A DNA stretch of 64,000 bases, from assembly GCA_038209515.1 (NCBI GenBank), contig JBBQXQ010000004.1, positions 1,078 through 65,077 of the forward strand, in the 5' to 3' direction. Made by a program: the position numbers and the translations under genes. The notes beneath the pieces are model-generated. The model saw only the letters and a list, made by a program, of their open reading frames with translations, was not told the origin of the DNA and made no database searches. Positions 1-64,000 of this stretch are shown piece after piece (positions within the stretch are counted from its first letter, which is position 1; each line of letters starts with the position of its first letter). This DNA is from Gemmatimonadales bacterium. Its GTDB lineage: Bacteria > Gemmatimonadota > Gemmatimonadetes > Gemmatimonadales > GWC2-71-9.

Positions 1-165
1 TCGATCATCGTGACCGGTGCCGACTACCCGCGTGGCATACGGATCATGGGGGCGATCGCGCTATTCGCGTCCATGACGAACATCGTCAGCGGCTTCCTCA
101 TTACCGACCGGATGCTGAAGATGTTCAAGTCGGAGCGTAAGCCGGGAGCGGATGGCGGCTCATGA
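1..165 (+). CDS. pntAB: NAD(P) transhydrogenase alpha subunit, membrane part (C-terminal fragment; 5' end outside window)
   Basis: Frame 1 is open from the window edge. The tail ...SGFLITDRMLKMFKSE is typical of the PntA membrane subunit. The stop overlaps the pntB ATG (ATGA at 162-165). Confidence 0.8.
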   Translation, partial: SIIVTGADYPRGIRIMGAIALFASMTNIVSGFLITDRMLKMFKSERKPGADGGS

Positions 166-1568
166 GCCACGGGATCGTCCAGCTCGCGTACCTCGTCGCC
201 ACGGTCCTGTTCATCTTCGCGCTGCACTGGATGAACACACCGGACACGGCCCGCAAGGCCGTGTACGCCGGGGTCGTCGCGATGTCCATCGCGATCATTG
301 CGACCTGGGCTCAGCCGGAGGTGGTCCATCACGGATGGATCGTCCTGGCGATCATCGCCGGGTTCGTGGTCGGCGTGCCGCTATCCCGAGTCCCGCTCAC
401 CGCAGTCCCCCAGCGAACCGCTCTCTCCCATGCGTTCGGCGGCCTCGCTGCCGGTCTGGTTGGCACGGCCAAGTACTACCTCTGGGCGTCCGAGGGTCCC
501 GAGAACCTGACCGCATTCCGGATGGTCGCCATCATTGTGGAGGTTCTGCTCGGCTACCTGACGTTCACCGGAAGCCTCATGGCGGCGGGCAAGCTGCAGG
601 AGATCAAGTGGATCCCCCAGCGACCGGTCACCTACCCGATGCAGAACCTGACCAATCTCGGCCTTCTGGTGGTCGCCTTGCTGGCCGGCACGGCACTGGT
701 TCTCCACCCCGCAGCCGCATGGGGCCCGGCCCTCTTTCCGGTCATCATCGCGCTCGCCTTGGTGTTTGGGGTCCTGCTGATCATACCGATCGGCGGGGCC
801 GACATGCCGACGGTGATCGCGATCCTCAATTCCTACGCCGGCCTGTCGGCGGTGGCCATGGGCTTCGTGTTGGATAACAAACTGCTGATCACGGCCGGGG
901 CGCTGGATGGCTCGAGCGGTCTGATCCTGGCCATCATCATGTGCCGGGCCATGAACCGGTCGTTCACCAATGTCCTGTTCGGCGCCTTCGGCCAGGCCAA
1001 GCAGGTCACGGCCGGCGGCGATCAGAAGGCGTACAAATCGGAGACCATCGAGGGCGGCGCCCAGGTTCTGGAGCAGGCCAACCTGGTGGTGATCGTGCCC
1101 GGCTACGGCATGGCCGTCGCCCAGGCCCAGCACAAGGTTCGCGAGCTGTACGACCAGCTCAAGAAGCGTGGGGTGACCGTGAAGTTCGCCATCCATCCAG
1201 TTGCGGGGCGGATGCCGGGGCATATGAACGTGCTGCTCGCGGAGGCGAACATTCCATACACCGATCTGGTGGAAATGGACGAGATCAATCCCGAAATGCC
1301 CCAGTGCGACGTTGCCCTGGTAGTGGGCGCCAACGATGTCGTCAATCCCGCGGCCCGGACCGACAAGAACAGTCCGATCTTCGGTATGCCGATCATCGAT
1401 GCCGACCAGGCGAGAACCGTCTTCGCCATCAAACGAAGCAAGAATCCCGGCTTCGCCGGCATCGATAACGAGCTGTACTTCTCGGAGAAAACCTGGATGC
1501 TTTTCGGGGACGCCAAGAATGTGGTCGGCGATCTGGTGAAGCAGTTATCCGGGGGCGGCACCCACTAG
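162..1568 (+). CDS. pntB: NAD(P) transhydrogenase subunit beta
   Basis: 468 aa. Multi-TM N-terminal half plus a C-terminal NADP(H)-binding domain (GYGMAVAQAQH, AIHPVAGRMPGHMNVLLAEA, VVGANDVVNPAA). Confidence 0.95.
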   Translation: MSHGIVQLAYLVATVLFIFALHWMNTPDTARKAVYAGVVAMSIAIIATWAQPEVVHHGWIVLAIIAGFVVGVPLSRVPLTAVPQRTALSHAFGGLAAGLVGTAKYYLWASEGPENLTAFRMVAIIVEVLLGYLTFTGSLMAAGKLQEIKWIPQRPVTYPMQNLTNLGLLVVALLAGTALVLHPAAAWGPALFPVIIALALVFGVLLIIPIGGADMPTVIAILNSYAGLSAVAMGFVLDNKLLITAGALDGSSGLILAIIMCRAMNRSFTNVLFGAFGQAKQVTAGGDQKAYKSETIEGGAQVLEQANLVVIVPGYGMAVAQAQHKVRELYDQLKKRGVTVKFAIHPVAGRMPGHMNVLLAEANIPYTDLVEMDEINPEMPQCDVALVVGANDVVNPAARTDKNSPIFGMPIIDADQARTVFAIKRSKNPGFAGIDNELYFSEKTWMLFGDAKNVVGDLVKQLSGGGTH

Positions 1569-1646
1569 AGCACCCCTGACGGCAATCGCATTGCGCTGGG
1601 GCGGCCGTTCGCTAGTTTCGTTCATTCCCGCGACAACGAGTTCAAG

Positions 1647-2369
1647 ATGCGACCTATCCTTCTCTTCGGGGTGCTGCTCTCCACGGTGGCTCCCTCTATG
1701 GCCCGGGCCCAAAATGCCTGTGCCGACCTCACCAAATATTTCTCCCGCCCGCCCAAGGTCGGTGAGTGGGCCGAGCTCGCCTGGCAGAAACAGGGGCAGG
1801 CCAATCCGGAACCGATGCGCATAGCCGTGGTGAAAGCCGAGCAGCGCCAGGGTAAGCAGATGTACTGGTTTCAGATGGTCATGAACGAAGCGGGGAGCGG
1901 CAAGCGAACGATCATGCAGATGCTGACGCCTTGGGATCAGTCGACCCTGCAGGGGAGCGACGCGACGGAAGTGGTGATGAAGATCGGCGATCAGCCCGCG
2001 ATGAAGATGAACTCGGCCATGAGCAAGTCAGCGGCCTCCAAGGCAGACTGGCGAGAGTTCTGCTCCGATGCCAAGTTCCTCGGTGAGGAGTCGATCACGG
2101 TACCCGCAGGCACCTACCGCACCCGCCATTATAGAGGCCCGCATGGTGATACCTGGGCTTCCATGGATGCCCCCGTGTGGCACCTCGTGAAGATGACCAC
2201 AGAGGAGGGGGGAACCATGACGCTCAACGCCACCGGTACCGGGGCGAAGAACGAAATCACCGAGAAGCCGGTGGATATGAAGGCCATGATGGCGAATCCC
2301 GAGGCGATGCGCAAAATGGGCGAGGAGATGGAAAAAGCGAACAAGAAACCGTCGGGGGAGCCCAAGTAA
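1647..2369 (+). CDS. hypothetical exported protein (Met-rich C-terminus)
   Basis: ATG start. Signal peptide MRPILLFGVLLSTVAPSMARAQ. Coding-like GC3. No family recognised. Confidence 0.6.
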   Translation: MRPILLFGVLLSTVAPSMARAQNACADLTKYFSRPPKVGEWAELAWQKQGQANPEPMRIAVVKAEQRQGKQMYWFQMVMNEAGSGKRTIMQMLTPWDQSTLQGSDATEVVMKIGDQPAMKMNSAMSKSAASKADWREFCSDAKFLGEESITVPAGTYRTRHYRGPHGDTWASMDAPVWHLVKMTTEEGGTMTLNATGTGAKNEITEKPVDMKAMMANPEAMRKMGEEMEKANKKPSGEPK

Positions 2370-2569
2370 CGGCATCGCGTCGCATGAATTGCCGTCCAGC
2401 CATCTCGGGGCAACTCATGCTCCGGCGGGTGTTTCAGCTTGGGACGTCACCCGCCGCCGTGATCTAAACCTGTCAAAGTTACATACAGTTACGTCCGCCG
2501 TGTCGGAATCTTCGTAACCGCTCCGAGTGGTCCTGCAACTATCCGTCCCGCCACAGTTTATCTAAGGTG

Positions 2570-2598
2570 TTGATTTTCCGTATCTTAGGTAGTATATT
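2570..2598 (+). promoter_or_regulatory. putative sigma-70 type promoter of the sigma-factor gene
   Basis: TTGATT (2570-2575), 17-nt spacer, TATATT (2593-2598), in an AT-rich island of a high-GC genome. 10-bp direct repeats TATCTAAGGT (2559-2568) and TATCTTAGGT (2581-2590) flank the -35 box. Confidence 0.5.
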
Positions 2599-2676
2599 GG
2601 CCGACTCAAATTTGGCTCGGCCTCAGTCGTGGCTGGCACCCGAGCAGGGGACGGGAGTCCCATAGGAGCTAGAAGC

Positions 2677-3570
2677 GTGACAATCAAGGCACGTAGCAAG
2701 CGTCGCCCGGTGCGACCGGCGCAGATCGCTCGTGCAATCGATGAGGGTCGCGAGAGTCTCGATCTGTACCTGGACGAGATCAGCCGGGTTCCCCTCCTCA
2801 ACCGTGAGGAGGAGATGGAACTCGCCCGTAAGGCGTTCAAGGGCAATGTGACGGCCCAGGAAAGGCTGGCTCGCCACAATGTGCGCTTTGTGGTCTCCGT
2901 GGCCAAGAAGTTCCAGAATCGTGGAGTACCCCTGGTGGACCTGATCGGCGAGGGGAACCTCGGCCTCATGACCGCGGCCCGCAAGTTCGATCCCGATCGC
3001 GGCGTCAAGTTCATTTCCTATGCAGTCTGGTGGATCCGGCAGGCGGTGCAGGCCGCTATCGCGCGGCATGGCCGTCCGGTCCGGGTACCGCTCAATCGTA
3101 CGGCGGATCTCAGCCGGCTTGGTCGGACCACGACCCTGCTGAAGGATCGGCTGGGCCGGATGCCAACCACCGAGGAGCTGGCCCGGGCAACCGGACTGAC
3201 CGTCGAGGCGGTGCGTTCCCTCAGCGCCCTCAATTCCGAGGCGGTTCGGCTCGACCATCCCACCAGGGACGGCGAAGGCAACGAGCGGATCGAACGCTTC
3301 ACCAGCGGCGAGCAGGAAAGCACCGACATGACGACCATGGCCAACAGCCAGACGCGGGATATCGAGGCGGCCCTCGCCGCCCTCCCGCCGCGGGACGCTA
3401 AGGTGCTTCGGCTCTACTTTGGGCTGGACGACGGCAACAGCCGCACGCTCGAGGAAATCGGCCGCATGATGGGGGTTACCCGTGAGCGGATCCGTCAGCT
3501 GCGGGACCGCGCCCTCCTCCGCCTGCGCGAAGGCGAGACCGGAGACCGGCTGAAGGATCTGGTGGCCTAA
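2677..3570 (+). CDS. RNA polymerase sigma factor, sigma-70 family (RpoD/SigA-like, regions 1.2-4, no long region 1.1)
   Basis: Region 2 (NVRFVVSVAKKFQNRGVPLVDLIGEGNLGLMTAARKFDPDRGVKFISYAVWWIRQAV), region 3 and region 4 (TLEEIGRMMGVTRERIRQLRDRAL) are all present. The ORF is open from GTG 2629. I prefer GTG 2677 because it is preceded by GGAG 8 nt upstream. Confidence 0.9.
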   Translation: MTIKARSKRRPVRPAQIARAIDEGRESLDLYLDEISRVPLLNREEEMELARKAFKGNVTAQERLARHNVRFVVSVAKKFQNRGVPLVDLIGEGNLGLMTAARKFDPDRGVKFISYAVWWIRQAVQAAIARHGRPVRVPLNRTADLSRLGRTTTLLKDRLGRMPTTEELARATGLTVEAVRSLSALNSEAVRLDHPTRDGEGNERIERFTSGEQESTDMTTMANSQTRDIEAALAALPPRDAKVLRLYFGLDDGNSRTLEEIGRMMGVTRERIRQLRDRALLRLREGETGDRLKDLVA

Positions 3571-3573
3571 GAA

Positions 3574-3695
3574 GCTATTGGCCATTAGCTATTAGCTACG
3601 CCGATGCGCTAGAGACCCTCCGATGCTCGGGGGGTTTCTTGTTAGAGCCAATAGCCAACAGCTAATAGCTAATAGCTAATAGCTAATAGCTAATA
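3574..3695. repeat. inverted arrays of AT-rich heptamers (GCTATTA x3-4 at 3574-3601; GCTAATA x7, 5 perfect, at 3647-3695) bracketing a terminator hairpin
   Basis: Direct reading. The left array is the reverse complement of the right array. It starts 3 nt after the sigma-factor stop and ends 14 nt before the next ATG. Confidence 0.9.
3615..3643 (+). terminator. rho-independent terminator after the sigma-factor gene
   Basis: 9-bp stem ACCCTCCGA / TCGGGGGGT (one G-U pair), 3-nt loop, then TTCTTGTT. Confidence 0.6.
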
Positions 3696-3709
3696 GCCGA
3701 TCGCCTCAA

Positions 3710-4042
3710 ATGAAAACCACCCCCATCCCCCACGCCATCAACCGGCGCGACGACGGCCTCCTCATCGAGTGGGACGAGCGCGGTCACCAGGGATTCTTTC
3801 CTGCTCGTTCACTTCGCCTCGCGTGCCCGTGCGCCGGCTGTGTCGAGGAGATGAGCGGACGACCGTTGCTCGATCCCGCCAGGGTGCCGCGCGATATCCG
3901 CCCGGTGTCGCTCCAGTTGGTCGGCGCCTACGGCCTGCGCATCAACTGGAGCGATGGACATGAGACCGGCATCTACACCTTCGAGCAGCTGCTCCGAAGC
4001 TGTCCATGTTCCAGCTGCAGGGGTCAGCCTGCTACGGAGTGA
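3710..4042 (+). CDS. DUF971 family protein (gamma-butyrobetaine hydroxylase-like N-terminal domain)
   Basis: 110 aa. LACPCAGCVEE ... INWSDGHETGIYTFEQLL ... CPC is the pattern I recall for DUF971. Confidence 0.75.
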   Translation: MKTTPIPHAINRRDDGLLIEWDERGHQGFFPARSLRLACPCAGCVEEMSGRPLLDPARVPRDIRPVSLQLVGAYGLRINWSDGHETGIYTFEQLLRSCPCSSCRGQPATE

Positions 4043-4123
4043 CCCCCGACACATCCAGCTCCCCGCTGCCGGAACAATCTGTACCGCGGACGCAGCGGTC
4101 GCGATTCAACCGGCGGGGCAACC

Positions 4124-4660
4124 ATGGATCACCAGCACCATTCGACATTGCGCGAAGGACTCCTGACCGGCGTGATCGGCGGACTCATCGTAGCGGTCTG
4201 GTATGTGGCCTATGATCTCGGGCGTGGCCAGCTGGGCCATACCCCCAATGTCCTCGGCCAGGTCTTCGTGGCTCGGGATACGACGCCGGCGGTCCGGACG
4301 CTCATGCCGCAGGCGATCGCCGAGTACTCTTTGCTCCATTTCGGGGTGTTCCTGCTGCTCGGTATCCTCCTCGCGTGGCTGACCCATATGGCCATTCGTA
4401 ATCCGGCGCTGCGGATGGGAATGTGGCTCGGCTTGGTGATAGCCTTCTTACTCTTCATCGGCCTCCTGTTCATGCTGTACTCCGCCACTGACCAGCGATT
4501 CCCCTTGTGGTCGGCGCTCGTCGGCAGCGTACTTGGGATCGGTTCGATGGGCTGGTACCTCTGGCGGCGGCACCCCAGTCTGCGGCGAACCTTCCAGGAG
4601 GCACCTCTAGGCGATGAGGTCAAACCCCCACCTCACCCGCCGGGCGGCTCCCGAAGGTAG
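4124..4660 (+). CDS. hypothetical 4-TM membrane protein (paralog 1)
   Basis: 178 aa. Clearly homologous to the next ORF (GVIGGLIVAVWY../GIIGGVAVATWF.., ..WYLWRRHPSLRRTFQEAPLGD/..LYLWYKHPEFRRACRETPLGD). Confidence 0.7.
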   Translation: MDHQHHSTLREGLLTGVIGGLIVAVWYVAYDLGRGQLGHTPNVLGQVFVARDTTPAVRTLMPQAIAEYSLLHFGVFLLLGILLAWLTHMAIRNPALRMGMWLGLVIAFLLFIGLLFMLYSATDQRFPLWSALVGSVLGIGSMGWYLWRRHPSLRRTFQEAPLGDEVKPPPHPPGGSRR

Positions 4661-4705
4661 CTCTCGCGTCTTGCGCTCTGGAGACGCCTCCCCCAATGTG
4701 TACCC

Positions 4706-5206
4706 ATGCTGGATGACTCCCATTCGGTCATGGCGGAGGGGACCGACGTCGGCATTATCGGGGGCGTGGCTGTCGCTACCTGGTTTCTGATCCTCGATAC
4801 CATCGCCGGCCACCCCTTTCAAACTCCGAGCCTGCTGGGCCAGGTCGTGCTCTTCGGCGACTCGACTCCCGACACCAGTCACCTCGTGTTCGGGGCGATT
4901 CTGGTCTATACCGCTTTTCACTTCGCGGTGTTCGCGCTGCTCGGGATGGGCCTGGTCATCCTGGTGCATTGGGGCGAGCGGGATTCAGTGGTCCGATACG
5001 CCCTCCTTCCGGTCTTTCTGGTCTTCGAAGTGATGTTTTACGGCTTGCTCGAGGTCTTCTCCGAGCGAACCAACGAGCTGTTCCCCTTCTGGGCCGTCGT
5101 CACAGCCAACACCCTCGCCGCGGTCTCGATGGGTCTGTATCTCTGGTACAAGCACCCGGAGTTCCGTCGCGCCTGCCGGGAGACCCCGCTCGGGGACGCT
5201 CCATGA
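4706..5206 (+). CDS. hypothetical 4-TM membrane protein (paralog 2)
   Basis: 166 aa. Tandem paralog of 4124-4660. Confidence 0.7.
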   Translation: MLDDSHSVMAEGTDVGIIGGVAVATWFLILDTIAGHPFQTPSLLGQVVLFGDSTPDTSHLVFGAILVYTAFHFAVFALLGMGLVILVHWGERDSVVRYALLPVFLVFEVMFYGLLEVFSERTNELFPFWAVVTANTLAAVSMGLYLWYKHPEFRRACRETPLGDAP

Positions 5207-5263
5207 TTTCGTAGGGCCCCGACCCGAGTTAGCTTCCAGCCTCAACTTCTACGGCCGGGGTCT

Positions 5264-8008
5264 GTGCGTCGCGGATTGCTCTCCATTGGTCCCGCGTTCC
5301 TCCTGTTGTGCGTCCTTTCGACATCACCGCTCCTGGGGCAGCTCGAGCCACCGTCCACGGGCGGAGCGGTCGCGCTCGACCAGGAGCTTCGAATGCTGGG
5401 GCACTACAAGCGGGTTCTGATGATCGGCGCCCACCCCGACGACGAGGATACGGAGCTGCTGACGATCCTCGTCCGCGGCCTGGGCACGGAAGCGGCCTAT
5501 CTCTCACTCAACCGGGGCGAGGGTGGACAGAATCTCATCGGCCCCGAGCTGGGTGAAGCGCTCGGGCTGATCCGTACTGAAGAGCTGCTTGCCGCGCGCC
5601 GACTCGACGGCGCGCGGCAGTATTTCACCCGGGCATACGATTTCGGTTATTCCAAGACTCTCGATGAGACGTGGCAGCACTGGCCACGGGATACCATCCT
5701 CAAGGACGTCGTCAGGATCGTCCGCAGGTTCCGACCTCAGATCATTGTTTCGATCTTCAGTGGAACGCCCCGTGATGGCCACGGCCAGCATCAGGCGGCG
5801 GGCTGGTCGGCCCAGGAGGCGTTCCGCGCGGCGGGAGACTCCACCCGGTTTCGTGAGCTGTTCCGGGAAGAGGGACTCCTTCCCTGGAGTCCCCTCAAAC
5901 TGTATCGGAGCACCCGATTCGACAGCGCCGCCACCACGCTGACCTTGAACGGTGGGGTGCTCGATCCGGCTGTCGGCAAGTCGTTCCATCAGATCGCCAT
6001 GGCCGGGCGGAGCCTGCACCGATCCCAGGACATGGGTCAGCTGCAGCGGATCGGCCCCTCCAACGTACGACTGGCCTTGGTGGAAGACCGGACGGCTGGG
6101 GGAGGCGATGCCAAAGGCGGGCTGTTCTCGGGGGTCGATACCAGCATGGCGGCCATTCCACTGGGTGAGCGGCGTGTGGGTGGGTCGGCCACGCTCGTAC
6201 TCGCCGGAAACCCGACGACCGGTTTGGCCAGCTACCAAGCCCGGGTCGATTCGGTCATGGCCGCGCGTGGGAACCTGTCGCGCCAGCGCAGCCTGCTCGC
6301 GCGTGCCGCGTCCGACCTCGGGCGGGCAGTGGCGGAGCCACCTCGAGCGGGCGCGGGAGGCGGAGGGGCCTACTACACTCGCGGCATCGAGTTGGAGGAC
6401 CAGCTCGGGCATCTCAACGCGGCGGCCTGGCATCTGGGCCGGGTCGTGTTTGATGCCGTCATAGAGGACGACCGGGTCGTAGCAGGACAGAGGCTTCGCT
6501 GGACGCTGTCGACCTGGAACGCCTCGGATGAGCCACGCCTGGCAGACATGCGGGCAGCGGAGTGCATTCCTTTCGGCGAGTGTCAGGGGCCGGAGCCGGA
6601 TTCCGTGCCGCTGACCGTCCAACCGGGGCAGGTCGGGACGGTCGCTGCCGAGTATCAGGTTCTCGAGCAGCCGCCCTCCACTCCCTATTTCCTCCGCTTG
6701 CCTCGAGATGGGGATCTCTATCGCTGGCCGGACCAGCACCGATTGAGTCTCACCGGCGGCCCGCCCTACGGTGAGCCGTTCGAGCCTCCCACCTTCCTGG
6801 GATCGGTCGAGGTGAATGCCGGACAAGGGGACAGCCTGGGCGCCTCACAGATGACAGAGGCGGTGTTTCGATTCAACGATCAGGCGCGGGGAGAGGTGCG
6901 CCGGCCGGTCACCGTGGTCCCGCGCATCGATGTTAAGCTCGATCCGGCCACCGAGGTGTGGCCGACCGGCTCGCTCACGCCGCATCGCTTCACCGTCACG
7001 CTCACCCACGGCGCCAGGGACTCGACCTCCGGCACCGTGCGTCTGCAACTCCGTCGCGGCTGGCCAGCGGTAGCGTCGCAGCACTTCCGCTTCGCCCGGG
7101 AGGACGAGCGCGAAAGCTTCATCTTCGAGGTAAGACCGCCCGCTCGCCTCGCGCCCGACAGCGGCGAAATTCGCGCCGTGGCGCAGGACCTGGAGGGCAC
7201 TACGTACGACGTAGGCATGTATACCGTCGACTACCCTCACATCAGGCCCCGCTCCTACACCAGGCTCGCGACGACCACACTCCGGGTTGCCCCTCTGATC
7301 CTGCCTCGACTCACCCGCGTCGGCTACATTCGCGGCGCTGCCGACCAGGTGCCCGAGGCACTCGCCAGCGTGGGAGTTCCCGTCACGCTGCTCGGCGGAG
7401 CGGCGCTCGAGCGCGGGAGGCTCGATCGGTACGATGCCATCGTGGTCGGGCCGCGGGCGTACGAGACGGATTCGGCACTGGTGGAGAACAACCGGCGCCT
7501 TCTCGACTACGCCCGTCGAGGCGGTCTCCTCATCGTGCAGTATCAGCAGCACCAATTTTTCAGCGGCCGGTTTGCTCCCTATCCCATGACGGTCGGTGGG
7601 CAGCCGTTGCGCCTGGAGGAGCCGGCGCCGGGCCGGCCGGGGTCCGCGCCCGCGCGGGCTGCTCCGCCGGTGAGCCACGATCGGGTCACCGACGAAAACG
7701 CGCCGGTCAGGCTGGTCGCACCCGATCATCCGGCGGTGCGTGCCCCCAACCGGCTGAGCGCAGCGGACTGGAAGGGTTGGGTCCAGGAGCGTGGACTCTA
7801 CTTCGCCCGAACCTGGGACCGCCGGTACCGGCCGGTTCTGGAGACCCACGACCCCGGCGACGCGCCGCTTCTCGGCGGACTTCTGGTCGCGCCGGTCGGG
7901 AAGGGAACCTACGTCTACACCGGCCTGAGCTTCTTTCGGCAGTTGCCTGCGGGGGTGCCGGGCGCATTTCGGCTGTTCACGAATCTGTTGGCGCTTGGGA
8001 AGAAATGA
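5264..8008 (+). CDS. PIG-L/LmbE family deacetylase fused to a large C-terminal region (ThuA/class-I amidotransferase-like end)
   Basis: GTG start with a signal peptide. LmbE motif MIGAHPDDEDTELL...LNRGEGGQN. C-terminal segment YDAIVVGPRAYE...GGLLIVQYQQ. Confidence 0.75.
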   Translation: MRRGLLSIGPAFLLLCVLSTSPLLGQLEPPSTGGAVALDQELRMLGHYKRVLMIGAHPDDEDTELLTILVRGLGTEAAYLSLNRGEGGQNLIGPELGEALGLIRTEELLAARRLDGARQYFTRAYDFGYSKTLDETWQHWPRDTILKDVVRIVRRFRPQIIVSIFSGTPRDGHGQHQAAGWSAQEAFRAAGDSTRFRELFREEGLLPWSPLKLYRSTRFDSAATTLTLNGGVLDPAVGKSFHQIAMAGRSLHRSQDMGQLQRIGPSNVRLALVEDRTAGGGDAKGGLFSGVDTSMAAIPLGERRVGGSATLVLAGNPTTGLASYQARVDSVMAARGNLSRQRSLLARAASDLGRAVAEPPRAGAGGGGAYYTRGIELEDQLGHLNAAAWHLGRVVFDAVIEDDRVVAGQRLRWTLSTWNASDEPRLADMRAAECIPFGECQGPEPDSVPLTVQPGQVGTVAAEYQVLEQPPSTPYFLRLPRDGDLYRWPDQHRLSLTGGPPYGEPFEPPTFLGSVEVNAGQGDSLGASQMTEAVFRFNDQARGEVRRPVTVVPRIDVKLDPATEVWPTGSLTPHRFTVTLTHGARDSTSGTVRLQLRRGWPAVASQHFRFAREDERESFIFEVRPPARLAPDSGEIRAVAQDLEGTTYDVGMYTVDYPHIRPRSYTRLATTTLRVAPLILPRLTRVGYIRGAADQVPEALASVGVPVTLLGGAALERGRLDRYDAIVVGPRAYETDSALVENNRRLLDYARRGGLLIVQYQQHQFFSGRFAPYPMTVGGQPLRLEEPAPGRPGSAPARAAPPVSHDRVTDENAPVRLVAPDHPAVRAPNRLSAADWKGWVQERGLYFARTWDRRYRPVLETHDPGDAPLLGGLLVAPVGKGTYVYTGLSFFRQLPAGVPGAFRLFTNLLALGKK

Positions 8009-9045
8009 CGGTCTTCTCCGCCTTCTCCGTCTTTTCAGCCCTCTCCGCCTTCTCCGCCCTTTCCGCCTGTCGAGGCGACGCACGTACCCCCGTCGTCCTC
8101 TATTCACCCCACGGTCGGGACCAGTTGGCCCTGCTGGAGCACGCGTTCGAGGCCCGACGGCCGGACATCGATGTGCGCTGGCTGGATATGGGCTCGCAGG
8201 AGATCCTCGACCGTTTGCGTTTCGAGCGGGTCAATCCGCAGGCCGATGTCTGGTTCGGCGGGCCGGCCTCGATCTTCGATCGCGGGATCCAGGACTCGCT
8301 GCTGGTGCCCTACCGTCCGGTGTGGGCCGGCAACGTGGAGCGCCGAGGAGCCGGCCCCCGGGATCTCTACTATCCGGTCTACCGGACGCCGGCGGTGATC
8401 GCCTTCAACAGCCGGGCGGTGCCTCGCCGGGACGCGCCCCAGGACTGGGACGACGTGCTGGAGCCCCGCTGGAAAGACAAGGTCATCATCCGGGATCCCA
8501 TGGCTAGCGGAACGATGCGTGCCATCTGGGGGCTCATCCTGCTGCGCAGCCTGCGTCAGACCGGAGACACGGCCCAAGGCATGGCCTGGCTTCGGCGGTT
8601 GGATGGCCAAACCAAGACCTATACCATCAGCCCTGCGCTGTTGTACGAGAAGCTTGCTCGCCAGGAGGGGCTGATAAGCCTCTGGGATCTTCAGGACATC
8701 CTGATCACCCAGGCCAAGGGCATGCCGCTGGGCTACGTCTTTCCCCGGAGCGGCACCGTGGTCATCGACGATGGCATCGGGCTGGTGCGCGGTAGCCGGC
8801 ACCCTGAGGCCGCCCGCGCATTTATCGACTTCGTCGGCAGCGAGGAAGCGCAGCTGCTCGCCGCTCGGCGGGTATTCCGGCTCCCGGCTCGGACCGACCT
8901 TCCGGCCGATTCGGTGCCGTCATGGGTGGCCGACGTCGAGCGTGACATGGTCGTCGCCGACGTGGATTGGGGTCTATTCTCCAAACAGGGGCCGGCGTGG
9001 ATGAGCTACTGGGATCAGCATGTGCGTGGGACAGGGAAGCGGTGA
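8005..9045 (+). CDS. ABC transporter substrate-binding lipoprotein (Fe3+/thiamine-type, FbpA/AfuA-like)
   Basis: The ATG overlaps the upstream stop (ATGA). Lipoprotein signal MTVFSAFSVFSALSAFSALSAC. Body VVLYSPHG...DVWFGGP...VIDDGIGLV. The long 6958 ORF in the track is an out-of-gene upstream extension. Confidence 0.85.
   Translation: MTVFSAFSVFSALSAFSALSACRGDARTPVVLYSPHGRDQLALLEHAFEARRPDIDVRWLDMGSQEILDRLRFERVNPQADVWFGGPASIFDRGIQDSLLVPYRPVWAGNVERRGAGPRDLYYPVYRTPAVIAFNSRAVPRRDAPQDWDDVLEPRWKDKVIIRDPMASGTMRAIWGLILLRSLRQTGDTAQGMAWLRRLDGQTKTYTISPALLYEKLARQEGLISLWDLQDILITQAKGMPLGYVFPRSGTVVIDDGIGLVRGSRHPEAARAFIDFVGSEEAQLLAARRVFRLPARTDLPADSVPSWVADVERDMVVADVDWGLFSKQGPAWMSYWDQHVRGTGKR
8011..8064. repeat. 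6 x 9-bp tandem array (GCCTTCTCC-type) encoding the signal-peptide h-region
   Basis: Units are gtcttctcc, gccttctcc, gtcttttca, gccctctcc, gccttctcc, gccctttcc. This is the reverse complement of the GGCGGAGAA array at 57395-57439. Confidence 0.9.
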
Positions 9046-10121
9046 CCTTTCTTCGCCTGGAAGGTCTGACGAAGCGTTTCGACGGCACCACCGCCGTGGA
9101 CCACCTCTCGCTGTCGCTGGAACGGGGAGAGATGCTCGCACTGCTCGGCCCCAGCGGGAGCGGGAAGACCACCACGCTACGGCTGCTGGCCGGATTCGAG
9201 ACGCCGGATGCCGGACGCGTGTGGGTGGAGGACGAGGACGTGACGACGGTCGAGCCGGTGGCGCGGCGCTTCGGCATGGTGTTCCAGCACTACGCCCTCT
9301 TTCCGCACCTCGACGTCGGCGCAAACGTGGCATTCGGGCTGGAGTCGCTCCGCGTTCGCGGGGAAGAGCTCGATCAGCGGGTGGCGCGCGCACTCGCTCT
9401 GGTGGATCTCGCCGGCTTCGAGCGCCGGCGCATAGCCCAGCTCTCCGGAGGCCAGCAGCAACGGGTCGCGCTGGCTCGGGCCCTCGCACCTGAGCCGCGA
9501 GTGCTGCTGCTGGACGAGCCGCTCTCCAATCTGGATCCGTCGCTTCGGGAGCGAACCCGGGGTGAGATCAGGGAGCTGATCCGCCGGGTAGGAATCACAA
9601 CTGTGCTCGTCACCCATGAGCAGGACGAGGCGTTCGATCTCGGCGATCGCGTTGCGGTGCTGCGCGGAGGCCGGCTGGAGCAGGTCGGCTCGCCGGAGGA
9701 TCTCTACGCCGCCCCGGCCAACCCATTTGTCGCGGAGTTCGTGGGCCGATCGAGCCGCATCGCCGTGACGGTGCTCGGGCCAACGGAGCGTGGGGTGCGA
9801 GTCTCACTGGAAGGCGTGGAGTGGGAGCTCACCGATGGCGCTGCACCGCCGGGAGCGGTTCCACCGCAGGGGGAAGCCTTGATGGTCGTGCGCCCCGAAG
9901 CACTCCGATTGATGGCACCCGCTCCGGGCGCAGTCCCCGGGACGGTAGCCGAGCGGCGATTCACCGGCGCGGCGAGTCTGTTCACCGTCGCGACCGATGG
10001 CGGTGCCAGACTCGAGGTCACCGGGCCGCCCCGGTCGGTCCGCCCCGGTGATCGGGTGGGGATCATGCCGAGCCGCCGGTCGGGTGGCGGTATCCACCTC
10101 TTTCCTTCGGGCGATCGGTGA
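9042..10121 (+). CDS. ABC transporter ATP-binding protein (FbpC/PotA-like)
   Basis: Walker A GPSGSGKTT, signature LSGGQQQRVALARAL, Walker B LLLDEPLS. GTGA overlap with the SBP stop. Confidence 0.92.
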   Translation: MTFLRLEGLTKRFDGTTAVDHLSLSLERGEMLALLGPSGSGKTTTLRLLAGFETPDAGRVWVEDEDVTTVEPVARRFGMVFQHYALFPHLDVGANVAFGLESLRVRGEELDQRVARALALVDLAGFERRRIAQLSGGQQQRVALARALAPEPRVLLLDEPLSNLDPSLRERTRGEIRELIRRVGITTVLVTHEQDEAFDLGDRVAVLRGGRLEQVGSPEDLYAAPANPFVAEFVGRSSRIAVTVLGPTERGVRVSLEGVEWELTDGAAPPGAVPPQGEALMVVRPEALRLMAPAPGAVPGTVAERRFTGAASLFTVATDGGARLEVTGPPRSVRPGDRVGIMPSRRSGGGIHLFPSGDR

Positions 10122-11776
10122 TCGGCGGCAGACGCGCGGCTCTCCTCGAAGTGGGGCTGCTGGTGCTCCTGGTGTGGCTGATCGTGTACCCGCTCGTGCT
10201 CGTCCTGGTGGAGGGTTTTCGCGGCGCGAATGGATGGACCGCCGACTTTGTGCGGCAATTCCTGGAGAGGCGGAACGAGGCGCAGGCGCTCTGGGGCAGT
10301 CTCTGGATCTCTCTCGCGACGGTGATGCTGGCCGGGGCAATTGGGATCCCGCTCGCGTTCCTCTTCTCCCGCTACGACTTTCCGGGCCGCCGTATCGTGG
10401 GTGGCCTGGTTGCACTGCCCGCGGTGCTTCCGCCGCTCGTTGGCGTGCTCGCCTTTCTGTTTCTCTATGGCGAGAGCGGATTCGCCTCCCTCCTGATACA
10501 GCGGCTCTTTCGGCTGGATACACCGCCGTGGCGGCTGCAGGGTCCCGGGGCCATTCTGCTGGTGCACGCCTACTCGATGTACGTGTACTTCTATCTGTTC
10601 ACCCGCGCAGGACTTGCCGGCCTGGATGCCTCGGTGTTCGAGGCTGCCGCCAGCCTGGGGGCGGGACGCTGGCGTACGCTGCGGCGAGTCGTGCTGCCGC
10701 TGCTGATGCCTGGGCTGACGGGTGGTGCCCTTCTCACCTTCATGACCGCGCTCGCGTCCTTCAGCGCGCCCTACATCTTCGGCGGCGGATTCCGGGTCAT
10801 GACCACCCAGATCGTCGCCACCCGGCTGAATGGTGATGACCAGCTCGCGATGATCGAGACCGTCTCGCTCACCCTGATCGCCCTCGGGGCGCTTTGGCTG
10901 TTACGGGGGACCGCCGCATTCGAGAGCTCGGCAGGTGGACGCAAGGGCGTTGCTCCCGCCCTGGTGCCGGTCAAGCGGCCGGCGGTGCGTCTCATCGTGG
11001 GGGTACTCGGCTGGGGACTGGCTCTGCTCCTCCTGCTGCCACACCTCACCCTGCTGCTGGTCTCCTTCGTGCCGGCAGGCACCTGGACCACCGAGCCGCT
11101 GCCGCCCGCGTATACCTGGCGCAACTACCTGACGCTGATCGAGGATCCGGTGCGGGCCAGGCCGCTGCTCAACAGTCTGTGGCTCGCGAGCGCGGCGACC
11201 GTGGCCGCGGTCAGTATCGCCGTGGCAGCGGGAGTTCTCTCCGTGCGCCGGCGGGCGAGATTCGGACGGACGATTGAAGGTCTGCTCGCGCTGCCGTGGG
11301 CGGTCCCCGGCACCGTCTTCGCCATCGCGCTGGCCACTGCGTTTAGCGTGCACGCGCCCCTGGCCGGCCGATTCATCCTGGTGGGCACCCTTTGGCTCCT
11401 TCCGCTCGCCTACCTCGTAAGGAATCTGCCGATCACCAGCCGCAGCGTTCTCGCCGGCTTCCGCGCGCTCGACCTCTCGCTGGATGAGGCAGCCGCGACG
11501 CTGGGCGCCGGGCGCTGGCGGACGCTCCGCCGGGTGACCCTCCCGCTGCTCCGCCCGGCCATCGTGGCTGGAGCAAGCCTGGCCTTCGTGACCGCCTTTG
11601 GGGACTTCGTGACCTCGATCATGCTTTACACCTACGACACCCGGCCGATCTCGCTCGAGATTCTGTCCAGTCTCCGGCAGTCCGACGTCGGCGTGGCCGC
11701 GGCCTATGGCGTGGTCCTGATGGCGATCAGCGCCGCAGTATTCGCGCTCGGGGCCGACCGGGGCGGGATCGGATGA
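10118..11776 (+). CDS. ABC transporter permease, duplicated (two-domain, FbpB-like)
   Basis: 552 aa. Two EAA-like loops (ASLGAGRWRTLRRVVLPLL and ATLGAGRWRTLRRVTLPLL). GTGA overlap upstream. Confidence 0.9.
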   Translation: MIGGRRAALLEVGLLVLLVWLIVYPLVLVLVEGFRGANGWTADFVRQFLERRNEAQALWGSLWISLATVMLAGAIGIPLAFLFSRYDFPGRRIVGGLVALPAVLPPLVGVLAFLFLYGESGFASLLIQRLFRLDTPPWRLQGPGAILLVHAYSMYVYFYLFTRAGLAGLDASVFEAAASLGAGRWRTLRRVVLPLLMPGLTGGALLTFMTALASFSAPYIFGGGFRVMTTQIVATRLNGDDQLAMIETVSLTLIALGALWLLRGTAAFESSAGGRKGVAPALVPVKRPAVRLIVGVLGWGLALLLLLPHLTLLLVSFVPAGTWTTEPLPPAYTWRNYLTLIEDPVRARPLLNSLWLASAATVAAVSIAVAAGVLSVRRRARFGRTIEGLLALPWAVPGTVFAIALATAFSVHAPLAGRFILVGTLWLLPLAYLVRNLPITSRSVLAGFRALDLSLDEAAATLGAGRWRTLRRVTLPLLRPAIVAGASLAFVTAFGDFVTSIMLYTYDTRPISLEILSSLRQSDVGVAAAYGVVLMAISAAVFALGADRGGIG

Positions 11777-13002
11777 AGCGGAACCCCGCCGATTCCCGCA
11801 ACCAGTTCCGCCGCCTTGCGGTCCTCATCGCGGTGAACTTCGTGGACATGATCGGGTTCATGATCGTGCTCCCGCTTCTGCCCTTCTACGCGCTCAAGCT
11901 CCAGGCGACGCCGGAGACGATCGGCCGCCTGATCGCGTCATTCTCCATTGCCCAGCTGCTGGCGGCGCCGATCTGGGGACGGGTATCGGATCGGTACGGC
12001 CGGCGGCCCGCGCTCCTGATCGGACTCAGCGCATCCGCGATGGCCTACGTGGTCTTCGGGCTGGCGACCAGCGTCTGGCTGCTCTTCCTCTCCCGCCTGG
12101 TACAGGGGGCCGGCGGGGGCACGACCGGTGTGGCCCAGGCCTACGTGGCCGATACGGTCGAGCCGGCCGATCGTGCGCGCGCCCTCGGCTGGCTCTCTGC
12201 GGCGACGTCGGCCGGTGTCATGGTCGGGCCGGCGATTGGTTCCTTTGCCGCGCATTTCGGCCAGGCGGCGCCCGGGATGATCGCGGCGGCGCTCTGCCTC
12301 ATCAACGTTTTCTTCGCCTGGAAATGGCTGCCGGAATCACACAAGGAGCCGGCACCGGTTTCCGCGAAGGCCCGCAAGCCGATCTGGCATCCCGCTTGGA
12401 TGGCGCTGCGACACCCGACCACAGCGATCGGTCGGCTGCTCTGGATCTACGGCGTGGGAATGCTCGCGTTTGCCTCGATGACCTCCGTGCTGGCTCTCTA
12501 TCTGGGTGCCGAGTTCGCGATCGATGAGACTACCATCGGATATGTCTTTCTCTATGTCGGGGTGCTCTCCTTTGTGATGCGCAGCCTGCTGCTGGGTCCG
12601 ATCGTAGACCGGATCGGGGAGACCTGGGCCATGCGGATCGGCACCGTGCTCCTCGTGGTCGGCCTTGCATTGTACCCGCTGCCCCACGATCTCTGGACAC
12701 TCGCCCTGGTCATTCCTCTGGTGCCGATCGGTACGGCTCTCCTCTTTCCGGCTACGACTTCTCTCATGTCACGCTATTCGGACCCGGGCGAGCTGGGCAC
12801 CACGATGGGGGTGGCGCAGACGTTCGCTGGGCTGGCCAGGGTGATGGCCCCTGTTCTTGCTACGATCGCCTTCCAGCGCCTGGGACACGGCTGGCCGTTC
12901 TACGGGGCAGGGATACTGGTCGGTCTGGTGGGCATCATGGCATTTCAGGTCGACGTGCAGCCCAGAGTCGCCAAACGCGCGGCAGAAGGAGCGGAAGCCT
13001 GA
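11773..13002 (+). CDS. MFS transporter (TetA/DHA1-like)
   Basis: 12-TM profile with the MFS motif GRVSDRYGRRPALLIG. ATGA overlap upstream. Confidence 0.85.
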   Translation: MKRNPADSRNQFRRLAVLIAVNFVDMIGFMIVLPLLPFYALKLQATPETIGRLIASFSIAQLLAAPIWGRVSDRYGRRPALLIGLSASAMAYVVFGLATSVWLLFLSRLVQGAGGGTTGVAQAYVADTVEPADRARALGWLSAATSAGVMVGPAIGSFAAHFGQAAPGMIAAALCLINVFFAWKWLPESHKEPAPVSAKARKPIWHPAWMALRHPTTAIGRLLWIYGVGMLAFASMTSVLALYLGAEFAIDETTIGYVFLYVGVLSFVMRSLLLGPIVDRIGETWAMRIGTVLLVVGLALYPLPHDLWTLALVIPLVPIGTALLFPATTSLMSRYSDPGELGTTMGVAQTFAGLARVMAPVLATIAFQRLGHGWPFYGAGILVGLVGIMAFQVDVQPRVAKRAAEGAEA

Positions 13003-14915
13003 TGAGCGAGGAAGACCGGATCGGCCGGCTCGAGGCGCGGCTGACAGCGCTGGAGGAACAAGTGCGTGAGATGGCAGCCCTAGGGGCGACGCGTGCGTCG
13101 CCCCAAAGGCGTGCATTGCCCGACCCGCATGTGCCTTCCCCATCGACCCCGGCCCCCCGGCCGCGGGCGACGCACGCGTCGCCCCTACCCACGGCTTCCC
13201 GACCGACGATTCTCTCGTCGGAACAATGGATCGGCCAGCGGGTGCTCCTCGCGATCGGTGTCGTCGCCCTCATCCTCGCCGCCGGATACCTGCTGCGTCT
13301 CTCGTTTGACCGCGGCTGGATCTCACCCATCATGCGTTGCATCAGCGGGGCCTGCGCCGGTGTGATCGTCGGTGCGATCGGCTGGCGGCTTCAGCCCCGT
13401 TACCGCACCTACGGCGCAGCATTGATCGGCTGCGGCTCGGGGATCATCTATCTCAGCGTCTGGGCGGCAGCCCGGCTCTACGGGGTGCTTCCTCCCACGA
13501 CCGGCATCCTGGGACTCGCGATGGTGTCGGTCTCCCTCGCGATGATCGCGTATGCCATTGACGTCGAGGCTCTCGGCACCACTGCGGCGCTGGGCGCGTT
13601 CTTCGCGCCGCTGCTCCTGGGCCGCAACTACGCCAACGCGGACCTGCTCCTGATGTACCTCGCCTCGATGGCGGCGGGACTCGGACTGGTCGCGGCGCGG
13701 CGGCGCTGGCGTCTCACCATGTTCGTTGTTGCCGTGAGCTTCTTCGGCGTGGCCTACTCCGGGGCCGCCACCCGCGGCACGCCCTGGGCCGTGCTACTCT
13801 ACGGCGTGCTCGGGGGAACGGCCGGAATCCACGTCGGGCTCCGGGAACGCTGGTGGGAGACCCGGCTGCTCTCGTTCTCGGGCGGCTGGACCTTCGTCGC
13901 CGCTGCAAGCGACCGTCTTCACCACCCCTGGGCGATCCTCCTGGCGGGGCTGGTGCTGGCCGCGCCGGTGTGGTGGTACGCACTTCACTCCAGCCGGATC
14001 CTGCCGCTCCAGCTTCCGACTGGATCAGTCGCGCCGGGTTGGTCGCTGGGCGAGGCGCTGTACTTCTTTCTGACCCCGGTCCTTCTGGGTTGGGCGGTGC
14101 ATGGCCTTGACCCGGGCTGGTTCGACGCGAAACCTGGCGCTGTCGCGCTGCTGGTTGCGCTGCCATACCTCATCGCCGGGTACCAACGACCGCGGCCCGC
14201 TTTTGCCCTCGTTGGCGCGGCTGCGGCCGGCATTGCCGCCTGGCAGCACTGGGATGGCGTTGGGCGGGTCTGGGCCCTCCTCGCCCTGACGGTTCTCTGG
14301 GCAGCGCTCGACCATCTGCTCGCCCGTGAGGATGGACGCTGGTTTGCCCTGGGCACTCTCTGGGCGGCGCTTGATCAGCTCTTTAGCGAGGCGCTCGCGG
14401 GACGCACCGCGGCGGATTCTGCCTTTGTGGGAGCGTGGGCGGTCGCACTGTGGGCGACGGTGGCCGTGACGCTAGGGCTCGCGGCCGGGCTCTGGCGCTG
14501 GGTCGGCGCGGCGAGCGCTGCCCCGCTCATCAGGGGCGGGCTCTGGGCCCTCGGTGGGGCCATGGTGCTCTTCGGGGCGACCGGAGAAATCCAGCGCTAC
14601 TTCGCGTTGAAGACACTTTCCGCTCAGACCGCGAGCCTCGCGTCCGGGCTGGCCGTCAGCGCCTGGTGGCTGGTGTTCGCGGCTGCGCTGGTCATCGGCG
14701 GGTTCCGCCGTGCCCTCAAGCCGGTCCGCCTTGCCGGACTCGGCGTCGCGGGGCTCGCGGTGGTCAAGGTTCTCCTGTTCGATCTTTCCTCGCTCGACGC
14801 TCTCTATCGGGTCGGCTCCGTCTTTATTCTCGGCCTGGTCTTCCTTCTGCTCGCCTACCTGTACCACCGCCAGGGCAGGATGGCAGGCGGGGAGCGCCGG
14901 GAGAGCATCATCTGA
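13002..14915 (+). CDS. DUF2339 domain-containing membrane protein
   Basis: N-terminal coiled segment RIGRLEARLTALEEQVREM, then a Pro-rich linker, then a polytopic membrane body. This layout is typical of DUF2339. Confidence 0.7.
   Translation: MSEEDRIGRLEARLTALEEQVREMAALGATRASPQRRALPDPHVPSPSTPAPRPRATHASPLPTASRPTILSSEQWIGQRVLLAIGVVALILAAGYLLRLSFDRGWISPIMRCISGACAGVIVGAIGWRLQPRYRTYGAALIGCGSGIIYLSVWAAARLYGVLPPTTGILGLAMVSVSLAMIAYAIDVEALGTTAALGAFFAPLLLGRNYANADLLLMYLASMAAGLGLVAARRRWRLTMFVVAVSFFGVAYSGAATRGTPWAVLLYGVLGGTAGIHVGLRERWWETRLLSFSGGWTFVAAASDRLHHPWAILLAGLVLAAPVWWYALHSSRILPLQLPTGSVAPGWSLGEALYFFLTPVLLGWAVHGLDPGWFDAKPGAVALLVALPYLIAGYQRPRPAFALVGAAAAGIAAWQHWDGVGRVWALLALTVLWAALDHLLAREDGRWFALGTLWAALDQLFSEALAGRTAADSAFVGAWAVALWATVAVTLGLAAGLWRWVGAASAAPLIRGGLWALGGAMVLFGATGEIQRYFALKTLSAQTASLASGLAVSAWWLVFAAALVIGGFRRALKPVRLAGLGVAGLAVVKVLLFDLSSLDALYRVGSVFILGLVFLLLAYLYHRQGRMAGGERRESII
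13083..13184. repeat. two copies of a GC palindrome inside the DUF2339 linker coding region
   Basis: GGGGCGACGCGTGCGTCGCCCC (13083-13104, perfect 22-bp palindrome) and GGGCGACGCACGCGTCGCCC (13165-13184). Confidence 0.85.
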
Positions 14916-15253
14916 CCGACCTTTCCCGACGCTCGTTCGCCGAGTCGGTCGCCCTGGCCGTCCTGGCACCCCTGATCGGCGCTCGTCCGGAGTCGATTCG
15001 CCTGGCCAGGTGGGAGACGGTGCTTCCGCCGGGCGCGGTCGAAGATCCGGGTGCACTCGCCAAGGCGCTAACCGAGGTGATTCGGGCTCAGTACGGCTCG
15101 AGGCTCTCCCCGAAAGACCTGAGCACGGTCGCGCAGCAGATTCAGAAGGGGCTGGAGCGGGTGGACCAGCTCAAGAAGGTGAACCTGGCCAACGATGATG
15201 AGCCTGATTTTGTCTTCACGCCCAGCCGGCCACGGCCCGGGCCTCATGACTGA
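14912..15253 (+). CDS. small hypothetical protein with a twin-arginine (Tat) signal; probable non-canonical CTG start
   Basis: In-frame (L/M)TDLSRRSFAESVALAVLAPLIGA matches S-R-R-x-F followed by an h-region. High GC3. GGGAGAG lies 7 nt upstream of CTG 14912. There is no ATG/GTG/TTG upstream of the RR motif in this frame. The stop overlaps the amidase ATG by 8 nt. Confidence 0.5.
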   Translation: MTDLSRRSFAESVALAVLAPLIGARPESIRLARWETVLPPGAVEDPGALAKALTEVIRAQYGSRLSPKDLSTVAQQIQKGLERVDQLKKVNLANDDEPDFVFTPSRPRPGPHD

Positions 15254-16646
15254 TCCCACTTTTCTTTCCATACCCGAACTGGGCGTCCTTCTTCGATCGC
15301 GCCGAGTATCCTCGGTGGAGCTAGCCCGGCATTTTCTCGATCGGCTCGAGCGGCTCGGTCCCACCTACAATGCGGTGGTCACGGTCATGCGCGAGTCAGC
15401 CATCGCCGAGGCACGGGGGCGGGACCGCGAACTGGCCGCGGGAAGGGCTCGAGGCCCACTCCACGGGATCCCGTGTGGCGTGAAGGATCTGCTGGCGACC
15501 GATGGCGCACCGACCACCTGGGGCGCAGCGCCGTACCGCGATCAAATGCTCAAGGGCGACGCTACCACGGTCCGCCTGCTTCGCTCGGCCGGCGCGGTGC
15601 TCTGCGCCAAACTCGCGATGGTCGAGCTCGCCGGTGGGATGGGGTACAACCAGGCGTTTGCCAGCTTTACCGGCCCGGGGAAGACACCCTGGGATCCGTC
15701 ACGCTGGTCGGGCGGCTCTTCCAGCGGGCCCGGATCGGCTGTTGGAGCTGGCCTGGTACCATTCGCGATAGGCTCGGAGACGTGGGGCTCGATCCAGTAT
15801 CCCGCGGCCTTCTGTGGGGTGAGTGGTCTCCGGCCCACCTATGGCAGGGTGAGCCGGCACGGCGCCATGGCATTGAGCTGGACCATGGACAAGCTGGGCC
15901 CTTTGGCACGAACCGCCGAGGACTGCGGCCTGGTCCTCGAGGCGATCGCGGGACCAGACCCTCAGGACCCGACCACCATCACCCAGCGGTTTGCAGCCCC
16001 ACGACGTGGCCGGCTGAGGCGGCGGTATCGCGTCGGAATCCTCCGCGGCACGAGGGAGAAGGTTCAGCCCGAGGTGCTGCGAAACTTCGAGGCGTCGATC
16101 TCAGTGTTGCGACAGGTCGCCGATGTGGTCGAGGATCTCCAGCTCCCCGACCTGCCGTACGATGCTGCTGCGAGCATCATCATCGATGCCGAAGCTGCGA
16201 GCGCGTTCGAGCCGCTGTTCGAGACCGGCCGGATAACCGAGCTCACCGCGCCGGAAGATCGCCTGGGAGGATACGCAGGGCAGGTGGTGCTGGCAAAAGA
16301 CTATCTCAGGGCACTCCGGGTACGGCGGCCAGCTGCGGTGGGGCTGGCCAAGCTCTTAAGCCAGGTAGACGCGATCGCTGCGCCATCCTTGCCGACTATC
16401 GCGTGGCCGCTCGACGCCTCCTTCGACAAGGTGTACCCGAACTATCCCGGCGGAACCAACATCAGCGGCGCAGCCAACCTGTGCGGGGTGCCTGGCCTCT
16501 TCCTCATGAATGGAATAGGTGAAGCGGGCTTGCCGACCAGCCTGCAACTCACTGGCGGGGCACTGGGCGAAGCCGCACTGCTTGCGATCGGTATGGCCTA
16601 TCAGGAGCGCACGAATTTTCACCGGCTCCGGCCCCCGGGATTGTGA
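15246..16646 (+). CDS. amidase (amidase-signature family, GatA-like)
   Basis: AS motifs GIPCGVKD and GGSSSGPGSAVGAGLVPFAIGSETWGSIQYPAAFCG. The ORF is open from 15195; the ATG at 15246 is preferred. Confidence 0.9.
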   Translation: MTDPTFLSIPELGVLLRSRRVSSVELARHFLDRLERLGPTYNAVVTVMRESAIAEARGRDRELAAGRARGPLHGIPCGVKDLLATDGAPTTWGAAPYRDQMLKGDATTVRLLRSAGAVLCAKLAMVELAGGMGYNQAFASFTGPGKTPWDPSRWSGGSSSGPGSAVGAGLVPFAIGSETWGSIQYPAAFCGVSGLRPTYGRVSRHGAMALSWTMDKLGPLARTAEDCGLVLEAIAGPDPQDPTTITQRFAAPRRGRLRRRYRVGILRGTREKVQPEVLRNFEASISVLRQVADVVEDLQLPDLPYDAAASIIIDAEAASAFEPLFETGRITELTAPEDRLGGYAGQVVLAKDYLRALRVRRPAAVGLAKLLSQVDAIAAPSLPTIAWPLDASFDKVYPNYPGGTNISGAANLCGVPGLFLMNGIGEAGLPTSLQLTGGALGEAALLAIGMAYQERTNFHRLRPPGL

Positions 16647-16708
16647 CTCGCGGCTGGCCTACGTTATATCTGGGAACCCATGTCCCTGATTCAGAATCGG
16701 GAGTCACA

Positions 16709-18418
16709 GTGACTGTGTCCGTCTTGCCCCCATCTCCCTCAGCGTTCGCCAAGGCGAGTTGGGATGACGTCGCCCCCTACTTCGATGATCTTGCCGCGCG
16801 CCCGCTCGAGGCTTCCACCATCGAGGCGTGGCTGGCCGAGTGGTCCCGGCTCGAAGAGCTGGTCACCGAGGCGGCCTCCCGGGCCATGATCGCGTATACC
16901 ATCGACACGAGCGATCGGGAGAAGGAAGCCGATCACCTCCGGTTCTCCACCGAGGTCCTGCCCAAGATGGAGGAGCGGAGCGTCGACCTGGCCCGCAGGC
17001 TGGTGGAGTCCGGCTACTCGACGCCCGAGCTGGCCACGACGCTCGCCCGTTTCCGCACCCAGATCGAGATCTTTCGGGACGAGAACGTTCCGATCTTTGC
17101 CGAGTTGGAGGAGCATAGCGCCCGTTATCAGCGCATCACCGGATCGATCATGGTGAAATGGGAGGGCGTGGAGCTGCCGCTGCCTCACCTCCAGCCTTAT
17201 CTCAAGAGTCCCGACCGCGCGGTCCGGGAGCGCGCGTTCCATGCGGCCAGCCTGCCGTACATCGAGCGCAGAGACGAGCTGGCCACGCTGTTCGACCGCA
17301 TGTACCAGCTCAGGATGCGGGCGGCCCGGAACGCCGGCTTCGCCAACTTCCGGGATTACATCTTCCCCGCCAAGTTCCGTTTCGACTACACCCCGGCCGA
17401 TTGCGAGCGGTTTCACGAGGCCATCGAGCAAACAGCGACCCCCGCGGTGGAGCGGGTCATGGAAGCCCGCCGTCAGCGGCTTGGCCTCGACGTGCTCCGT
17501 CCCTGGGACCTCGCGGTGGATCCCTACCGCGAGAAGCCACTGCGCCCATTCCAGGACGCGTCCGAGCTGGTGGGGAAGGCCCAACGGGTCTTCGAGCGGA
17601 TCGACCCGCTGCTGGGCCGTGAGTTCCAGACCATGATCGACGAGGGGCTGCTCGATCTCGAGAGCCGGAAGGGCAAGGCGCCCGGAGGGTACTGCGAGAC
17701 CCTGCATTTCCACGGCAGGCCCTTCATCTTCATGAACGCCGTCGGACTGGTGGAAGACGTCATGACCCTGCTGCATGAAGCCGGTCACGCCTTCCACGCC
17801 TTTGCCTCGCACCGCCTCCCCCTGATTTGGCAGCGCCATCCTGGCTCAGAGGCGGCCGAGCTGGCCTCGATGTCCATGGAGCTGCTCGCCACGCCCCATC
17901 TGACCCAGCCGGCTGGCTACTTCACCGCTCAGGACGCCCGGAGCGCCTGGCTGGAACATCTGGAAGATATACTGCTCAGCCTGGTTCACATCGCGTCGGT
18001 CGATGCATTTCAGACCTGGATCTACACCAGCCGGCAGGGCGGCAACGCAGACGCGCGCGACGCGGCCTGGCTCCAGATCCGCAGCCGCTTCGAGCGCGGT
18101 GTGGATTGGAGCGGGCTCCAGCAGGAGCGGGTATCCCGCTGGCATCGCCAGCTTCACATCTTCATGTATCCGTTCTACTACATCGAATATGGGATCGCGC
18201 AGCTCGGGGCAGTTCAGGTCTGGCGCAACAGCCTGGAAGATCCGGTTCGGGCCGTAGCGCGGTACCGAGAGGCGCTCTCGCTTGGCGCGGTCGAGCCCCT
18301 TCCCGAGATCTATCGGACCGCGGGCGCCCGCCTCACCTTCGATGTGGACTCCATTGCGGAGCTGGTCCAATTGGTGGAACGTCACATCGACCGGGCCCGC
18401 TCGGAGCTCCGCAGTTGA
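16709..18418 (+). CDS. pepF: M3 family oligoendopeptidase (PepF-like)
   Basis: Zinc motif HEAGHAFH with a downstream E. The ORF is open from GTG 16643 (overlapping the amidase stop). GTG 16709 has GGGAG 5 nt upstream. The start is uncertain. Confidence 0.85.
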   Translation: MTVSVLPPSPSAFAKASWDDVAPYFDDLAARPLEASTIEAWLAEWSRLEELVTEAASRAMIAYTIDTSDREKEADHLRFSTEVLPKMEERSVDLARRLVESGYSTPELATTLARFRTQIEIFRDENVPIFAELEEHSARYQRITGSIMVKWEGVELPLPHLQPYLKSPDRAVRERAFHAASLPYIERRDELATLFDRMYQLRMRAARNAGFANFRDYIFPAKFRFDYTPADCERFHEAIEQTATPAVERVMEARRQRLGLDVLRPWDLAVDPYREKPLRPFQDASELVGKAQRVFERIDPLLGREFQTMIDEGLLDLESRKGKAPGGYCETLHFHGRPFIFMNAVGLVEDVMTLLHEAGHAFHAFASHRLPLIWQRHPGSEAAELASMSMELLATPHLTQPAGYFTAQDARSAWLEHLEDILLSLVHIASVDAFQTWIYTSRQGGNADARDAAWLQIRSRFERGVDWSGLQQERVSRWHRQLHIFMYPFYYIEYGIAQLGAVQVWRNSLEDPVRAVARYREALSLGAVEPLPEIYRTAGARLTFDVDSIAELVQLVERHIDRARSELRS

Positions 18419-18508
18419 TTCCCGCCGTCATACCGACAAGATTCCACCCGCTTCATCACCCCGGTCGGGCGCCTGCCGGGCTTCTCGGGACCCTTGTGGA
18501 GATACTGG

Positions 18509-18727
18509 ATGGCCAAAGAAGAAGGCATTGAAATGGAAGGGGTGGTGACGGAGGTGCTACCCGACCGGAATTACCGAGTCATGCTGGAAAACGGTCACGA
18601 GATTCTGGCCTACGCGGCCGGGAAGATGAGCAAATTCAAGATTCGCGTACTGGAGGGCGACAGGGTCAGCGTGGTGCTCTCTCCGTACGATCTCACGCGT
18701 GGACGCGTGATTTATCGGCATAAATAA
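18509..18727 (+). CDS. infA: translation initiation factor IF-1
   Basis: 72 aa: [40 protein letters not shown]...RGRVIYRHK. Confidence 0.97.
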
Positions 18728-18795
18728 TAGTCTAGGATCTAGAGTCTACCGCATCCCGCAGCCCTTCTCTCATTTAGACCCTAGACCCTAGAGAA
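18728..18795. repeat. inverted CTAG-containing heptamer arrays (TAGTCTA GGATCTA GAGTCTA ... TAGACCC TAGACCC TAGAGAA)
   Basis: Direct reading. The left array (18728-18748) starts at the first base after the infA stop. The right array (18775-18795) is its reverse-complement type. Confidence 0.85.
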
Positions 18796-18829
18796 CAAAA
18801 AGGCCGCTCAGTTGGAGCGGCCTTTGTTT
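18796..18829. terminator. bidirectional rho-independent terminator between convergent infA and cspA
   Basis: AAAAAA, then GGCCGCTC agttg GAGCGGCC, then TTTGTTT. The A-run and T-run flank an 8-bp GC stem. Confidence 0.8.
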
Positions 18830-18850
18830 AGACGCTCACCGTGAGGTGCG

Positions 18851-19063
18851 CTATTTCACCTTGGTGACGTTCTCGGCGGCGGGGCCCTTCGCACCCTGCA
18901 CGATGTCGAACTCAACCCGGTCACCCTCGGAAAGGCTGCGGAAGCCTTCGGCCTTGATGGCGGTGTGGTGGACAAAGCAATCCTTGTCACCATTCTCCGG
19001 AGTGATGAAACCAAAGCCCTTCGCGTCGTTGAACCACTTCACCGTGCCGATGGTGCGCGCCAT
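18851..19063 (-). CDS. cspA: cold-shock protein (CspA family)
   Basis: 70 aa: [36 protein letters not shown], carrying the RNP1/RNP2 motifs. The upstream part of the 84-aa ORF is discarded. Confidence 0.95.
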
Positions 19064-19150
19064 GTTGCCTACTCCATGTTTGTTTGACTGCGTCGGCGCC
19101 GGCAAAGTCCGGGCACCGAGTTTTTATGGGCGCAGGCCTGTCCCGCGTCA

Positions 19151-19189
19151 TAAAAAATGAAAAGACCCGTGGACAATCCACCTGGGTCT
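19151..19189 (-). terminator. rho-independent terminator after the kinase operon
   Basis: On the minus strand: AGACCC-AG-GTGGA ttg TCCAC-GGGTCT followed by TTTTCATTTTTT. Confidence 0.7.
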
Positions 19190-19267
19190 CGGAATCCCTA
19201 CTAACTCAGTCGGTCAAACGTTCTCTTGGGGGACGCATCGGGGGACTAATTTGTAGAGTGACCGAAT

Positions 19268-21064
19268 TTAGTCAAGGGGGGAGCCGCGGAGCCAGCGGGC
19301 CGCGGCACGCGCCCAGTCGGCCACCGGCTCCCGACCGGAGGTGCCGGCCGCGTGGTTCACGGCCTGGAGAAACTCGGCCGCGGACGAATAGCGTTCGTCC
19401 ACGTCCGCGCTGAGCGCGCGATCGAGGACCCGTTCCAGCGCCTCGCTCACATCGTCCCGCTGCCCCCGGGAAGTGGGAAACTGATTGGTGGTTTGTTTCG
19501 CGAGCACCTGCTCGACCGTTCTTCCCGGAAAGGGCGGCGTGCCGAGTAAGGCGTAGTACGCTACTGCGGCCAGACTGTACAGGTCCGACCGCTGGTCGAC
19601 CCGCTCACCCAGCAGCTGCTCGGGACTGGCGAATTGAGGCGTCCCGCTCTGGCTGGTGGCCCCGGCGTATTTCCCCCGAATCGCCAGGGCAAGGCCGAAG
19701 TCGGTGATCTGGAGGCTCCCCGTGAGATCGAACAGCATGTTTTCGGGCTTGATGTCGCGGTGCACCAGCCCGGACCCATGCGCGTGGGCAAGGGCGGAGA
19801 GCGCCTCTCGCAACAGTCGCAGGACGCGGTCGAGCGACAGCGGCCCTTCGCGTTCCACCAGCTGAGCCAGGCTCGGGCCCTCGATCAACTCCATGGTGTA
19901 CCACAGGAGTCCCGATCGGCCTCCGATGTCATAGATGTTCACGATGTTGGGATGGCTCAGACCTGCCGCGTGCTGGGCTTCCCGGCGGAAGCGCTCGACC
20001 ACCTCTGGATCCCGGGTGAGCAGAGGCTGGAGAACCTTGAGCGCCACTTCCCGCTCGAGGTGCAGGTCGCGCACCCGATACACCCGGCCGAAGCCGCCGG
20101 TTCCCAGCAGGCCGAGCAGCTCGTAGTCGTCGCCCAATGCCCTGCGGAGCCGCTTCTCCCAGCGGGCCTTGTCCTCGACGTCTGCCATTGGCCCCGGGCC
20201 AACCGGGACCAGTGGCGTCTCAAAGGTGCCCGCGTCCGAGGCAAAGTCCTCCAGCATCTCCGCCGCGGTGAGATACCGGTCGTCCGGGTCGGGCTGCATC
20301 GCCCTCATAAGGATACGCTCGATGGCGCGGGGGCAGGCCGGCCTCAGCTCCGTTGGCCGACGCAGCTGGCTGGGATCGAGCGGCGGCTCCTCGCCGGTAA
20401 TCGCGACGTAGAGTACAGCGCCTGCTGTGTAGACGTCGCTCGTGGCATCACCCGCGGCGCCCTCTCGAATCTCCGGCGCCATGTAGGCCGGCTCGGGCGG
20501 TAGGGTGCCGGGCGGGATGGCTGAAAGGACATAGCTGCAGAAACGGAGGTCGGTCACCGTCCCTCTGTCGGCGGTACTCAGCAGCAGCGAGGCGGGCACC
20601 ACCCGGCGAACGATGATGACATGGGCGTGGGCATGCTCCAGAGCACCCAGAAGGTCCCGAGCCAGTGTGTGCACCAAGGGGATCGGCCGGGGCCCGCGGC
20701 GGAGCGCGTCCTGGAGACTCTCCCCCTCAATCCAGTTGCCTACCCGGTACGCCAGCTCGCCGAGCACTCCGGCGTCGTATACATGGCGGATGGCGGGATG
20801 GTCCAGCCGGCCCAGTGCCTCTGCCTCTCGGAGGAACCAGCCTCTGGTGGCTGGGTCCAGATCCACTCGGAGGCTGACCCGCCGCTTCAGCACCTCATCC
20901 CAGGCCTCGAACAGGGCGAGCTCCTGGGTCGCGGCAACTGTGCGCTGCAGGCGGTACCGGTCGCCGAGCGCTGCATGCGTGCGGCGGAAATACTCCAGTG
21001 GCTCGATTGTGGAGGTCAGCGCAGGAGTCCGCGGCGCCGCTCGACCTTCGTCTGCCGGCCGCAT
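19268..21064 (-). CDS. tandem pseudokinase-kinase Ser/Thr protein kinase (Hanks type), soluble
   Basis: The C-terminal domain has all catalytic motifs (GTGGFGRVY, VALKV, HRDIKPEN, DFG, SPE). The N-terminal domain is kinase-like but degenerate (no Gly loop, VSLRV, VRRVVPAS in place of HRDxKxxN, DLR in place of DFG; APE retained). ATG at 21064, GTG at 21079. Confidence 0.85.
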   Translation of the reverse strand: MRPADEGRAAPRTPALTSTIEPLEYFRRTHAALGDRYRLQRTVAATQELALFEAWDEVLKRRVSLRVDLDPATRGWFLREAEALGRLDHPAIRHVYDAGVLGELAYRVGNWIEGESLQDALRRGPRPIPLVHTLARDLLGALEHAHAHVIIVRRVVPASLLLSTADRGTVTDLRFCSYVLSAIPPGTLPPEPAYMAPEIREGAAGDATSDVYTAGAVLYVAITGEEPPLDPSQLRRPTELRPACPRAIERILMRAMQPDPDDRYLTAAEMLEDFASDAGTFETPLVPVGPGPMADVEDKARWEKRLRRALGDDYELLGLLGTGGFGRVYRVRDLHLEREVALKVLQPLLTRDPEVVERFRREAQHAAGLSHPNIVNIYDIGGRSGLLWYTMELIEGPSLAQLVEREGPLSLDRVLRLLREALSALAHAHGSGLVHRDIKPENMLFDLTGSLQITDFGLALAIRGKYAGATSQSGTPQFASPEQLLGERVDQRSDLYSLAAVAYYALLGTPPFPGRTVEQVLAKQTTNQFPTSRGQRDDVSEALERVLDRALSADVDERYSSAAEFLQAVNHAAGTSGREPVADWARAAARWLRGSPLD

Positions 21065-21567
21065 ACCGTGATGTTGCACCAGAGGCGGGTCTGGTTTGGC
21101 GAATCGTCGCTGAAGAAGAGAGAGCAGCCCTCACCGGCGCAGCGCCGCACAAAACGTAGCGAGTCGGCCAGGCTGGCGGCCGCTGACTGGGCGATGGCCT
21201 GGAGGATGGCCGGGCGCCGCTCGGGGGCAAACCGGACCTGCCACTCGCCGCTGATTCGGATGAGCTGATGACAGCCGGCACCCTGTGCCAACAGCTCGTT
21301 GATGGCCGCGATGGATGCTGCGGGAGGCTGCAGTCCGGCGTGCAGCGCCTCCGCCAGGGCCGTCAGCCGTTCCCGAAGCTGCAGCACGAGAGGGAGAGGA
21401 GGTTGCCCACCGTTGAGGTCGATGCTCTGTGCCGCCGACCAGCGAAGAAGGGCGGCGTCATCCGGGAGGAGGTCTGGTGGGGTGGGCCTGCGTCCCCTGG
21501 CGGTGTTGATGAAGTCGAGCCAGAGTGCGTCGCCCAGCAGGGTAAACTCGGATTCCGTCATGGTCAC
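21016..21567 (-). CDS. CGNR zinc-finger domain protein (ABATE + CGNR, putative stress-induced regulator family)
   Basis: N-terminus ALWLDFINT. C-terminus RFVRRCAGEGCSLFFSDDSPNQTRLWCNITVCGRQTKVERRR (C-x2-C ... WC-x4-CG-x-R). Abuts the DGC stop with a 0-nt gap. Confidence 0.8.
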   Translation of the reverse strand: MTMTESEFTLLGDALWLDFINTARGRRPTPPDLLPDDAALLRWSAAQSIDLNGGQPPLPLVLQLRERLTALAEALHAGLQPPAASIAAINELLAQGAGCHQLIRISGEWQVRFAPERRPAILQAIAQSAAASLADSLRFVRRCAGEGCSLFFSDDSPNQTRLWCNITVCGRQTKVERRRGLLR

Positions 21568-22902
21568 CTAGGCTTCCGCCACCTCGACCGTGTTCCTCCC
21601 CCCCCGCTTCGCACGGTACAGCGCGTTATCTGCCGCGGCCAGAACGCTGCTGACGGTCGTGCCGTGGTGGGGTGATTCGGCGATCCCCATGCTCAGCGTG
21701 CAGGCGCCGAATTCGGGGTTGGTCTTCTCGATCTCTCGCAGGCTCGCCTGCACCCGGGCAACGAACACCTTGGCTTCCGCCGGTTTGGTCATCGGCAGAA
21801 TCACCAGGAACTCGTCCCCACCGAGACGCCCCACCACGTCCAGCGCTCGACATTGCTGGCGGAGAATTTGGCCGACTTGCACCAGCAGGCGGTCGCCGGC
21901 GGCGTGGCCCATGGTATCGTTGACCACCTTGAACCGGTCCAGGTCGAGGAGAAGAACACTGGTGTGAAGCTGATGGCGCAAGCTGCGGGAAATTTCGGCG
22001 GCGAGGCGATCCTCCAGCGCGCGCCGGTTGCACAGCCCCGTCAGCTCATCGGTGGTGGCGGCGCTATGGAGCTGTTCCACCAGCTCCGAATTCTTGAGCG
22101 CAATCGCCGCCGCGAAGGATAGTGTACCTGCCAGCTCCGACTCGGCCCGTCCGTACAGCTTATCGCTGATCCGGGACCCGAGGACCAGCATCGCCATGCG
22201 CTCCGCTCCGGCGTCGAGGGGGACGACCAGCTCGGCCCCGGGACCGACCAGCTCTGCAACGGAGACGTCATCGGCCCCCGTGGCGGTGCTTCCCGGCGGG
22301 AGTGCCTGATCCAGCGCGCTCCGATCGATCGGTGCCGGCCGTAGCCGGTCGTTCAATGAACGAAAGATGGTAGGCATATAGGCCTCGCCCTCCGGCCGGT
22401 ACAGGCAGGCCCACCAGGCGAAGAACACCTCCGCCATGAAGTCTAGGATAAGCTGTTCGGTTTCTTCGGTAGAATGAACCGACGAAAGAAGCCGGGCGAC
22501 CTGACGCAGGGCCCGGAGCTGAAACGCCGCGTCGTCCAGCGCGGCCTGTCTCTCGAGCAGGATACTCCGGAGCTCCAGCACCACGCTAAGCCCGAGCGCC
22601 AGCGACATCGCCACGGCGCGCATCTCTTCCGCCACGAGGGGGTCCGCGTGGATGACCACCTCGGTCTGGCCACTGCCCAGGCGTGCCACCTCGACCGAGT
22701 CCTCGAACCCTGCGGCGGGGCCCACCCGGGGGAGGGATTCGCTGGGTGAGGTCAGGGCAAACCAGATCCGTTCACTCTGGAAACGCCGGACAAGCGCGAT
22801 CCGGCAACGCTCGAACAACTCCCCCTCGGTTCGAGAGAGCCGGCAGGCGGCTGCAAAGGCGCTGGGTAGGGTGGCTAGGGATGGGTGAGGGGTTAAACCC
22901 AT
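21568..22902 (-). CDS. GAF-GAF-GGDEF diguanylate cyclase
   Basis: GGDEF domain (DELTGLCNRR..., LLLDLDRFKVVND, GRLGGDEF) with an I-site RALD 5 residues before GGDEF. The N-terminal ~270 aa look like a GAF tandem. Confidence 0.85.
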   Translation of the reverse strand: MGLTPHPSLATLPSAFAAACRLSRTEGELFERCRIALVRRFQSERIWFALTSPSESLPRVGPAAGFEDSVEVARLGSGQTEVVIHADPLVAEEMRAVAMSLALGLSVVLELRSILLERQAALDDAAFQLRALRQVARLLSSVHSTEETEQLILDFMAEVFFAWWACLYRPEGEAYMPTIFRSLNDRLRPAPIDRSALDQALPPGSTATGADDVSVAELVGPGAELVVPLDAGAERMAMLVLGSRISDKLYGRAESELAGTLSFAAAIALKNSELVEQLHSAATTDELTGLCNRRALEDRLAAEISRSLRHQLHTSVLLLDLDRFKVVNDTMGHAAGDRLLVQVGQILRQQCRALDVVGRLGGDEFLVILPMTKPAEAKVFVARVQASLREIEKTNPEFGACTLSMGIAESPHHGTTVSSVLAAADNALYRAKRGGRNTVEVAEA

Positions 22903-23084
22903 GGCCTATAATACTCGGAGCCGAAGGCTGGAGGGAGCGGGAGAGCGGGTTGCGAGCCGGGCTCGGCCTGCTTAGATTCCGCTAAGCGATTAAGGAACAT
23001 AGCCCTTCGGGGCCCCAGGGATTTTAGCTTTGCAGCCTGGGTGATGAAAACTGCTAAAGCTGCCTGGTCCCGGCGAGCAACCGC

Positions 23085-24599
23085 TCAGCCGGGATTTGTG
23101 TTTCCAGCCTCGACCACCCGAGAGTTCCTGGGCGGATCGATCTTCCCCTTCAGGGAATCCGTGATATACCGTGTGAGCAGGTCCAGGGCTCTGGGGGCGG
23201 CCTCGCGCCGGCCACAGGCCGACATCGCCTCCGGCACCTTGTACCCATCCCCCCCGTCACAGGCCGTGTAGGCCCCAAACGCCACCACAACCGTGTCGTG
23301 CGGTCCCAGGACCGCTCCCTGGCTTCGCCGGATCTCGCCTACGATCCGGCTGCCGGAGGGGCGGTTGGGGTCGAAGGTGAATGACACACCGGACACCTGA
23401 AGAAACCCGCCACTGCCGAGAACCCCGCGGGAGACCCCGTGCTCCAGAATCTGTCTCACCCCGGCACCGCTCAGCGGGAAGGTGACGACCCGGGTCTGAT
23501 CGGCAAAGGGAAAGACCGCCTCGAGCTGGTGGTTGGTGACCGGGCCGGGCTTGATGGCGTTGTCCAGGCGCAGTGTGCCGGCGTTGAGCAGGGCGACATC
23601 GGCCCCGGTTCCAGCCCGCATAGCGTCCGTCACTAGATCGCCGAGCAATGACTCTCGCCGCCGCGACCCGCTGCTCGATGCCTCGATGGTCGCGCTGGTG
23701 AGGCCCACTTCGCGCACCGGTCCCAGTTGCCGGTCGAGGCTGTCCCTCCATGCCTCGATCACCCGCGCGGTCGCCGTATCGGACGGCAGTGCCTGATCGA
23801 TGCGCACCAGCCCTGTCGCCTGCCGCCATTTGCTCTTTCCGCCCCAGACGGTCACGAACTGGGCGCTTCTGGCATTCGCATCCGCCTTGACGACGTGCCG
23901 ATTCGAGGTGACGGAGTCCTGCGCCTCGTGCTCATGACCTCCCAGGATCAGGTCGAGTCGCGGCTCCCGTCCCAGCAGCTCGCGATCCGCCGGCATCGTC
24001 TGGTGAGTCACGCCGACGATCAGATCGGCGCCTTCGTCGGTGAGCGTTTGGATGACCCGGTGTGCGGCCGTGTCCGGGTTGGAGCAGCGGACGTAGGCGG
24101 GATAGGGGCCCTGGAGGGTGAGGCCGAACATCCCGACCTTATGACCGGAGACGTGCAGGGTGTCCCACGGGAAGACCTTCGGCAGCGGCTCTCCACTGGA
24201 CAGGGTGCAGTTGCTCGAGATCCACTTGAACTTCGACTCGCCGATCCGGGCAAGGAGGGTATCGAGCGGAAAGTCGAACTCGTGGTTGCCGAAGGTGGCG
24301 TAGTCGAGCTTGGCCGCGTTCAGCGCCTCTACCATCTGCCGGCCCCGATAGAACTTGCTGGCCAGGCTCGGGCTCAGCACGTCGCCGGCCAGCACGAAGA
24401 GGATCGGCCCCTGGTCGGCCAGGCGGTTCCGTACCGTGGCAACCCGGGCCAGGCCACCCTGTCCGTCGGGCATGGTGTCGGCCACATAGACGTCGTTGAT
24501 CACGAGGAAGCGGACCGGTTTGAGCGGGATCGGTGGCGGGGCGTTGCCCATGCACCCGGTCGCGCTGATCAGGATCGCAAGGATGACGCGACGGCTCAC
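23085..24599 (-). CDS. bifunctional metallophosphatase/5'-nucleotidase lipoprotein (UshA-like)
   Basis: Motifs VINDVY, AGDVLS, GNHEFD, GGHEHE. Lipobox VSRRVILAILISATGC. GTG 24599 overlaps the upstream stop (GTGA). Confidence 0.88.
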   Translation of the reverse strand: MSRRVILAILISATGCMGNAPPPIPLKPVRFLVINDVYVADTMPDGQGGLARVATVRNRLADQGPILFVLAGDVLSPSLASKFYRGRQMVEALNAAKLDYATFGNHEFDFPLDTLLARIGESKFKWISSNCTLSSGEPLPKVFPWDTLHVSGHKVGMFGLTLQGPYPAYVRCSNPDTAAHRVIQTLTDEGADLIVGVTHQTMPADRELLGREPRLDLILGGHEHEAQDSVTSNRHVVKADANARSAQFVTVWGGKSKWRQATGLVRIDQALPSDTATARVIEAWRDSLDRQLGPVREVGLTSATIEASSSGSRRRESLLGDLVTDAMRAGTGADVALLNAGTLRLDNAIKPGPVTNHQLEAVFPFADQTRVVTFPLSGAGVRQILEHGVSRGVLGSGGFLQVSGVSFTFDPNRPSGSRIVGEIRRSQGAVLGPHDTVVVAFGAYTACDGGDGYKVPEAMSACGRREAAPRALDLLTRYITDSLKGKIDPPRNSRVVEAGNTNPG

Positions 24600-25213
24600 A
24601 GATATTCCTCTCTCTCCCGAAGACTTCGCACCAGGTCGGCACTCATCAGTCGCAGCTCGGTCAGCATATCCCGTTGGGGCCAGTCCGGACGGCTGGCGAG
24701 AATTTCCAGCATCGAGCGATACCACCAGATCGTCTGTTCCGAGCTGGCGCGCGACACTGTGCGTAGGTACTCGACACCCAGTCGCCTGAGTGCCGTGACG
24801 GTAGAGCCGCAGGCGTGGATCTCGTCGGCCACACAGATGTCGAGCGCCCGGGGTTCCGCGATGCCGAGCTGGGTCAGGTACTCCTGCTTCTGGGCCTGCC
24901 AGGCGCGTTCGTTGCCGCGCCGGTCGAACTTGGGCTCCAGCGCATCCTTGGCCACCGCGAGCGCTACCGGCCCGAACTTGTCGCCGATTTTCCGCTCGAG
25001 CACCGGGTGCTTGTCCGGCGCGGATTCCTCCAGGATGTGGTGCAGGATGCCGGCGACGATTGTGATCTGATCACACCCGTATCGCGCGAGGATGACCGCC
25101 ACGTTGGACGGGTGCGCCAGATAGTCCATCCTGGCACCGGCAGGCGCGACCGCGCCGTGATATTTGGCGGCAAAGGCGAACGCGTGATTGATCCGGTCGG
25201 AATAGCCGTGCAT
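24596..25213 (-). CDS. HD-domain protein, Rel/SpoT/MESH1-hydrolase-like, with HD replaced by HH
   Basis: AFAFAAKYHG...DYLAHPSNVAVIL...DQITIVAGILHHILEES...CVADEI aligns by eye to the (p)ppGpp-hydrolase HD fold. ATG 25213 is chosen; the 323-aa ORF extension runs through a repeat and into queE. Confidence 0.6.
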   Translation of the reverse strand: MHGYSDRINHAFAFAAKYHGAVAPAGARMDYLAHPSNVAVILARYGCDQITIVAGILHHILEESAPDKHPVLERKIGDKFGPVALAVAKDALEPKFDRRGNERAWQAQKQEYLTQLGIAEPRALDICVADEIHACGSTVTALRRLGVEYLRTVSRASSEQTIWWYRSMLEILASRPDWPQRDMLTELRLMSADLVRSLREREEYL

Positions 25214-25218
25214 TCTCA

Positions 25219-25355
25219 GCGGGGAAGCGGGGAAGCGGGGAAGCGGGGAAGGAACGCTAAGCCTGGAGACAGACCGGATAAAGGGGTAGCAAGCGTGGCG
25301 GTCACGTACCCACCGACGCATCCTTCCCCGCTTCCCCGCTTCCTGGCTTCCCCGC
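25219..25355. repeat. inverted pair of (GCGGGGAA)4 arrays separated by ~70 bp, filling the queE-HD intergenic region
   Basis: 25219-25250 is 4 perfect 8-mers. 25324-25355 is ttccccgc, ttccccgc, ttcctggc, ttccccgc. The right end abuts the queE stop codon and the left end is 6 nt from the HD start codon. Confidence 0.95.
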
Positions 25356-25991
25356 TTACGGAATCCCGAGAAGCTTATGCGTCTGCAGGCTGAGCCGCCA
25401 GCGCGGGTGGGCCAGGCAGTATTGAAGGGCGGCCGAGGTGTTGGCCTCGCGGTCGGGTCCATCCATCGGCTGGAGGAAGTAGTGGCGGAACCCGAGCCGC
25501 TCGAACTGGTCCGGTGCCGTCCCGGCCTGCGGGAAAACCAGCTTGATCTCATCGCCACGGGTGACAACCAGCTCGGCCCCGGCCTTGGGGCTCACGCAGA
25601 GCCAATCGATGCCATTCGGGGCCGGCAGGGTCCCGTTGGTCTCGACCGCGATCTCGAAGCCTTCGCCGTGCAGGGCCTGGACCAGCTCCGAGTCCAACTG
25701 GAGGAGCGGCTCACCGCCGGTACAGACCACGAAGCGACGGCCAGACTCGGCCGGCGGCCAAGCGGCGGCTACCGCGGCCGCGAGCTCCCCGGCCGAGGCG
25801 AACCGTCCCCCACCGGGACCATCCGTGCCGACAAAATCGGTATCACAAAACTGGCAGGTGGCCTGGTGGCGGTCCTGCTCTCGCCCGCTCCACAGGTTGC
25901 AGCCGGCAAAGCGGCAGAACACCGCGGCCCGCCCAGTGTTGGCCCCTTCGCCCTGGAGGGTGTAGAAGATCTCTTTGACGGAATACGTCAT
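25356..25991 (-). CDS. queE: 7-carboxy-7-deazaguanine synthase (radical SAM)
   Basis: EIFYTLQGEGANTGRAAVFCRFAGCNLWSG...C-x-FCDTDF. Confidence 0.92.
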   Translation of the reverse strand: MTYSVKEIFYTLQGEGANTGRAAVFCRFAGCNLWSGREQDRHQATCQFCDTDFVGTDGPGGGRFASAGELAAAVAAAWPPAESGRRFVVCTGGEPLLQLDSELVQALHGEGFEIAVETNGTLPAPNGIDWLCVSPKAGAELVVTRGDEIKLVFPQAGTAPDQFERLGFRHYFLQPMDGPDREANTSAALQYCLAHPRWRLSLQTHKLLGIP

Positions 25992-26003
25992 GCTCGCTCC
26001 TGA

Positions 26004-26075
26004 ATGTCATCCTGAGCGAAGCGAAGGATCTCTCGACCGACCTCGGAGAGATTCTTCGCTACGCTCAGAATGCCA
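26004..26075. repeat. REP-like hairpin element (GTCATCCTGAGCGAAGCGAAGGATCTCTC ... GAGAGATTCTTCGCTACGCTCAGAATG)
   Basis: ~28-bp imperfect inverted repeat between queC and queE. Related copies at 35378, 36912, 46345, 31275. Confidence 0.85.
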
Positions 26076-26086
26076 ACTCATCGCGC

Positions 26087-26791
26087 TCACCGCTTACCGC
26101 TTACCTGATACATCGCTGGATCCTCCAGCCCCGCTTCCCGGAACCCTTTAAGTCTGAGCACACACGCGTCGCACCGGCCGCATGCGGCACCATCGGAACT
26201 CGGATCGTAGCAGGTAAGGGTGAGGCCGTAGTCCACGTCCAACGCCAGGCCGCGCTCGATGATCTCACGCTTGGAGAGCGAGATCAGGGGGGTGTGGATC
26301 GTCATCCTGCGCCCCTCTTCGACCCCCGCTCGTGTGGCCAGGTTGGCCAGCTCCTGAAAGGCGCGCATGTATTCCGGCCGGCAGTCGGGGTACCCGCTGT
26401 AATCCATGGCGTTCGCGCCCATGAAAATGTCGGATGCGCCAAGCACCTCGGCCCAACCCAGCGCAAACGCCAGGAAGATCGTGTTGCGGGCCGGCACGTA
26501 TGTCGGGGGAATTCGCTGGCCGATCTCTTCCAGCGGGGTGTCCTTCGGCACGTCCAGCTCCCCAGTGAGGGCCGAACCGCCGAAGGCGCGAAGATCGATG
26601 TCGAGGACGACGTGCTTTCGGATACCCAGACGCTCGGCGACCCGTCGCGAAGCCTCCAGCTCGGCCGCGTGCCGCTGGCCGTACCGGAAGGTAAGGGCAT
26701 GCACATCGAATCCCCGATCGAGCGCGATGGCCGCGGTGGTGGCTGAGTCCATCCCGCCGCTCAGGAGCACCACCGCCGTGGGTTTTGTCAT
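26087..26791 (-). CDS. queC: 7-cyano-7-deazaguanine synthase
   Basis: [15 protein letters not shown], plus the C-terminal Zn cluster C-x2-C-x-C-x2-C region ([10 protein letters not shown]). Confidence 0.95.
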
Positions 26792-27744
26792 CGCGGAAAG
26801 TTATCCCGCCCGTCCTTTTGCAGCACATGCCGGAGCGCGCTCTCCGGATCGGGGTGACCGAAGCGATACCCTGCCTGGAGCAGCCTGGCCGGGACGGCAC
26901 GGATACTCGACAGGATGGTGCCCCGAGCCATGTCGCCGAGCACGAGCCGGAGCGCCGACTCGGGCACGACAAGGAGTGCGGGGCGTGACAGCACCCGCGC
27001 GAGGATACGGGTGAAGTCGCGGTTGGTAAGCGGCTCCGGCGCCGTGACGTTGACCGGACCCTCGAGACCGTCGTCAACCAGCGCCTGATGAACGGCCTGC
27101 ACCGCATCGTCGATCGAGATCCAGCTCATCCACTGTCTGCCGCTGCCAAGACGCGCACCCAGACCCAAACGGAATGGCAGGAGCATCTTTCTGAGCGCGC
27201 CACCCGCAGGGCTGAGTACTACGCCGAACCTTGGGTGCACCACCCGAATGCCTTCGACCCGGGCCGGCTCCGCCGCTTTCTCCCATTCCCGGGTCACCGA
27301 TACGAGGAAGTCCCGATCGGCATCGCCGGCCGGGCTCTCTTCGGTGAGCACCTCGTCGCCGCGGTCTCCATAGATCCCGACCGCCGAGGCTGAGATCATC
27401 ACCTGGGGCGGACGCTGGAGACCGGCCAAGGTCTCACTCAGCAGGCGGGTACTCGCCACCCTGCTGGAACGGATGCGTCCCTTCCGCTCGGCGGTCCACC
27501 GGGCACCGACGTTCTCTCCCGAGAGGTGAACCACAGCATCCGCGCCCTCGAGCGCGGCCGGGTCCAGCGACCGCGCCGCGGGGTCCCAGGCAATCTCGCC
27601 CCGGCCGGCTGCCCGGCGTACCAGGCGGGCCACCCGGTGACCCTGGGTCGTGAGCCGCTGCACCAGCGCCGATCCGATGAGACCGCCGGCGCCGCTGACC
27701 ACGATGTGCAGCGGGGATTGTGATCGGAGGGACGAATACATCAT
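26788..27744 (-). CDS. TIGR01777-type NAD-dependent epimerase/dehydratase family protein (SDR39U1-like, DUF1731 C-terminus)
   Basis: Rossmann motif [13 protein letters not shown]. Length and C-terminal pattern fit. ATGA overlap with queC. Confidence 0.75.
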
Positions 27745-27773
27745 GAGTCCCGGACCTTTACATTGCGAGGGCT

Positions 27774-28292
27774 ATGCCGATCAGATTCGCCAGCTGGTTC
27801 GCGTTTGTCCTGGCCGTGAAGCCATTGGCCTGTGCGGCGCGGCAGCAGGAAACGCCGCGGCAGGACGACTGTATTGTCGCCCATGTGGCCGACGGCGACT
27901 CGTTTCGTTGCGCCGATGGCCGGCAGGTGCGACTCATCGGCATCGACAGTCCCGAGTCCCAGCAGCGGCCATACGGTGAGTGGGCTCGGAACGCGCTGCA
28001 GCAGATATTGCGGCCCGCTGCCGCCGTCCGACTGGAATCGGACGTCGTCCCGACGGATCGCTACGGCCGGCGGCTGGCCTACGTCTGGGTGGGTTCGACC
28101 CTGGTGAACGAGGCGATGGTGCGGGACGGCTGGGCCGTGCTCTACACCGTCCCACCCAACGTCAAGTATGTGGAGCGGCTCACCCGGGCGCAAAACGAGG
28201 CCCGCGCACGCGGCGCGGGCCTCTGGGGGCAACGGGGCTTCGACTGCCGGCCGAGCGACTTCCGGCGCAACCGGTGTGTCAGTTCACCGTGA
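27774..28292 (+). CDS. thermonuclease (staphylococcal nuclease, SNase-like) family protein, exported
   Basis: VADGDSFRC..GRQVRLIGIDSPE...DRYGRRLAYVWV...VNEAMVRDGWA. Confidence 0.85.
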   Translation: MPIRFASWFAFVLAVKPLACAARQQETPRQDDCIVAHVADGDSFRCADGRQVRLIGIDSPESQQRPYGEWARNALQQILRPAAAVRLESDVVPTDRYGRRLAYVWVGSTLVNEAMVRDGWAVLYTVPPNVKYVERLTRAQNEARARGAGLWGQRGFDCRPSDFRRNRCVSSP

Positions 28293-29154
28293 CCGTCTTC
28301 ATCATTCCGTGGGCCAGGTGCGGCTTGCCATCCTTGGCATCCGGCACGAAGCAGATGAAGCCGTAGTCTCCCGGAGTAAGATCGGCGGTGAAGGAGCCCT
28401 GAGATCCCTTATCCAGAAAGGTGACCCCACCGATCGGCTGCGCCGGTGGCGGCCCCTTCATGCCGGTTTCGGCCCACTTTCCGAAGTCCTCTGCCTTCTT
28501 ACCGGGCGCCAGCTTGACTAGGACCAGCTCGTGGGGCTGAGGCCCCGCGTTCTCGACCATGATCGTATGCCGGCCTTGAGTCAGGGCCGGGGACGGCTCG
28601 AAGGTGTAATCGGTGAGCTTGATCGTCACGTCGGTGGCCGGCGCCTCCGCCACAGCGCCGGATGCGGCGGTGACCTCAAAGGGGCGGACCATGCCCTTGG
28701 CGGCGTGCATGACACCGTCGGGACTGGGGATGAGGCACAGGTACACGTAATTCCCTGGAGCGAGCTCCAATGTCGCTTGCGCCTCCTGGCCCGGAACAAT
28801 TCCATTGGGCCCACCCACGAACTTGATCCACGACGGTGGGGGGCCGGGAGTTTGTAGCGCCTTGGCCAGGTCAGCCGCGGTCTTTCCATCCTCCAGTTTG
28901 ATCATCTGAGCCTGGTGCAGCTCCTTCCCGTGGTTTATCAGATGGATCGTGACCGCTCCGGCCGGCATGCTGGCCGGGGCATCGAAGCGGTAGTCGGTCG
29001 CCGTTACGGTCACGGTGGGCGGAGCCGCCTTCGCGGGCTCGGTCGCCGTCGCCGGAGAGGTGCCGGTTCCTCCCGCGGAGCGGTCGGACTTACAGCCCGC
29101 GAAAGTTCCGGCGGCAATCAGCCCGACGACGGGCAGAGAACGAAAGCAGAGCAT
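28279..29154 (-). CDS. lipoprotein with two tandem cupredoxin-like domains (putative)
   Basis: ATG 29154 with lipobox TFAGC. There are two internal repeats, each with H...C...H...GM spacing (YLCLIPSPDGVMHAAKGM; FICFVPDAKDGKPHLAHGM). The upstream part of the 386-aa ORF is discarded. Confidence 0.5.
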   Translation of the reverse strand: MLCFRSLPVVGLIAAGTFAGCKSDRSAGGTGTSPATATEPAKAAPPTVTVTATDYRFDAPASMPAGAVTIHLINHGKELHQAQMIKLEDGKTAADLAKALQTPGPPPSWIKFVGGPNGIVPGQEAQATLELAPGNYVYLCLIPSPDGVMHAAKGMVRPFEVTAASGAVAEAPATDVTIKLTDYTFEPSPALTQGRHTIMVENAGPQPHELVLVKLAPGKKAEDFGKWAETGMKGPPPAQPIGGVTFLDKGSQGSFTADLTPGDYGFICFVPDAKDGKPHLAHGMMKTVTVN

Positions 29155-29290
29155 GCTATCTCCTGTGAGGGGTGAAGGGGGCGCGCAAACATGAACATTC
29201 GCGCTCGGTTCCGCCAGTGGGACGCCCCGCTTGCTACCCGGTTGGCTCGGGGTATGTTGTCGCCATCCACCCAACCCGCAGGGGCCCTCA

Positions 29291-31198
29291 ATGGCTCGTC
29301 TGATGCCTGGTGTCCTTGTACTCTCGTTTGCTCTCCACGGTTCAGCTGCAGCACAGGGGCGGGCCGGCGGCGACACGATGCCCGTTCCCCCGTCCGTATT
29401 CCGCTCGCTGGCCCTGCCCGGTCCCAACGAATACCGCATCGGCGCGGGCCGGCCTGGCCCGAGCTACTGGCAGCAGCGAGTGGACTACCGGATTGCGGCC
29501 ACGCTGGATACGGCGCGGCGGCAGATCCAGGGCAGGGAAACGATTCACTACACCAACCACTCCCCCGGTGCGCTGAGCTACCTCTGGATGTTCGTGGAGC
29601 AGAACATCTGTGCCCCGGCCAGCGTCACCCGGCAGCTCGACCAGCCGCCGCTCACGTTTCTCGGATCGACCTTCGACTTCTCCTGCAAGACCTTCATGGG
29701 TGGCTTGACGCTGGAGCGAGTCAGTGTCGGCGGCCGGGCGATCAAGCCCATCGTTTATGGAACAACGATGCGGGTTGATCTTCCGCAACCACTCCCGGCG
29801 GGTGGAGTGCTGGATCTGGAGATCGCTTGGCACTTCCCGGTGCCGGATTACGGAGCCGGACGGATGGCTCGGGACGGCTCGCTCTATGAGATCGCCCAGT
29901 GGTACCCCCGGCTGGCGGTCTATGACGACGTGAGGGGTTGGAACCACGAGCCGTACATCGGCGCGGGAGAGTTCTACCTGGAGTATGGTGACTTCGACGT
30001 GAGCCTCACGGTACCGGCGAGCTACATCGTGGCGGCTACGGGAACACTCCGAAATCCTGGCGTTGTGCTGACGCGGGAACAGCAGGCTCGGCTGGTTGCC
30101 GCGCACGGATCCTCCGAGCCGGTGGCACTGATCACGGCAGCGGAGGCGGGCCGGCCCGAGCAGACTCGGCCGTCATCGAAGGGGCAGCTGACCTGGCGGT
30201 TCACCGCAGCGAGTGTCCGGGACTTTGCCTTTGCCGCCGGACCCGAGCTGCGATGGGATGCGTCTTCCTACGACGGGATTCTGATCCAGACCTTCTATCG
30301 GCCCAAGGCAAAGGGGTGGGAAGAGGCAAACCGGATGGCCCGGGAAGCCATCAAGTACTTCAGCGAGCAATGGTACCGTTATCCCTATCCGCAGGCCACG
30401 ACGGTGGAAGGACCGATCGAAGGCATGGAATACCCCATGCTCACCTTCGTTCCGGACAGTCCCTCCCGTGAGGAGCTGCAGTGGGTGCTGTCCCATGAGT
30501 TCGGACACGAGTGGTTCCCGATGGTGGTCGGGTCGAACGAGCGACTCTACCCCTGGATGGACGAGGGCTTCAACACCTTCATCGATCTGGCCGGCGCGGC
30601 CCGCTACTTCGCGGGAACCGCCTACGGGGACTCTATCGAAGTCCATCCCCTACATCTGTACTCCGACCATGCGGTGGCGGGGCAGGAGCAACCGCTGATG
30701 AGCCGGCCGGTGGAGGTGAAAGACCTCTTCTGGGCCGGCTACCAGAAGCCCGCGCTCATGATGCAGACGCTGCGCTACGAAGTGCTGGGCAAGGAGCGGT
30801 TCGACTACGCCTTCCGGGAATACATCAAGGTGTGGGCCTTCAAGCACCCCACCCCGGCCGACTTCTTCCGGCTCATGCGCGATGCGTCAGGGATGGATCT
30901 CGATTGGTTCTGGCGCGACTGGATCTTCACCACCACTCGTCTGGATCAGGCGGTGGACTCGGTGGGGGCGGAGAAGATCTATCTGGCGAACCGAGGCAGC
31001 ATGACGCTTCCCCTGGAAATGGAGATCACCTACGCGGATGGCTCGACGGAGCGCGTCAAGTTGCCAGTGGAGATGTGGAACTTGGGAACTCGGTTCGCGT
31101 ACCGGCCTCAGGGTGGAAAGGCGGTGCGGCGGGTGGTGGTGGATCCCCGGCGGGTACTGCCCGATGTCGATCGGTCCAACAACGACCGCAGCCGGTGA
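29291..31198 (+). CDS. M1 family metallopeptidase (aminopeptidase N-like), exported
   Basis: HEFGHEWF with the downstream WMDEGFNTF glutamate. Signal peptide MARLMPGVLVLSFALHGSAAAQ. Confidence 0.88.
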   Translation: MARLMPGVLVLSFALHGSAAAQGRAGGDTMPVPPSVFRSLALPGPNEYRIGAGRPGPSYWQQRVDYRIAATLDTARRQIQGRETIHYTNHSPGALSYLWMFVEQNICAPASVTRQLDQPPLTFLGSTFDFSCKTFMGGLTLERVSVGGRAIKPIVYGTTMRVDLPQPLPAGGVLDLEIAWHFPVPDYGAGRMARDGSLYEIAQWYPRLAVYDDVRGWNHEPYIGAGEFYLEYGDFDVSLTVPASYIVAATGTLRNPGVVLTREQQARLVAAHGSSEPVALITAAEAGRPEQTRPSSKGQLTWRFTAASVRDFAFAAGPELRWDASSYDGILIQTFYRPKAKGWEEANRMAREAIKYFSEQWYRYPYPQATTVEGPIEGMEYPMLTFVPDSPSREELQWVLSHEFGHEWFPMVVGSNERLYPWMDEGFNTFIDLAGAARYFAGTAYGDSIEVHPLHLYSDHAVAGQEQPLMSRPVEVKDLFWAGYQKPALMMQTLRYEVLGKERFDYAFREYIKVWAFKHPTPADFFRLMRDASGMDLDWFWRDWIFTTTRLDQAVDSVGAEKIYLANRGSMTLPLEMEITYADGSTERVKLPVEMWNLGTRFAYRPQGGKAVRRVVVDPRRVLPDVDRSNNDRSR

Positions 31199-31201
31199 GG
31201 A

Positions 31202-31312
31202 CACCTCATCCCGAGTGAAACGAGGGATCTACTCAGCAGCGCTCCAGAACGCGGCTAGCTAGATCCCTGGCGGAGCCTGCCCTGAGCGCAGCGAAGGGCT
31301 CGGGATGAGGTG
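31202..31312. repeat. nested hairpin repeat element (CACCTCATCCCGAG ... CTCGGGATGAGGTG) between convergent genes
   Basis: 14-bp outer stem plus an inner GGGATCTA/TAGATCCC stem. About 30 nt are near-identical to the reverse complement of 44331-44417. Confidence 0.85.
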
Positions 31313-31332
31313 TAGCTGACGTCCTCTCTAGG

Positions 31333-32409
31333 TCAGCTGCTAGCGCGCCGGACCAATAGGTGGTCGGTGATGTTGTCCTGCGTGAGGAGTCCTACCAGCG
31401 CACCTGCGCCATCGACCACCGGCAGCGCCGGCAGCCGGCTGGACCGCAGGCGCTCGACCGCCTCCTGGAAGCCGAGCGTGGGGGGCACGACCGGGACATC
31501 CGCGGTCATGGCCTCTGCCACACTCGAGCCAGCGCCTCGCTGGGAGAGCCCACGGATCAGGTTGTCGCGGGTGAGAATCCCCTCCGTGCGGCCCAGATTG
31601 TCCACTACCGGGAATTCACGCTGCTCTCCGCTCAACAGGAGGTCCACCGCCTGCGAGAGCGTCGCGTGGATCGGGAGGGTGCGGAAGTCGGTCACCATCA
31701 TCTGCCCGACGTTGAGACCCCGGCCGGCCGCTCGGGTCTCCACCGCGGACGCCTCGGCGTTGGCGCCGAGAAAGACGAAGAAGGCGATCAGGATCAGAAA
31801 CGGTTGGTCGGCAACGAAGCCGTACACCCCGCCGGCGATCGCAAGCATCTGGCCCAGGCTGGCAGCGATTCGGGTGCCCCGAACGAGGCCCAGGCGGCTG
31901 GAAAGGAGCGCGCGCAGCACGCGGCCCCCATCCATGGGGAAAGCCGGAACCAGGTTGAACAGCAGCAGATAAATGTTGATCGCCAGGAGCTGGGCGAGGA
32001 ATGGCCCCTCGGGGCTCAGCTGGCCCAGCGTCACGTTGTTGCCGGTGAGCTCCAGCACCAGGTAGAGCCCCACGATAATGGCGAGCGTCACGGCCGGGCC
32101 GGCCAGCGCGATCAGCAGCTCCTGCCTGGGCTCTTCCGGAATCCGTTCCAGCCGGGCCACCCCCCCGATCGGCAGCAGGATGACGTCCGGCGTGCGGACC
32201 CCGAAGCGGCGCGCCATGAGAATGTGCCCGAATTCGTGGAGCAGGATACACGCGAAAAGGGCCAGCAGGGCGAGAGCGCCTGCCAGCGCCCCACCCAGCC
32301 CGCCCTCTTGGTAGCCCCTCACCGCCCACAGCCCCACGATCAGGAGGAAGGTCACGTGCACCTTGATGTCGGTGCCTGCGATCCGTCCAATTGTATACGA
32401 CCATTTCAT
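31333..32409 (-). CDS. site-2 protease family (M50) with C-terminal CBS pair
   Basis: LLHEFGHILMARRFG and NLVPAFPMDGGRVL motifs, with tandem CBS domains at the C-terminus. ATG 32409 (MKWSYTIGRIAG). Confidence 0.88.
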   Translation of the reverse strand: MKWSYTIGRIAGTDIKVHVTFLLIVGLWAVRGYQEGGLGGALAGALALLALFACILLHEFGHILMARRFGVRTPDVILLPIGGVARLERIPEEPRQELLIALAGPAVTLAIIVGLYLVLELTGNNVTLGQLSPEGPFLAQLLAINIYLLLFNLVPAFPMDGGRVLRALLSSRLGLVRGTRIAASLGQMLAIAGGVYGFVADQPFLILIAFFVFLGANAEASAVETRAAGRGLNVGQMMVTDFRTLPIHATLSQAVDLLLSGEQREFPVVDNLGRTEGILTRDNLIRGLSQRGAGSSVAEAMTADVPVVPPTLGFQEAVERLRSSRLPALPVVDGAGALVGLLTQDNITDHLLVRRASS

Positions 32410-32456
32410 CGCTGCGCCCCTCGTTCGGTCCGCTCTTGGCGAAACATAACGAGGTC

Positions 32457-33125
32457 TTAGACCATCACCCTCAGCCCAAATTCGGCACGGGAGCGCGGCT
32501 CGAGCCGGGGACCTGCCGCGACCGCTGCGGGTCCACGGACAAATGCCTGGGCCTCGCCCGGCAGCGGATGCAGCTCGGCCCACTGCGCCATCGCCTGTCG
32601 GAAGGTGACTTGCCCATCCAAACCCGGCAGGTTGAATTCGCGAACGTAGTGCATGATCGCTTCGTCGGGGGTCACCTCGTCGGCCAGCACCTGAGCCGTC
32701 TCCAGCGCGTTGCGGACATGCGTGGCTGCCACTGCCTCATCCGACATGGACGCCGCCAGCAGGCAATCCAGGTTGGTGGCCTCCACATGCTGCATCCGGC
32801 GCCGGAACGCCTCCAGCGGGCGCAGAATGGCCCAGGACGGTGCCTGCTGCTCGCGGTGCGGCGTGTTCTCGATCAAGCCGGCCAGCGAGATCAGCGCACG
32901 GGAGCGAACGGTCTCTTCGATGGCGGCCGGGACGGCCACCTCGTGGAAGTACCGCTCGAGCGCTTCGTCCACGCTGAGCCGCGAGGTCAGCCGCCGCACG
33001 AACTCGGCGGCCTGATCCTGATACGTATAGGCCAGGGCCTCGAGCGCTCTGGCAAAGGCCAGCTGGAGGCGGAGCCGGGTTGCCGCCGAGAAACGGCGGG
33101 TGGTAATGAGACTAGGTACGGCCAT
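32457..33125 (-). CDS. hypothetical all-alpha protein
   Basis: ATG 33125 preceded by GAGGGGG. Coding-like GC3. Upstream of, and co-oriented with, the M50 protease. No family recognised. Confidence 0.55.
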   Translation of the reverse strand: MAVPSLITTRRFSAATRLRLQLAFARALEALAYTYQDQAAEFVRRLTSRLSVDEALERYFHEVAVPAAIEETVRSRALISLAGLIENTPHREQQAPSWAILRPLEAFRRRMQHVEATNLDCLLAASMSDEAVAATHVRNALETAQVLADEVTPDEAIMHYVREFNLPGLDGQVTFRQAMAQWAELHPLPGEAQAFVRGPAAVAAGPRLEPRSRAEFGLRVMV

Positions 33126-33408
33126 GCTACCCCCTCGGTAATGCCGAAACGAGCAGTGCAAATCGTGATAATGACTGCAGGTGCATCTGCTTGAGAATGC
33201 GAACTTTGTGCCGATCGTGCCGGTCGAAAAGCGCCGCGCCTGGACCGTTTAAAAACCGCCGCTACAATGCCTTATCCAGCTCCGGCATGACCGGGGACCC
33301 GCCAGTGACGCGGCCCTGTAGCGCAGCCGCTACTGAAACTGGGGCACCGGCGCATGGCCCAAGTGTAAGACGAAGGCCGCTTTCGCCTGCTGCCGTACCC
33401 CATTACAA

Positions 33409-35370
33409 TTGCCCCTTCGCCCCACCATCAGGAGTCCCGCCATCACCGTCACCGTCGCCCCTCCGAGCTGGACTACCAAAGACGCCGAGAAGCTCTACAA
33501 CATGAGCGGCTGGGGTCTTGGTTATTTCAGGGTCAATCCCGAAGGGCACGTCACCGTGCATCCGGACGCGAACCGGAAGCGCGGGCTGGATCTGTATAAC
33601 CTGGCCATGGATCTCCACGCCCAGGGGGTCGGCCTCCCACTGCTGCTCCGCTTCTCGGACATTCTGCGCTCACGGATCGAGGCGCTCGCCACCGAGTTCA
33701 GCAACGCGATCAAGGACTTCGGCTACGGCGGCACCTACACCACGGTATATCCCGTCAAGGTGAACCAGCAGCGTCACGTGGTGCAGGAGATCGTCGAATT
33801 CGGTGCGCCCCACGGTGTGGGGCTCGAGTGCGGCAGCAAGCCGGAGCTCCAGGCCATTCTGGGGCTCAACGAGGGTACCAACCACCTCATCGTGTGCAAT
33901 GGGTACAAGGATGAGGAGTTCATGCGCCTGGCCCTCATGGGCCAGAAGCTGGGCCACAAGGTGATGATCGTGCTGGAGCAGCTCAGTGAGCTGGAGGTGC
34001 TCCTGAAGGTTGCCGACGAGATGAACGTGCAACCGACGGCCGGCGTGCGGATCAAGCTTGCCACCGAGGGATCGGGACGGTGGGCCAAGAGTGGCGGGGA
34101 GCGGTCGAAATTCGGGCTCGACTCGGTCGAGCTGATGAAGCTGCTCGATCGGCTTGACCGGATGGGCCGGAAGGACATCCTGAAGCTGGTCCATTTCCAC
34201 CTGGGCAGTCAGATCACCGACATCCGGCATGTAAAGGCAGGGCTGGAGGAGATTGGGCGATACTACGTCGAGCTGCGCAACATGGGCTTCGAGATTACCC
34301 ACGTGGATGTCGGCGGCGGGCTCGGGGTGGACTACGAGGGCTCGCGCTCCACCAGGCCTGCCAGCGTCAACTACTCCATGCGGGAGTACGCCAACGATGT
34401 CGTCTATACCCTCGGCGCGGTCTGCCGCAATGAGGATCTGCCGATGCCGCACATCATCTCGGAGTCGGGTCGGGCGATCACGGCGCACCACTCGCTGCTG
34501 CTGATCAACGTCATCGATGTGGAATCACAGATCGAGCCGGTGTCGCCCAAGCTGAGGGAGGAGCCCCATCCTTTGCTGGTGGAGATGGCGGAGAACCTCG
34601 AGGGACTGACCCAGGACCGGATCGAGGAAGTCTTTCACGACGTGGTGTTCGCCAAGGAGCGAGCCCAGGAGTACTTCGCCAGTGGAGTATTCTCGCTGCG
34701 CGACAAGGCCGACGCGGATCAGTTCTACCTGGTCACGCTGAACGCCCTCTCCAGCGCGATGGGCGACGACAAGACCTCATTTCCCGAGATCACGACCCAC
34801 ATCGAGTCGGCGCTGGTGGATCGGTACTTCTGCAATTTCTCGGTCTTTCAGTCGCTACCCGACAACTGGGCCATCGACCAGCTCTTCCCCATCATGCCGA
34901 TCCACCGGCTGAACGAGCCCCCCACTCGTCGCGGCACGCTGCAGGACGTCACCTGCGACTCGGACGGCGTGATCGACCGCTTCACCGGCGGCCGGAAGGG
35001 CAAGCCTTCACTCGAGCTCCACCCGGTGGAGGACGGCCAGCCCTACATCCTGGGCATCTTCCTGACCGGAGCTTACCAGGAGATCCTCGGCGATCTGCAC
35101 AATCTCTTCGGCGACACCAACGCGGTGCACGTGCGGCTGACCGAGCAGGCGTACGAGATCACCGACCTGGTCCACGGCGATACAGTGACCGAGGTCCTCA
35201 ACTACGTGCAGTTCCATGCCCCCGACCTCCTGGCCACCTTTCGCCGCAAGGTGAGCAACGCGAAGGATCTCACCCGGCAGGAGGCGAATGGTTTTATCGC
35301 GGATTTCGTGGCGGGGCTGGAAGGGTATACCTACCTGGAAGGCGACGTTCCCGTGGAGGAGAAAGTTTAA
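33409..35370 (+). CDS. speA: biosynthetic arginine decarboxylase
   Basis: N-terminus WTTKDAEKLYNMSGWGLGYFRVNPEGHVTV and a PLP-fold body (YPVKVNQ, HFHLGSQ, GGGLGVDY). TTG 33409 start is uncertain. Confidence 0.93.
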   Translation: MPLRPTIRSPAITVTVAPPSWTTKDAEKLYNMSGWGLGYFRVNPEGHVTVHPDANRKRGLDLYNLAMDLHAQGVGLPLLLRFSDILRSRIEALATEFSNAIKDFGYGGTYTTVYPVKVNQQRHVVQEIVEFGAPHGVGLECGSKPELQAILGLNEGTNHLIVCNGYKDEEFMRLALMGQKLGHKVMIVLEQLSELEVLLKVADEMNVQPTAGVRIKLATEGSGRWAKSGGERSKFGLDSVELMKLLDRLDRMGRKDILKLVHFHLGSQITDIRHVKAGLEEIGRYYVELRNMGFEITHVDVGGGLGVDYEGSRSTRPASVNYSMREYANDVVYTLGAVCRNEDLPMPHIISESGRAITAHHSLLLINVIDVESQIEPVSPKLREEPHPLLVEMAENLEGLTQDRIEEVFHDVVFAKERAQEYFASGVFSLRDKADADQFYLVTLNALSSAMGDDKTSFPEITTHIESALVDRYFCNFSVFQSLPDNWAIDQLFPIMPIHRLNEPPTRRGTLQDVTCDSDGVIDRFTGGRKGKPSLELHPVEDGQPYILGIFLTGAYQEILGDLHNLFGDTNAVHVRLTEQAYEITDLVHGDTVTEVLNYVQFHAPDLLATFRRKVSNAKDLTRQEANGFIADFVAGLEGYTYLEGDVPVEEKV

Positions 35371-35377
35371 GCATCGG

Positions 35378-35471
35378 CTGTCACCCTGAGCCGGAGCGAA
35401 GCGCAGGCGAGGGGCCACAGCTTTAACGGCGTTCAAGCCCCCTCGGGTCCTTCGGGCCGTCAGAGTGACAA
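35378..35471. repeat. REP-like hairpin element between convergent speA and gltA
   Basis: TGTCACCCTGAGCCGGAGCGAAGCG...GAGGGGC / GCCCCCTC...TCAGAGTGACA. Confidence 0.8.
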
Positions 35472-35474
35472 TCC

Positions 35475-36800
35475 TTATCTAGTGCTGATTCTTTCGACCT
35501 CTCCGCTCAATCGTTCCCCTCGCTGATCCAGCGGAACAAACGACCGCTCCTCCGACCCGGTGTAGATCTGCCGGGGACGGGCGATCTTCTGGTCCTTGTC
35601 GAGCAGCATCTCCTCCCACTGGGCCAGCCAACCCGGAGTCCGGCCGATGGCGAACAACACGGTGAAGTAGTCGGTGGGATACCCCATGGCCTGGTAGATC
35701 AGTCCCGAGTAGAAGTCCACGTTGGGGTAGAGCTTGCGCTTGATGAAGTATTCGTCTTGCAGCGCGATCCGCTCCAACTCCAGCGCAATCTCGAGCTTGG
35801 GATTCAGGCCGGTCTGCTGGAACACATCATACGCCACCTTCTTGATCAGCTTGGCTCGGGGGTCGTACGACTTGTAGACCCGATGCCCGAAGCCCATCAG
35901 GCGATCCGAGCCGCCCTTCACCTTTTCGATGAACGACGGGATGTTCTTCTTGTCACCGATCTCGTCCAGCATCTTGAGCACCGCCTCGTTTGCCCCGCCG
36001 TGGAGCGGACCATACAGCGCGGCGATGCCGGCGCTCACGGCGGAGAACGGGTCCACGTGCGAGGAGCCCACCGCCCGCACGGCACTGGTGGAGCAGTTCT
36101 GCTCGTGATCGGCGTGGAGGATCAACAGAATCTCGAGCGCCCGCTGGAGCACCTTGTTCGGCTGGTGCCGGCCCCCGATGCTGAACGTCATGTTCACGAA
36201 GTTCCCGATGTAATCCAGATCGTTCCGGGGGAACTCGTACGGCAGGCCACGAGAGTGCCGGAACGCGAAGGCGGCGATGGTCGGAAGCTTGGCCAGCAGT
36301 CGCACCCGCTGGAGGTAGCGGTTGGCCGGATCGTGGATGTTCTTGGCGTCGGGATAGAACGTGGACAGCGCCCCGACCACGCCGAGCAGCATCCCCATGG
36401 GGTGGGCGTCGTAGCGGAACCCCTCGAGGAACTTGGTAATGTTGGTGTGGACGTAGGTGTGAAACGTGATGGTCTCTTCCCATTCGGATAGCTGCTCCCG
36501 GTTGGGCAGCTCCCCCTCGCAGAGCAGGTAGGCCACTTCCAGGAACGACGCCCGGTCGGCCAGCTGCTCGATGGGGTAGCCCCGGTACCGGAGGATCCCC
36601 CGGTCGCCGTCGATGAAGGTGATGGCGCTACGACAGGCGGCGGTGTTCATGAACGCCGGGTCGTACGTCATCATGCCGAAATCGTCTTCCGAAACCTTGA
36701 TCTGGCGGAGGTCGGTGGCGCGGATGGTGCCCTCGACGATCGGCAGCTCGTAGGTCTTGCCGGTGCGGTTATCGGTGAGGGTGACGCTTTCCTTGGGCAA
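35475..36800 (-). CDS. gltA: citrate synthase (type II)
   Basis: 441 aa with LHADHEQNCSTSAVR and GFGHRVYK motifs. TTG start. Confidence 0.95.
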   Translation of the reverse strand: MPKESVTLTDNRTGKTYELPIVEGTIRATDLRQIKVSEDDFGMMTYDPAFMNTAACRSAITFIDGDRGILRYRGYPIEQLADRASFLEVAYLLCEGELPNREQLSEWEETITFHTYVHTNITKFLEGFRYDAHPMGMLLGVVGALSTFYPDAKNIHDPANRYLQRVRLLAKLPTIAAFAFRHSRGLPYEFPRNDLDYIGNFVNMTFSIGGRHQPNKVLQRALEILLILHADHEQNCSTSAVRAVGSSHVDPFSAVSAGIAALYGPLHGGANEAVLKMLDEIGDKKNIPSFIEKVKGGSDRLMGFGHRVYKSYDPRAKLIKKVAYDVFQQTGLNPKLEIALELERIALQDEYFIKRKLYPNVDFYSGLIYQAMGYPTDYFTVLFAIGRTPGWLAQWEEMLLDKDQKIARPRQIYTGSEERSFVPLDQRGERLSGEVERISTR

Positions 36801-36877
36801 CGGAGGGCCTCGGAGCTAGAGACGTTAAGCCATCGGCTTCGATCTCCAACTATAGGGGGGTTGCGTGACCCAAGGAA

Positions 36878-36945
36878 GCCGGACGGGCGGACAGGCGGAC
36901 AGTTGTTAAATTTTGTCATTCTGAGTGCAGCGAAGAATCCCTCAA
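36878..36945. repeat. (GCCGGACG GGCGGACA GGCGGACA) 8-mer array followed by a half REP-like element (GTCATTCTGAGTGCAGCGAAGAATCCCTC)
   Basis: Direct reading. Same 8-mer unit as 63049-63072. Lies in the divergent gltA / M28 peptidase intergenic region. Confidence 0.85.
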
Positions 36946-36947
36946 GA

Positions 36948-38525
36948 ATGAAGGCACCCTTGCTCATTCGACACTTCGCCGGCCTGCTGGTGCTCATTGC
37001 AGCCAATCCCGCTGCCGCCCAGTCCAGCGTCGATACTGCGGGTGCCGGGGCCCTGATCGATCAGGCCATGAATCACTCCGAGGTGATGCAGAATCTCCAG
37101 CACCTGAGCGATGTCATCGGGCCTCGTCTCTCCGGCTCACCGGCGATGCGACGCGCCAACGAGTGGACCGCGGAGCGGTTCAGATCCTACGGCCTTACGG
37201 CCGCCCTGGAGCCGTACACCTTCGGCGTCACCTGGGAGCGAGGGTCCACCACCGTCCGGCTCCTGGCCCCCTTTTCCCGCGAGATCACCGCCCACAGCTG
37301 GGCCTGGACCGACGGCACGGGAGGCAAGACCCTGAGCGGTCCCGTCGTCCTCACCGATCTCTCGACTCCGGAGAGCCTGGCGGTCTACCATACCAAGGTG
37401 AAAGGCGCCTGGGTGCTTCCCAGGGCTCCGTTCCCCACCTGGAATCCCGATGGTCCGCCGATGACCGCGGCCGACTCCGCCGACGTCCAGGCACAGATCA
37501 AGTTCCGGGGGAGCCCGTTCGCCGACACCTCTGCCGCGGCGGTGGCGGCTCGTCGCCAGTACCAGATCGATCTGTCCTATATCCTCCAGGCCGCCGGCGC
37601 GCTCGGCACCCTCATCGATGGCGCCAAGGACCATGGGCTCATGACGATGAGCGGCTCGCCGACTCGGGTGTCGCCGTTGCCCAGTGTGGTGATCTCGCAT
37701 GAGGACTACACCCTCCTTACCCGGCTTATCGGGGCGGGAGGGACACCCCGCCTCGTCGCCAGGATCGAAAACCGCATCGGCAAGACCCCGGTCCAGCAGT
37801 GGAACACGGTGGCCGAGCTCAAGGGGACCGAGCGGCCCGGCCAGGTCGTGATCCTCGGTGCCCACCTGGACAGTTGGGATCTCGGCACCGGTACCACCGA
37901 CAATGGCACCGGCTCGATGGTGGTGCTCGAGGCGGCCCGGGCCCTGGCGCAGTCCGGGCTCAAGCCGAAGCGCTCGATCCGCTTCATTCTGTTCAGTGGG
38001 GAGGAGCAGGGGTTGCTCGGCTCACGCGCCTACGCCGAGGCTCATGCCGGTAGCGCCGACAGCATCCAGGCCGTGCTGGTGCTGGACAATGGCACCGGGG
38101 CCATCACGGGCCAGGCACTACAGGGGCGGAAGGATTTGGAGGGTCTCTGGGAGCAGCTCCTGGAGCCGGTGGCGTCGCTCGGCGCCGACAGCGTGCGGGA
38201 CGCCAACAAGAGCGGCACCGACCATCTCTCGTTCCTACCCTATGGCGTGCCTGGGTTCAACTTCGATCAGATCTCCAGGGGATACAATCACACCCATCAC
38301 TCGCAGACCGATACGTACGACAAGGCTGTTGCGGGCGATCTTAAGCAGGCGGCGGCGGTCATGGCGGTCACGGCATATGAGCTGGCGAACCTGCCCGAGC
38401 TGTTGCCGCGTGGGACGAAGAGTCCGGTGATGCCGGTGCCGACGAAGCCGTCGCCCGGATTGGCGGTACGGCGGTACGGCGGTACGGCGGCGAGGCGGTA
38501 CGGCGGTGAGGCGGTACGGCGGTAG
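36948..38525 (+). CDS. M28 family metallopeptidase, exported
   Basis: ATG 36948 with a signal peptide. Motifs VILGAHLDSWDLGTGTTDNGTG, FSGEEQGLLGS, DHLSF. The last 21 codons and the stop are encoded by an 8-mer array. Confidence 0.85.
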   Translation: MKAPLLIRHFAGLLVLIAANPAAAQSSVDTAGAGALIDQAMNHSEVMQNLQHLSDVIGPRLSGSPAMRRANEWTAERFRSYGLTAALEPYTFGVTWERGSTTVRLLAPFSREITAHSWAWTDGTGGKTLSGPVVLTDLSTPESLAVYHTKVKGAWVLPRAPFPTWNPDGPPMTAADSADVQAQIKFRGSPFADTSAAAVAARRQYQIDLSYILQAAGALGTLIDGAKDHGLMTMSGSPTRVSPLPSVVISHEDYTLLTRLIGAGGTPRLVARIENRIGKTPVQQWNTVAELKGTERPGQVVILGAHLDSWDLGTGTTDNGTGSMVVLEAARALAQSGLKPKRSIRFILFSGEEQGLLGSRAYAEAHAGSADSIQAVLVLDNGTGAITGQALQGRKDLEGLWEQLLEPVASLGADSVRDANKSGTDHLSFLPYGVPGFNFDQISRGYNHTHHSQTDTYDKAVAGDLKQAAAVMAVTAYELANLPELLPRGTKSPVMPVPTKPSPGLAVRRYGGTAARRYGGEAVRR

Positions 38526-38565
38526 GAGTCATTGCGAGGGGGCAAAGCCCCCGAAGCAATCCAGC
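38462..38565. repeat. 8 x 8-bp tandem array (GGCGGTAC-type, 38462-38525) followed by a CATTGCGAGGGGGC...GCCCCCGAAGCAATC hairpin
   Basis: Units are ggcggtac x3, ggcggcga, ggcggtac, ggcggtga, ggcggtac, ggcggtag. The TAG of the last unit is the peptidase stop codon. Confidence 0.92.
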
Positions 38566-38600
38566 GGGTTCCGCCCCTCGTTCCGAGTGAGCCGCGGCGA

Positions 38601-39266
38601 TTACCGCGGCTTGATGACAACCTTCTGCACTCTCGTGCGCTCCCGCCCCTTATTATCAGCGACGGAAAGCTCGAGGGTGTATGTGCCCGGCCTCGTCGAG
38701 GCGAGATCCAACTCCTGCTGCCGGCGGGTAGCCACTCCATCCACCTGATCCTTGAAGCTGACCACCAGTGGCTTGGGCTTGGCTGAGCCTTTCTTCACCT
38801 GAGTGAGTCGAACTCGACCGCGGTAGGCCGTCCCCGAGGGCAACCCACACACATCGTAGTGGACCTCCACTGCCGATCCCGCTGCGACAGGGGACACCGG
38901 GTCCATCAGCAGGACAAACGGCGGCGTCTTCCGGTCGCTCGCAGGGGGGCACAGCGATCGTCCGGCTCCGGAGGCGTTGAGGGCGAACGCGCCGACCAGT
39001 GTCAGCGCGACTGCTCCACCCATGACGCCGGCGGTGCGAGGATTGCGCTTCGCTCCGCGCCACAGGTCGTCGCCGTACCGCTGCGCTCGCCGAAGCTCAT
39101 CCTTCGCTGCCCACTGCGCTCGCCGGAGCGCTCCCTGCGCCTTGGGCATCGCAACCCGGAGTGTGTCCCGCATTGCCCGAAGGGCATCCTGCACCGGCGA
39201 GGGCTGGAGGCGCCTTCTAATCGGGGGCATCCCTGGATCCGGAATCCCGGAAAATGGATTGCTCAT
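38601..39266 (-). CDS. hypothetical single-pass membrane protein with extracytoplasmic beta-rich domain
   Basis: 221 aa. One TM (AGVMGGAVALTLVGAFAL). Coding-like composition. Confidence 0.55.
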   Translation of the reverse strand: MSNPFSGIPDPGMPPIRRRLQPSPVQDALRAMRDTLRVAMPKAQGALRRAQWAAKDELRRAQRYGDDLWRGAKRNPRTAGVMGGAVALTLVGAFALNASGAGRSLCPPASDRKTPPFVLLMDPVSPVAAGSAVEVHYDVCGLPSGTAYRGRVRLTQVKKGSAKPKPLVVSFKDQVDGVATRRQQELDLASTRPGTYTLELSVADNKGRERTRVQKVVIKPR

Positions 39267-39619
39267 ATCCTCAGACCTCGCAGAAATTCTGGTTTCAGCT
39301 GGCTGGTGGGAGGAAGAAACCCGAGCAAGGATCGTGAAATTGGATCTCGGGCCGCCTTGCGGCTGCGGGTCTTGCGATCAATCCATTGATTCCCAACCAC
39401 ATGGAGTCTCGAGACAGAAATTGCATCTGCCCAACGGGCTCGCGCGATGGGGAACAAACCGGGTCGAGTCGGGCAATGTGCGAGGAGGATCCGGGGGTTC
39501 GACTGAAGAAAAACTGGCCACAGCGTCATTCCCACGTTGCGGGCGCCGTCAGCCTAATGGCGCTCGCAGACTGATGATTATACTGGTTAGGCAACTCCCG
39601 GCATCAAGGTTCTCCGATA

Positions 39620-40186
39620 ATGGGATTGTGGGTGGCCCTTACGCTTCTCTGGCTCCAGCAGCCGCTCGCGCTCTCGGCTCAGACGCCGGAGCAGTGGCAG
39701 GCCGCCGCTCGCACCATTCGCCGTCTACCGCCGGACTCGTTTCCCCAGCTTCCGGTGGCCATCCGCTCGGCGTTGAGTGCCCGTGGTTGCACGGTGCCCC
39801 AGTCATTCACCGAAGGACGACCTCACAACGTGATCTCGGGGCGCTTCGCCGGTGCACGCCAACGGGACTGGGCTGTGCGCTGCTCCCGCCAGGACAGCTC
39901 CTCGGTCCTGATTTTTTGGAGCGGCCGCGACCCCGGTACGCCCGCCGAGTTAGGCCGAACCTCGGACGCAGCCTTTCTGCAAGGCATCGGCGCCGGCCGG
40001 ATCGGGTACTCTCACGTGATTGCGGTGGCGGACCCCACCCGGATTCGCGAGTACACCGCGTCCGTCGGCGGGCCGCAGCCGAAGCGCTTGGATCATGACG
40101 GAGTGGAGGACGCGTTTGCGGAGAAGGCCTCAGCCGTGCTGTATCTGGAGCAGGGCCGCTGGCTGTCGCTGGCCGGAGCCGACTAA
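39620..40186 (+). CDS. hypothetical exported protein
   Basis: Signal peptide MGLWVALTLLWLQQPLALSAQ. No family recognised. Confidence 0.55.
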   Translation: MGLWVALTLLWLQQPLALSAQTPEQWQAAARTIRRLPPDSFPQLPVAIRSALSARGCTVPQSFTEGRPHNVISGRFAGARQRDWAVRCSRQDSSSVLIFWSGRDPGTPAELGRTSDAAFLQGIGAGRIGYSHVIAVADPTRIREYTASVGGPQPKRLDHDGVEDAFAEKASAVLYLEQGRWLSLAGAD

Positions 40187-40192
40187 CTCCCG

Positions 40193-40774
40193 ATGCTTTG
40201 CCGGCCTCGCGTCTCGGCGCTGATTCTGCTCGCTTGGCTGGCTGGTTGCGGCTCTCCCAAGAGCCACACCCAGCGCCCGGAAGGGGCGGATGACCCGAAT
40301 ACAAGCTTCGGTCGTCCGGCTGTACTCGCGCGGAATGAAGGGGAGGCCCGTATGCTCCAGGGCCGCAAGCCGATTTGGATCAAGGTCGATCCGCAGACCC
40401 TGGGGTCTCGCACGCTCACTGTAGGGATGGAAGATATGCCGCCAGGCGACTCGATCGGTGTCCACAAGCATCTGCAAGAGGATGAGGTCGTGTTCGTCCA
40501 CCGGGGCGAAGTCGAGGTCACTCTTGGCGACTCGACCTTGCAAGCAAAGGCGGGTGGCACTGTGTTTATCCCCCGGGAAACGTGGATTGGCTTTCGGGTC
40601 AAGGGAGCCGATACGGCAACGATCGTCTTCGCGTTCAACGCACCGGGGTTTGAGAAGTGCTTGCGGCTTCTGTCGGCTCCTGCTGGCACGGCCTTTGTCT
40701 CGCCTCCTGCTCACGTAGTCGCAGCGGCCCGGCGGGAGTGCCACCAGGTGCGCCGGGCCGACGAGACTCACTAG
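40193..40774 (+). CDS. cupin domain lipoprotein
   Basis: Lipobox LAWLAGC. Cupin motifs GVHKHLQEDEVVFVHRGE ... GGTVFIP. Confidence 0.7.
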   Translation: MLCRPRVSALILLAWLAGCGSPKSHTQRPEGADDPNTSFGRPAVLARNEGEARMLQGRKPIWIKVDPQTLGSRTLTVGMEDMPPGDSIGVHKHLQEDEVVFVHRGEVEVTLGDSTLQAKAGGTVFIPRETWIGFRVKGADTATIVFAFNAPGFEKCLRLLSAPAGTAFVSPPAHVVAAARRECHQVRRADETH

Positions 40775-40835
40775 TCGGGCAGTCGGTGCCCACGGCGGTG
40801 CTTTGCGGGTCACCTATCTAAGCGAAGGCAGGAAG

Positions 40836-41360
40836 ATGAGCGCAAGCTCCAACAGAAGCCTTGACCGGATTGCAGCCGGAGGTCTTTTGGTGGGCGCCGT
40901 GTTCGGGCTCGCCGGTACGTTCGCCGCCTCGTGGCACGTCCAGGCGAGCTTGTGGGCGATTGACAGCGTCGCTCTGGTGATCGCGACCAGTCTCCTGGCC
41001 GTGAGATACTTGCGAGCTGGAGCCGAGATCGTAGCCGCGGGCTTTCTTGTATTCGCGATCGGGGAGGGCGTCCTCTTGTCGGGGACGGCCGCGGGACCCG
41101 CGGCCAGTGTGCCTGCCTTCGCAGCGGGAACCGCGCTCTGGGCCGCCGCGCTGGCCCTCATCAGTGCACCGCCCCGGCTACCGGGGTGGTTGCGTGTGTT
41201 GGGCGGTGGCGCCGCATGTATGTTCGCCATCACGGCCGGCCGCATTTATGGGGGCGAGGCGCTGCTGCCCACCTCGTCGCCGCTCCCGTTCTACGCCTAC
41301 CCGTTCCTCGTCGCGACGTTGCTGGGTTGGGCATGGGTGCTCCTGGGGGAGCATTCCTGA
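40836..41360 (+). CDS. hypothetical polytopic membrane protein
   Basis: ~5 TM segments. ATG 40836 preceded by AGGCAGGAAG. The ORF is open from TTG 40803. Confidence 0.55.
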   Translation: MSASSNRSLDRIAAGGLLVGAVFGLAGTFAASWHVQASLWAIDSVALVIATSLLAVRYLRAGAEIVAAGFLVFAIGEGVLLSGTAAGPAASVPAFAAGTALWAAALALISAPPRLPGWLRVLGGGAACMFAITAGRIYGGEALLPTSSPLPFYAYPFLVATLLGWAWVLLGEHS

Positions 41361-41421
41361 GGGCTTGCCAGGTCCGTTAGGCCGCATCACGAGATTGAAC
41401 CGCAGCCCGGGGGTCCGACCT

Positions 41422-42345
41422 ATGGTGAGCACATTGGGCGTTGCGCTGGGCCTCGCGGGCTTCCTCGTGTGTCAGGGCGCTGTCGTGGGCGCCGCTCAGC
41501 GCGCGCCGGCTGGAACACGGGAGCATGCGGTAGTCGTGATGCTCGGTACCGGCACGCCCCGCCCTCTGCCCGACGTGTGGGGACCGGCGGCCGCAGTGGT
41601 AGTGGGAGGCCGGGTGTTCCTTGTCGACGCCGGCGTCGGCGTCGAGCGGCGACTCGCCGCGGCCGGCCTTCCGATCGACGGCGTCACCGCGGTCTTCATT
41701 ACGCACCTCCATAGCGATCACGTGCTCGGCTTGGCGGACCTCATCTTCACGTCTTGGGTGATGGGGCGCACACGGCCGTTCCCGGTCTACGGGCCGCACG
41801 GCCTCGCCCAAATGACCGAGCACCTCTATGCAGCGTTCAGCGAAGACATTCAGATCCGCACGGAAGGACTCGAACACGAATCACGAGAAGGCTACCGAAT
41901 AGAGGTACGAGAGATCGGGCCGAGTGTCGTCTACGACAGTGGCGGTGTGCGCATCACCGCGTTCTTGGTCAATCATGGCGAATGGCGCGAGGCGTACGGC
42001 TACCGCTTCGACAGTCCCGGCCGAAGCGTTGTATTCTCGGGCGACACGCGGCCGAGTGAGGAGCTCGTGCGGATGGCGACGGGAGTCGACGTGCTCATCC
42101 ACGAGGTGCAACCATCAGATTCCACGCGACATCCGGGGAATCGCTCCGCCACCGAGTGGGCGAGGTATGTCCGTGAGTATCACACGACCGCGTTGCAACT
42201 GGGCGAGCTGGCAGCTCGAGCACGGCCCAAGCTCCTCATTGTCTATCACAACGGTCGACGGGTCACCGCCGATCGGATCTTCGCCGATATCCGGCGATCA
42301 TTCTTGGGACCGGTTGCAATTGCTGCCGATCTCCAGCGCTTTTGA
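41422..42345 (+). CDS. MBL-fold metallo-hydrolase, exported
   Basis: HLHSDH motif, signal peptide MVSTLGVALGLAGFLVCQGA, ATG 41422. The upstream part of the 432-aa ORF overlaps the previous gene and is discarded. Confidence 0.8.
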   Translation: MVSTLGVALGLAGFLVCQGAVVGAAQRAPAGTREHAVVVMLGTGTPRPLPDVWGPAAAVVVGGRVFLVDAGVGVERRLAAAGLPIDGVTAVFITHLHSDHVLGLADLIFTSWVMGRTRPFPVYGPHGLAQMTEHLYAAFSEDIQIRTEGLEHESREGYRIEVREIGPSVVYDSGGVRITAFLVNHGEWREAYGYRFDSPGRSVVFSGDTRPSEELVRMATGVDVLIHEVQPSDSTRHPGNRSATEWARYVREYHTTALQLGELAARARPKLLIVYHNGRRVTADRIFADIRRSFLGPVAIAADLQRF

Positions 42346-42357
42346 GGCGAGTCGTGC

Positions 42358-42944
42358 GTGCGCGCGAAACTCTCATCTGTAACGTGCACCGAACCAGCGC
42401 ATGCAGCCGTGATCCCTGACCTTCGGGATACGATCCTCAACACTTGGCGGACCAGCAATCGAATCACGGTCTTCCTGTTTGAGCACCTGCCGCCGGGGCT
42501 GTGGGCCGCTGCTGTCCCTGAGGCGCCCCGTCGCACGATTCGCATGATCGCGGGCCACCTGCACAATGCCCGCTGCATGTGGATCAAGACCTTGGGCCAG
42601 GAATTGGGCATCCCCGTGCCCCGTAGCGTCGACCGACGGCGAGTCGGGCGCCAGGAGCTGGTTCAGGCCCTCCACCGGAGTAGCCGGGGAATCCTCCGCC
42701 TGCTTACCCTTGGCTGTGAGCAGGGCGGCACCATCCCGACGGCTTCGACGTACATCTGGCGTAATCTTCCGCTCGACGTAGGGCACGTTCTCGGCTATTT
42801 CGTGGCCCACGAAGCCCACCACCGCGGCCAGATTGTGCTCGTGGCCCGGGCACTGGGCATCGACTCCCAGCGCCCGTCACCGACGGTCTCTGGCAGTGGA
42901 CAAAGCGCGCGGCGGAGGCGAGCCCGAGCGGCGCTGACGCCTAA
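42358..42944 (+). pseudogene. DinB-family protein with an apparent 1-nt frameshift near codon 167
   Basis: Frame A reads ...GYFVAHEAHHRGQIVLVARALG, then runs on into Arg/Pro-rich junk to 43101 and overlaps the next gene. Shifting -1 at ~42858 gives HRLPAPVTDGLWQWTKRAAEASPSGADA followed by a stop at 42942-42944. That looks like a natural family C-terminus. Confidence 0.6.
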
Positions 42945-42982
42945 CCCGCCCATGCAGCCGAGCTTCAGGCCTAATGAGGTCC

Positions 42983-43732
42983 CTACATGGCCTCGATCCA
43001 GGCCGCCCGGTGGTAGGTCTCCGGGTCGTATAGGTCCGGCTGAAGCTTTACGTCGGCCCGGATATGACGGTACTCCTCCCGCTGCACTTCCTTCCCGTTG
43101 ACCTTGATTACGCACCTCGGCGCGACCCACGCCTTCGCGAGCGGCCGGTAATTTTCGAAGGTGATGTCGAGGACGCTGGGCGGGCCCGACGGATTCTTCT
43201 GACTCTTGTGCGACCCGATCAACCGGACGAAGAGCAGTCGCTTCTGCTCGATCCAGAACTGGTTCGTCGTCGTGTCGCCCTTGTCCGCCCCGACCACCCA
43301 GACCTTGGTGCCATTCCAGCTGTCCTCCCGAATCTTGCTCAGATCGACCGACTGGGCCTTGAGCTGCGCGACAGTTGTCTCGGTCGGCTGGCCGTACACG
43401 TCGAATCCGAGCGTCATGAGAAGATTGCGGTCCGCACGAGCATCGACCCGTTTGCCCCCTTTGAAGACAATCGCCGAGTCCCCCACGTACATAAAAGCGT
43501 TCATGCTGTCCAGCGGCGCGATGTCGATTCGGAGCTTGCCCGGAATGGTCCCCGCCTCGTACCAGGTCTCTGCCGGCCGGTCGGGAAAGGTGGTCGTCTG
43601 CACGAAGGTGAGATTGTGATACCACTTCCCCGCATACCGGGTGTGCATCTGACGCACCAGCTCTTCGCCGGACCGGGGAACGTCGTGGGCTCCGAGCAGC
43701 ATCAGCGGGATCAATAGGGCAGAGGGCAGCAC
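42983..43732 (-). CDS. hypothetical exported protein (LolA-like size and beta-rich pattern)
   Basis: Signal-like N-terminus MLPSALLIPLMLLGA. Coding-like composition. Confidence 0.55.
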   Translation of the reverse strand: MLPSALLIPLMLLGAHDVPRSGEELVRQMHTRYAGKWYHNLTFVQTTTFPDRPAETWYEAGTIPGKLRIDIAPLDSMNAFMYVGDSAIVFKGGKRVDARADRNLLMTLGFDVYGQPTETTVAQLKAQSVDLSKIREDSWNGTKVWVVGADKGDTTTNQFWIEQKRLLFVRLIGSHKSQKNPSGPPSVLDITFENYRPLAKAWVAPRCVIKVNGKEVQREEYRHIRADVKLQPDLYDPETYHRAAWIEAM

Positions 43733-43876
43733 TGAGCCCCCGGGGATTGAGTCGGATGGTACCGAATGGCAGCCCTACGCCAGGCCGGGCTCAAGGTTTC
43801 GGGTGTCGAGCCATCACAGCGCAGTTTGAGGGGACGGAGCCTCTTTGGGTTCCGGGTAAGGGTGACAGCGTCGAAT

Positions 43877-44266
43877 CTATTTCTTGGGTAGCGCCACCGT
43901 GCACTTCGTCTCGAACCCGCCCCGCACGTTGTAGAGCGTGCTGACCTCCAGGCTCTGCGGCTCGAGGAGCTTGAAGAGATCCTCGGCGATCCGTCCCGTC
44001 GCGTGCTCCTGGAAGATCCCGACGTTCCGGTAGCTGGTCACGTAGTACTTGAGACTCTTGAGCTCGACGCAGCGATCCGACGGCGTGTAGCGGATGGTGA
44101 GCGTGGCGAAGTCGGGCAGGCCGCTATAGGGGCAGACGGCGGTGAATTCTCTGGTCTCGGTGACGATCTCCTGCTCGGGTCCGGTGTACTCAAAGGTCTC
44201 GAGCACCGCGGCATCAATGGCCTCGGGGCCGACGGACGGGACGGTCCTGCCTTCTGCGGTGGCCAT
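43877..44266 (-). CDS. queF: NADPH-dependent 7-cyano-7-deazaguanine reductase (unimodular type)
   Basis: EFTAVCPYSGLPDFATLTIRY...SLKYY..S[YF]R, with the catalytic Cys in the CP motif. ATG 44266. Confidence 0.9.
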   Translation of the reverse strand: MATAEGRTVPSVGPEAIDAAVLETFEYTGPEQEIVTETREFTAVCPYSGLPDFATLTIRYTPSDRCVELKSLKYYVTSYRNVGIFQEHATGRIAEDLFKLLEPQSLEVSTLYNVRGGFETKCTVALPKK

Positions 44267-44304
44267 GCTGGGTCCTGGTCGGTGGTCAGATGAAAGATAA
44301 GCAT

Positions 44305-44420
44305 GCCCCGAGCGGAGAGAGGATGAGTTCCTCATCCCGAGAGAGGCCAAGCGAACGAAGGACCTACTCGGCTTCTGATTGCCGCGGAGTAGATCCCTCG
44401 TTGCACTCGGGATGAGGAGT
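44305..44420. repeat. nested hairpin repeat element (CTCATCCCGAG ... CTCGGGATGAG), same family as 31202-31312 in opposite orientation
   Basis: The reverse complement shares CCTCATCCCGAGTG[A/C]AACGAGGGATCTACTC with 31204-31235. Confidence 0.85.
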
Positions 44421-44460
44421 CTTACCGGCCCTTCGCTGCGGTCGCCTTACCGCTCACCGC

Positions 44461-46320
44461 TTATCGCTCCTTTACCATCCCCGTCTCCAGCCAGGAATGC
44501 TCTCCCTTCAGCACCTGCTGAGCCACCGCGTAGGTCCGCACGTCGTCGTTGTCGAACACCGCCTCGAAGCGTTCCGCGACCCGGCGGCGCGCCTGCCAGC
44601 TGAAGAGGCCGGCCAGCTCGACCGGGCCCCGATTGGTCGGATCCTTCTTGTACATGGAGTACGCCTTGGAGCACGCCGCGGTGATGGCCAGGAGCTCGGC
44701 GCCGATCTCGACCAGTCTTCCCAGCACCGCCTGGCGCTTCTCCAGCTTCGGCCCAAACCGGACCATGCAGTGGAAGAGCGTGCGGGCCAGACGGCGGCAT
44801 GAACGCGATACGAAGCGGACATGGGTGGCCAGCGGACCGAATTCGCTGTACCGCGGTATGCGTCCCCAACCCAGCCAGAGCTTGGGATACCAGTAGGCGT
44901 AGTAGGCGCCCGAGCGGAGCAAGGCCTGGATCTTCTTCGCCATCGGCGCCTTCGGGTCGATCAGGTCGCCAGCGAGCTTGAGATGGGTATCCACCGCTTC
45001 GCGGGCGATGAACAGCCGCATGATCTCGCTGGACCCCTCGAAGATCAGGTTGATGCGATAGTCCCGCATCATGCGCTCGATCGGGTCGGGGCGCTCGCCC
45101 CGGCTCCTCAGGCTGTCCGCGGTCTCGTAGCCGCGGCCGCCCTTGATCTGGAGCGTGTCATCCACGATCCGCCAACCGGTCTCGGTGTTCCACATCTTGG
45201 CCATGGCGGCCTCGAGCCGGATGTCTGCGTCGCCCCGGTCGGCCATGAGGGAGGCGAGGTCGGACACGGCCTCCATGGCGAAGATCTCTGCCGCCATCCG
45301 GCCGATCTTCTGGGCGATGGCGTCGTGCTTCCCGATCGGTTGACCCCATTGCACCCGCTTCGCGGCCCAAATCCGCACGATCTCCAGGCACCGCTTGGCG
45401 CCGGCGACGGCCGAGGCGGGCAGCGTGAGCCGACCGGTGTTGAGGGTGATCAGCGCCAGCTTGAGCCCTTTCCCCTCGCCCCAGAGCACGTTCTCGACCG
45501 GGACCTTCACGTTGGTGAAGCGGATGATCCCGTTCTCCAGCGCCTTCAGTCCCATGAAGTGGAGCCGCTGCACCACCTCCACGCCGGGCCAGTTCGTCTC
45601 TACGATGAAGGCCGTGATCTTCTTCGGGCCGGTCCGCGCCATCACGACCATTAGCTCCGCGATGGTGCCGTTGGTGCACCAGAGCTTCTCGCCGTTGAGA
45701 ACGTAGCTCTTACTGTCTGCCGAGAGCGTGGCGGTGGTGCTGAGCGCCGCCGGGTCGGAGCCCACCTGGTTTTCGGTGAGCGCGAAGGCAGACACCGCGC
45801 CTGCGGCCAGGCGGGGCAAGTACTTCTTCTTCTGCGAAGGAGTGCCGAACAGCTTGAGCGGCGTGGGGACGCCAATGGACTGCGCCGCGGAGAGCAGGGC
45901 AGTGAGGTTGCCGTCCTGGCTGGTTACCAAACCGACAGCGTGGGTGTAGCTGTACTGGCTCAGCCCGAGTCCGCCGTATTCGACCGGGATCTTGATGCCG
46001 AACGCGCCGATCTCACCCAGTCCCCTGACGATATCGGTGGGAATCTTCCCGTCGCGATCGATCTTGTCGCTGTCCACCCGCTCCTGCATGAAGCGCTCGA
46101 GCTTCTCCATGAACGGCTTGGCCCGCGCGAGATCGGCCGGGTCCGGCTCGGGGAACGGATGCACCAGGTCGAGCCGGAACGAGCCCTCGAACAGCTCCCG
46201 CACGAAGCTGGGCGACTCCCACTCCTTCTCCCGCGCGGCCTCGGCGACATCGCGCGCCTCCTGCTCGGTGGCGAGCGGAGTAGGGGTCAATCGGTCGGGA
46301 CCGGCGAGAACGTCAGTCAT
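44461..46320 (-). CDS. acyl-CoA dehydrogenase family protein (long, FadE-like with C-terminal extension)
   Basis: 619 aa. ACAD N/M/C-domain pattern (ALTENQVGSDPAAL, GEKLWCTNG, QIKGGRGYE). Confidence 0.88.
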   Translation of the reverse strand: MTDVLAGPDRLTPTPLATEQEARDVAEAAREKEWESPSFVRELFEGSFRLDLVHPFPEPDPADLARAKPFMEKLERFMQERVDSDKIDRDGKIPTDIVRGLGEIGAFGIKIPVEYGGLGLSQYSYTHAVGLVTSQDGNLTALLSAAQSIGVPTPLKLFGTPSQKKKYLPRLAAGAVSAFALTENQVGSDPAALSTTATLSADSKSYVLNGEKLWCTNGTIAELMVVMARTGPKKITAFIVETNWPGVEVVQRLHFMGLKALENGIIRFTNVKVPVENVLWGEGKGLKLALITLNTGRLTLPASAVAGAKRCLEIVRIWAAKRVQWGQPIGKHDAIAQKIGRMAAEIFAMEAVSDLASLMADRGDADIRLEAAMAKMWNTETGWRIVDDTLQIKGGRGYETADSLRSRGERPDPIERMMRDYRINLIFEGSSEIMRLFIAREAVDTHLKLAGDLIDPKAPMAKKIQALLRSGAYYAYWYPKLWLGWGRIPRYSEFGPLATHVRFVSRSCRRLARTLFHCMVRFGPKLEKRQAVLGRLVEIGAELLAITAACSKAYSMYKKDPTNRGPVELAGLFSWQARRRVAERFEAVFDNDDVRTYAVAQQVLKGEHSWLETGMVKER

Positions 46321-47023
46321 GGCTCGAGTGCTCGGTTGAGGTTGTTGTCAAGTCGGAAAGCCTGTCCTGAGCGAAGCGAACGGGCCCGCGGATACCGTGC
46401 AACACCAGGTCGATGACGTGGCGCTTCCGCCGGTCGATCTCGTCCCGGTCTTCCAGGCGAACGCCCACCGCAGGCGCCACGGTGCGGGCGTGAATCATGG
46501 GGAACCAGCAGAGCGAGATGATGCTGAGCAGGAGCTGTGCCGCCTCACCCGACGGCGCATCGTCCAGGCCGAGCTCGGCGCTCATGGCAGCCAGCGCTTC
46601 CTGGCCGGCGGATAGATGGCTCAACCCATGGGGCAGCCTCGTGCCGCTCAGCGCTTCCCGCTCGATCAGCCGGACGAAGTTGGGTCGCGCGGCCAGGAAG
46701 TCGAAATAGTCGGAGACGGCACCGGCCAGAATGGCTTCAGCGCCTTCGTTGCTCGCGAGCGCCCTGGCCCGGCCTTCGCGCACCGCGTCACGGACCTCGG
46801 CAAAGGACCGATCCAGGACGGCTTGGTATAGCTCGGCCTTGGATCGGAAGAAGTAGCCCGGCGTCCCGCGAGAGACGCCCGCAGCAGCCCCAACCTGAGT
46901 CAGGCTAGTGGCATCATACCCCTCGTCGGCAAAGAGCTGCTCCGCGGCGTCCAGAATCGCCGCTCGGCTCCGGTCGGGGTTCCGCACTCGCTCGTGATTG
47001 GTGGCCAATGTGCTCTCGTGCAA
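46313..47023 (-). CDS. TetR/AcrR family transcriptional regulator
   Basis: HTH RSRAAILDAAEQLFADEGYDATSLTQVGAAAGVSRGTPGYFF. TTG start. 8-nt overlap (ATGACTGA) with the ACAD start. Confidence 0.88.
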   Translation of the reverse strand: MHESTLATNHERVRNPDRSRAAILDAAEQLFADEGYDATSLTQVGAAAGVSRGTPGYFFRSKAELYQAVLDRSFAEVRDAVREGRARALASNEGAEAILAGAVSDYFDFLAARPNFVRLIEREALSGTRLPHGLSHLSAGQEALAAMSAELGLDDAPSGEAAQLLLSIISLCWFPMIHARTVAPAVGVRLEDRDEIDRRKRHVIDLVLHGIRGPVRFAQDRLSDLTTTSTEHSSHD

Positions 47024-47037
47024 TGGGTTGCAGCTTG

Positions 47038-47053
47038 CTTGCTGATTAGCAAG
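47038..47053. promoter_or_regulatory. candidate TetR operator palindrome
   Basis: CTTGCT-GATT-AGCAAG lies 15 nt upstream of the tetR start codon. Confidence 0.35.
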
Positions 47054-47109
47054 TTACCGCGCTGGCAGGGAGCCGTCAAGCGGTCTGGCAACGATCTCGG
47101 CTGCCCATT

Positions 47110-47456
47110 GGCGTCGACGCCCGCCCTTCGGGCGGGCATGCATCATTCATTCATTTGCGCGTGGACGCGCACCCGGCCCTTACGGGCCGGGCTCTTCGTT
47201 TGGCGCGGTCCGTCCGGACCGCGGACGCTCCGTGCGCCCCAACGTCCCGATGTCCAAGGCCTAACTCAAGATTCGGATTTGCTCGCGTGGACAGCGGAGT
47301 CATGGATCAGACACATTTGACGTCGAGCCTTCTTCGCGCTGGGAGCATCCGCGGTCCGGCGGACCGCGCCATTCCGTAGCCCGGCCCGTAAGGGCCGGGT
47401 GCGCGTCGACGCGCAAAAGAGAATCACGGCCCGCCGCCAGGCGGGCGTTTTTGGCG
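47110..47456. repeat. ~350-bp compound palindrome: four GC hairpins (A-B-C-D), ~125-bp lower-GC core, then D'-C'-B'-A'
   Basis: A GCCCGCCcttcgGGCGGGC (47119); B GCGCGTggACGCGC (47157); C CCCGGCCCttacGGGCCGGG (47172); D CGCGGTCCGtcCGGACCGCG (47204). They are mirrored at 47350 (D'), 47379-47414 (C'B', 1 mismatch to the reverse complement of BC) and 47429 (A', followed by TTTTT). Confidence 0.9.
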
Positions 47457-47457
47457 T

Positions 47458-52122
<4,665 letters not shown>

Positions 52123-52174
52123 GGTGCCTCCTGAGTTGTCGTGCCCCCATCGGCCGGAGAGGCCGAGCTCGGGG

Positions 52175-52208
52175 CAACAAAAAAGCCCGCTCCACGTCGG
52201 GAGCAGGC
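52175..52208 (-). terminator. terminator-like hairpin plus U-run inside the gltB 5' leader (putative attenuator)
   Basis: Minus strand: GCCTGCTCC cgacgt GGAGCGGGC TTTTTTGTTG, ending 53 nt upstream of the gltB ATG. The one non-Watson-Crick pair is G-U only on the minus strand. Confidence 0.5.
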
Positions 52209-52355
52209 CTGGGGTCGCGCGAACGCGCTAACTCACCCGGGCGCTCCCCTGGAGCGGACGAGATTGAGATTAATGACGACGGTGAGCGGCGCGTTCATGG
52301 CCCGCATTATTATACATCGCGATGAATGTGTCAAGGCGGAGGACAAACGGGCTCC

Positions 52356-52384
52356 TTGACATGTCCCCGGGATTGTCGTAGCCT
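52356..52384 (+). promoter_or_regulatory. putative promoter of the leu/ilv super-operon (back-to-back with a candidate gltB promoter at 52306-52334 on the minus strand)
   Basis: Plus strand: TTGACA (52356-52361), 17 nt, TAGCCT (52379-52384). Minus strand: TTGACA (52334-52329), 17 nt, AATAAT (52311-52306). Confidence 0.45.
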
Positions 52385-52428
52385 CCAGATCCAATGATGC
52401 ATAAGTTTTCAAACTGAGCTCGGGCACA

Positions 52429-52530
52429 ATGCAGACCAGTCTCCTCCTAGTCGTCGTCGTCCTTCTCGGCCTCCTTACCGTCCTTATCGGTGAGCGAGAG
52501 GTCCGCGGCGTGCTACGACGAGCAACATGA
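52429..52530 (+). CDS. BCAA leader peptide MQTSLLLVVVVLLGLLTVLIGEREVRGVLRRAT
   Basis: 33 codons, not in the ORF track. 14 of codons 5-20 are Leu, Val or Ile. It lies between the promoter and the terminator and directly upstream of leuA. Confidence 0.7.
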   Translation: MQTSLLLVVVVLLGLLTVLIGEREVRGVLRRAT

Positions 52531-52555
52531 GACATTGAGTCTCCCTGATTGCCCC

Positions 52556-52590
52556 CAGCGCCGCGGACGAATCCGCGGCGCTTTTTGTTT
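52556..52590 (+). terminator. attenuator terminator of the leu/ilv leader
   Basis: GCGCCGCGGA cgaa TCCGCGGCGC TTTTTGTTT. The 5' arm plus the next base, CGCCGCGGAC (52559-52568), is also perfectly complementary to GTCCGCGGCG at 52501-52510 inside the leader ORF, which gives an antiterminator. Confidence 0.75.
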
Positions 52591-52614
52591 GCTCCTCAAC
52601 CTTTAAGGGTACGT

Positions 52615-54171
52615 ATGGCCAGCCAGGAAGTCCTGATCTTCGACACTACTCTCCGCGACGGCGAGCAGGCCCCCGGCAACAGCCTGTCGCCGGAGGAGAA
52701 GCTCCGGCTGGCGCGTCAGCTCGATGCCCTGAGAGTCGACATCATCGAGGCCGGCTTCCCGGCAGCCTCCGAGGATGACTTCCGCAGCGTCCGGGAGATC
52801 GCCGCCGAGATCCGTCGTCCAGTCATCGCGGCACTCGCCCGCTGTCACGAGCGCGACATCGACCTGGCCGGCGAGGCCCTGGGCGGGGCCGAGCGCGGCC
52901 GAATCCATGTGTTCGTCTCCACCTCCGACCTGCACATCCGCGAGAAGCTGCGCACCACGCGGGCGGCGGTCCTCGAGATGACCCGCACCGCAGTGCGCCG
53001 GGCCAGGCAGTATACCGATGACGTGGAGTTCTCCGCGGAGGACGCCAGCCGAACCGACCCGGACTACCTCTGTCAGGTGATCGAGGCCGCAATCGAGGCG
53101 GGCGCCACCACGATCAACTTGCCCGACACGGTGGGGTACGCCACACCCGCTGAGTACGCCGAGATGTTCCGGAGCGTGCGCGAGCGCGTGCCGGGTGTGG
53201 ATGGGGTCGTCCTCAGCGCCCATTGCCACGACGATCTCGGTCTGGCTGTCGCGAACACGCTGGCGGCCATCGCGGCCGGGGCTACGCAGGTGGAGTGTAC
53301 GGTCAACGGCATAGGAGAGCGGGCCGGCAACGCCGCTTTGGAGGAGATCGTGATGGCGAGCCGGGTCAGGGGACCGGCGCTCGCATTCCAGTGCCAGGTG
53401 GAGTCGCGCGAGATCCATCGTACCAGCCAACTGCTCTCCCATCTCACCGGCGTCTTCCCCCAGCCGAACAAAGCCATCGTGGGCCGCAATGCATTCGCCC
53501 ATGAAGCGGGCATTCACCAGCATGGGATGCTCCAGAACGGCCTCACCTACGAGATCATCCAGCCGGAGATGGTGGGGATTCCGCGCTCGACCCTGGTCCT
53601 CGGCAAGCATTCCGGGCGGTACGCCCTGGAGCGGCGGTACCAGGAGCTGGGATATCAGCTGGGTGAGGACGAGCTGGCCGAGGTGTACCAGGGGTTCACC
53701 GCGTTGGCAGACCGGAAGCGGGAGATCCTGGACGAGGATCTGCTGGCCCTCCTGCACGAGAGCTTCCACGATGCGCCGGAGGAGTTCCAGATGACCCACC
53801 TCCGCGTGGTCTGCGGCAGCGTGACGGCGACAGCCGAGGTTCGGATGACCGGCTTGTGGGCCGGCGAGCGCTCAGCCCGCGGCACCGGCGATGGTCCTAT
53901 CGCCGCGGCGTTCACCGCGGTGAGTGAGATCCTTGGCCGTCACGTCGAGGTCTTGAGTCTCACCCTCCGATCGGTCACGCCGGGACGGGACAGTGTCGGG
54001 CAGGTCTTTCTCCAGGCCAAGATCGATGGGAAGTCGCTCTCCGGGCACAGCGCTTCTACTGATATCGTGGAGGCGAGTGCCCGAGCGCTGGTGCACGCCC
54101 TCAACAAGGCCCGGCATGCGGAGAAGCTGGAGGCCAGTTCGTTGAATTCGGTGTACCTGTGGGGTGTGTAA
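52615..54171 (+). CDS. leuA: 2-isopropylmalate synthase
   Basis: VLIFDTTLRDGEQAPG, HCHDDLGLAVANTLAA, and a LeuA-dimer C-terminal regulatory domain. ATG 52615. Confidence 0.95.
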   Translation: MASQEVLIFDTTLRDGEQAPGNSLSPEEKLRLARQLDALRVDIIEAGFPAASEDDFRSVREIAAEIRRPVIAALARCHERDIDLAGEALGGAERGRIHVFVSTSDLHIREKLRTTRAAVLEMTRTAVRRARQYTDDVEFSAEDASRTDPDYLCQVIEAAIEAGATTINLPDTVGYATPAEYAEMFRSVRERVPGVDGVVLSAHCHDDLGLAVANTLAAIAAGATQVECTVNGIGERAGNAALEEIVMASRVRGPALAFQCQVESREIHRTSQLLSHLTGVFPQPNKAIVGRNAFAHEAGIHQHGMLQNGLTYEIIQPEMVGIPRSTLVLGKHSGRYALERRYQELGYQLGEDELAEVYQGFTALADRKREILDEDLLALLHESFHDAPEEFQMTHLRVVCGSVTATAEVRMTGLWAGERSARGTGDGPIAAAFTAVSEILGRHVEVLSLTLRSVTPGRDSVGQVFLQAKIDGKSLSGHSASTDIVEASARALVHALNKARHAEKLEASSLNSVYLWGV

Positions 54172-54174
54172 ACA

Positions 54175-55878
54175 ATGACTGAAACCCTGACCGGCTCTCA
54201 AATCCTCTGCCGCGCGCTGCTGGAGCAGGGAGTCGACGTCCTGTTCGGGTATCCCGGCGGCGCGATCATGCCGTTCTATCACGCCTTGCCCGAGTATCCC
54301 GGCCTGCGCCACGTGCTGGTGCGGCACGAGCAGGCCGCCGCCCACGCAGCCGACGGGTACGCCAGGGCGAGCGGACGCGCCGGTGTGTGTGTCGCGACCT
54401 CGGGTCCCGGGGCGACGAACCTGGTCACTGGCCTTGCCACCGCCCATATGGACAACGCGCCCGTGGTTGCGATTACCGGACAAGTCGCTCGGGCCATGAT
54501 GGGCCGGGACGCGTTCCAGGAGACCGACATCATCGGGATTACCCAGCCGATCACCAAGCACAACCGGCTGGTGGAGGACGTCGAGGAGCTGGAGGACGCC
54601 GTGGCAGAGGCCTTCTACGTCGCACAGGAAGGCCGGCCGGGCCCGGTGCTGATCGATATTCCGAAGGACGTGCAGAATCAGAAGGCGGAGTGGAAAGGCG
54701 GTCAGGCGGTCAGGCGGTCAGGCGGTCACTTGGAATCGACCGACCGACCGCCCGTCCGCCCGCCGGGCCTCGAAGACGCCACTCGTCTGATCGCCGAGGC
54801 CCAGCGTCCCCTCATTATGGCGGGTCACGGTGTCCTGCTCTCGAATGCCTACGCCGAGCTTCGTGCTCTGGCCGAGCGCACCGGGATTCCGGTGATCACC
54901 ACGCTGCTTGGGATCAGCGGATTCCCGGAGTCGCATCCACTCCACCTGGGTATGCCGGGGATGCACGGCGAGGTCCACGTCAATCGCGCCATCCAGCAGG
55001 CCGATCTCATCATCGGACTCGGCCTCCGATTCGACGACCGGGTGACTGGCAACCTCGCGGGCTTCGCGCGCGGGGCCAAGGTCATTCACGTGGACCTCGA
55101 TCCGTCCGAAATCGGCAAGAATGTGCCAGTCGCAATCGGGATCGTGGGCGACGTGCGGGCGGTGTTATGCTCGCTGCTGGATATGGTAGCGCCGCGACAT
55201 TGCGACGCGTGGCGGGAGGAAATCGCCGGGTTCGTCCGGCCTCGGCAGGAGGCCTTTCGGGGAGGACTGACTCCAGAGACTATCCTCGATGCCATCGACG
55301 GGGCTACCTCGGGCCGCTGCTCCATCGTCTCGGATGTGGGCCAGCATCAGATGTGGGTCGCCAAGCTCTTTCGTTATCAGCGTCCCAACAGCCACATCAC
55401 CTCCGGCGGTCTCGGCACGATGGGGTTCGCCGTACCGGCCGCGATGGGCGTGGCCCTGGCACGGCCGGATGAACCGGTGTGGGCGATCTCGGGCGACGGC
55501 GGTTTTCAGATGAACATGCAGGAGATGGCGACGATGGTGCAGGAAGGGATCCCGGTGAAGATGGCGATCTTCAACAACGGATACCTTGGCATGGTGCGGC
55601 AGTGGCAGCAGTTCTTCCATGGTAAGCGCTACTCGGCGACCCCGATCTGGAGTCCCGACTATGTGCGGCTGGCTGAGGCCTATGGCATTGCCGGCTGGCG
55701 GGTGGAGTCGGCGGATCAGGCCCAATCCGTGGTCCGCGAGGCGACGGCCCAACCCGGTCCGGCCCTGGTGGAGTTCGTCATCGAGCAGGAGGCGAACGTC
55801 TACCCCATGATTCCGCCGGGTGGCTCTCTCTCGGAGCCGATCGAGGGCGAACCTGTGCCGCCACTGGTGCCCGCATGA
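54175..55878 (+). CDS. ilvB: acetolactate synthase large subunit (biosynthetic type)
   Basis: ThDP enzyme pattern (GYPGGAIMPFYHAL, GPGATNLVTG, GLGTMGFAVPAAMG, GDGGFQMN). Confidence 0.95.
   Translation: MTETLTGSQILCRALLEQGVDVLFGYPGGAIMPFYHALPEYPGLRHVLVRHEQAAAHAADGYARASGRAGVCVATSGPGATNLVTGLATAHMDNAPVVAITGQVARAMMGRDAFQETDIIGITQPITKHNRLVEDVEELEDAVAEAFYVAQEGRPGPVLIDIPKDVQNQKAEWKGGQAVRRSGGHLESTDRPPVRPPGLEDATRLIAEAQRPLIMAGHGVLLSNAYAELRALAERTGIPVITTLLGISGFPESHPLHLGMPGMHGEVHVNRAIQQADLIIGLGLRFDDRVTGNLAGFARGAKVIHVDLDPSEIGKNVPVAIGIVGDVRAVLCSLLDMVAPRHCDAWREEIAGFVRPRQEAFRGGLTPETILDAIDGATSGRCSIVSDVGQHQMWVAKLFRYQRPNSHITSGGLGTMGFAVPAAMGVALARPDEPVWAISGDGGFQMNMQEMATMVQEGIPVKMAIFNNGYLGMVRQWQQFFHGKRYSATPIWSPDYVRLAEAYGIAGWRVESADQAQSVVREATAQPGPALVEFVIEQEANVYPMIPPGGSLSEPIEGEPVPPLVPA
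54684..54764. repeat. inverted 8-mer arrays inside ilvB: (GGCGGTCA)4 at 54697-54728, 9-nt spacer, degenerate CGACCGCC-type array at 54738-54764
   Basis: Direct reading. Translated in frame as GGQAVRRSGGHLESTDRPPVRPPG, in the linker between the Pyr domain and the central domain. Confidence 0.9.
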
Positions 55879-56381
55879 CGGTGGCGCGCGCCGTGTCGGT
55901 GCTGCTGGAGGATCGTTGGATCACGCTGAACCGCGCGGTCGGGCTCATCCGGCGGCGCAACCTCCCGGTGCACAGTCTGGCCGTAGGGCCAACTGCCACG
56001 CCGGGACTCTCGAGGCTCACGATAATGATTCACTCGGACACAGCGACGGCCGACCGGGCCGTGCAGCATCTGCAGAAGGTGGTTGGCGTCCGTGCGGCGG
56101 TGGCATTTCCGGCCGGGGAAGGAGTGGTCCGTGAGCTCGCCCTGGTCAAGGTTCGTGCGCCGCACGAGCGATATGGTGAGCTGCTCGACGTGGTCCAGCT
56201 GTACAATGCTTCGGTGGTGGACGACTCCGCCGACGCGATGATCGTGGAGCTCAGCGGCTCCGAGGCCTTCGTGCTCTCGTGCATCCGGGCCCTCGAGCGC
56301 TTCGGCGTGGTCGAGGTGGCCCGCAGCGGCACGATCGCGCTGGGCTCAGGCAATGACATTCAATCCGGGACGTTACCATGA
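55875..56381 (+). CDS. ilvN: acetolactate synthase small (regulatory) subunit
   Basis: ACT-domain pattern ([32 protein letters not shown]). ATGA overlap. Confidence 0.88.
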
Positions 56382-57481
56382 CCACGCCAGTGCGGGTGTA
56401 CTACGATGCCGACGCCGACCAGAGCCGCCTGGACGGCCGCACCTTTGCCATCATCGGGTATGGCAGCCAGGGACACGCCCACGCCTTGAACCTCCGGGCA
56501 AGCGGAGCAGACGTCATCGTGGGACTGCGGCGCGGCGGAGGATCATGGGAACGTGCCCGTGCCGCGGGTCTCGACGTCCAGACGGTGGCCGAAGCAGCGG
56601 AGGCCGCCGACGTGATCATGATGCTGGTGCCGGACCAGGACGCCCGCGCCATCTATGAAGGCGGCGTCGTGCAGGGCCTTCGACCGGGCAAGACGCTGAT
56701 GTTCGCTCACGGGTTCAATGTGCACTATGGCGAGATCGTGCCACCCGATGGGGTCGATGTCTCGATGGTCGCGCCCAAGTCTCCCGGTCATCTGGTGCGG
56801 AGTGAGTTCGAAGCCGGCCGGGGGGTGCCTGGTCTGGTCGCCGTGCATCAGGACGCAAGCGGGGAAGCTTTGGCCAACGCACTGGCATACGCCGCCGGGA
56901 TCGGTTGCACCCGGGCCGGGGTCATCGAGACCTCCTTTCGGGAGGAAACAGAGACCGACCTGTTCGGCGAGCAAGCGGTGCTCTGCGGCGGCGTCACCGC
57001 ACTGGTCAAGGCCGGTTTCGAGACCCTCACCGCTGCGGGCTACCGGCCGGAGATGGCCTACTTCGAATGTCTCCACGAGCTCAAGCTCATCGTGGACCTC
57101 ATGTACCGGGGTGGCCTCCAGTTCATGCGCTACTCGATCAGCGATACGGCGGAGTACGGCGATTACACCCGCGGCCCCCGGGTGATTACAGAGGAAACGC
57201 GGGCGGAGATGCGCCGGATTCTCGATGCCATCCAGGACGGCTCCTTCGCCCAGGAGTGGCTGGCAGAGAACCGAGCCGGGCGGGCCAACTTCGACCGGCT
57301 TCGGAAGGCCGACCACGACCACGAGATCGAGCGGGTCGGGGCCGAGCTCCGGGCCATGATGCCGTGGTCCGAGGAAGGGAAGCGGGGTGGTAAGACGGAG
57401 AGGACGGAGAAGGCGGAGAAGCCGGAGAAGGCGGTGAAGTCGAAACGGCCTCACCGTCCCGCGCACCCGCTGCCTCGCTGA
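56378..57481 (+). CDS. ilvC: ketol-acid reductoisomerase (class I) with Lys/Glu-rich C-terminal tail
   Basis: [16 protein letters not shown] and the KARI C-domain. The tail [31 protein letters not shown] lies beyond the usual end. Confidence 0.95.
57395..57439. repeat. 5 x 9-bp tandem array (GCGGAGAAG-type) encoding [15 protein letters not shown]
   Basis: Units are acggagagg, acggagaag, gcggagaag, ccggagaag, gcggtgaag. Confidence 0.9.
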
Positions 57482-58941
57482 TGCCGCGCACCCTATTCGA
57501 GAAGGTCTGGGACGCCCACGTCGTCAGCCAGGTACCAGGGGGACCTGCGCTGCTCTACGTGGATTTACATCTGGTGCATGAGGTCACGTCGCCCCAGGCG
57601 TTCGAGGGACTCCGGCTGGCCGGGCGCCGAGTGCGGCGGCCGGAGCGCACCGTCGCCACAGTCGATCACAACGTGTCCACCGGTGACCGAAGCCTCCCCA
57701 TAGCCGACGAGATCTCGGCTCGGCAGCTCGATGCACTTCGCCGCAACGCGGGTGAATTCGGAATCGAGCTGCTGGACCTCGACTCACCGGAGCAGGGCAT
57801 CGTTCACGTCATTGGGCCGGAACTGGGTCTCACCCAGCCCGGGATGACCATTGTCTGTGGCGACTCCCATACCTCGACCCATGGCGCGTTCGGCGCCCTC
57901 GCCTTTGGCATCGGCACCAGCGAGGTGGAGCACGTGTTGGCCACTCAGTGTGTGATGCAGAGTCTTCCCAAGACCATGGAGGTCCAGTTCACCGGCCGGG
58001 CTCAGCCCGGAATCTCGGCTAAGGACCTGATCCTCGCCCTGATCCGCCGGATCGGCACCGCGGGCGGCGCCGGGCACGTGATCGAGTACACCGGGGAGGC
58101 AATCAGGGCGCTGTCGATGGAAGGCCGCATGACGGTCTGCAACATGTCCATCGAGGCAGGAGCACGGGCCGGGATGGTGGCGCCGGACGACACCACCGTC
58201 GCGTATCTGGCCGGCAGGACTCGCGCACCCAAGGGTGACGACTGGAACCGGGCTGTCGCCGGCTGGAGCGCGTTGCGGAGCGATCCCGGCGCCCGGTATG
58301 ACCGGCAGATCGTGCTGGACGCGAGCGCGATCGAGCCCCAGGTCACCTGGGGCACCAACCCCGCCATGACCGCGAATATCTCGGAGCGCGTGCCCGATCC
58401 ATCTCTCGCAACCTCAGTGGCGGAGCGTGAATCGTATCGGCGCGCACTCGACTATATGGGCCTTCGCCCCGGTGTGCCGCTCGAGGGCTTGCCGGTCGAT
58501 CGGGTATTCCTCGGCTCCTGCACCAACGCACGGCTCGAGGATCTGCGTGAAGCTGCCAGAGTAGCACAGGGCCGCCGAGTAGCGCGTGGAGTGCGTGCGA
58601 TGGTCGTGCCTGGGTCGCAGCAGGTGAAGGCCGCTGCGGAGCACGAAGGATTAGACCGCATCTTCATTGATGCCGGTTTCGAATGGCGGAATCCCGGCTG
58701 CTCCATGTGCCTCGGCATGAACGAGGATGTGCTCGGCGCGGACGAGCGCTGCGCATCGACCTCGAATCGCAACTTCGAGGGTCGGCAGGGAAGAGGAGGC
58801 CGCACGCACCTGGTGAGTCCGGCCATGGCGGCGGCCGCGGCGATTGCCGGATGCCTCACCGATGTGCGCGCGCTTATGCAGAGCGGGCGGGAGTCCCATG
58901 CATCCGCTGAACGCCCGTATGCAGTGTATTATGGAGCTTGA
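57481..58941 (+). CDS. leuC: 3-isopropylmalate dehydratase large subunit
   Basis: Aconitase-family motifs ([34 protein letters not shown]). Confidence 0.95.
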
Positions 58942-59043
58942 GCATTGTAGCGTAAGTGCAAGTATTGACGTCTGTTGTGGATTCGACGTGAGAAGCTTTG
59001 TAGAACTGCTCCCGCTTCTGCGCGCATAAAGTTCAGGGGACGT

Positions 59044-59649
59044 ATGCAGCCATTCATTTCCCACCGGGGACGCGTCGCCGCCCTGCGACGAGTCAACGTC
59101 GACACCGATCAGATCATTCCGAAGCAGCTCCTCAAGCGCATCGAGCGCTCTGGCTTCGGACCGTTTCTGTTCTATGACTGGCGCTACCGTCCCGATGGCC
59201 GCGAGAACCCGGACTTCGAGCTCAACCGGAGCGAGTCACGCGGAGCGACGGTGCTGCTCGCGGGAGCCAACTTCGGGTGCGGCTCCTCGCGCGAGCATGC
59301 GCCGTGGGCGCTCGCCGATTTCGGTTTCCGGGCAATCATCGCGCCGTCATTCGCCGACATCTTCTACGCCAACTGCTGTCAGAACGGATTGTTGCCGGTG
59401 GCTCTGCCAGGAGCCGTAGTGGACGATCTATTCGAGCGCTGTGCCGGATCGCAGGGACTCGAGCTCACGATCGACCTGGAGGCGCAATCGGTGCGAGATG
59501 ATCCCGAACTGAATGTCCCATTCGAGATCGACTCCTATCGGCGCGAGATGCTGATGCGTGGGCTGGATGAGATCGGTCGGACGCTACTGGACGAATCCAG
59601 GATCACCGCGTTCGAGCGTCGGCGCACGCTGGCAGCGGGCGCACCGTGA
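59044..59649 (+). CDS. leuD: 3-isopropylmalate dehydratase small subunit
   Basis: [32 protein letters not shown] 59044. Confidence 0.93.
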
Positions 59650-60788
59650 AACAGTTCAGGGTCGCGGTGCTTCCGGGAGATGGTATCGGCCTGGAGGTGA
59701 CCGCCGAGGCCGTTCGGGTTCTCGCCGCCGTGGCCGACCTCTGCGGCTTTCGCATGGCGACTCAGGAGTACCCGATCGGTGCCGTAGCTGTCCGGCAGCT
59801 CGGCGAGGCCCTGCCGGCCCGAACCCGGGACGCCGTCCTCGAGGCGGATGCCGTGCTCCTGGGAGCGGTCGGGGATCCGGCACTGGCCGATGCGACTGGG
59901 AACCGGCGCCCCGAGGCTGGGCTTCTTGCGCTCCGGAAGCTGCTCGGGGCGTATGCGAATCTCCGGCCCGTCTCGGTACACCCCGCCCTCCGACACGCTT
60001 CTCCTCTCAGGCCCGAGCGGCTGGACAAAGTCGATCTGCTGATCGTGCGGGAGCTCACCGGAGGGCTATACTATGGTGAGCCTCGGGGGCGAGACGAGCA
60101 GAGTGCGGTGAACACACTCCGGTACAGCGTGGCGGAGATCGAGCGGGTTGCCCGAGTGGCCTTTCAGGCCGCCCGAGAGCGGCGATGCCTGGTAACGTCG
60201 GTGGACAAGGCGAACGTGCTCGAGGTGTCTCAGCTCTGGCGCGACACAGTGAGCCGGGTCGGCGGCGACTACCCGGACGTGCGGCTGGAGCACCTGTACG
60301 TGGACTTCGCGGCGATGAGGTTGATCGCCAATCCGGCCTCCTTCGACGTGCTGCTCACCGAAAATCTCTTCGGCGATATCCTTAGCGACGAAGCGGCGGT
60401 CCTGACCGGCTCACTCGGGCTGCTGCCGTCGGCCTCCATCGGCGATGGTCCCGGTCTATTCGAGCCGGTGCATGGCTCGGCGCCGGATATTGCAGGGCGC
60501 GGCGTCGCCAATCCCATCGGGGCAATCGCGTCCGCGGCAATGCTGCTGCGTCACTCGCTGGAGCTGCGTGAGGCGGCGGCGCTGGTCGAGCAGGCGATTG
60601 CGGACGTCATCGGCGCTGGGGGACGCACCCCGGACATCGCTCTACCGGGAGAGCCCACGCTGACGACCCGCGAGATGGGTGCGGAGATAGCTCAACGAGT
60701 GACTTCTCGAACCCTTTCCCACCAGAGCAGCGCCAGCGCACTCCAGGCAGTACCCAGCAGCAGTCCGCCTACCACATCGCTGGGGTAG
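59646..60788 (+). CDS. leuB: 3-isopropylmalate dehydrogenase
   Basis: [31 protein letters not shown]. The C-terminal ~30 aa run 97 nt into the convergent PAP2 gene. Confidence 0.93.
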
Positions 60789-61315
60789 TGCACTCCGAGG
60801 TACACTCGCGAGAATCCTATACCGAGGGCAAAAAGAGCAGCCAGCACCAGGGCGGCTCGCCGAAGCGCCGGTGATGGCCACGGCGCCGCCCACGCGATGA
60901 TGCCGAGTCCAAAGATGATGGGCGCCAGCATGCTGTGGCCGGATGGGTAGGAGAACCAGCCCGCTCCGTGCATGAGGCGGGGAATGACGTGGGGACGAGG
61001 ACGATGCACCGCCAGCTTTGCCAGCCCAGAGAGCGCCCAGCCGCTGAGCGCAGCAGCCGCGTACCACCACGCCTCGACTTTCCGCTTCCTGAGGACAAGC
61101 CCCAGGATGAGCAGCAGCGCGAGCGGTATCTCGATCAATCCGGAGCCCGCGACGCTCAGCAGCTTCATCCACCATGTGAGCCAGGGCTCACGTTTGGCGG
61201 CCAGGGCCAGCATGAGCGTCCGGTCCCAGGTGTCCGCCACGCCGGCAAGGACGGCGGCCGTCAACCCGAAGAAGAGGACCAGGCAGATGATGGCGAGCAC
61301 CCGGTAGCCGACCAC
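60692..61315 (-). CDS. PAP2 family phosphatase (membrane)
   Basis: [14 protein letters not shown] and [12 protein letters not shown] motifs. Confidence 0.85.
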
Positions 61316-61352
61316 CTCACGGGAGCGCTGCGGCCCGAGCGCTGCAGGCGGC

Positions 61353-63029
61353 CTAGAGATCGGTCACCGCGCCAATGCTCGCGCTCGAGACCTGCTTGGC
61401 ATACTTGTACAGCACGCCGGCCGTGTACCGCGGCTTCGGCGGGGTCCACGCCTTGCGTCGTCTCGCCAGCTCCGGCTCGGAGACCTCGAGCTCGAGCAGC
61501 CGGCGTTCGGCATCGATGGTCACTCGATCGCCCTCCGCGACCAGCGCGATGGTTCCTCCGACCGCCGCCTCCGGGGCCACGTGCCCCACCACCATGCCGT
61601 AGGTCCCACCCGAGAACCTGCCGTCGGTGATGAGACCGACCGAGTCGCCGAGTCCGGCTCCGATGATGGCCGAGGTGGGCGCGAGCATCTCCCGCATTCC
61701 CGGCCCGCCGCGGGGGCCCTCATAGCGAATCACCAGCACATCGCCGGCTCGAATGTTCCCTGCCAGAATCGCCTCGAGGCAGCTCTCCTCCGAGTCAAAG
61801 ACTCTGGCGGGCCCGCTGATGCGCGACTTTTTTATCCCCGTGATCTTCGCGACTGCGCCTTCGGTCGCGAGGTTTCCCCGCATGATTGCGAGATGGCCCT
61901 GGGGATAGAGCGGACGGCCCCACGGGCGGATGACTTCCTGATCGGCGCGCGGTTCCGGAGGCACGTTGGCCAGCGATTCGGCGATCGTTTCGCCCGTAAT
62001 CGTCAGCGCATCTCCGTGGAGAACACCGTGGGTCAACAGGATCTTCATGACTTGCGGTATTCCGCCGGCGCGGTGGAGATCGGTCGCCACAAAGCGGCCC
62101 GATGGCTTCAAATCGCACAGCACCGGCACCCGGGCGCGAATGGTCTCGAAGTCGTCGAGCGAGAGCGGGACGCCGGCCGCACGGGCGATCGCCAGCAGAT
62201 GCAGCACGGCGTTGGTTGACCCGCCGATCGCCATTACAACCGCGATCCCATTCTCGAACGCTGGACGAGTGAGAATCTGCCGGGGCCGGAGCCGCCGCCG
62301 AATCGCGTCGACCAGTACATTGCCCGAATTCGCAGCACTCTCCGCCTTCTCCCCATCCTCCGCCGCCATGGTGGACGAGAAGGGAAGGCTCATTCCCATG
62401 GCCTCGAACACCGAGGACATGGTGTTGGCGGTGAACATCCCGCCACACGATCCCTTGCCCGGGCATGCCCGGCGCTCGACCTCGAGCAGCTCGCGGTCGT
62501 CAATCGTGCCGGCGCTGTGTTGTCCTACCGCCTCGAACGCGCTTACCACGGTGAGGTCTCGGCCGGCATAGTGCCCTGGCTTGATGGTCCCCCCATAGAC
62601 GAAAATCGCCGGTATATCCATCCGCGCGATGGCGATCATGGCGCCGGGCATGTTCTTGTCGCACCCGCCGACCGCAAGTACCCCGTCCATACTCTGGGCT
62701 CCGCAGGCCGTCTCGATCGAATCGGCGATGACCTCGCGGGAGACGAGCGAATATTTCATTCCCTCGGTGCCCATTGAGATCCCGTCACTGACTGTGATCG
62801 TCCCAAACATCTGCGGCATGGCTCCCGCAGCCCGCACCGCCGCTTCCGCGCGACGGGCCAGCTCGTCGAGTCCAGCATTGCAGGGGGTGATGGTGCTGTG
62901 GGCGTTGGCGATGCCGACGATGGGCTTCCCGAAGTCCCCATCCCCGAAGCCGACGGCGCGGAGCATCGCTCGATTGGGCGCGCGTTGGACGCCCTCGGTG
63001 ATTGCGCTGCTTTTGAGTTTGTTGGGCAT
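61353..63029 (-). CDS. ilvD: dihydroxy-acid dehydratase
   Basis: 558 aa with [20 protein letters not shown] and the IlvD/Edd pattern. Confidence 0.96.
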
Positions 63030-63040
63030 CCGTGGAATGT

Positions 63041-63123
63041 ACGGGGCGGGCGGACAGGCGGACAGGCGGACGGGCGAGTACTCCTCATCCCGTTCCTTCA
63101 GTACTGTCCGCCTGTCCGCCCGC
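63041..63123. repeat. inverted (GGCGGACA)n arrays around an AGTACT...AGTACT core, between the glnK stop and the ilvD start
   Basis: 63049-63072 is ggcggaca, ggcggaca, ggcggacg. 63105-63120 is tgtccgcc x2. Both arms also contain AGTACT. Confidence 0.9.
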
Positions 63124-63485
63124 TACGCCGGCATGGCCACCGCTGGGGTTACGGCGGATTCGTTCCGCTCGCCGGTCCGGATCCGGTAAACCTGGGCCAC
63201 GTCGAGGACGAACACCTTGCCGTCGCCGACTTCGCCGGTGCGAGCGCCGCCGAGAATCGCATTGATGGTTACCTGTACGAACGGCTCGGAAACGCCGATC
63301 TCGAGGCGGACCTTCTCCTGCAGTTCGACCTTGACGGTGGTGCCGCGGTAGGTCTCGACGTGCTCGGTCTCGCCACCGTGCCCGAGCACCCGGGAGACAG
63401 TGAGGCCGCGAACTTCGGTGCGGTACAGCGCCTCCAGCACCTCGTTGAGACGGTCCGGGCGGATGATTGCTACGATGAGCTTCAT
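63123..63485 (-). CDS. glnK: P-II nitrogen regulatory protein (GlnK-type, linked to amtB)
   Basis: MKLIVAIIRPDRLNEVLEAL...GHGGE..ETYRG (T-loop Tyr)...DGKVFV. ATG 63485. Confidence 0.9.
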   Translation of the reverse strand: MKLIVAIIRPDRLNEVLEALYRTEVRGLTVSRVLGHGGETEHVETYRGTTVKVELQEKVRLEIGVSEPFVQVTINAILGGARTGEVGDGKVFVLDVAQVYRIRTGERNESAVTPAVAMPA

Positions 63486-63499
63486 GGTAAGCGCTCCCG

Positions 63500-64000
63500 T
63501 CAACGCGATGCGACTTGTGGAGTAAACGCGGGCAGCGGCTCGGGAACGAGCGCTGCCTCGGGGGGCACCAGGATCGAGCCTTCGCCGCTGGCGTAGGCTT
63601 CCTCGCCATGCTGGCTCACGTCCATGCCGACACCCTCGACGCGGGGCACCGCGCGGAGTGACATCACCAGGGCGAGCGCCTTCAGGATCACGAACGTCAT
63701 GATGCCGGCGTAGACCGCGGCACTGAGACAGGCGAGCGCCTGGACGGCCAGCTGGTGGGGGTTTCCAAACAACAGGCCGTCGTTCCCTGCCGGGTTCCAC
63801 AGCTTCTGCGCCAGCACGCCGGTGAGCAGGGCGCCGGTGAGTCCGCCTATCCCGTGGCCGGCGAAGACGTCGAGCGAGTCGTCGATCCGGGTGCGGGAGC
63901 GGATCGCGATGACGGTGTAGCTCGGGAATGCCGCCACAGCGCCGAGGATGAGGGCGCTCACCGGGCTTACGAATCCCGCCGCTGGGGTGATGGCTACCAG
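63500..64000 (-). CDS. amtB: ammonium transporter (C-terminal part; 5' end outside window)
   Basis: The frame stays open to the window edge. ..ITPAAGFVSPVSALILG...DDSLDVFAGHGIGGLTGALLTG is typical of Amt. Confidence 0.9.
   Translation of the reverse strand: MVAITPAAGFVSPVSALILGAVAAFPSYTVIAIRSRTRIDDSLDVFAGHGIGGLTGALLTGVLAQKLWNPAGNDGLLFGNPHQLAVQALACLSAAVYAGIMTFVILKALALVMSLRAVPRVEGVGMDVSQHGEEAYASGEGSILVPPEAALVPEPLPAFTPQVASR

Follow-up and report, generated by a model that had tools for sequence, protein, structure and literature searches.

Short tandem arrays, many in inverted pairs, fill intercistronic spacers in Gemmatimonadales genomes

A 64-kb stretch of DNA (the whole stretch analysed, hereafter the window) from a soil Gemmatimonadales bacterium carries dispersed tandem arrays of 7-9-nt units, and the placement of several of them at stop codons raises the question of what these arrays are and what sets their position. 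We analysed 1.34 Mb of sequence, comprising the window and 80 related loci, using TRF (score 30) and direct reading of the window to detect arrays, Pfam to check gene identity, and order-2 Markov simulations as the chance model for near-perfect arrays; because genes were called with our own codon-usage caller, start positions are approximate. The 11 loci listed in a first-pass annotation of the window were all recovered in place by TRF and direct reading (Table 1). Its gene names agree with Pfam, and its eight stop-codon coordinates are correct, with the caveats that the array at the PIG-L stop lies inside the next gene and that the array at the acyl-CoA dehydrogenase stop is weak.

Table 1. 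Tandem arrays and inverted array pairs in the 64-kb window
Feature	Position	Strand	Basis	Context
Inverted 7-mer pair AGCTATT x3.7 ... AATAGCT x7.4	3573..3697 (arms 3573-3598 / 3646-3697)	+	TRF	Begins 2 nt past sigma-70 stop (3568-3570), finishes 12 nt ahead of ATG 3710; 47-nt spacer holds inner hairpin; RNA fold -64 kcal/mol, z = -6.25
9-mer array CTTCTCCGC x6.2	8013..8068	+	TRF, Pfam	Codes lipoprotein signal peptide MTVFSAFSVFSALSAFSALSAC of solute-binding protein gene 8005-9045, whose ATG (8005) overlaps PIG-L stop
Inverted 7-mer pair TAGTCTA/GGATCTA/GAGTCTA ... TAGACCC x2.6	18728..18792 (arms 18728-18748 / 18775-18792)	+	TRF	Immediately 3' of infA stop (18725-18727); z = -5.45; bidirectional terminator-like hairpin downstream (~18797-18832)
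Inverted 8-mer pair GCGGGGAA, x4 per strand	25218..25357 (arms 25218-25251 / 25323-25357)	-	TRF	Overlaps queE-like stop (25356-25358), 4 nt from HD-domain gene start (25213); 71-nt spacer; -99 kcal/mol, z = -10
Single 7-mer array GTAAGCG x3 (sense)	26084..26105	-	TRF	Codes last ~6 QueC residues, includes stop 26087-26089
Single 8-mer array GGCGGACA x2.9	36880..36902	+	TRF	Divergent citrate synthase / M28 peptidase region, away from any stop; REP-like motif 36915-36945 next
Single 8-mer array GGCGGTAC x7.9	38462..38524	+	TRF, Pfam	Codes last ~21 M28 peptidase residues; stop TAG (38523-38525) within last unit; REP-like hairpin 38528-38562 next
Weak degenerate ~7-bp stretch, ~3 copies	44440..44465	-	Sequence reading; below TRF score 30	Surrounds acyl-CoA dehydrogenase stop (44461-44463); REP-like palindrome 44335-44435 adjoins
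Degenerate 8-mer array	48345..48390	-	TRF, Pfam	gltB, Glu_synthase / GXGXG interdomain; clearer in relatives
9-mer array	49549-49573	-	TRF, Pfam	gltB, between central and Glu_synthase domains
G-rich 8-mer array GGCGGTCA x4, 8-nt spacer, imperfect C-rich reverse-complement array	54696..54771 (arms 54696-54728 / 54737-54762)	+	TRF	ilvB, translated as acetolactate synthase linker, TPP_N to TPP_M
9-mer array AAGRCGGAG x5.3	57392..57439	+	TRF, Pfam	Ketol-acid reductoisomerase C-terminal tail, past KARI_C end
Inverted 8-mer pair GGCGGACA x3.5 ... CTGTCCGC x2+	63049..63122 (arms 63049-63076 / 63104-63120)	-	TRF; z = -8.97	Spans glnK stop (63123-63125) to 19 nt before ilvD start (63029)

Over the 1.34 Mb we observed 74 near-perfect period-7 arrays against 2.0 in the simulations, and 71 of period 8 against 0.7, an excess of approximately 40- to 100-fold. 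The concern that they might be assembly artefacts can be dismissed, given that 80 independent MAG assemblies, Mb-scale contigs included, show them again at orthologous positions; JGI metagenome contigs also carry them, and in 81 of 81 ilvB genes the arrays keep the reading frame open. The units are nearly locus-specific (eight different ones within the window). A GCGG core is common to 92 of the 125 8-mer arrays, including those at non-orthologous loci in the window, whereas the 7-mer arrays fall into 73 distinct canonical units that share no core. Unit families nevertheless repeat at non-orthologous sites, more often within genomes (23.6%) than between them (10.5%), a hint that they spread between loci or that some factor specific to the genome is involved; the families GGGTCTA and GGCTATN do so both within and between genomes.

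Many arrays have a partner on the opposite strand. A reverse complement lies within 200 bp of 71% of the 7-mer and 44% of the 8-mer arrays, as against 1-6% with a direct partner at that distance, and the 1.34 Mb holds 76 clean inverted pairs, the typical arm having about four copies (~31 bp). Where five or six inverted pairs had been proposed for the window we confirm five, four of which form hairpins with z-scores of -5.5 to -10; the outcome is a long hairpin with register-tolerant array arms. The G-rich arm is the 5' one in 66 of the 76 pairs, independently of strand, a polarity peculiar to array pairs (ordinary hairpins split 28:32). That architecture, position and polarity recur across dozens of differing units supports the proposal that one shared process generates or selects the arrays, as opposed to random slippage. 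An Rfam search of the elements gave no match.

One rival explanation is binding: the units may be iterated sites to which an abundant protein (nucleoid-associated or a global regulator) binds on DNA or RNA, as proposed, itself speculatively, for Geobacter metallireducens (PMC2700814), with unit length reflecting the footprint and the inverted layout reflecting dimeric or looping binding. The fixed period, the four or so copies per arm, the GCGG core and the greater sharing of families within genomes speak for it, and G-first polarity would make an oriented motif face the spacer from both sides. We consider it quite improbable all the same: the 7-mer units are too diverse to share a core, the unit and even its period differ between relatives at one orthologous site, arm co-variation preserves complementarity and not a motif, and no candidate protein was identified.

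Position depends on the orientation of the flanking genes. An element is present in approximately 24% of intergenic regions between co-directional genes and 14% of those between convergent genes, but in only 3% of the divergent regions, long as these are. Within co-directional regions, 37 of 66 elements lie no more than 5 bp from the stop, where uniform placement predicts 15.3; medians are 5 bp to the stop, 20 bp to the next start and 28 nt for the slack. If the null model bars elements from the last 15 nt ahead of the start, its prediction is 27.5, and once about 15 nt are reserved for the ribosome-binding site the two sides of the spacer are balanced (42 versus 37). The claimed association with gene 3' ends is thus statistically real, but the stop codon itself is not the anchor, since the elements fill co-directional spacers: filling of the intercistronic spacer describes their placement better than anchoring on stops. 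Of the eight stop-codon cases, two are weak (acyl-CoA dehydrogenase) or incidental (PIG-L, which the array adjoins only because both genes overlap as ATGA).

This placement, with elements reaching from the stop to just short of the ribosome-binding site, and the high stability of the folds, make the earlier idea of 3'-UTR or intercistronic stems plausible. Such stems might be selected in operon mRNAs to block 3'->5' exonucleases, as RNase III sites, or to couple or uncouple cistrons, functionally like REP/BIME in E. coli operons, tandem periodicity being only the easiest evolutionary path to a long, register-tolerant stem. The enrichment in co-directional and convergent regions and near absence from divergent ones also favour selection on the RNA. 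Against it, sense-strand G.U mismatches are no more frequent than A.C (27 versus 36 and 16 versus 20), giving no wobble bias; a U-tract was not found at the elements; G-first polarity is not a property of ordinary hairpins; and downstream of the infA element lies a terminator hairpin that is perfectly good by itself.

Context also governs whether an array is paired: pairs outnumber singles in intergenic DNA (51 versus 32) and singles outnumber pairs in coding sequence (85 versus 22; Fisher 1.5e-8). That the partner arm falls mainly outside coding sequence again suits selected RNA, whereas the existence of translated arrays within genes does not. Arrays in coding sequence are merely translated as low-complexity linker or tail, mostly without a partner, at the ilvB linker, the ilvC and M28 tails, gltB interdomain segments and one signal peptide; the GCGG-core 8-mers among them occupy interdomain linkers and C-terminal tails, with linker length unaltered, and at the ilvC tail relatives have 8-mer arrays or inverted pairs instead. 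The ilvB linker keeps a length of 29-30 aa as its lag-8 identity climbs from 0.33 to 0.59 toward the window's clade, so the arrays replace sequence and are not insertions. Between the window and L042 (95% amino acid identity) successive array units differ at one same position, a concerted change with no change in length. In ilvB, the two arms complement each other better when both come from one genome than when they come from different genomes (p = 0.002).

At orthologous sites, elements are gained and lost, units change in sequence with the arms remaining complementary, and spacers are swapped or inverted. The glnK|amtB junction measures 8-16 bp in most genomes; in L005, L006 and L011, which have the element, it is 134-182 bp long. 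At the queE->HD site the two arms co-vary (GCGGGGAA/TTCCCCGC, GCGGGGCA/TGCCCCGC, GCGGGACA/TGTCCCGC), and L084 lacks the element; at queC->queE every relative has a hairpin of some kind, whether made of a 7-mer or an 8-mer pair, of a REP-like palindrome, or plain (the partner arm of the queC array, present in L084 and L087, is replaced in the window by such a palindrome at 26005-26075). Compensatory arm changes and the ever-present queC->queE hairpin are points for selected mRNA stems; presence and absence, on the other hand, often vary among close relatives, even beside essential genes, and on balance we rate that explanation as somewhat unlikely.

A further alternative is that these are non-autonomous mobile elements (MITE/REPIN type) with tandem-unit terminal inverted repeats and a preference for gene 3' ends. 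Insertion-like length differences (tight gene junctions of 10-16 bp as against 134-200 bp), the GGGTCTA and GGCTATN families at non-orthologous loci, and the association and nesting of elements with REP-like palindromes fit mobility. We nonetheless find the stop-targeted mobile element put forward earlier poorly supported and highly improbable: 41 of 50 spacers have no relative anywhere in the 1.34 Mb, unit families run to dozens, the ilvB linker gained its 8-bp periodicity at constant length, attC-like cores occur in 0 of 76 pairs, and no transposase was seen near the elements. Five of the other nine spacers match via dispersed REP-like palindromes, and the rest are orthologous-spacer matches from two locus pairs.

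The reading we prefer, at a probability of roughly 0.45, is that these are STRR-like short tandem arrays ("long SSRs" of 7-8-nt units) generated by slippage or template switching and tolerated where they fold into hairpins. A lineage-wide tendency to replication slippage or template switching on transcribed, otherwise unconstrained DNA would tandemly duplicate a short unit, and complementarity of the second arm would be maintained by intramolecular template switching, pairing selection, or both. Spacer orientation is flipped between L005 and L011, which we count in favour of this reading as DNA-level recombination. The lack of a G.U bias, a U-tract and an Rfam match, which together leave no sign of an RNA function tied to a particular sequence, weighs the same way. 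Array growth halts at constraint, namely a stop codon or dispensable C-terminal tail, a ribosome-binding site, or the edges of protein domains. In untranslated co-directional spacers chiefly the self-complementary form would survive: folding would loop out the 100-150-nt insert, so that stop and next start would remain about 25 nt apart, which we infer would preserve translational coupling and the integrity of the operon mRNA. Modest mRNA protection, like that of REP/BIME hairpins, is possible too. Tolerated arrays, however, should as neutral filler occupy divergent regions as well (3% versus 24% co-directional); G-first polarity is not predicted; recurrence of unit families at non-orthologous sites within genomes counts against such an origin; and this origin does not account for why periods 7 and 8, and about four copies per arm, are favoured.

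STRR (short tandemly repeated repetitive) heptamers were reportedly described in cyanobacteria by Mazel et al. in 1990, and Mrazek et al. are said to have reported "long SSRs of 5-11 nt" from large genomes of high GC content in 2007. Such repeats form several heptamer families per genome, dispersed and mostly non-coding, with no agreed origin or function, and 7-nt units are over-represented in non-pathogens with large GC-rich genomes. The present arrays are alike in these respects and come from another phylum; to our knowledge, inverted-pair hairpins filling intercistronic spacers are not a defining feature of STRRs.

The first-pass annotation knew of no description of such arrays, which is wrong: close precedents were noted, without being explained, for Geobacter metallireducens in PMC2700814 and for Xanthomonas and Nostoc in PMC4692102. 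The G. metallireducens elements, paired tandem octa-/heptanucleotide "global regulator binding sites" and GGACCGG x4 elements, were read by their authors, with no test, as IHF/HU-type sites (Aklujkar et al. 2009, PMC2700814). Like ours they consist of 7-9-nt units repeated three to five times in tandem, mostly in opposite-strand pairs at variable distance; fall into several families per genome; lie between cistrons (for example, proB-proA) and within genes; and are species-specific (G. sulfurreducens lacks them), with no assigned function (PMC2700814). They differ in forming a handful of families of 8-49 copies each, whereas our units are nearly locus-specific, and polarity, stop-to-RBS filling and orthologous turnover are analysed here and not in that work (PMC2700814). 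The GGGAATC / GGGGAYT heptamers of Xanthomonas and Nostoc (Rehm et al. 2015, PMC4692102) are likewise dispersed arrays with about four units preferred, enriched between co-oriented and depleted between divergent ORFs, mostly within 50 bp of a stop codon and sometimes overlapping it; inverted pairs number 70-75 per Xanthomonas genome, the single-or-pair type is conserved between species, and no function is assigned. There, however, each genome has one G3-containing unit, for which a G-quadruplex role was proposed (PMC4692102), whereas G4 structures are impossible for most of the Gemmatimonadales units (GGCTATT, GTGAACA and GGCGGTCA among them). TAACTGA repeats of Beggiatoaceae, Cyanobacteria and Bacteroidetes are also intergenic heptamer arrays near coding-sequence boundaries (two to six copies) but consist of a single unit, direct and not inverted, just upstream of start codons (MacGregor 2015, PMC4679880). 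REP/BIME/REPIN palindromes resemble our elements as hairpin-forming extragenic sequences at 3' ends and in operon gaps that pair as inverted doublets and can stabilise upstream mRNA, but a REP is a conserved palindrome of 20-40 nt that occurs in hundreds of near-identical copies and is mobilised by RAYT transposases (PMC3116915), whereas the Gemmatimonadales arrays have no conserved sequence and are tandem inside. A separate family of REP-like palindromes coexists with the arrays in the window.

We analyzed the arrays in a pooled data set of 1.34 Mb, consisting of the window and 80 related loci (L001 to L080). Arrays of at least three copies detected by TRF peak sharply at period 7 (137 arrays) and period 8 (120 arrays), the neighboring periods 6 and 9 having 39 and 41; near-perfect arrays number 74 at period 7 and 71 at period 8, against 2.0 and 0.7 expected from order-2 Markov simulations. 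Short units standing head to tail at many dispersed loci, far above chance, are a mark of the STRR/long-SSR type of repeat, the units of which are 5 to 11 nt long and typically 7 nt. A reverse-complement partner lies within 200 bp of 71% of the 7-mer arrays and 44% of the 8-mer arrays (direct partner, 1-6%). Under a strict definition (array, spacer, reverse-complement array) there are 76 pairs, with arms of about 31 bp (about four copies each) and spacers of 3 to 131 nt (median 34), and such opposite-strand arrays at variable distance are likewise frequent in STRR-type repeats. Loci from Mb-scale contigs also carry the arrays (37 of period 7, 41 of period 8 and 21 pairs, over 390 kb), as do independent JGI metagenome contigs, and 81 of 81 ORFs of ilvB (acetolactate synthase) are in frame through them, indicating that they are real sequence and not the assembly artefacts that the first-pass annotation had named as a danger.

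All short-unit arrays listed for the window by that annotation were found by TRF and by direct reading of each locus (eight different units in 64 kb, at a G+C content of about 65%), and Pfam upholds the gene names attached to them (sigma-70, PIG-L, IF-1, queE-like radical-SAM, QueC, M28 peptidase, acyl-CoA dehydrogenase and P-II). The eight stop-codon coordinates are right, with two qualifications. The array said to follow the PIG-L stop is a real 9-mer array but lies within the next gene, the ATG of which overlaps that stop, and codes for MTVFSAFSVFSALSAFSALSAC, the lipoprotein signal peptide of a solute-binding protein; the supposed array at the acyl-CoA dehydrogenase stop has only about three degenerate copies, which is under the TRF threshold. 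In the signal peptide the repeat forms the hydrophobic core and lipobox, (FSA/LSA)n-C, a case of a DNA repeat building a functional peptide. Five loci, where five or six had been proposed, are inverted pairs. The four intergenic pairs fold as long hairpins (z of -5.5 to -10) and the ilvB pair more weakly (z = -2.6); the single arrays of the window gave no structure on folding, and a scan of the window against Rfam 15 gave no match at the gathering threshold. The closest matches to the ilvB-like protein, in a scan of one genome per species, are from soil Gemmatimonadales (89% identity over the full length, 95% over a partial match).

Positions of array sites and associated features (window coordinates unless a locus is named)
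Feature	Location	Units or content	Basis
In-gene array site, ilvB linker	between TPP_N (6-121) and TPP_M (200-331)		Pfam
In-gene array site, ilvC tail	after KARI_C		Pfam
In-gene array sites, M28 and QueC	tails		Pfam
In-gene array sites, gltB	interdomain segments		Pfam
Array after PIG-L stop	8013-8068	9-mer	
Hydrophobic core and lipobox	8005-8070	9-bp array	
GGGTCTA/TAGACCC family	18728-18792; L088 infA 3' region and citrate synthase/M28 divergent region; L009, L011, L027 spacer upstream of amtB		
Terminator-like hairpin	18797-18832	AAAAAGGCCGCTC...GAGCGGCCTTTGTTT	
REP/REPIN-like palindromes	26005-26075, 31200-31318, 35380-35470, 36915-36945, 38528-38562, 44335-44435		
queE to HD-domain gene, arms	window, L083	GCGGGGAA/TTCCCCGC	
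queE to HD-domain gene, arms	L081, L082, L087	GCGGGGCA/TGCCCCGC	
queE to HD-domain gene, arms	L088	GCGGGACA/TGTCCCGC	
glnK-amtB spacer segment	L005:18835-18882; L011:18869-18916	18 nt at 100%, opposite orientation	

We evaluated the position of the elements relative to genes predicted by our own codon-usage caller (stops are exact for real genes, starts approximate). Of the co-directional intergenic regions (30-600 bp), about 24% hold an element, as do about 14% of the convergent and about 3% of the divergent regions, and these figures hold when the gene-score threshold is changed. The divergent regions are nearly devoid of elements despite their greater length. Enrichment in co-oriented gaps, depletion in divergent ones and close or overlapped stops are all properties of the STRR type. 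In co-directional regions an element lies a median of 5 bp from the preceding stop and 20 bp from the following start; 48 of 79 elements overlap a stop or have one no more than 5 bp away, compared with 15 of 79 for a start. The anchoring on stop codons proposed in the first pass is real as an association: among elements with non-negative slack, 37 of 66 have a stop within 5 bp, where uniform placement predicts 15.3 and placement with a 15-nt ribosome-binding-site reserve predicts 27.5. It is nevertheless better described as filling of the intercistronic spacer, with the stop and start sides balanced (42 versus 37) once 15 nt are removed for the ribosome-binding site, and with a median slack left by the hairpin of 28 nt. 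The 3' arm is not followed by a U-tract (T fraction of 0.24 in the following 8 nt; at least four T in 5 of 48), indicating that the hairpins are not canonical terminators.

For these arrays, the anatomy, turnover and context dependence of which are directly observed, the explanation that we tentatively favor (probability of roughly 0.45) is that they are generated by slippage or template switching and pile up in transcribed, unconstrained DNA, where they would expand until they reach the limits of constraint. Between cistrons the hairpin configuration would persist because folding loops the insert out, leaving the stop and the next start about 25 nt apart, and within genes the arrays are simply translated.

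A partner arm is strongly dependent on context (51 pairs versus 32 single arrays outside genes, 22 versus 85 inside; p = 1.5e-8), indicating that translation of the region matters. That the hairpins are selected as parts of operon mRNA, in the manner of REP/BIME sequences, is a rival reading that we consider rather unlikely. The stems are about 90% Watson-Crick, under a pair definition that itself requires complementarity. Sense-strand G.U mismatches number 27 versus 36 A.C mismatches in intergenic pairs, and 16 versus 20 in pairs within coding sequence; without a G.U excess there is no positive RNA-level signature. The G-rich arm is 5' in 66 of the 76 pairs irrespective of strand (38:9 for 7-mers, 25:0 for 8-mers; binomial 8e-12), and G-rich-first order also holds in 16 of 16 ilvB linkers with both arms. 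A general rule that intercistronic hairpins are G-rich-first was rejected, because ordinary, non-array intergenic hairpins lack the polarity (28:32), which makes it specific to the arrays.

Eight-mers, and also 9-mers, are common within ORFs at places where Pfam domains end, and relatives carry arrays at equivalent positions built from other units. In ilvB the G-rich array begins directly after the conserved ...QNQKAEW and the C-rich array stops before ...LEEAARL. The length of this linker is constant in all relatives (median of 29-30 amino acids), and its lag-8 self-identity rises from a background 0.33 at 70-74% ilvB identity to 0.59 in the nearest relatives of the window, indicating that periodicity replaced the linker sequence and was not inserted into it. 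Between the window and L042 (95% amino-acid identity), differences fall at the same position of successive units with length unchanged; this is concerted evolution at the DNA level, to which codon phase is irrelevant. The two arms of the ilvB linker are more complementary within genomes than between them (mismatches per 8, 1.75 versus 2.43; p = 0.002). The idea that in-gene arrays escape translation, by bypass or in an intron-like way, was rejected, given the intact reading frames of ilvB. Phase-variable contingency SSRs have a copy number that is hypervariable among close strains and are placed where they switch a gene on or off. Here, copy number differs between loci L035 and L052, and the in-gene 8-mers could cause frameshifts, although the 81 ilvB frames are intact; between the window and the metagenome relative L083 (flanking proteins 97-98% identical) copy numbers are equal and an imperfect unit is shared too.

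The data set holds 73 canonical 7-mer and 54 canonical 8-mer units, and the window alone eight different units, not the one or few unit families per genome of STRR-type repeats, with some sharing of families within genomes: recurrence at other sites is 23.6% within a genome and 10.5% between genomes (Fisher, 6e-8). GCGG is present in 92 of 125 8-mer arrays, and these are clade-specific, falling from 2.1 per 10 kb in the nearest relatives to 0.07 at 70-74% ilvB identity (L001 to L080 binned by ilvB identity); the density of 7-mer arrays is about 1 per 10 kb in every bin. Iterated protein-binding sites, as proposed for Geobacter, are a further rival reading, which we hold to be improbable.

Comparison of orthologous sites revealed turnover. 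In the window glnK and amtB overlap, and in most relatives 8-16 bp separate them; L005, L006 and L011 instead have 134-182 bp between the two genes, including a (GGCTATK)n hairpin. Relative to L005, the spacer of L011 has been inverted between the arms (the two are reverse complements, with flanking genes in the same orientation), which implies recombination between the arms. The genes ilvC (ketol-acid reductoisomerase) and leuC mostly overlap; in a few genomes arrays (39-47 bp) or elements (185-200 bp) lie between them. The latter insertion (L001, L004, L006 and L059) is flanked by inverted 8- to 9-mer arrays (for example, ACGGATGA...), and its interior of about 130 nt has a core (approximately GTGTGCTGTTGA) that is conserved across genomes; the insertion may be a small RNA or leader 5' of leuC. 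Between the queE-like and HD-domain genes of the metagenome relatives, the stop (TAA/TAG-GCGGGG) is always where the arms begin and ...CCCCGCTGAGA-ATG where they end, and variable unit positions co-vary between arms; the spacers of L083 and L082 are unrelated although the proteins are about 95% identical, and L084 has no element. Between queC and queE the relatives differ, with a pair of 7-mer arrays in some and of 8-mer arrays (GGCGGTAG) in others, or else a plain hairpin or a single arm with a REP-like palindrome, and the GGGTCTA pair 3' of infA in the window and L088 is replaced by a REP-like element in L082. The GGGTCTA/TAGACCC family also occurs at non-orthologous loci, in the same genome as well as in different ones, with unrelated spacers. 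Mobile elements that target 3' ends are a further candidate for gains at such sites, an origin that we regard as very improbable; against them, 41 of 50 spacers have no relative in 1.34 Mb (BLAST), and the matches of five of the nine others trace to REP-like palindromes. K-mer counting found no motif common to the spacers.

Reports of short tandem arrays of 7- to 8-nt units go back to 1990 for cyanobacteria, and later ones come from Xanthomonas, Geobacter and Beggiatoa; we know of no established mechanism for arrays of the Geobacter, Xanthomonas, Nostoc or TAACTGA type. A literature search on Gemmatimonadetes repeats found nothing specific, but the first-pass statement that no description was known does not stand, because close ones exist for Geobacter metallireducens (PMC2700814) and Xanthomonas/Nostoc (PMC4692102). 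In G. metallireducens, 7-9-nt units in three to five tandem copies form pairs on opposite strands at variable distances (24, 21 and 8 pairs, one of them between proB and proA); the species also carries 49 GGACCGG x4 elements, inside genes as well as between them, and G. sulfurreducens has none of these repeats (PMC2700814). The Xanthomonas/Nostoc heptamers prefer about four units and lie between co-oriented ORFs, clustered within 50 bp of stops and in part overlapping them, with 70-75 inverted pairs in each Xanthomonas genome and few in Nostoc (PMC4692102). Further relatives are the TAACTGA repeats (PMC4679880) and Nostoc heptamers with regulatory effects (bioRxiv 10.1101/2022.06.06.494920). 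The Gemmatimonadales arrays differ from these in a nearly locus-specific diversity of units, the dominance of hairpin pairs filling stop-to-RBS spacers, G-first polarity, 8-mers that remodel protein linkers at unchanged length, and comparative evidence of arm co-variation and turnover.

One architecture common to dozens of unrelated units makes structure separable from sequence, and with hundreds of related MAGs one can trace, at orthologous sites, where elements are gained or lost, how arms co-vary and where spacers flip. The arrays remodel proteins too (linkers, C-terminal tails and a signal peptide); they affect stop and start annotation because they extend ORFs, and they are relevant to MAG assembly quality control and, with such a hairpin in about a quarter of co-directional spacers, to operon and terminator prediction. 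If polarity and periodicity came from a specific enzymatic process, this would be a new source of templated mutation. A dedicated, sequence-agnostic process in Gemmatimonadales that writes G-rich-first inverted arrays into transcribed, unconstrained DNA and copies units between loci of one genome would explain why polarity is strict, why periods are fixed at 7 and 8 nt, why unit families are genome-specific and why GCGG-core 8-mers show a clade-specific burst even in protein linkers; we give it little credence, with a fold-back/template-switching polymerase activity or a structure-targeted non-autonomous element system as what may underlie it. Such a process, if real, would define a new class, either of templated mutagenesis or of mobile DNA.

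Several other classes do not describe the arrays. G-quadruplex heptamers (at least four G3+ tracts per array) match only a minority of units: G3 tracts occur in some (GCGGGGAA, GGGTCTA) and are absent from most (GGCGGTCA, GGCTATT, GTGAACA, AGTCACG). Copies of a MITE are nearly identical, share a conserved interior between terminal inverted repeats and are bordered by target-site duplications; here, interiors are not conserved and linker arrays arise without change of length. The array hairpins also lack the direct U-tract after a GC-rich stem of intrinsic (Rho-independent) terminators, and both integron attC cores (R'' RYYYAAC and R' GTTRRRY, after a cassette stop) are found in 0 of 76 pairs, which are flanked by syntenic housekeeping genes. 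CRISPR does not fit, nor does a Chi-like reading of the GCGG-core 8-mers (G-first facing a break in the spacer) fit the 7-mers. REP/REPIN sequences are imperfect palindromes of 20-40 nt with one sequence genome-wide, and units and spacers here differ between loci. A separate dispersed family of intergenic REP/REPIN-like palindromes does occur, with cores such as GTCATCCTGAGCGnAGCGAAGGATC and CACCTCATCCCGAG...CTCGGGATGAGGTG; its members are also found within array spacers of five related loci (L003, L005, L006, L027 and L030), and often adjoin array arms, nest between them or take the place of one arm. Just 3' of the array pair at infA, between the convergent infA and cold-shock protein genes, there is in addition a strong bidirectional terminator-like hairpin.

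What the first reader, a model, noticed from the sequence alone, without database searches (positions are those of the whole stretch)
19268..22902. Tightly coupled GAF-GGDEF / CGNR zinc-finger / tandem-kinase operon
Three signalling genes are packed on the minus strand with a 0-nt gap at 21567/21568 and a 49-nt overlap over 21016-21064:
- a GAF-GAF-GGDEF cyclase with an intact GGDEF motif and an RxxD I-site
- an ABATE+CGNR zinc-finger protein
- a soluble tandem pseudokinase-kinase

None has a TM segment. The CGNR family is poorly characterised. Its fixed pairing with a c-di-GMP synthase and a Hanks kinase suggests a cytoplasmic signalling module, for example phosphorylation or c-di-GMP control of a zinc-finger regulator. 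I have not seen this described.
Basis: partly seen in the sequence, partly recalled or inferred. Interest (0 to 1): 0.65.

Follow-up and report, generated by a model that had tools for sequence, protein, structure and literature searches.

The report
CGNR gene inserted in cyclase-kinase operon
Three tightly packed signalling genes of a soil Gemmatimonadales bacterium form a real operon conserved across species, but the poorly understood zinc-finger gene in the middle is a later, sometimes lost, insertion into an older two-gene operon for a c-di-GMP synthase and a double kinase.

Summary
On the minus strand lie three genes:
- a diguanylate cyclase (21568-22902) with an intact GGDEF motif and RxxD I-site
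- an ABATE + zf-CGNR protein (21016-21561/21567)
- a soluble pseudokinase-kinase (19268-21064)

They are separated by 0-6 nt and a 49-nt overlap. Only one GAF-like domain is supported, not two.

The same order recurs in about 30 Gemmatimonadales species genomes and 68 of 75 informative metagenome loci.
- The whole 15-kb block is syntenic, so adjacency alone proves little.
- Eleven loci (10 distinct sequences) have the cyclase fused directly to the kinase (NTGA overlap) with no CGNR gene. One has the kinase alone. More distant cyclase homologues stand alone.
- Parsimony on a kinase tree puts the CGNR-less state at the root, with one early gain and at least two clean losses.

The conserved core is therefore cyclase + tandem kinase, and the CGNR protein is a mostly retained accessory.

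Both junctions look translationally coupled. In 17 loci the CGNR gene has only an ATC/ATT start, 2-5 nt after the cyclase stop.

I infer that the CGNR protein is an output or adaptor of this module, either a kinase substrate or a c-di-GMP target. I found no published description of such an operon. It is a new variant built from known parts, of moderate interest.

The parts
21568..22902 (-). Diguanylate cyclase gene (444 aa). It comprises a small N-terminal alpha/beta domain, a long helix, a GAF-like domain and a GGDEF domain.
   Evidence: ORF. Pfam GGDEF 3e-45. AF2 model at pLDDT 87. Foldseek top hits are GAF/PHY-GGDEF cyclases 5llw and 4zmu. Identity is 84-96% in the ~28 closer genome loci and 62-64% in the distant L029/L030/L032.
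22642..22881 (-). Cyclase N-terminal domain 1 (aa 8-87; two helices plus three strands), family unassigned.
   Evidence: No Pfam hit even at E<=10. hhalign against domain 2 finds nothing. Topology comes from the AF2 model.
22054..22470 (-). Cyclase GAF-like domain (aa 145-283).
   Evidence: GAF_3 at E 2.8e-5, 25 bits against GA 27, with full model coverage. 'GAF_3 (weak)' is precomputed for the orthologues in L039 and L043. AF2 topology is a-bb-aa-bb-a.
21592..22059 (-). GGDEF catalytic domain, containing the GGDEF motif (21808-21822) and the RxxD I-site (21838-21849).
   Evidence: The GGDEF motif and the I-site R352 and D355 are invariant in the 15 aligned orthologues.
21016..21567 (-). ABATE + zf-CGNR gene. 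The probable start is the ATG at 21561 (181 aa). ABATE spans 21163-21528 and the zinc finger 21031-21150, with Cys143/148/164/169.
   Evidence: Pfam hits are above gathering score. The four Cys are invariant in 21 orthologues. The PDB match to 3h0n (Jann_2411) is weak, E 0.017.
19268..21064 (-). Tandem pseudokinase-kinase gene (598 aa from the ATG at 21064). Its first 49 nt overlap the CGNR zinc-finger coding region.
   Evidence: The TG of the start codon is the first two bases of the Cys169 codon of the CGNR protein.
20237..20956 (-). Pseudokinase domain (aa ~37-276), with VSLRV (K->R), VRR in place of HRD, DLR in place of DFG, and no G-loop.
   Evidence: the same substitutions occur in both pair-only and trio lineages. 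It has a PknB-like fold by sequence, E 2.6e-21.
19358..20125 (-). Active Hanks-type kinase domain (aa ~314-569), with GTGGFG, VALK, HRDIKPEN, DFG and SPE motifs.
22908..22913 (-). -10-like TATTAT box 5 nt upstream of the cyclase ATG. It is the probable promoter of a leaderless operon mRNA.
   Evidence: A TAnnnT box ends 3-9 nt before the start in 70 of 81 loci and 10-12 nt before it in the other 11. This is inference; no TSS data exist.

Best explanation
**Shown by comparison**
- This is a three-gene, translationally coupled cytoplasmic signalling operon specific to a Gemmatimonadales lineage.
- Its ancestral and most conserved core is a two-gene unit: a GAF-type, I-site-bearing diguanylate cyclase whose stop codon overlaps (NTGA) the start of a soluble pseudokinase-kinase.
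- An ABATE/CGNR zinc-finger gene was inserted exactly at that junction early in the radiation. It has been kept in most descendants with coupling preserved on both sides, and was cleanly deleted again at least twice.

**Inferred mechanism**
- The cyclase senses a cytoplasmic cue through its N-terminal domains and makes c-di-GMP under product feedback.
- The active kinase domain, regulated by its pseudokinase partner, acts in the same pathway. It either modifies the cyclase or reads its output.
- The CGNR protein is made in fixed, probably low, stoichiometry by re-initiation after the cyclase stop. It is an accessory output or adaptor: a dimeric nucleic-acid-binding protein whose activity is set by phosphorylation and/or c-di-GMP.
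For: **Gene order**
- The order is kept in 30 of 34 GTDB-species loci and in L043-L045.
- Among 80 metagenome loci there are 56 complete trios and 12 more cut at the contig end.

**Junctions**
- The cyclase-to-CGNR gap is 0-8 nt in the genome loci examined; one trio locus, L044, is looser (28 nt).
- 17 loci have no ATG/GTG/TTG for the CGNR gene, only ATC/ATT 2-5 nt after the cyclase TAG.
- The CGNR-to-kinase junction is a 49-nt overlap, a 4-nt NTGA overlap or a 1-11-nt gap.

**Core pair and evolution**
- Pair-only loci have an NTGA overlap or a 6-nt gap between cyclase and kinase.
- In NJ trees the pair-only lineages branch deepest. Fitch parsimony gives the root as CGNR-absent with 3 changes among 106 kinases.
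- The pseudokinase degeneration is identical in pair and trio lineages.
- The CGNR gene is under purifying selection: zinc ligands and about 70 other columns are invariant.
- The cyclase is the most conserved gene of the block (84-96% in the closer loci), against 50-91% for CGNR and 52-95% for the nucleotidase there.
- The cyclase sensor region is rare: 69 clusters at 50% identity among 1.84 billion representatives.

**Family context**
- The CGNR family is predicted to be a dimeric, ligand-sensing DNA binder (PMC2954205).
Against: - No direct evidence exists for any interaction, phosphotransfer or c-di-GMP binding.
- The entire ~15-kb neighbourhood is syntenic, so adjacency could partly be inheritance.
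- The CGNR gene is dispensable in at least four lineages, and in L108 the kinase persists without the cyclase.
- The CGNR protein evolves faster than its neighbours.
- One trio locus (L044) has a 186-nt gap before the kinase.
- No CGNR-specific operator could be recognised upstream. The conserved CTCCC and -10 boxes also occur in pair-only loci.
- The AF2 model of the CGNR protein was unusable, pLDDT 52.
- The NJ/parsimony reconstruction has no outgroup and no support values.
Confidence: 0.55

Rival explanations
1. SiaABCD-like partner switch. The small CGNR protein does not act on DNA. It binds the cyclase directly and switches it on or off, and the Hanks kinase phosphorylates it to control that binding.
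For: - The small gene sits between the cyclase and the kinase, with stoichiometric coupling to the cyclase.
- There is a precedent: SiaC binds and activates SiaD unless phosphorylated by SiaB (PMC8457831, PMC7647112).
- SiaD-SiaC (7e6g) is among the structural matches of the GGDEF part.
- SiaD is the best NCBIfam hit, though far below its cut-off.
Against: - No PP2C phosphatase is present in the operon.
- The CGNR protein is unrelated to SiaC, and the kinase is Hanks-type, not SiaB-type.
- Pair-only lineages work without the small protein.
- The CGNR zinc finger keeps its basic C-terminal tail (RRRGLLR), which is typical of nucleic-acid binding (PMC2954205).
Confidence: 0.15
2. Passenger gene. 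The CGNR gene landed by chance in the cyclase-kinase junction. It is kept because deleting it risks breaking the coupled translation of the kinase, and it has no role in that pathway.
For: - It has been cleanly lost at least twice and is absent from the deepest lineages.
- It evolves faster than both neighbours.
- CGNR paralogues elsewhere sit in unrelated metabolic contexts.
- The whole region is syntenic anyway.
Against: - It has been retained with zinc ligands and many residues invariant across lineages down to 45% identity.
- Coupling has been re-optimised on both sides, including a kinase start embedded in the zinc-finger codons.
- A functionless insert would decay, not stay under purifying selection. 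That argues for a function, though not necessarily for one in the same pathway.
Confidence: 0.18
3. Nucleotide-sensing pseudokinase. The degenerate N-terminal kinase domain, whose former ATP site is lined with conserved arginines (VSLR, VRR, DLR), binds c-di-GMP made by the co-translated cyclase. It then allosterically switches the C-terminal kinase, which phosphorylates targets that include the CGNR protein.
For: - The cyclase-kinase coupling is ancient and tight.
- The Arg-rich substitutions are invariant across all lineages.
- c-di-GMP sites are typically Arg-based (established knowledge).
- This reading would explain why the pair is the conserved core.
Against: - It rests purely on residue identities.
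- I know of no c-di-GMP-binding Hanks pseudokinase, and none was found in the literature search.
- L108 keeps the kinase without the cyclase.
Confidence: 0.1
4. Anti-phage defence kinase locus, of the PD-T4-6 / MADS6 / PglW type.
For: The kinase matches PADLOC PD-T4-6 and mad6 models and NCBIfam MADS6.
Against: - These are generic Hanks-domain matches, well below the NCBIfam cut-off (260 against 460 bits).
- The cyclase and the CGNR protein have no defence hits.
- The locus is a stable, vertically inherited block among housekeeping genes (queCE, infA, csp, pepF), not a variable island.
Confidence: 0.02

Closest known systems
Jann_2411 (PDB 3H0N), the founding ABATE + CGNR zinc-finger protein (Pfam PF07336 + PF11706)
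   Same: - It has the same two-domain architecture and a similar length (~180 aa).
- It has four zinc-binding Cys in a treble-clef spacing and a basic C-terminal helix.
- Both Pfam models are matched above gathering score.
   Different: - It is only distantly related (profile E 0.017 against 3h0n).
- The motif reads CGRQ/CGRE rather than CGNR.
- The gene is embedded in a cyclase-kinase operon, whereas the published contexts are transcription regulators and ABC transport.
- No member of the family has an experimentally defined function.
SiaABCD of Pseudomonas aeruginosa (a threonine-phosphorylation partner switch that controls the diguanylate cyclase SiaD)
   Same: It is one operon that combines a diguanylate cyclase, a protein kinase and a small intermediary protein. 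Ser/Thr phosphorylation is linked to c-di-GMP synthesis.
   Different: - The kinase here is a Hanks-type tandem pseudokinase-kinase, not a SiaB-type kinase.
- No PP2C phosphatase is present.
- The small protein is a zinc finger, not SiaC.
- The small protein is dispensable in several lineages.
GAF- or phytochrome-linked diguanylate cyclases (Dcsbis 4zmu; IsPadC 5llw), and I-site-regulated cyclases such as PleD and WspR
   Same: A sensor domain is joined by a long helix to a GGDEF domain. The GGDEF active site is intact, and the RxxD inhibitory site lies five residues upstream.
   Different: The N-terminal ~120 residues match no known family. The whole sensor region is confined to about 69 sequence clusters, essentially this lineage.
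Pseudokinase-kinase tandems (JAK JH2-JH1; plant tandem kinase proteins such as WTK1/Yr15)
   Same: One polypeptide carries a catalytically dead kinase fold next to an active one. In JAKs the pseudokinase is likewise N-terminal and regulates the kinase.
   Different: - This protein is bacterial, soluble and PknB-like, with no receptor or integrated-decoy domains.
- It is genetically coupled to a c-di-GMP synthase.
- A 2025 review of bacterial pseudokinase families (PMC12599244) does not contain the words 'tandem' or 'GGDEF'.

Membership tests
GGDEF diguanylate cyclase (PF00990) | Match to the GGDEF domain model above the curated cut-off | tested here: met
   154 bits against 23.8. TIGR00254 gives 162 bits against 37. 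PDB cyclases match at 1e-37.
GGDEF diguanylate cyclase (PF00990) | Intact GG(D/E)EF active-site motif, and an RxxD I-site five residues upstream | tested here: met
   GGDEF is at aa 361-365 and RALD at aa 352-355. The GGDEF motif and the I-site R352 and D355 are invariant in 15 orthologues.
GGDEF diguanylate cyclase (PF00990) | c-di-GMP synthesis from GTP | not testable with these tools
   This needs an enzyme assay.
   Domain 2 (aa ~125-275) hits GAF_3 at 25 bits against GA 27, E 2.8e-5, with GAF-like AF2 topology and GAF/PHY-GGDEF Foldseek hits. Domain 1 (aa 1-120) has no hit and no similarity to domain 2.
ABATE + zf-CGNR (PF07336 + PF11706) | Both domain models matched above the gathering score, in the order ABATE then CGNR | tested here: met
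   ABATE scores 64.9 bits against 24.4 and zf-CGNR 43.1 against 24.
ABATE + zf-CGNR (PF07336 + PF11706) | Four zinc-coordinating cysteines of the treble clef, and the CGNR motif | tested here: met
   C143, C148, C164 and C169 are invariant. The motif reads CGRQ/CGRE; the type structure itself reads CQNR (PMC2954205).
ABATE + zf-CGNR (PF07336 + PF11706) | ABATE fold, dimer and nucleic-acid binding | tested here: inconclusive
   The AF2 model is too poor at pLDDT 52. Similarity to 3h0n is only E 0.017. Binding is not testable here.
Hanks-type Ser/Thr kinase (PF00069), C-terminal domain | G-loop, VAIK Lys, alphaC Glu, HRD Asp, catalytic-loop Asn, DFG and APE-like motif | tested here: met
   GTGGFG, VALK, E362, HRDIKPEN, DFG and SPE are conserved in all lineages. 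Pkinase scores 212 bits.
Pseudokinase, N-terminal domain | Kinase fold lacking one or more of VAIK Lys, HRD Asp and DFG Asp/Gly | tested here: met
   It has a PknB-like fold, E 2.6e-21. K->R, HRD->VRR and DFG->DLR are present, the G-loop is absent, and this holds in every lineage sampled.
SiaABCD partner-switch module | PP2C phosphatase (SiaA), SiaB-type kinase and SiaC-type partner encoded alongside the cyclase | tested here: not met
   The operon flanks are a 5'-nucleotidase and csp. No PP2C, SiaB or SiaC homologue is present. SiaD similarity is limited to the GGDEF domain, 170 bits against 290. The resemblance is functional analogy only.
Anti-phage kinase systems (PD-T4-6, MADS, BREX PglW) | Match above the family cut-off, plus partner genes or a defence-island context | tested here: not met
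   MADS6 scores 260 bits against 460 and PglW 133 against 990. There are no partner genes, and the context is stable housekeeping synteny.

The most novel reading that the evidence does not exclude
The cyclase, the tandem kinase and the CGNR protein form a previously unknown relay from c-di-GMP to Ser/Thr phosphorylation.
- The arginine-lined pseudokinase domain is a c-di-GMP (or related nucleotide) receptor that gates the adjacent active kinase.
- The kinase phosphorylates the CGNR zinc-finger protein, turning it into the transcriptional or RNA-level output.

If true, this would give the first biochemical function for the large, uncharacterised ABATE/CGNR family and the first second-messenger-sensing bacterial pseudokinase.
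Probability: 0.08. Interest if true: 0.8.

Novelty: new variant of a known kind. Interest (0 to 1): 0.4.

Why it matters
The ABATE/CGNR family has one crystal structure and no experimentally defined function. A lineage in which such a gene has been wedged into a cyclase-kinase operon and kept there is useful for two reasons.
- It gives concrete, testable partners: a kinase substrate, a c-di-GMP target or a cyclase modulator.
- Natural CGNR-less sister operons can serve as controls.

The older pairing is itself an undescribed link between the two main bacterial cytoplasmic signalling currencies. It joins an I-site-bearing diguanylate cyclase to a soluble pseudokinase-kinase, in an abundant but poorly studied soil phylum.

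Nothing here overturns current understanding, because the parts are all familiar domains.

Tried and rejected
- **AF2 of the CGNR protein.** With 21 close orthologues it gave pLDDT 52, which is unusable, so no fold search was run on it.
- **Second GAF domain.** Profile-profile comparison of cyclase domain 1 against domain 2 found nothing.
- **Rfam.** A search of the locus and of the whole window found only a sub-threshold cspA thermoregulator hit over the csp gene. The conserved hairpin after the nucleotidase matches no family. No tRNAs are present.
- **Promoter and terminator scan.** The sigma-70 scan flagged a weak site at 23050-23021 and no internal terminators of note. I regard the conserved TATTAT box at 22908-22913 as the better promoter candidate.
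- **CGNR operator.** I looked for a CGNR-specific operator in aligned upstream regions. The conserved boxes also occur in CGNR-less loci, and the palindrome in the window (CGAGCC-C-GGCTCG) is not conserved.
- **Defence-system reading.** Rejected.
- **Literature.** Searches for a CGNR function, for cyclase plus Hanks kinase operons and for bacterial tandem pseudokinase-kinases returned nothing relevant beyond PMC2954205 and the SiaABCD papers.
- **Family-wide census.** A census of CGNR neighbourhoods could not be done with the capped tools. Only three out-of-lineage CGNR loci (L031, L033, L034) were seen, and none has a kinase or GGDEF neighbour.

Full report
**1. What is in the window**

Three minus-strand ORFs occupy 19268-22902. 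The window is about 65% G+C. Close relatives of all three proteins come from Gemmatimonadales metagenome-assembled genomes.

- **Cyclase (21568-22902, 444 aa).**
  - It has a GGDEF domain (Pfam 3e-45; TIGR00254 8e-48).
  - The GGDEF motif lies at aa 361-365, and an RxxD (RALD) lies five residues upstream.
  - The GGDEF motif and the I-site R352 and D355 are invariant in the 15 aligned orthologues.
- **CGNR protein (21016-21567, 183 aa).**
  - It matches ABATE (1.5e-17) and zf-CGNR (3.7e-11), both above gathering score.
  - It has four invariant cysteines, C143, C148, C164 and C169.
- **Kinase (19268-21079 as the longest ORF).** It has two kinase-fold domains.
  - The N-terminal domain has a PknB-like fold (E 2.6e-21). 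It lacks the G-loop and reads VSLR for VAIK, VRR for HRD and DLR for DFG.
  - The C-terminal domain has every catalytic motif.
- **Solubility.** None of the three has a credible membrane segment. The cyclase's one hydrophobic stretch lies inside a long predicted connecting helix.

**2. Corrections to the observation**

- **Gap before the CGNR gene.** Most CGNR orthologues are 181 aa and begin at the ATG equivalent to 21561, 6 nt after the cyclase stop, rather than at the GTG at 21567.
- **Kinase start.**
  - The ATG at 21064 (49-nt overlap) is the best-supported start.
  - In many species a stop closes the kinase frame just upstream, and no canonical start lies between the CGNR stop and the conserved EPLRYF block.
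  - The TG of that start codon is the first two bases of the codon for zinc ligand Cys169.
- **'GAF-GAF'.** This is half supported.
  - Residues ~125-275 give GAF_3 at E 2.8e-5, 25 bits against a cut-off of 27.
  - A pLDDT-87 AlphaFold model shows a GAF-like a-bb-aa-bb-a unit there.
  - Its best structural matches are GAF/PHY-GGDEF cyclases.
  - Residues 1-120 form a small two-helix, three-strand module with no family match and no similarity to the second domain.

**3. Is the arrangement conserved?**

Yes, within a lineage.

- A scan of one genome per GTDB species with a CGNR alignment returned 34 loci.
  - Thirty are from Gemmatimonadales/Gemmatimonadota and carry cyclase, CGNR and kinase in the same order wherever the contig reaches.
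  - Protein identities range from 91% down to 45% for CGNR.
- The whole block is conserved as well: queC, queE, HD_4, 5'-nucleotidase, then the trio, then csp, facing infA, pepF and an amidase. Adjacency by itself is therefore weak evidence.
- Three CGNR genes outside the orthologous group have no kinase or GGDEF neighbour. They are L031 in the same order, and L033 and L034 in Baekduia.

**4. The key result: the CGNR gene is an insertion into an older pair**

- The cyclase's 275-residue sensor region is rare. Only 69 clusters at 50% identity match it among 1.84 billion representatives.
- Looking up the contigs of the more distant cyclase and kinase relatives gave three kinds of locus.

| Loci | Arrangement |
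|---|---|
| L036, L039, L040, L041, L042 | Same synteny, but the cyclase is followed directly by the tandem kinase. The junction is a 4-nt NTGA overlap or a 6-nt gap. No CGNR homologue is present. |
| L043, L044, L045 | Trio |
| L035, L037/L038 | Still more distant cyclase homologues, standing alone |

- A metagenome scan seeded with the kinase alignment returned 80 loci:
  - 56 complete trios
  - 12 with CGNR and kinase but cut before the cyclase
  - 6 pairs without CGNR
  - 1 with the kinase directly after the HD gene, lacking both cyclase and CGNR (L108)
  - 5 too short to classify
- In neighbour-joining trees of both kinase and cyclase, the pair-only lineages L036 and L039/L040 branch deepest.
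- Fitch parsimony on 106 kinases puts the CGNR-less state at the root, with three changes. That means one early gain and at least two clean losses.
  - L069, for example, is 78% identical to its nearest trio relative.
- The pseudokinase degeneration is identical in all lineages, so the tandem kinase predates the insertion.
- These trees are unrooted NJ trees without support values. The direction of change is probable, not proven.

**5. Evidence for operon-level coupling**

- The cyclase-to-CGNR gap is 0-8 nt in the genome loci examined. One trio locus, L044, has 28 nt.
- In 17 loci of one subclade no ATG, GTG or TTG lies upstream of the invariant EFTLLGD. The codon aligned with the ATG of other species is ATC or ATT, 2-5 nt after the cyclase TAG. 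This implies termination-reinitiation.
- The CGNR-to-kinase junction takes several forms:
  - a 49-nt overlap in the crown clade
  - a GTGA overlap in L043 and L024
  - a 1-11-nt gap in L045, L029, L030 and L032
  - a looser 186-nt gap in L044 only
- No terminator-like element of note lies inside the operon. A strong bidirectional terminator follows csp at 18799-18825.
- A -10-like TAnnnT box (TATTAT at 22908-22913 in the window) ends 3-9 nt before the cyclase start in 70 of 81 loci, and 10-12 nt before it in the rest. This suggests a leaderless or near-leaderless transcript. That is an inference, since no transcript data exist.

**6. How it most likely works**

- **Shown.**
  - The cyclase-tandem kinase unit is ancient and co-translated.
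  - The CGNR gene was later inserted between them, is mostly retained and is under purifying selection.
  - The cyclase is the most conserved gene of the region (84-96% in the closer loci, as conserved as csp). CGNR is among the least conserved (50-91% in the same loci).
- **Inferred.**
  - The cyclase and kinase act in one cytoplasmic pathway, either by phosphorylation of the cyclase or by kinase control through c-di-GMP.
  - The CGNR protein is an accessory output or adaptor.
  - Its family is predicted to be a dimeric, ligand-responsive nucleic-acid binder (PMC2954205).
- The pair functions without the CGNR protein in several lineages.
- Three alternatives are listed under the rival explanations:
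  - a SiaABCD-like partner switch (PMC8457831, PMC7647112)
  - a functionally unrelated passenger gene
  - c-di-GMP sensing by the arginine-lined pseudokinase pocket
- A defence-system reading is rejected.

**7. Comparison with what is known, and novelty**

- Each protein is a clear member of a known domain family (see the membership table).
- The operon is not a member of the SiaABCD system. It has no PP2C, SiaB or SiaC homologues, and the resemblance is functional only.
- Full-text searches found none of the following:
  - a functional study of any CGNR protein
  - a description of a cyclase plus Hanks kinase operon
  - a treatment of bacterial tandem pseudokinase-kinases
- I rate this as a new variant of a known kind, built from familiar signalling domains.
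- It is moderately interesting because it offers specific partners and natural CGNR-less controls for an uncharacterised family. It also links c-di-GMP and Ser/Thr phosphorylation in Gemmatimonadota.

**8. Verdict**

- Interest is 0.4.

Noticed in passing
L009-L011, L013, L015-L017, L019, L023, L026, L070-L072, L075, L089, L096, L103 (junction equivalent to window 21559-21570): In 17 orthologous loci the CGNR gene has no ATG/GTG/TTG start. The codon aligned with the ATG of other species is ATC or ATT, 2-5 nt after the cyclase TAG stop. This suggests non-canonical initiation by termination-reinitiation.
   Followed up: partly
window 22908-22913 (-), with a CTCCC box at 22933-22938: A conserved GGTATTATAGGCC sequence lies immediately before the cyclase ATG. 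A -10-like box ends 3-9 nt upstream of the start in 70 of 81 loci, with no Shine-Dalgarno sequence, so the mRNA is probably leaderless. A conserved CTCCC motif sits ~19 nt further upstream, in pair-only loci too.
   Followed up: partly
window 23001-23016 (-), just after the 5'-nucleotidase stop at 23085: The small hairpin CCCTGGGGCCC-NNNN-GGGCTATG has a conserved stem and a variable tetraloop. It occurs in many loci, including the distant L036. There is no U-tract and no Rfam match, and its function is unknown.
   Followed up: partly
L108 (metagenome contig Ga0079224_100046921), 1557-5676: An orthologous tandem kinase sits directly after the HD_4 gene with neither cyclase nor CGNR gene (queC-queE-HD-kinase-csp). 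The kinase can therefore persist without the cyclase.
   Followed up: partly
window 21062-21064 and 21061-21063 (-): The kinase start codon NTG shares its TG with the codon of zinc ligand Cys169 of the CGNR protein. N is the wobble base of the preceding codon and varies among species (A, G, T or C). The first ~16 kinase residues are therefore encoded inside the zinc finger in another frame.
   Followed up: yes
window 21568-22902 compared with its neighbours, across L001-L028: The cyclase is unusually conserved for a signalling protein. It is 84-96% identical across species in which the adjacent 5'-nucleotidase is 52-95% and queC 69-95% identical, making it about as conserved as the cold-shock protein.
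   Followed up: no
window 18494-18727 (+), 18799-18825, 18796-19117 (-): An infA (IF-1) gene converges on csp, with a strong 11-bp bidirectional terminator between them. The csp region gives a sub-threshold Rfam cspA-thermoregulator hit (56.7 bits against 78).
   Followed up: no
window 24596-25567 and 23085-24725 (-): Upstream of the operon lie an HD_4 (RelA/SpoT-type hydrolase-like) gene and a lipoprotein-like 5'-nucleotidase. The HD_4 gene is kept next to the operon in all lineages, whereas the nucleotidase is missing in L030, L032, L041, L042 and L045.
   Followed up: no

Follow-up and report, generated by a model that had tools for sequence, protein, structure and literature searches.

Among bacterial repeats, REP elements have a role in mRNA stability. 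Tandem G-rich heptamers in convergent pairs have been described in Xanthomonas (GGGAATC) and Nostoc (GGGGAYT) by Rehm et al. 2015 (PMC4692102). In Xanthomonas, 70-75 convergent array pairs per genome are able to form stem-loops, and in both groups the repeats are strongly intergenic, lie near the 3' end of the upstream ORF, prefer about four units and vary in length and sequence among close species at conserved gene junctions (PMC4692102). Hairpins between genes are also known from translational coupling, e.g. of phage f1 genes VII and IX, of MS2 coat and lysis and of E. coli rpmI and rplT, where the RNA-unfolding model holds that the stem is opened by ribosomes of the upstream gene (reviewed in PMC12548453). 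On the DNA level, template switching homogenises and expands the arms of inverted repeats (PMC13100816).

Here, we analysed a 64,000-nucleotide stretch of a Gemmatimonadales genome (the window; GenBank assembly GCA_038209515.1, contig JBBQXQ010000004.1, positions 1,078 to 65,077), in which the spacer of 142 bases between queE and a downstream HD-domain gene carries two arrays of an 8-base unit in convergent orientation. The transcript order is queC-queE-HD-nucleotidase, and the junction comprises the following features:

26087..26791, minus strand: queC, directly upstream of queE (PF06508 at 1e-74; TIGR00364)
25356..25991, minus strand: queE, 7-carboxy-7-deazaguanine synthase of the Cx14CxxC type (TIGR04508 at 4.5e-110; Radical_SAM)
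25356-25358, minus strand: queE stop codon TAA
25321..25356, minus strand: 5' arm in mRNA, in sense GCGGGGAA, GCCAGGAA (degenerate), GCGGGGAA, GCGGGGAA, then GGA
25254..25320, minus strand: loop, 67 nt, unique, with small sub-hairpins of its own
25218..25253, minus strand: 3' arm in mRNA, in sense TCC and four perfect TTCCCCGC units
25214..25218, minus strand: linker TGAGA, 5 nt, unpaired, between stem and HD ATG
25211-25213, minus strand: HD start codon ATG, giving the 205-aa length found in nearly all homologues
24596..25213, minus strand: HD_4-domain gene, 205 aa, RelA/SpoT-like hydrolase domain (Pfam PF13328)

A first-pass annotation, made from the letters and open reading frames of the window, had described the spacer as an inverted pair of four-unit arrays, and direct reading of the plus strand confirmed four perfect GCGGGGAA units at 25219-25250 and four units at 25324-25355 (TTCCCCGC, TTCCCCGC, TTCCTGGC, TTCCCCGC), the third being degenerate. 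Tandem Repeats Finder returned a period of 8 for both arrays, counting 4.2 copies in one (100%) and 4.4 in the other (85%). The proposed pairing of about 35 bp around a loop of about 67 nt was recovered by the inverted-repeat finder as two arms of 36 nt each (25218-25253 and 25321-25356), 94% complementary and 67 nt apart. That the element fills the whole spacer is likewise correct, as the hairpin spans from the stop codon, whose last base is the first base of the 5' arm, to 5 nt upstream of the HD ATG; only the distance to this ATG, given as 6 nt, has to be amended to the 5 bases TGAGA. The gene identities queE and HD hold in view of the TIGR04508 and HD_4 matches listed above. The predicted fold also withstands comparison with shuffled controls: the minus strand folds at -110.2 kcal/mol (z = -8.58) and the plus strand at -109.1 kcal/mol (z = -7.67), and 0 of 200 shuffles reached the observed energy on either strand. 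Read on both strands, the G-rich array comes first, and the arms are direct 8-mer arrays which are not self-complementary. The flanks of the element are TA and GA, without a target-site duplication. Next to the hairpin foot, where REPs carry a GTAG-type head, the sequence is GTAA in the window and GTAG, GTGA or ATAG in relatives, a motif confounded with the stop codon. The sequence 'CTGAGA(TC)' at the linker is conserved in type A alleles. The window allele was also present in the independent assemblies L202, L203, L204, L205 and L208, the last four being identical to each other, indicating that the hairpin is no assembly artefact. The queE-HD gap really is one very stable hairpin with arms made of 8-base repeats.

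What could such a hairpin do? The first-pass annotation had suggested that the stem gates translation of the downstream genes or serves as a processing or stability site, a regulatory reading that is only partly supported by our analysis. On physical grounds, a processing or stability role or a masking of the HD start is plausible. Counted from the HD start, the 3' arm covers approximately positions -6 to -40, and it was correctly noted that no Shine-Dalgarno sequence is visible for HD outside the stem. However, an SD-like 4-mer is absent upstream of HD in 77 of 78 genomes (present in 1), whatever their spacer, so the missing motif is not special to the hairpin. A promoter scan of positions 24500-27900 found none, and hence no promoter of its own is detectable for HD. 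The terminator scan of the same region yielded a single terminator-like site (25143-25156, plus strand), outside the element; there is no such site within 25190-25380, where the stem is followed by GAGAAUGCAC and not, as in an intrinsic terminator, directly by a U-run, and the loop contains neither a terminator nor a promoter. No Rfam family (preQ1 riboswitch, sRNA etc.) matched anywhere in the window at gathering score, and permissive settings returned only generic microRNA-precursor hairpin models far under threshold. Folding further predicts an outer helix between the 3' end of queE and the 5' end of HD, with flanks too invariant for covariation. Synonymous conservation in queE and HD peaks at these facing ends, though only modestly (0.84 and 0.82 against means of 0.68 and 0.67). 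As a side observation, the window ORF in the HD frame runs through the entire spacer, and spacer elements lead to false N-terminal extensions, with some database HD entries at 223-241 aa instead of 205 aa.

Selection of the hairpin at this very operon, either to gate translation of HD and the nucleotidase or as an operon-specific processing or stability site, is an explanation we regard as unlikely. We compared 79 Gemmatimonadales genomes with queE-HD synteny. A long repeat-armed hairpin with folds of -54 to -103 kcal/mol is present at the junction in 33 of them, and its placement there is as a gate would have it: the stem starts 0 nt after the queE stop in 26 and at most 2 nt after it in 31 of the 33, and ends 4-9 nt upstream of the HD ATG in 27. 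Against this stand the 30 of 79 relatives whose spacer is at most 29 nt long, commonly about 10 nt, and without structure. More than a third of relatives thus lack a hairpin here, which is the comparative half of a refutation that the first-pass annotation had proposed. In type B alleles (L001, L013, L206 and L207), moreover, inverted-repeat scans place the stem end about 32-39 nt before the HD ATG, so that most of the tail before HD does not belong to the array stem; it is thus the stem start at the queE stop that is conserved, not the masking of the HD start. Folds of alleles from conspecific strains range from -45 to -103 kcal/mol, which is hard to square with tuning. A sense-strand RNA signature was found neither in mismatch type (54 G.U-type against 39 A.C-type arm mismatches across queE-HD alleles, p = 0.15) nor in fold energy (sense more stable than antisense in 18 of 41 alleles, p = 0.42). 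The structural part of the annotation holds, and the comparative sequence data argue against a gate evolved for the queE-HD operon.

A further argument against it is that the same architecture, built from other repeat units, occupies unrelated junctions, including one between convergent genes. The window contains three hairpins with periodic arms, compared to none in 40 order-3 Markov simulations of the window, and the following elements accompany the queE-HD hairpin:

26084..26105, minus strand: (GTAAGCG)x3 array over the queC stop codon, left over from the 5' arm of another repeat-armed element between queC and queE
3571..3707, plus strand: sister element that occupies the entire spacer downstream of rpoD, composed of (AGCTATT)n, central hairpin, (AGCTAAT)n
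63046..63123, minus strand: sister element in the spacer of two minus-strand genes, arms of 20 nt composed of (GGCGGACA)n, 100% complementary

In relatives, the queC-queE spacer holds full inverted (GTRAGCG)n pairs. The first base of the element at 63046-63123 is also the last one of the stop codon upstream (63123-63125), and 16 nt separate the end of the element from the next ATG (63029). At rpoD, the centre of the element consists of a terminator-like hairpin (3616-3634) plus a T run, and the arms on either side of it extend as far as the stop codons of the two convergent genes. The same order of stop-abutting array, central terminator and complementary array was found at the rpoD 3' end in 15 of 17 contigs from relatives, the exceptions being L233, with the first array only in a contig that ends inside it, and L216 with none. 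The class is thus seen at four Gemmatimonadales junctions, and in addition at many metagenome loci. While GCGGGGAA forms a single locus within the 64-kb window, where other junctions have other units, (GCGGGGAA)3 occurs at more than 120 metagenome loci. Metagenome array pairs have the G-rich array first in 25 cases and the C-rich array first in 1; single arrays following a stop are G-rich in the sense direction in 15 cases and C-rich in 1, and 11 of 18 nearby gene ends lie at most 4 nt from the hairpin. When the loop of every window element was compared by BLAST with all retrieved loci, only self-hits resulted, apart from an unrelated REP-like hairpin family, and the queE-HD loop matched none of 200 other loci. 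A literature search for a prior description in Gemmatimonadota returned none. Two further candidates were discarded: an array pair in ilvB (54696-54762) as in-frame insertion, since plant acetolactate synthase has a linker of equal length, and integron attC sites or CRISPR, as inspection revealed no core sites and no spacer array.

The history of the alleles adds a second line of comparison. The repeat unit at queE-HD differs between genomes (among others GCGGGGCA, GCGGGGAA, GGACGGGAA, GGCGGGCA and NNGGAACG), with the partner arm matching in each case, and arms of one genome pair better with each other than with arms from other genomes (21.8 compared to 19.6 of 28; reached by 0 of 10,000 permutations). 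Within one allele class, in which loops are orthologous, divergence of the arms proceeds 4-9 times more slowly than that of the loop. Between the window and L202, 69 of 70 arm positions are identical, compared to 59 of 68 in the loop and 56% of HD third codon positions. Because arms evolve more slowly than the loop and complementarity is preserved across different alleles, pairing appears to be maintained by selection, which is shown only as a rate difference; arm mismatches average about 17% across queE-HD alleles, so this selection is not strict. The window allele is shared by a genome only 82% identical in HD: despite 18% flank divergence, both the window and L202 have 4+4 units with the same degenerate unit. 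This unit, GCCAGGAA, is also kept in L203 and L213, and its failure to be repaired over such a distance argues against frequent ongoing correction from arm to arm. A contingency (phase-variable) repeat locus was rejected, as the copy number is stable and L203, L204, L205 and L208 are identical. Alleles can also differ completely between close relatives. L203 and L207 are identical over 128 bases upstream and at 899 of 900 bases downstream, and yet their spacers cannot be aligned; the window and L001 likewise combine similar flanks with unalignable spacers, and four allele types occur among contigs encoding one identical HD protein (P0122). These links between alleles and flanks come from metagenome contigs, which can be chimeric across strains.

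Taken together, we propose a class of whole-spacer palindromes with tandem-repeat arms, of which the queE-HD hairpin is one resident copy, an explanation that in our estimation has an even chance of being right. Its architecture would comprise a G-rich array of 7-9-mers at the upstream stop codon, a unique centre and a complementary closing array. The arrays may arise by replication slippage, one arm could be copied onto the other via intrastrand template switching, and the palindrome would grow until it meets flanking coding sequence and so fills the gap. Whole alleles would be old and would probably move from strain to strain by homologous recombination via the conserved gene ends. In the queC-queE-HD-nucleotidase transcript, a predicted stem of about 35 bp would loop out 137 of the 142 spacer bases, bringing the queE stop and the HD start within a few bases of each other at its base, and would bury positions -6 to -40 of HD. 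Ribosomes finishing queE may then open the base of the stem and allow translation of HD, i.e. translational coupling by RNA unfolding; lacking a Shine-Dalgarno motif, HD is expected to rely for its translation on ribosomes that terminate at queE. The long perfect duplex would also be a likely site for RNase III or a barrier to exonucleases. Seen this way, the queE-HD hairpin is probably not a regulator evolved for the queuosine genes but the local copy of a habit found at several junctions.

Could the class have a function as RNA duplex, without any coupling? RNase III classically cleaves stems of 20-40 bp, and the duplex might be cut by this enzyme or block exonucleases, thereby separating cistrons or destroying transcripts that read through into the neighbouring gene. 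The stem length would suit RNase III, the greater conservation of arms over loop fits this role as it would fit an operon gate, and the orientation rule points to a constraint acting on the transcript. At rpoD a true terminator lies between the arms; only transcripts that read through it would hold both of them. The queE-HD element, however, has no central terminator, so every operon transcript would be cut while HD has no detectable promoter, and the lack of a sense-strand wobble bias also speaks against this role, which we consider improbable as the function of the class.

A selfish mobile palindrome of REPIN, REP or MITE type, inserted after stop codons and with arms conserved through recognition by a transposase, appears decidedly unlikely. 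The spread of the GCGGGGAA unit over more than 120 unrelated metagenome loci, presence, absence and replacement of alleles within near-identical flanks, and the frequent (G)TAG/GCGGGG start and CCCCGC/CTA end, which recall the REP GTAG head and TA target sites, would all agree with mobility. True REP-like families also coexist in these genomes. Yet loops are unique, GCGGGGAA has just one locus in 64 kb, and the allele is vertically stable at its orthologous site over the flank divergence described above. In addition, target-site duplications are inconsistent across loci, so that a MITE with TA target is rejected: neither a duplication (flanks TA and GA) nor shared internal sequence was found. 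The arms are direct-repeat arrays and do not form the 20-40-nt imperfect palindromes of which each REP repeat consists. The rpoD units moreover shift gradually between species (e.g. CTACAGG, GCTACGG, TCTACGG), which fits evolution in place.

We also considered palindromes whose pairing is kept up by selection, which strains exchange like cassettes and whose stem acts as a ribosome bridge at intra-operon junctions, a shunt-like termination-reinitiation from stop to start across 142 nt; we would put little faith in it. On terminating at the stop codon, which forms the 5' foot, a ribosome would cross the base of the stem and so arrive at the start codon on its 3' side, and HD, as a gene without Shine-Dalgarno sequence, would stay coupled across this distance. 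Plant pararetroviruses have a ribosome shunt of this geometry; to our knowledge, a ribosome shunt is not known in bacteria. Finally, a DNA or RNA G-quadruplex (or i-motif) competing with the hairpin, of the kind put forward for the Xanthomonas and Nostoc repeats, is very improbable: although the plus-strand arm is a textbook G4-N4 x4 motif, sense G-arms most often hold four runs of at least three Gs (25 of 41 alleles; cf. the four-unit preference in Xanthomonas, PMC4692102) and arrays are G-rich after stops, the degenerate unit leaves only three G4 runs in the mRNA-sense array, the sense arm of allele C (L201) has a single run of at least three Gs, units such as AGCTATT, GTAAGCG, TCGTGAG and CTACAGG lack G-runs, and the complementary arm would be expected to out-compete a quadruplex energetically.

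Returning to the whole-spacer palindrome class, its confirmation in complete genomes would mean that Gemmatimonadales build intergenic DNA systematically, with gaps filled by hairpins from stop to stop or stop to start, and with a unit that differs by locus and even by strain while architecture and orientation are fixed. Such genomes would offer a natural experiment on how palindromes originate and persist in compact genomes, on how far coupling tolerates or uses looped-out insertions, and on G-rich arrays that follow stops in the mRNA sense. It would also extend the unexplained repeat puzzle of Xanthomonas and Nostoc to another phylum. In practice, the elements are usable as strain-resolving markers in metagenomes and are a source of gene-call errors.

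How does the class relate to the systems described so far? With coupling hairpins, the queE-HD stem shares that it holds the downstream initiation region, from the stop codon to -6 of HD (unconserved in type B alleles), and that the gene which follows is without strong signals itself. Known coupling stems are, however, short, locus-specific and partly inside the upstream ORF (PMC12548453), whereas this one, at 35 bp, is confined to the spacer, consists of repeats and is absent or displaced in many relatives. Template switching provides a DNA-level route to complementary, growing arms without RNA selection, known from short inverted repeats of yeast promoters and from mutation spectra but not from whole-spacer palindromes with arms of tandem repeats (PMC13100816); the persistent mismatch at queE-HD shows that quasipalindrome correction is infrequent there. 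Like REP, BIME and REPIN elements, those found here are intergenic, GC-rich inverted-pair palindromes forming hairpins of about 100 nt, which sit after stop codons and are tolerated within operons (PMC2817692, PMC8049555). REPs, however, are imperfect palindromes of a single family with hundreds of copies mobilised by RAYTs (PMC2817692, PMC8049555), while here direct-repeat arrays form the arms, loops are unique and the unit has one copy in 64 kb. The Xanthomonas and Nostoc repeats share the tandem 7-9-nt units with a G-run and a short linker (PMC4692102), and the queE-HD element fits a convergent pair of such G-rich repeats with its unit of about four copies, its convergent arrays and its intergenic site at the end of the upstream ORF. 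Even so, Xanthomonas uses one unit genome-wide while each junction and allele here has its own, several without a G-run; the distance to the stop is about 28 nt there and 0-2 nt here; and, unlike the Xanthomonas and Nostoc type, the elements described here fill the whole spacer and occur as unalignable alleles in conspecific strains.

The spacer between queE and the HD_4-domain gene (HD gene) is occupied by a hairpin with repetitive arms, and our analysis confirms this observation of the first-pass annotation. The following features make up the locus:

26087-26791, minus strand: queC, the open reading frame upstream of queE
25356-25991, minus strand: queE (TIGR04508, 4.5e-110)
25219-25355: the repeat-armed hairpin
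24596-25213, minus strand: HD gene (HD_4 domain)
3' of the HD gene: 5'-nucleotidase gene

On the plus strand, four copies of GCGGGGAA with zero mismatches (25219-25250) face TTCCCCGC, TTCCCCGC, TTCCTGGC and TTCCCCGC in this order (25324-25355), exactly the four perfect units and the four units with one degenerate member initially reported. Tandem Repeats Finder assigned a period of 8 to both arrays (4.2 copies at 100% and 4.4 copies at 85%), while an inverted-repeat finder placed the arms at 25218-25253 and 25321-25356 (36 nt, 94% complementary, 67 nt apart), which bears out the proposed stem of about 35 bp around a loop of about 67 nt. The final base of the queE stop codon (25356-25358) opens the stem, which ends 5 nt (TGAGA) from the HD ATG; hence, the described extent of the element holds except for the gap to the ATG, which had been given as 6 nt, and the 142-nt spacer resolves into 35 + 67 + 35 + 5 nt. 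The element is a very stable palindrome: the predicted RNA fold reaches −110.2 kcal/mol on the minus (coding) strand (z = −8.58) and −109.1 kcal/mol on the plus strand (z = −7.67), and in the comparison with shuffled controls suggested earlier, 0 of 200 shuffles were as low for either strand. Three periodic-arm hairpins were found in the window, compared to none in 40 order-3 Markov simulations of it.

The HD start at 25213 is backed by a length of 205 aa in almost all of 120 homologues (among the matches listed), and in close relatives the HD and nucleotidase genes overlap by 4 nt. Annotated lengths of some database HD proteins are 223-241 aa. The window itself has an ORF (24596-25567) that shares the HD frame and runs through the entire spacer with no in-frame stop codon, and the longer entries are probably annotation errors in which the N-terminus was extended across the repeat arm. 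Across the relatives' loci (L001-L080), third-position conservation peaks in the last eight queE codons (25356-25380; 0.84 compared to a gene mean of 0.68) and in the first eight HD codons (25188-25213; 0.82 compared to 0.67), and CAT AAG CTT CTC is nearly invariant although genomic GC is high. These codons may serve as a translation-initiation or recombination anchor.

A scan with the HD protein, taking one genome per species, yielded 80 loci, nearly all from Gemmatimonadales MAGs, and queE lies directly 5' of HD in 79 of them. A spacer of at least 90 nt that folds as a single long hairpin (−54 to −103 kcal/mol) with an arm period of 8 or 9 nt was present in 33 genomes. Another 12 have spacers of 30-89 nt, several of which resemble deletion remnants (L004, L023, L026, L027), 30 have spacers of at most 29 nt, commonly about 10 nt, without structure, and three could not be assigned; one more long spacer (L071) folds with only −40 kcal/mol. 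A neighbour-joining tree built from QueE plus HD shows the hairpin throughout the window's clade and in part of a second clade. Stems start 0 nt past the stop codon in 26 of the 33 long hairpins (at most 2 nt in 31) and end 4-9 nt 5' of the ATG in 27. According to inverted-repeat scans, the array stem of the 9-mer alleles (L001, L013, L206, L207) ends about 32-39 nt from the ATG, leaving the HD start region outside the array stem. The conserved feature is the start of the stem at the queE stop codon. An SD-like 4-mer at −20 to −4 of HD is lacking in 77 of 78 genomes, whether the hairpin is present or absent.

The first-pass annotation had read the stem as a gate for translation of the downstream genes or as a processing or stability site, and had called for comparison of the junction in related genomes. 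This interpretation is partly supported: the stem exists, is shared as a long hairpin by 33 of 79 relatives and may affect expression and processing of HD. It is not an operon-specific gate, as 30 of the 79 carry no structure at all, and the element is dispensable in many relatives.

The repeat unit differs between genomes, being GCGGGGCA in most, GCGGGGAA in the window, L007, L014, L030 and L033, the 9-mer GGACGGGAA in L001, L013, L018 and L022, GGCGGGCA in L063 and NNGGAACG in L201, and for every one of these units the opposite arm is the complement. The 5' arm of a genome is matched at 21.8 of 28 positions by its own 3' arm and at 19.6 of 28 by arms of other genomes (difference reached by 0 of 10,000 permutations, uncorrected for kinship). 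Within the GCGGGGAA class, the window and L202 agree at 69/70 arm and 59/68 loop positions, with HD 82% identical overall and 56% at third positions; for L007 the values are 63/70, 37/72 and 81% overall. The co-varying arms are hence conserved relative to the loop, diverging about 4-9 times more slowly. Even the degenerate unit GCCAGGAA is kept in the window, L202, L203 and L213, and arm mismatches amount to about 17% over all alleles.

Alleles move independently of their flanks. The nearest species-level relative (L001; 97% protein identity, flanking DNA almost identical) has a spacer non-homologous to that of the window, with units of 9 nt and a 34-nt tail that also differs; this type of spacer and tail recurs in the more distant L013 and L026. 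Conversely, L202 carries the window's allele despite only 82% identity in HD and the last 300 nt of queE. From the HD start on, 899 of 900 bases are shared between contig L203, whose 139-nt allele is window-like, and contig L207, which has a 120-nt 9-mer allele. The 128 bases 5' of the stop codon are shared as well, while the stop codon itself differs. Four allele types occur on contigs that encode one and the same HD protein and whose HD genes are 97.6-99.7% identical in DNA; where the spacer is complete, it measures 125, 146 or 171 nt. These links rest on metagenome contigs, which can be chimeric, and L203 was recovered identically from four samples (L203, L204, L205, L208). The pattern suggests that the alleles are old and were probably swapped by recombination via the conserved ends of the flanking genes.

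That the queE-HD hairpin belongs to a class of elements can be stated with much higher confidence than any of the functional steps discussed below. Two sister elements lie in the window:

3571-3707: post-rpoD palindrome filling the spacer as (AGCTATT)n, loop and (AGCTAAT)n
63046-63123: (GGCGGACA)n / (CTGTCCGC)n hairpin with 20-nt perfect arms between two minus-strand genes

The loop of the former contains a terminator-like hairpin (3616-3634) followed by a T-run, and 15 of 17 relatives' contigs share the arrangement of stop-abutting array, central terminator and complementary far array at the rpoD 3' end. The far array clearly reaches the stop codon of aconitase, the convergent gene, in L218-L226 and L232; the exceptions are L233, with the first array only and the contig ending inside it, and L216, which has none. 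The 7-8-mer units vary by species (GCTATCC, TCGTGAG, GGCCATG, GGCGGGCA) and include a related set (CTACAGG, GCTACGG, TCTACGG). The second hairpin opens with the final base of the preceding gene's stop codon and ends 16 nt short of the next ATG; its unit GGCGGACA is found again at 36880-36902, between divergent genes. Many relatives carry inverted (GTRAGCG)n or (GTGAAGG)n pairs between queC and queE, where the window (spacer 25992-26086) has only the 5' array left (26084-26105), which overlaps the queC stop codon, so that the repeat encodes the last queC residues, VSGKR*.

An exact metagenome scan for (GCGGGGAA)3 returned at least 120 loci. Among the matches listed, none lies at queE-HD, GC ranges from 0.39 to 0.73, and about 27 have a complementary array no more than 250 nt away, the loops being unrelated. 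Again among the matches listed, the G-rich array comes first in 25 non-duplicate pairs and the C-rich array in one, 11 of 18 nearby genes end within 4 nt of the hairpin end, the next start follows at 17 to 178 nt, and single arrays with an abutting stop codon are G-rich in the sense of the gene in 15 cases and C-rich in one. This orientation rule, which suggests a transcript-level constraint, is the sole strand-specific signal found; at queE-HD, neither a sense-strand wobble signature (54 G·U-type versus 39 A·C-type mismatches, p = 0.15) nor a sense-fold bias (sense more stable in 18 of 41 alleles, p = 0.42) was detected. One possibility is that a C-rich, G-poor untranslated stretch just past the stop codon would load Rho, hence the orientation.

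The window contains further repeats. The queC-queE junction is hypervariable across L001-L080, with spacers of about 10-30 nt, (GTRAGCG)n pairs, (GGCGGTAC)3 or REP-like hairpins. A REP-like family (GTCATYCTGAGCG.AGCGAAGRATC, or cattgcgag...gaagcaatc) occurs at 26010-26070, 36913-36945 and 38528-38565 and is dispersed over many unrelated loci (including L001, L014, L027, L112 and L142). At 13081-13187, a REPIN-like doublet comprises two inverted copies of the palindrome (C/G)TAGGGGCGACGCGTGCGTCGCCCC with 61 nt between them; this family fills the queC-queE spacer from the TAG stop codon in L203, L209, L210, L212 and L016. Eight copies of GGCGGTAC (38462-38524), a unit also found at the queC-queE junction of L017, form the last ~20 codons (63 nt) of a 554-aa ORF and adjoin its stop codon (38523-38525). 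Within the acetolactate synthase large-subunit gene, four AGGCGGTC and then three CGACCGCC units (54696-54762) lie in the linker past the first domain, and alignment to plant AHAS gave essentially no net length difference, so this pair is no simple insertion. Two 9-nt tandem arrays (8013-8068, 57392-57439) both appear to be read as protein, one starting 2 nt past a candidate ATG (MTVFSAFSVFSALSAFSALSA..., translated by hand) and the other encoding a K/E-rich C-terminal tail. Nested inverted repeats at 47151-47420 (non-periodic 40-43-nt arms, 95% complementary and separated by 184 nt, enclosing a second 44-nt pair) lie just 3' of a 1554-aa minus-strand ORF (47458-52122).

How can such a hairpin be explained? 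We consider it about an even chance that the following combined account is correct. Arrays would arise by slippage, intrastrand template switching, a mechanism described for inverted-repeat arms (PMC13100816), would keep or make the two arms complementary, and the resulting palindrome would take up all non-coding space. Selection would maintain arm pairing because the stem loops out the insertion in the mRNA, so that the queE stop and the HD start stay within a few bases of each other, just as they do in relatives with 10-nt spacers. Since HD has no Shine-Dalgarno motif, its translation would plausibly require ribosomes completing queE to open the base of the stem, in line with the RNA-unfolding model of translational coupling (PMC12548453). 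Plausibly, the 35-bp duplex would also serve as an RNase III site or as a barrier to exonucleases.

REP/REPIN, MITE, terminator, riboswitch and contingency locus each lack at least one tested defining feature; a slippage-driven contingency locus is rejected by the stable copy number in queE-HD alleles, and an intrinsic terminator by GAGAAUG, without a U-run, after the stem. The sole terminator-like match in 24500-27900 (25143-25156, plus strand) lies outside the element, and no sigma-70-like promoter was found in this interval. Rfam returned no family at threshold for the hairpin, and permissive settings gave only generic microRNA-precursor hairpin models far under their cut-offs.

What makes the element notable is how general its architecture appears to be, together with the orientation rule and the pattern of alleles, rather than the regulatory idea. 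A search of open-access papers found no prior description of the architecture in Gemmatimonadota, although such absence is weak evidence. Among known repeats, the GGGAATC heptamer of Xanthomonas comes closest, together with GGGGAYT of Nostoc; both are intergenic and close to the ends of upstream ORFs (PMC4692102). Xanthomonas genomes carry 70-75 convergent GGGAATC pairs each, preferably of four units, and the repeat differs between close species, its function there being unknown (PMC4692102). In contrast to these systems, the units described here are particular to each junction and allele, some without a G-run, the stem begins at the stop codon itself, the entire spacer is filled and alleles are swapped like cassettes.
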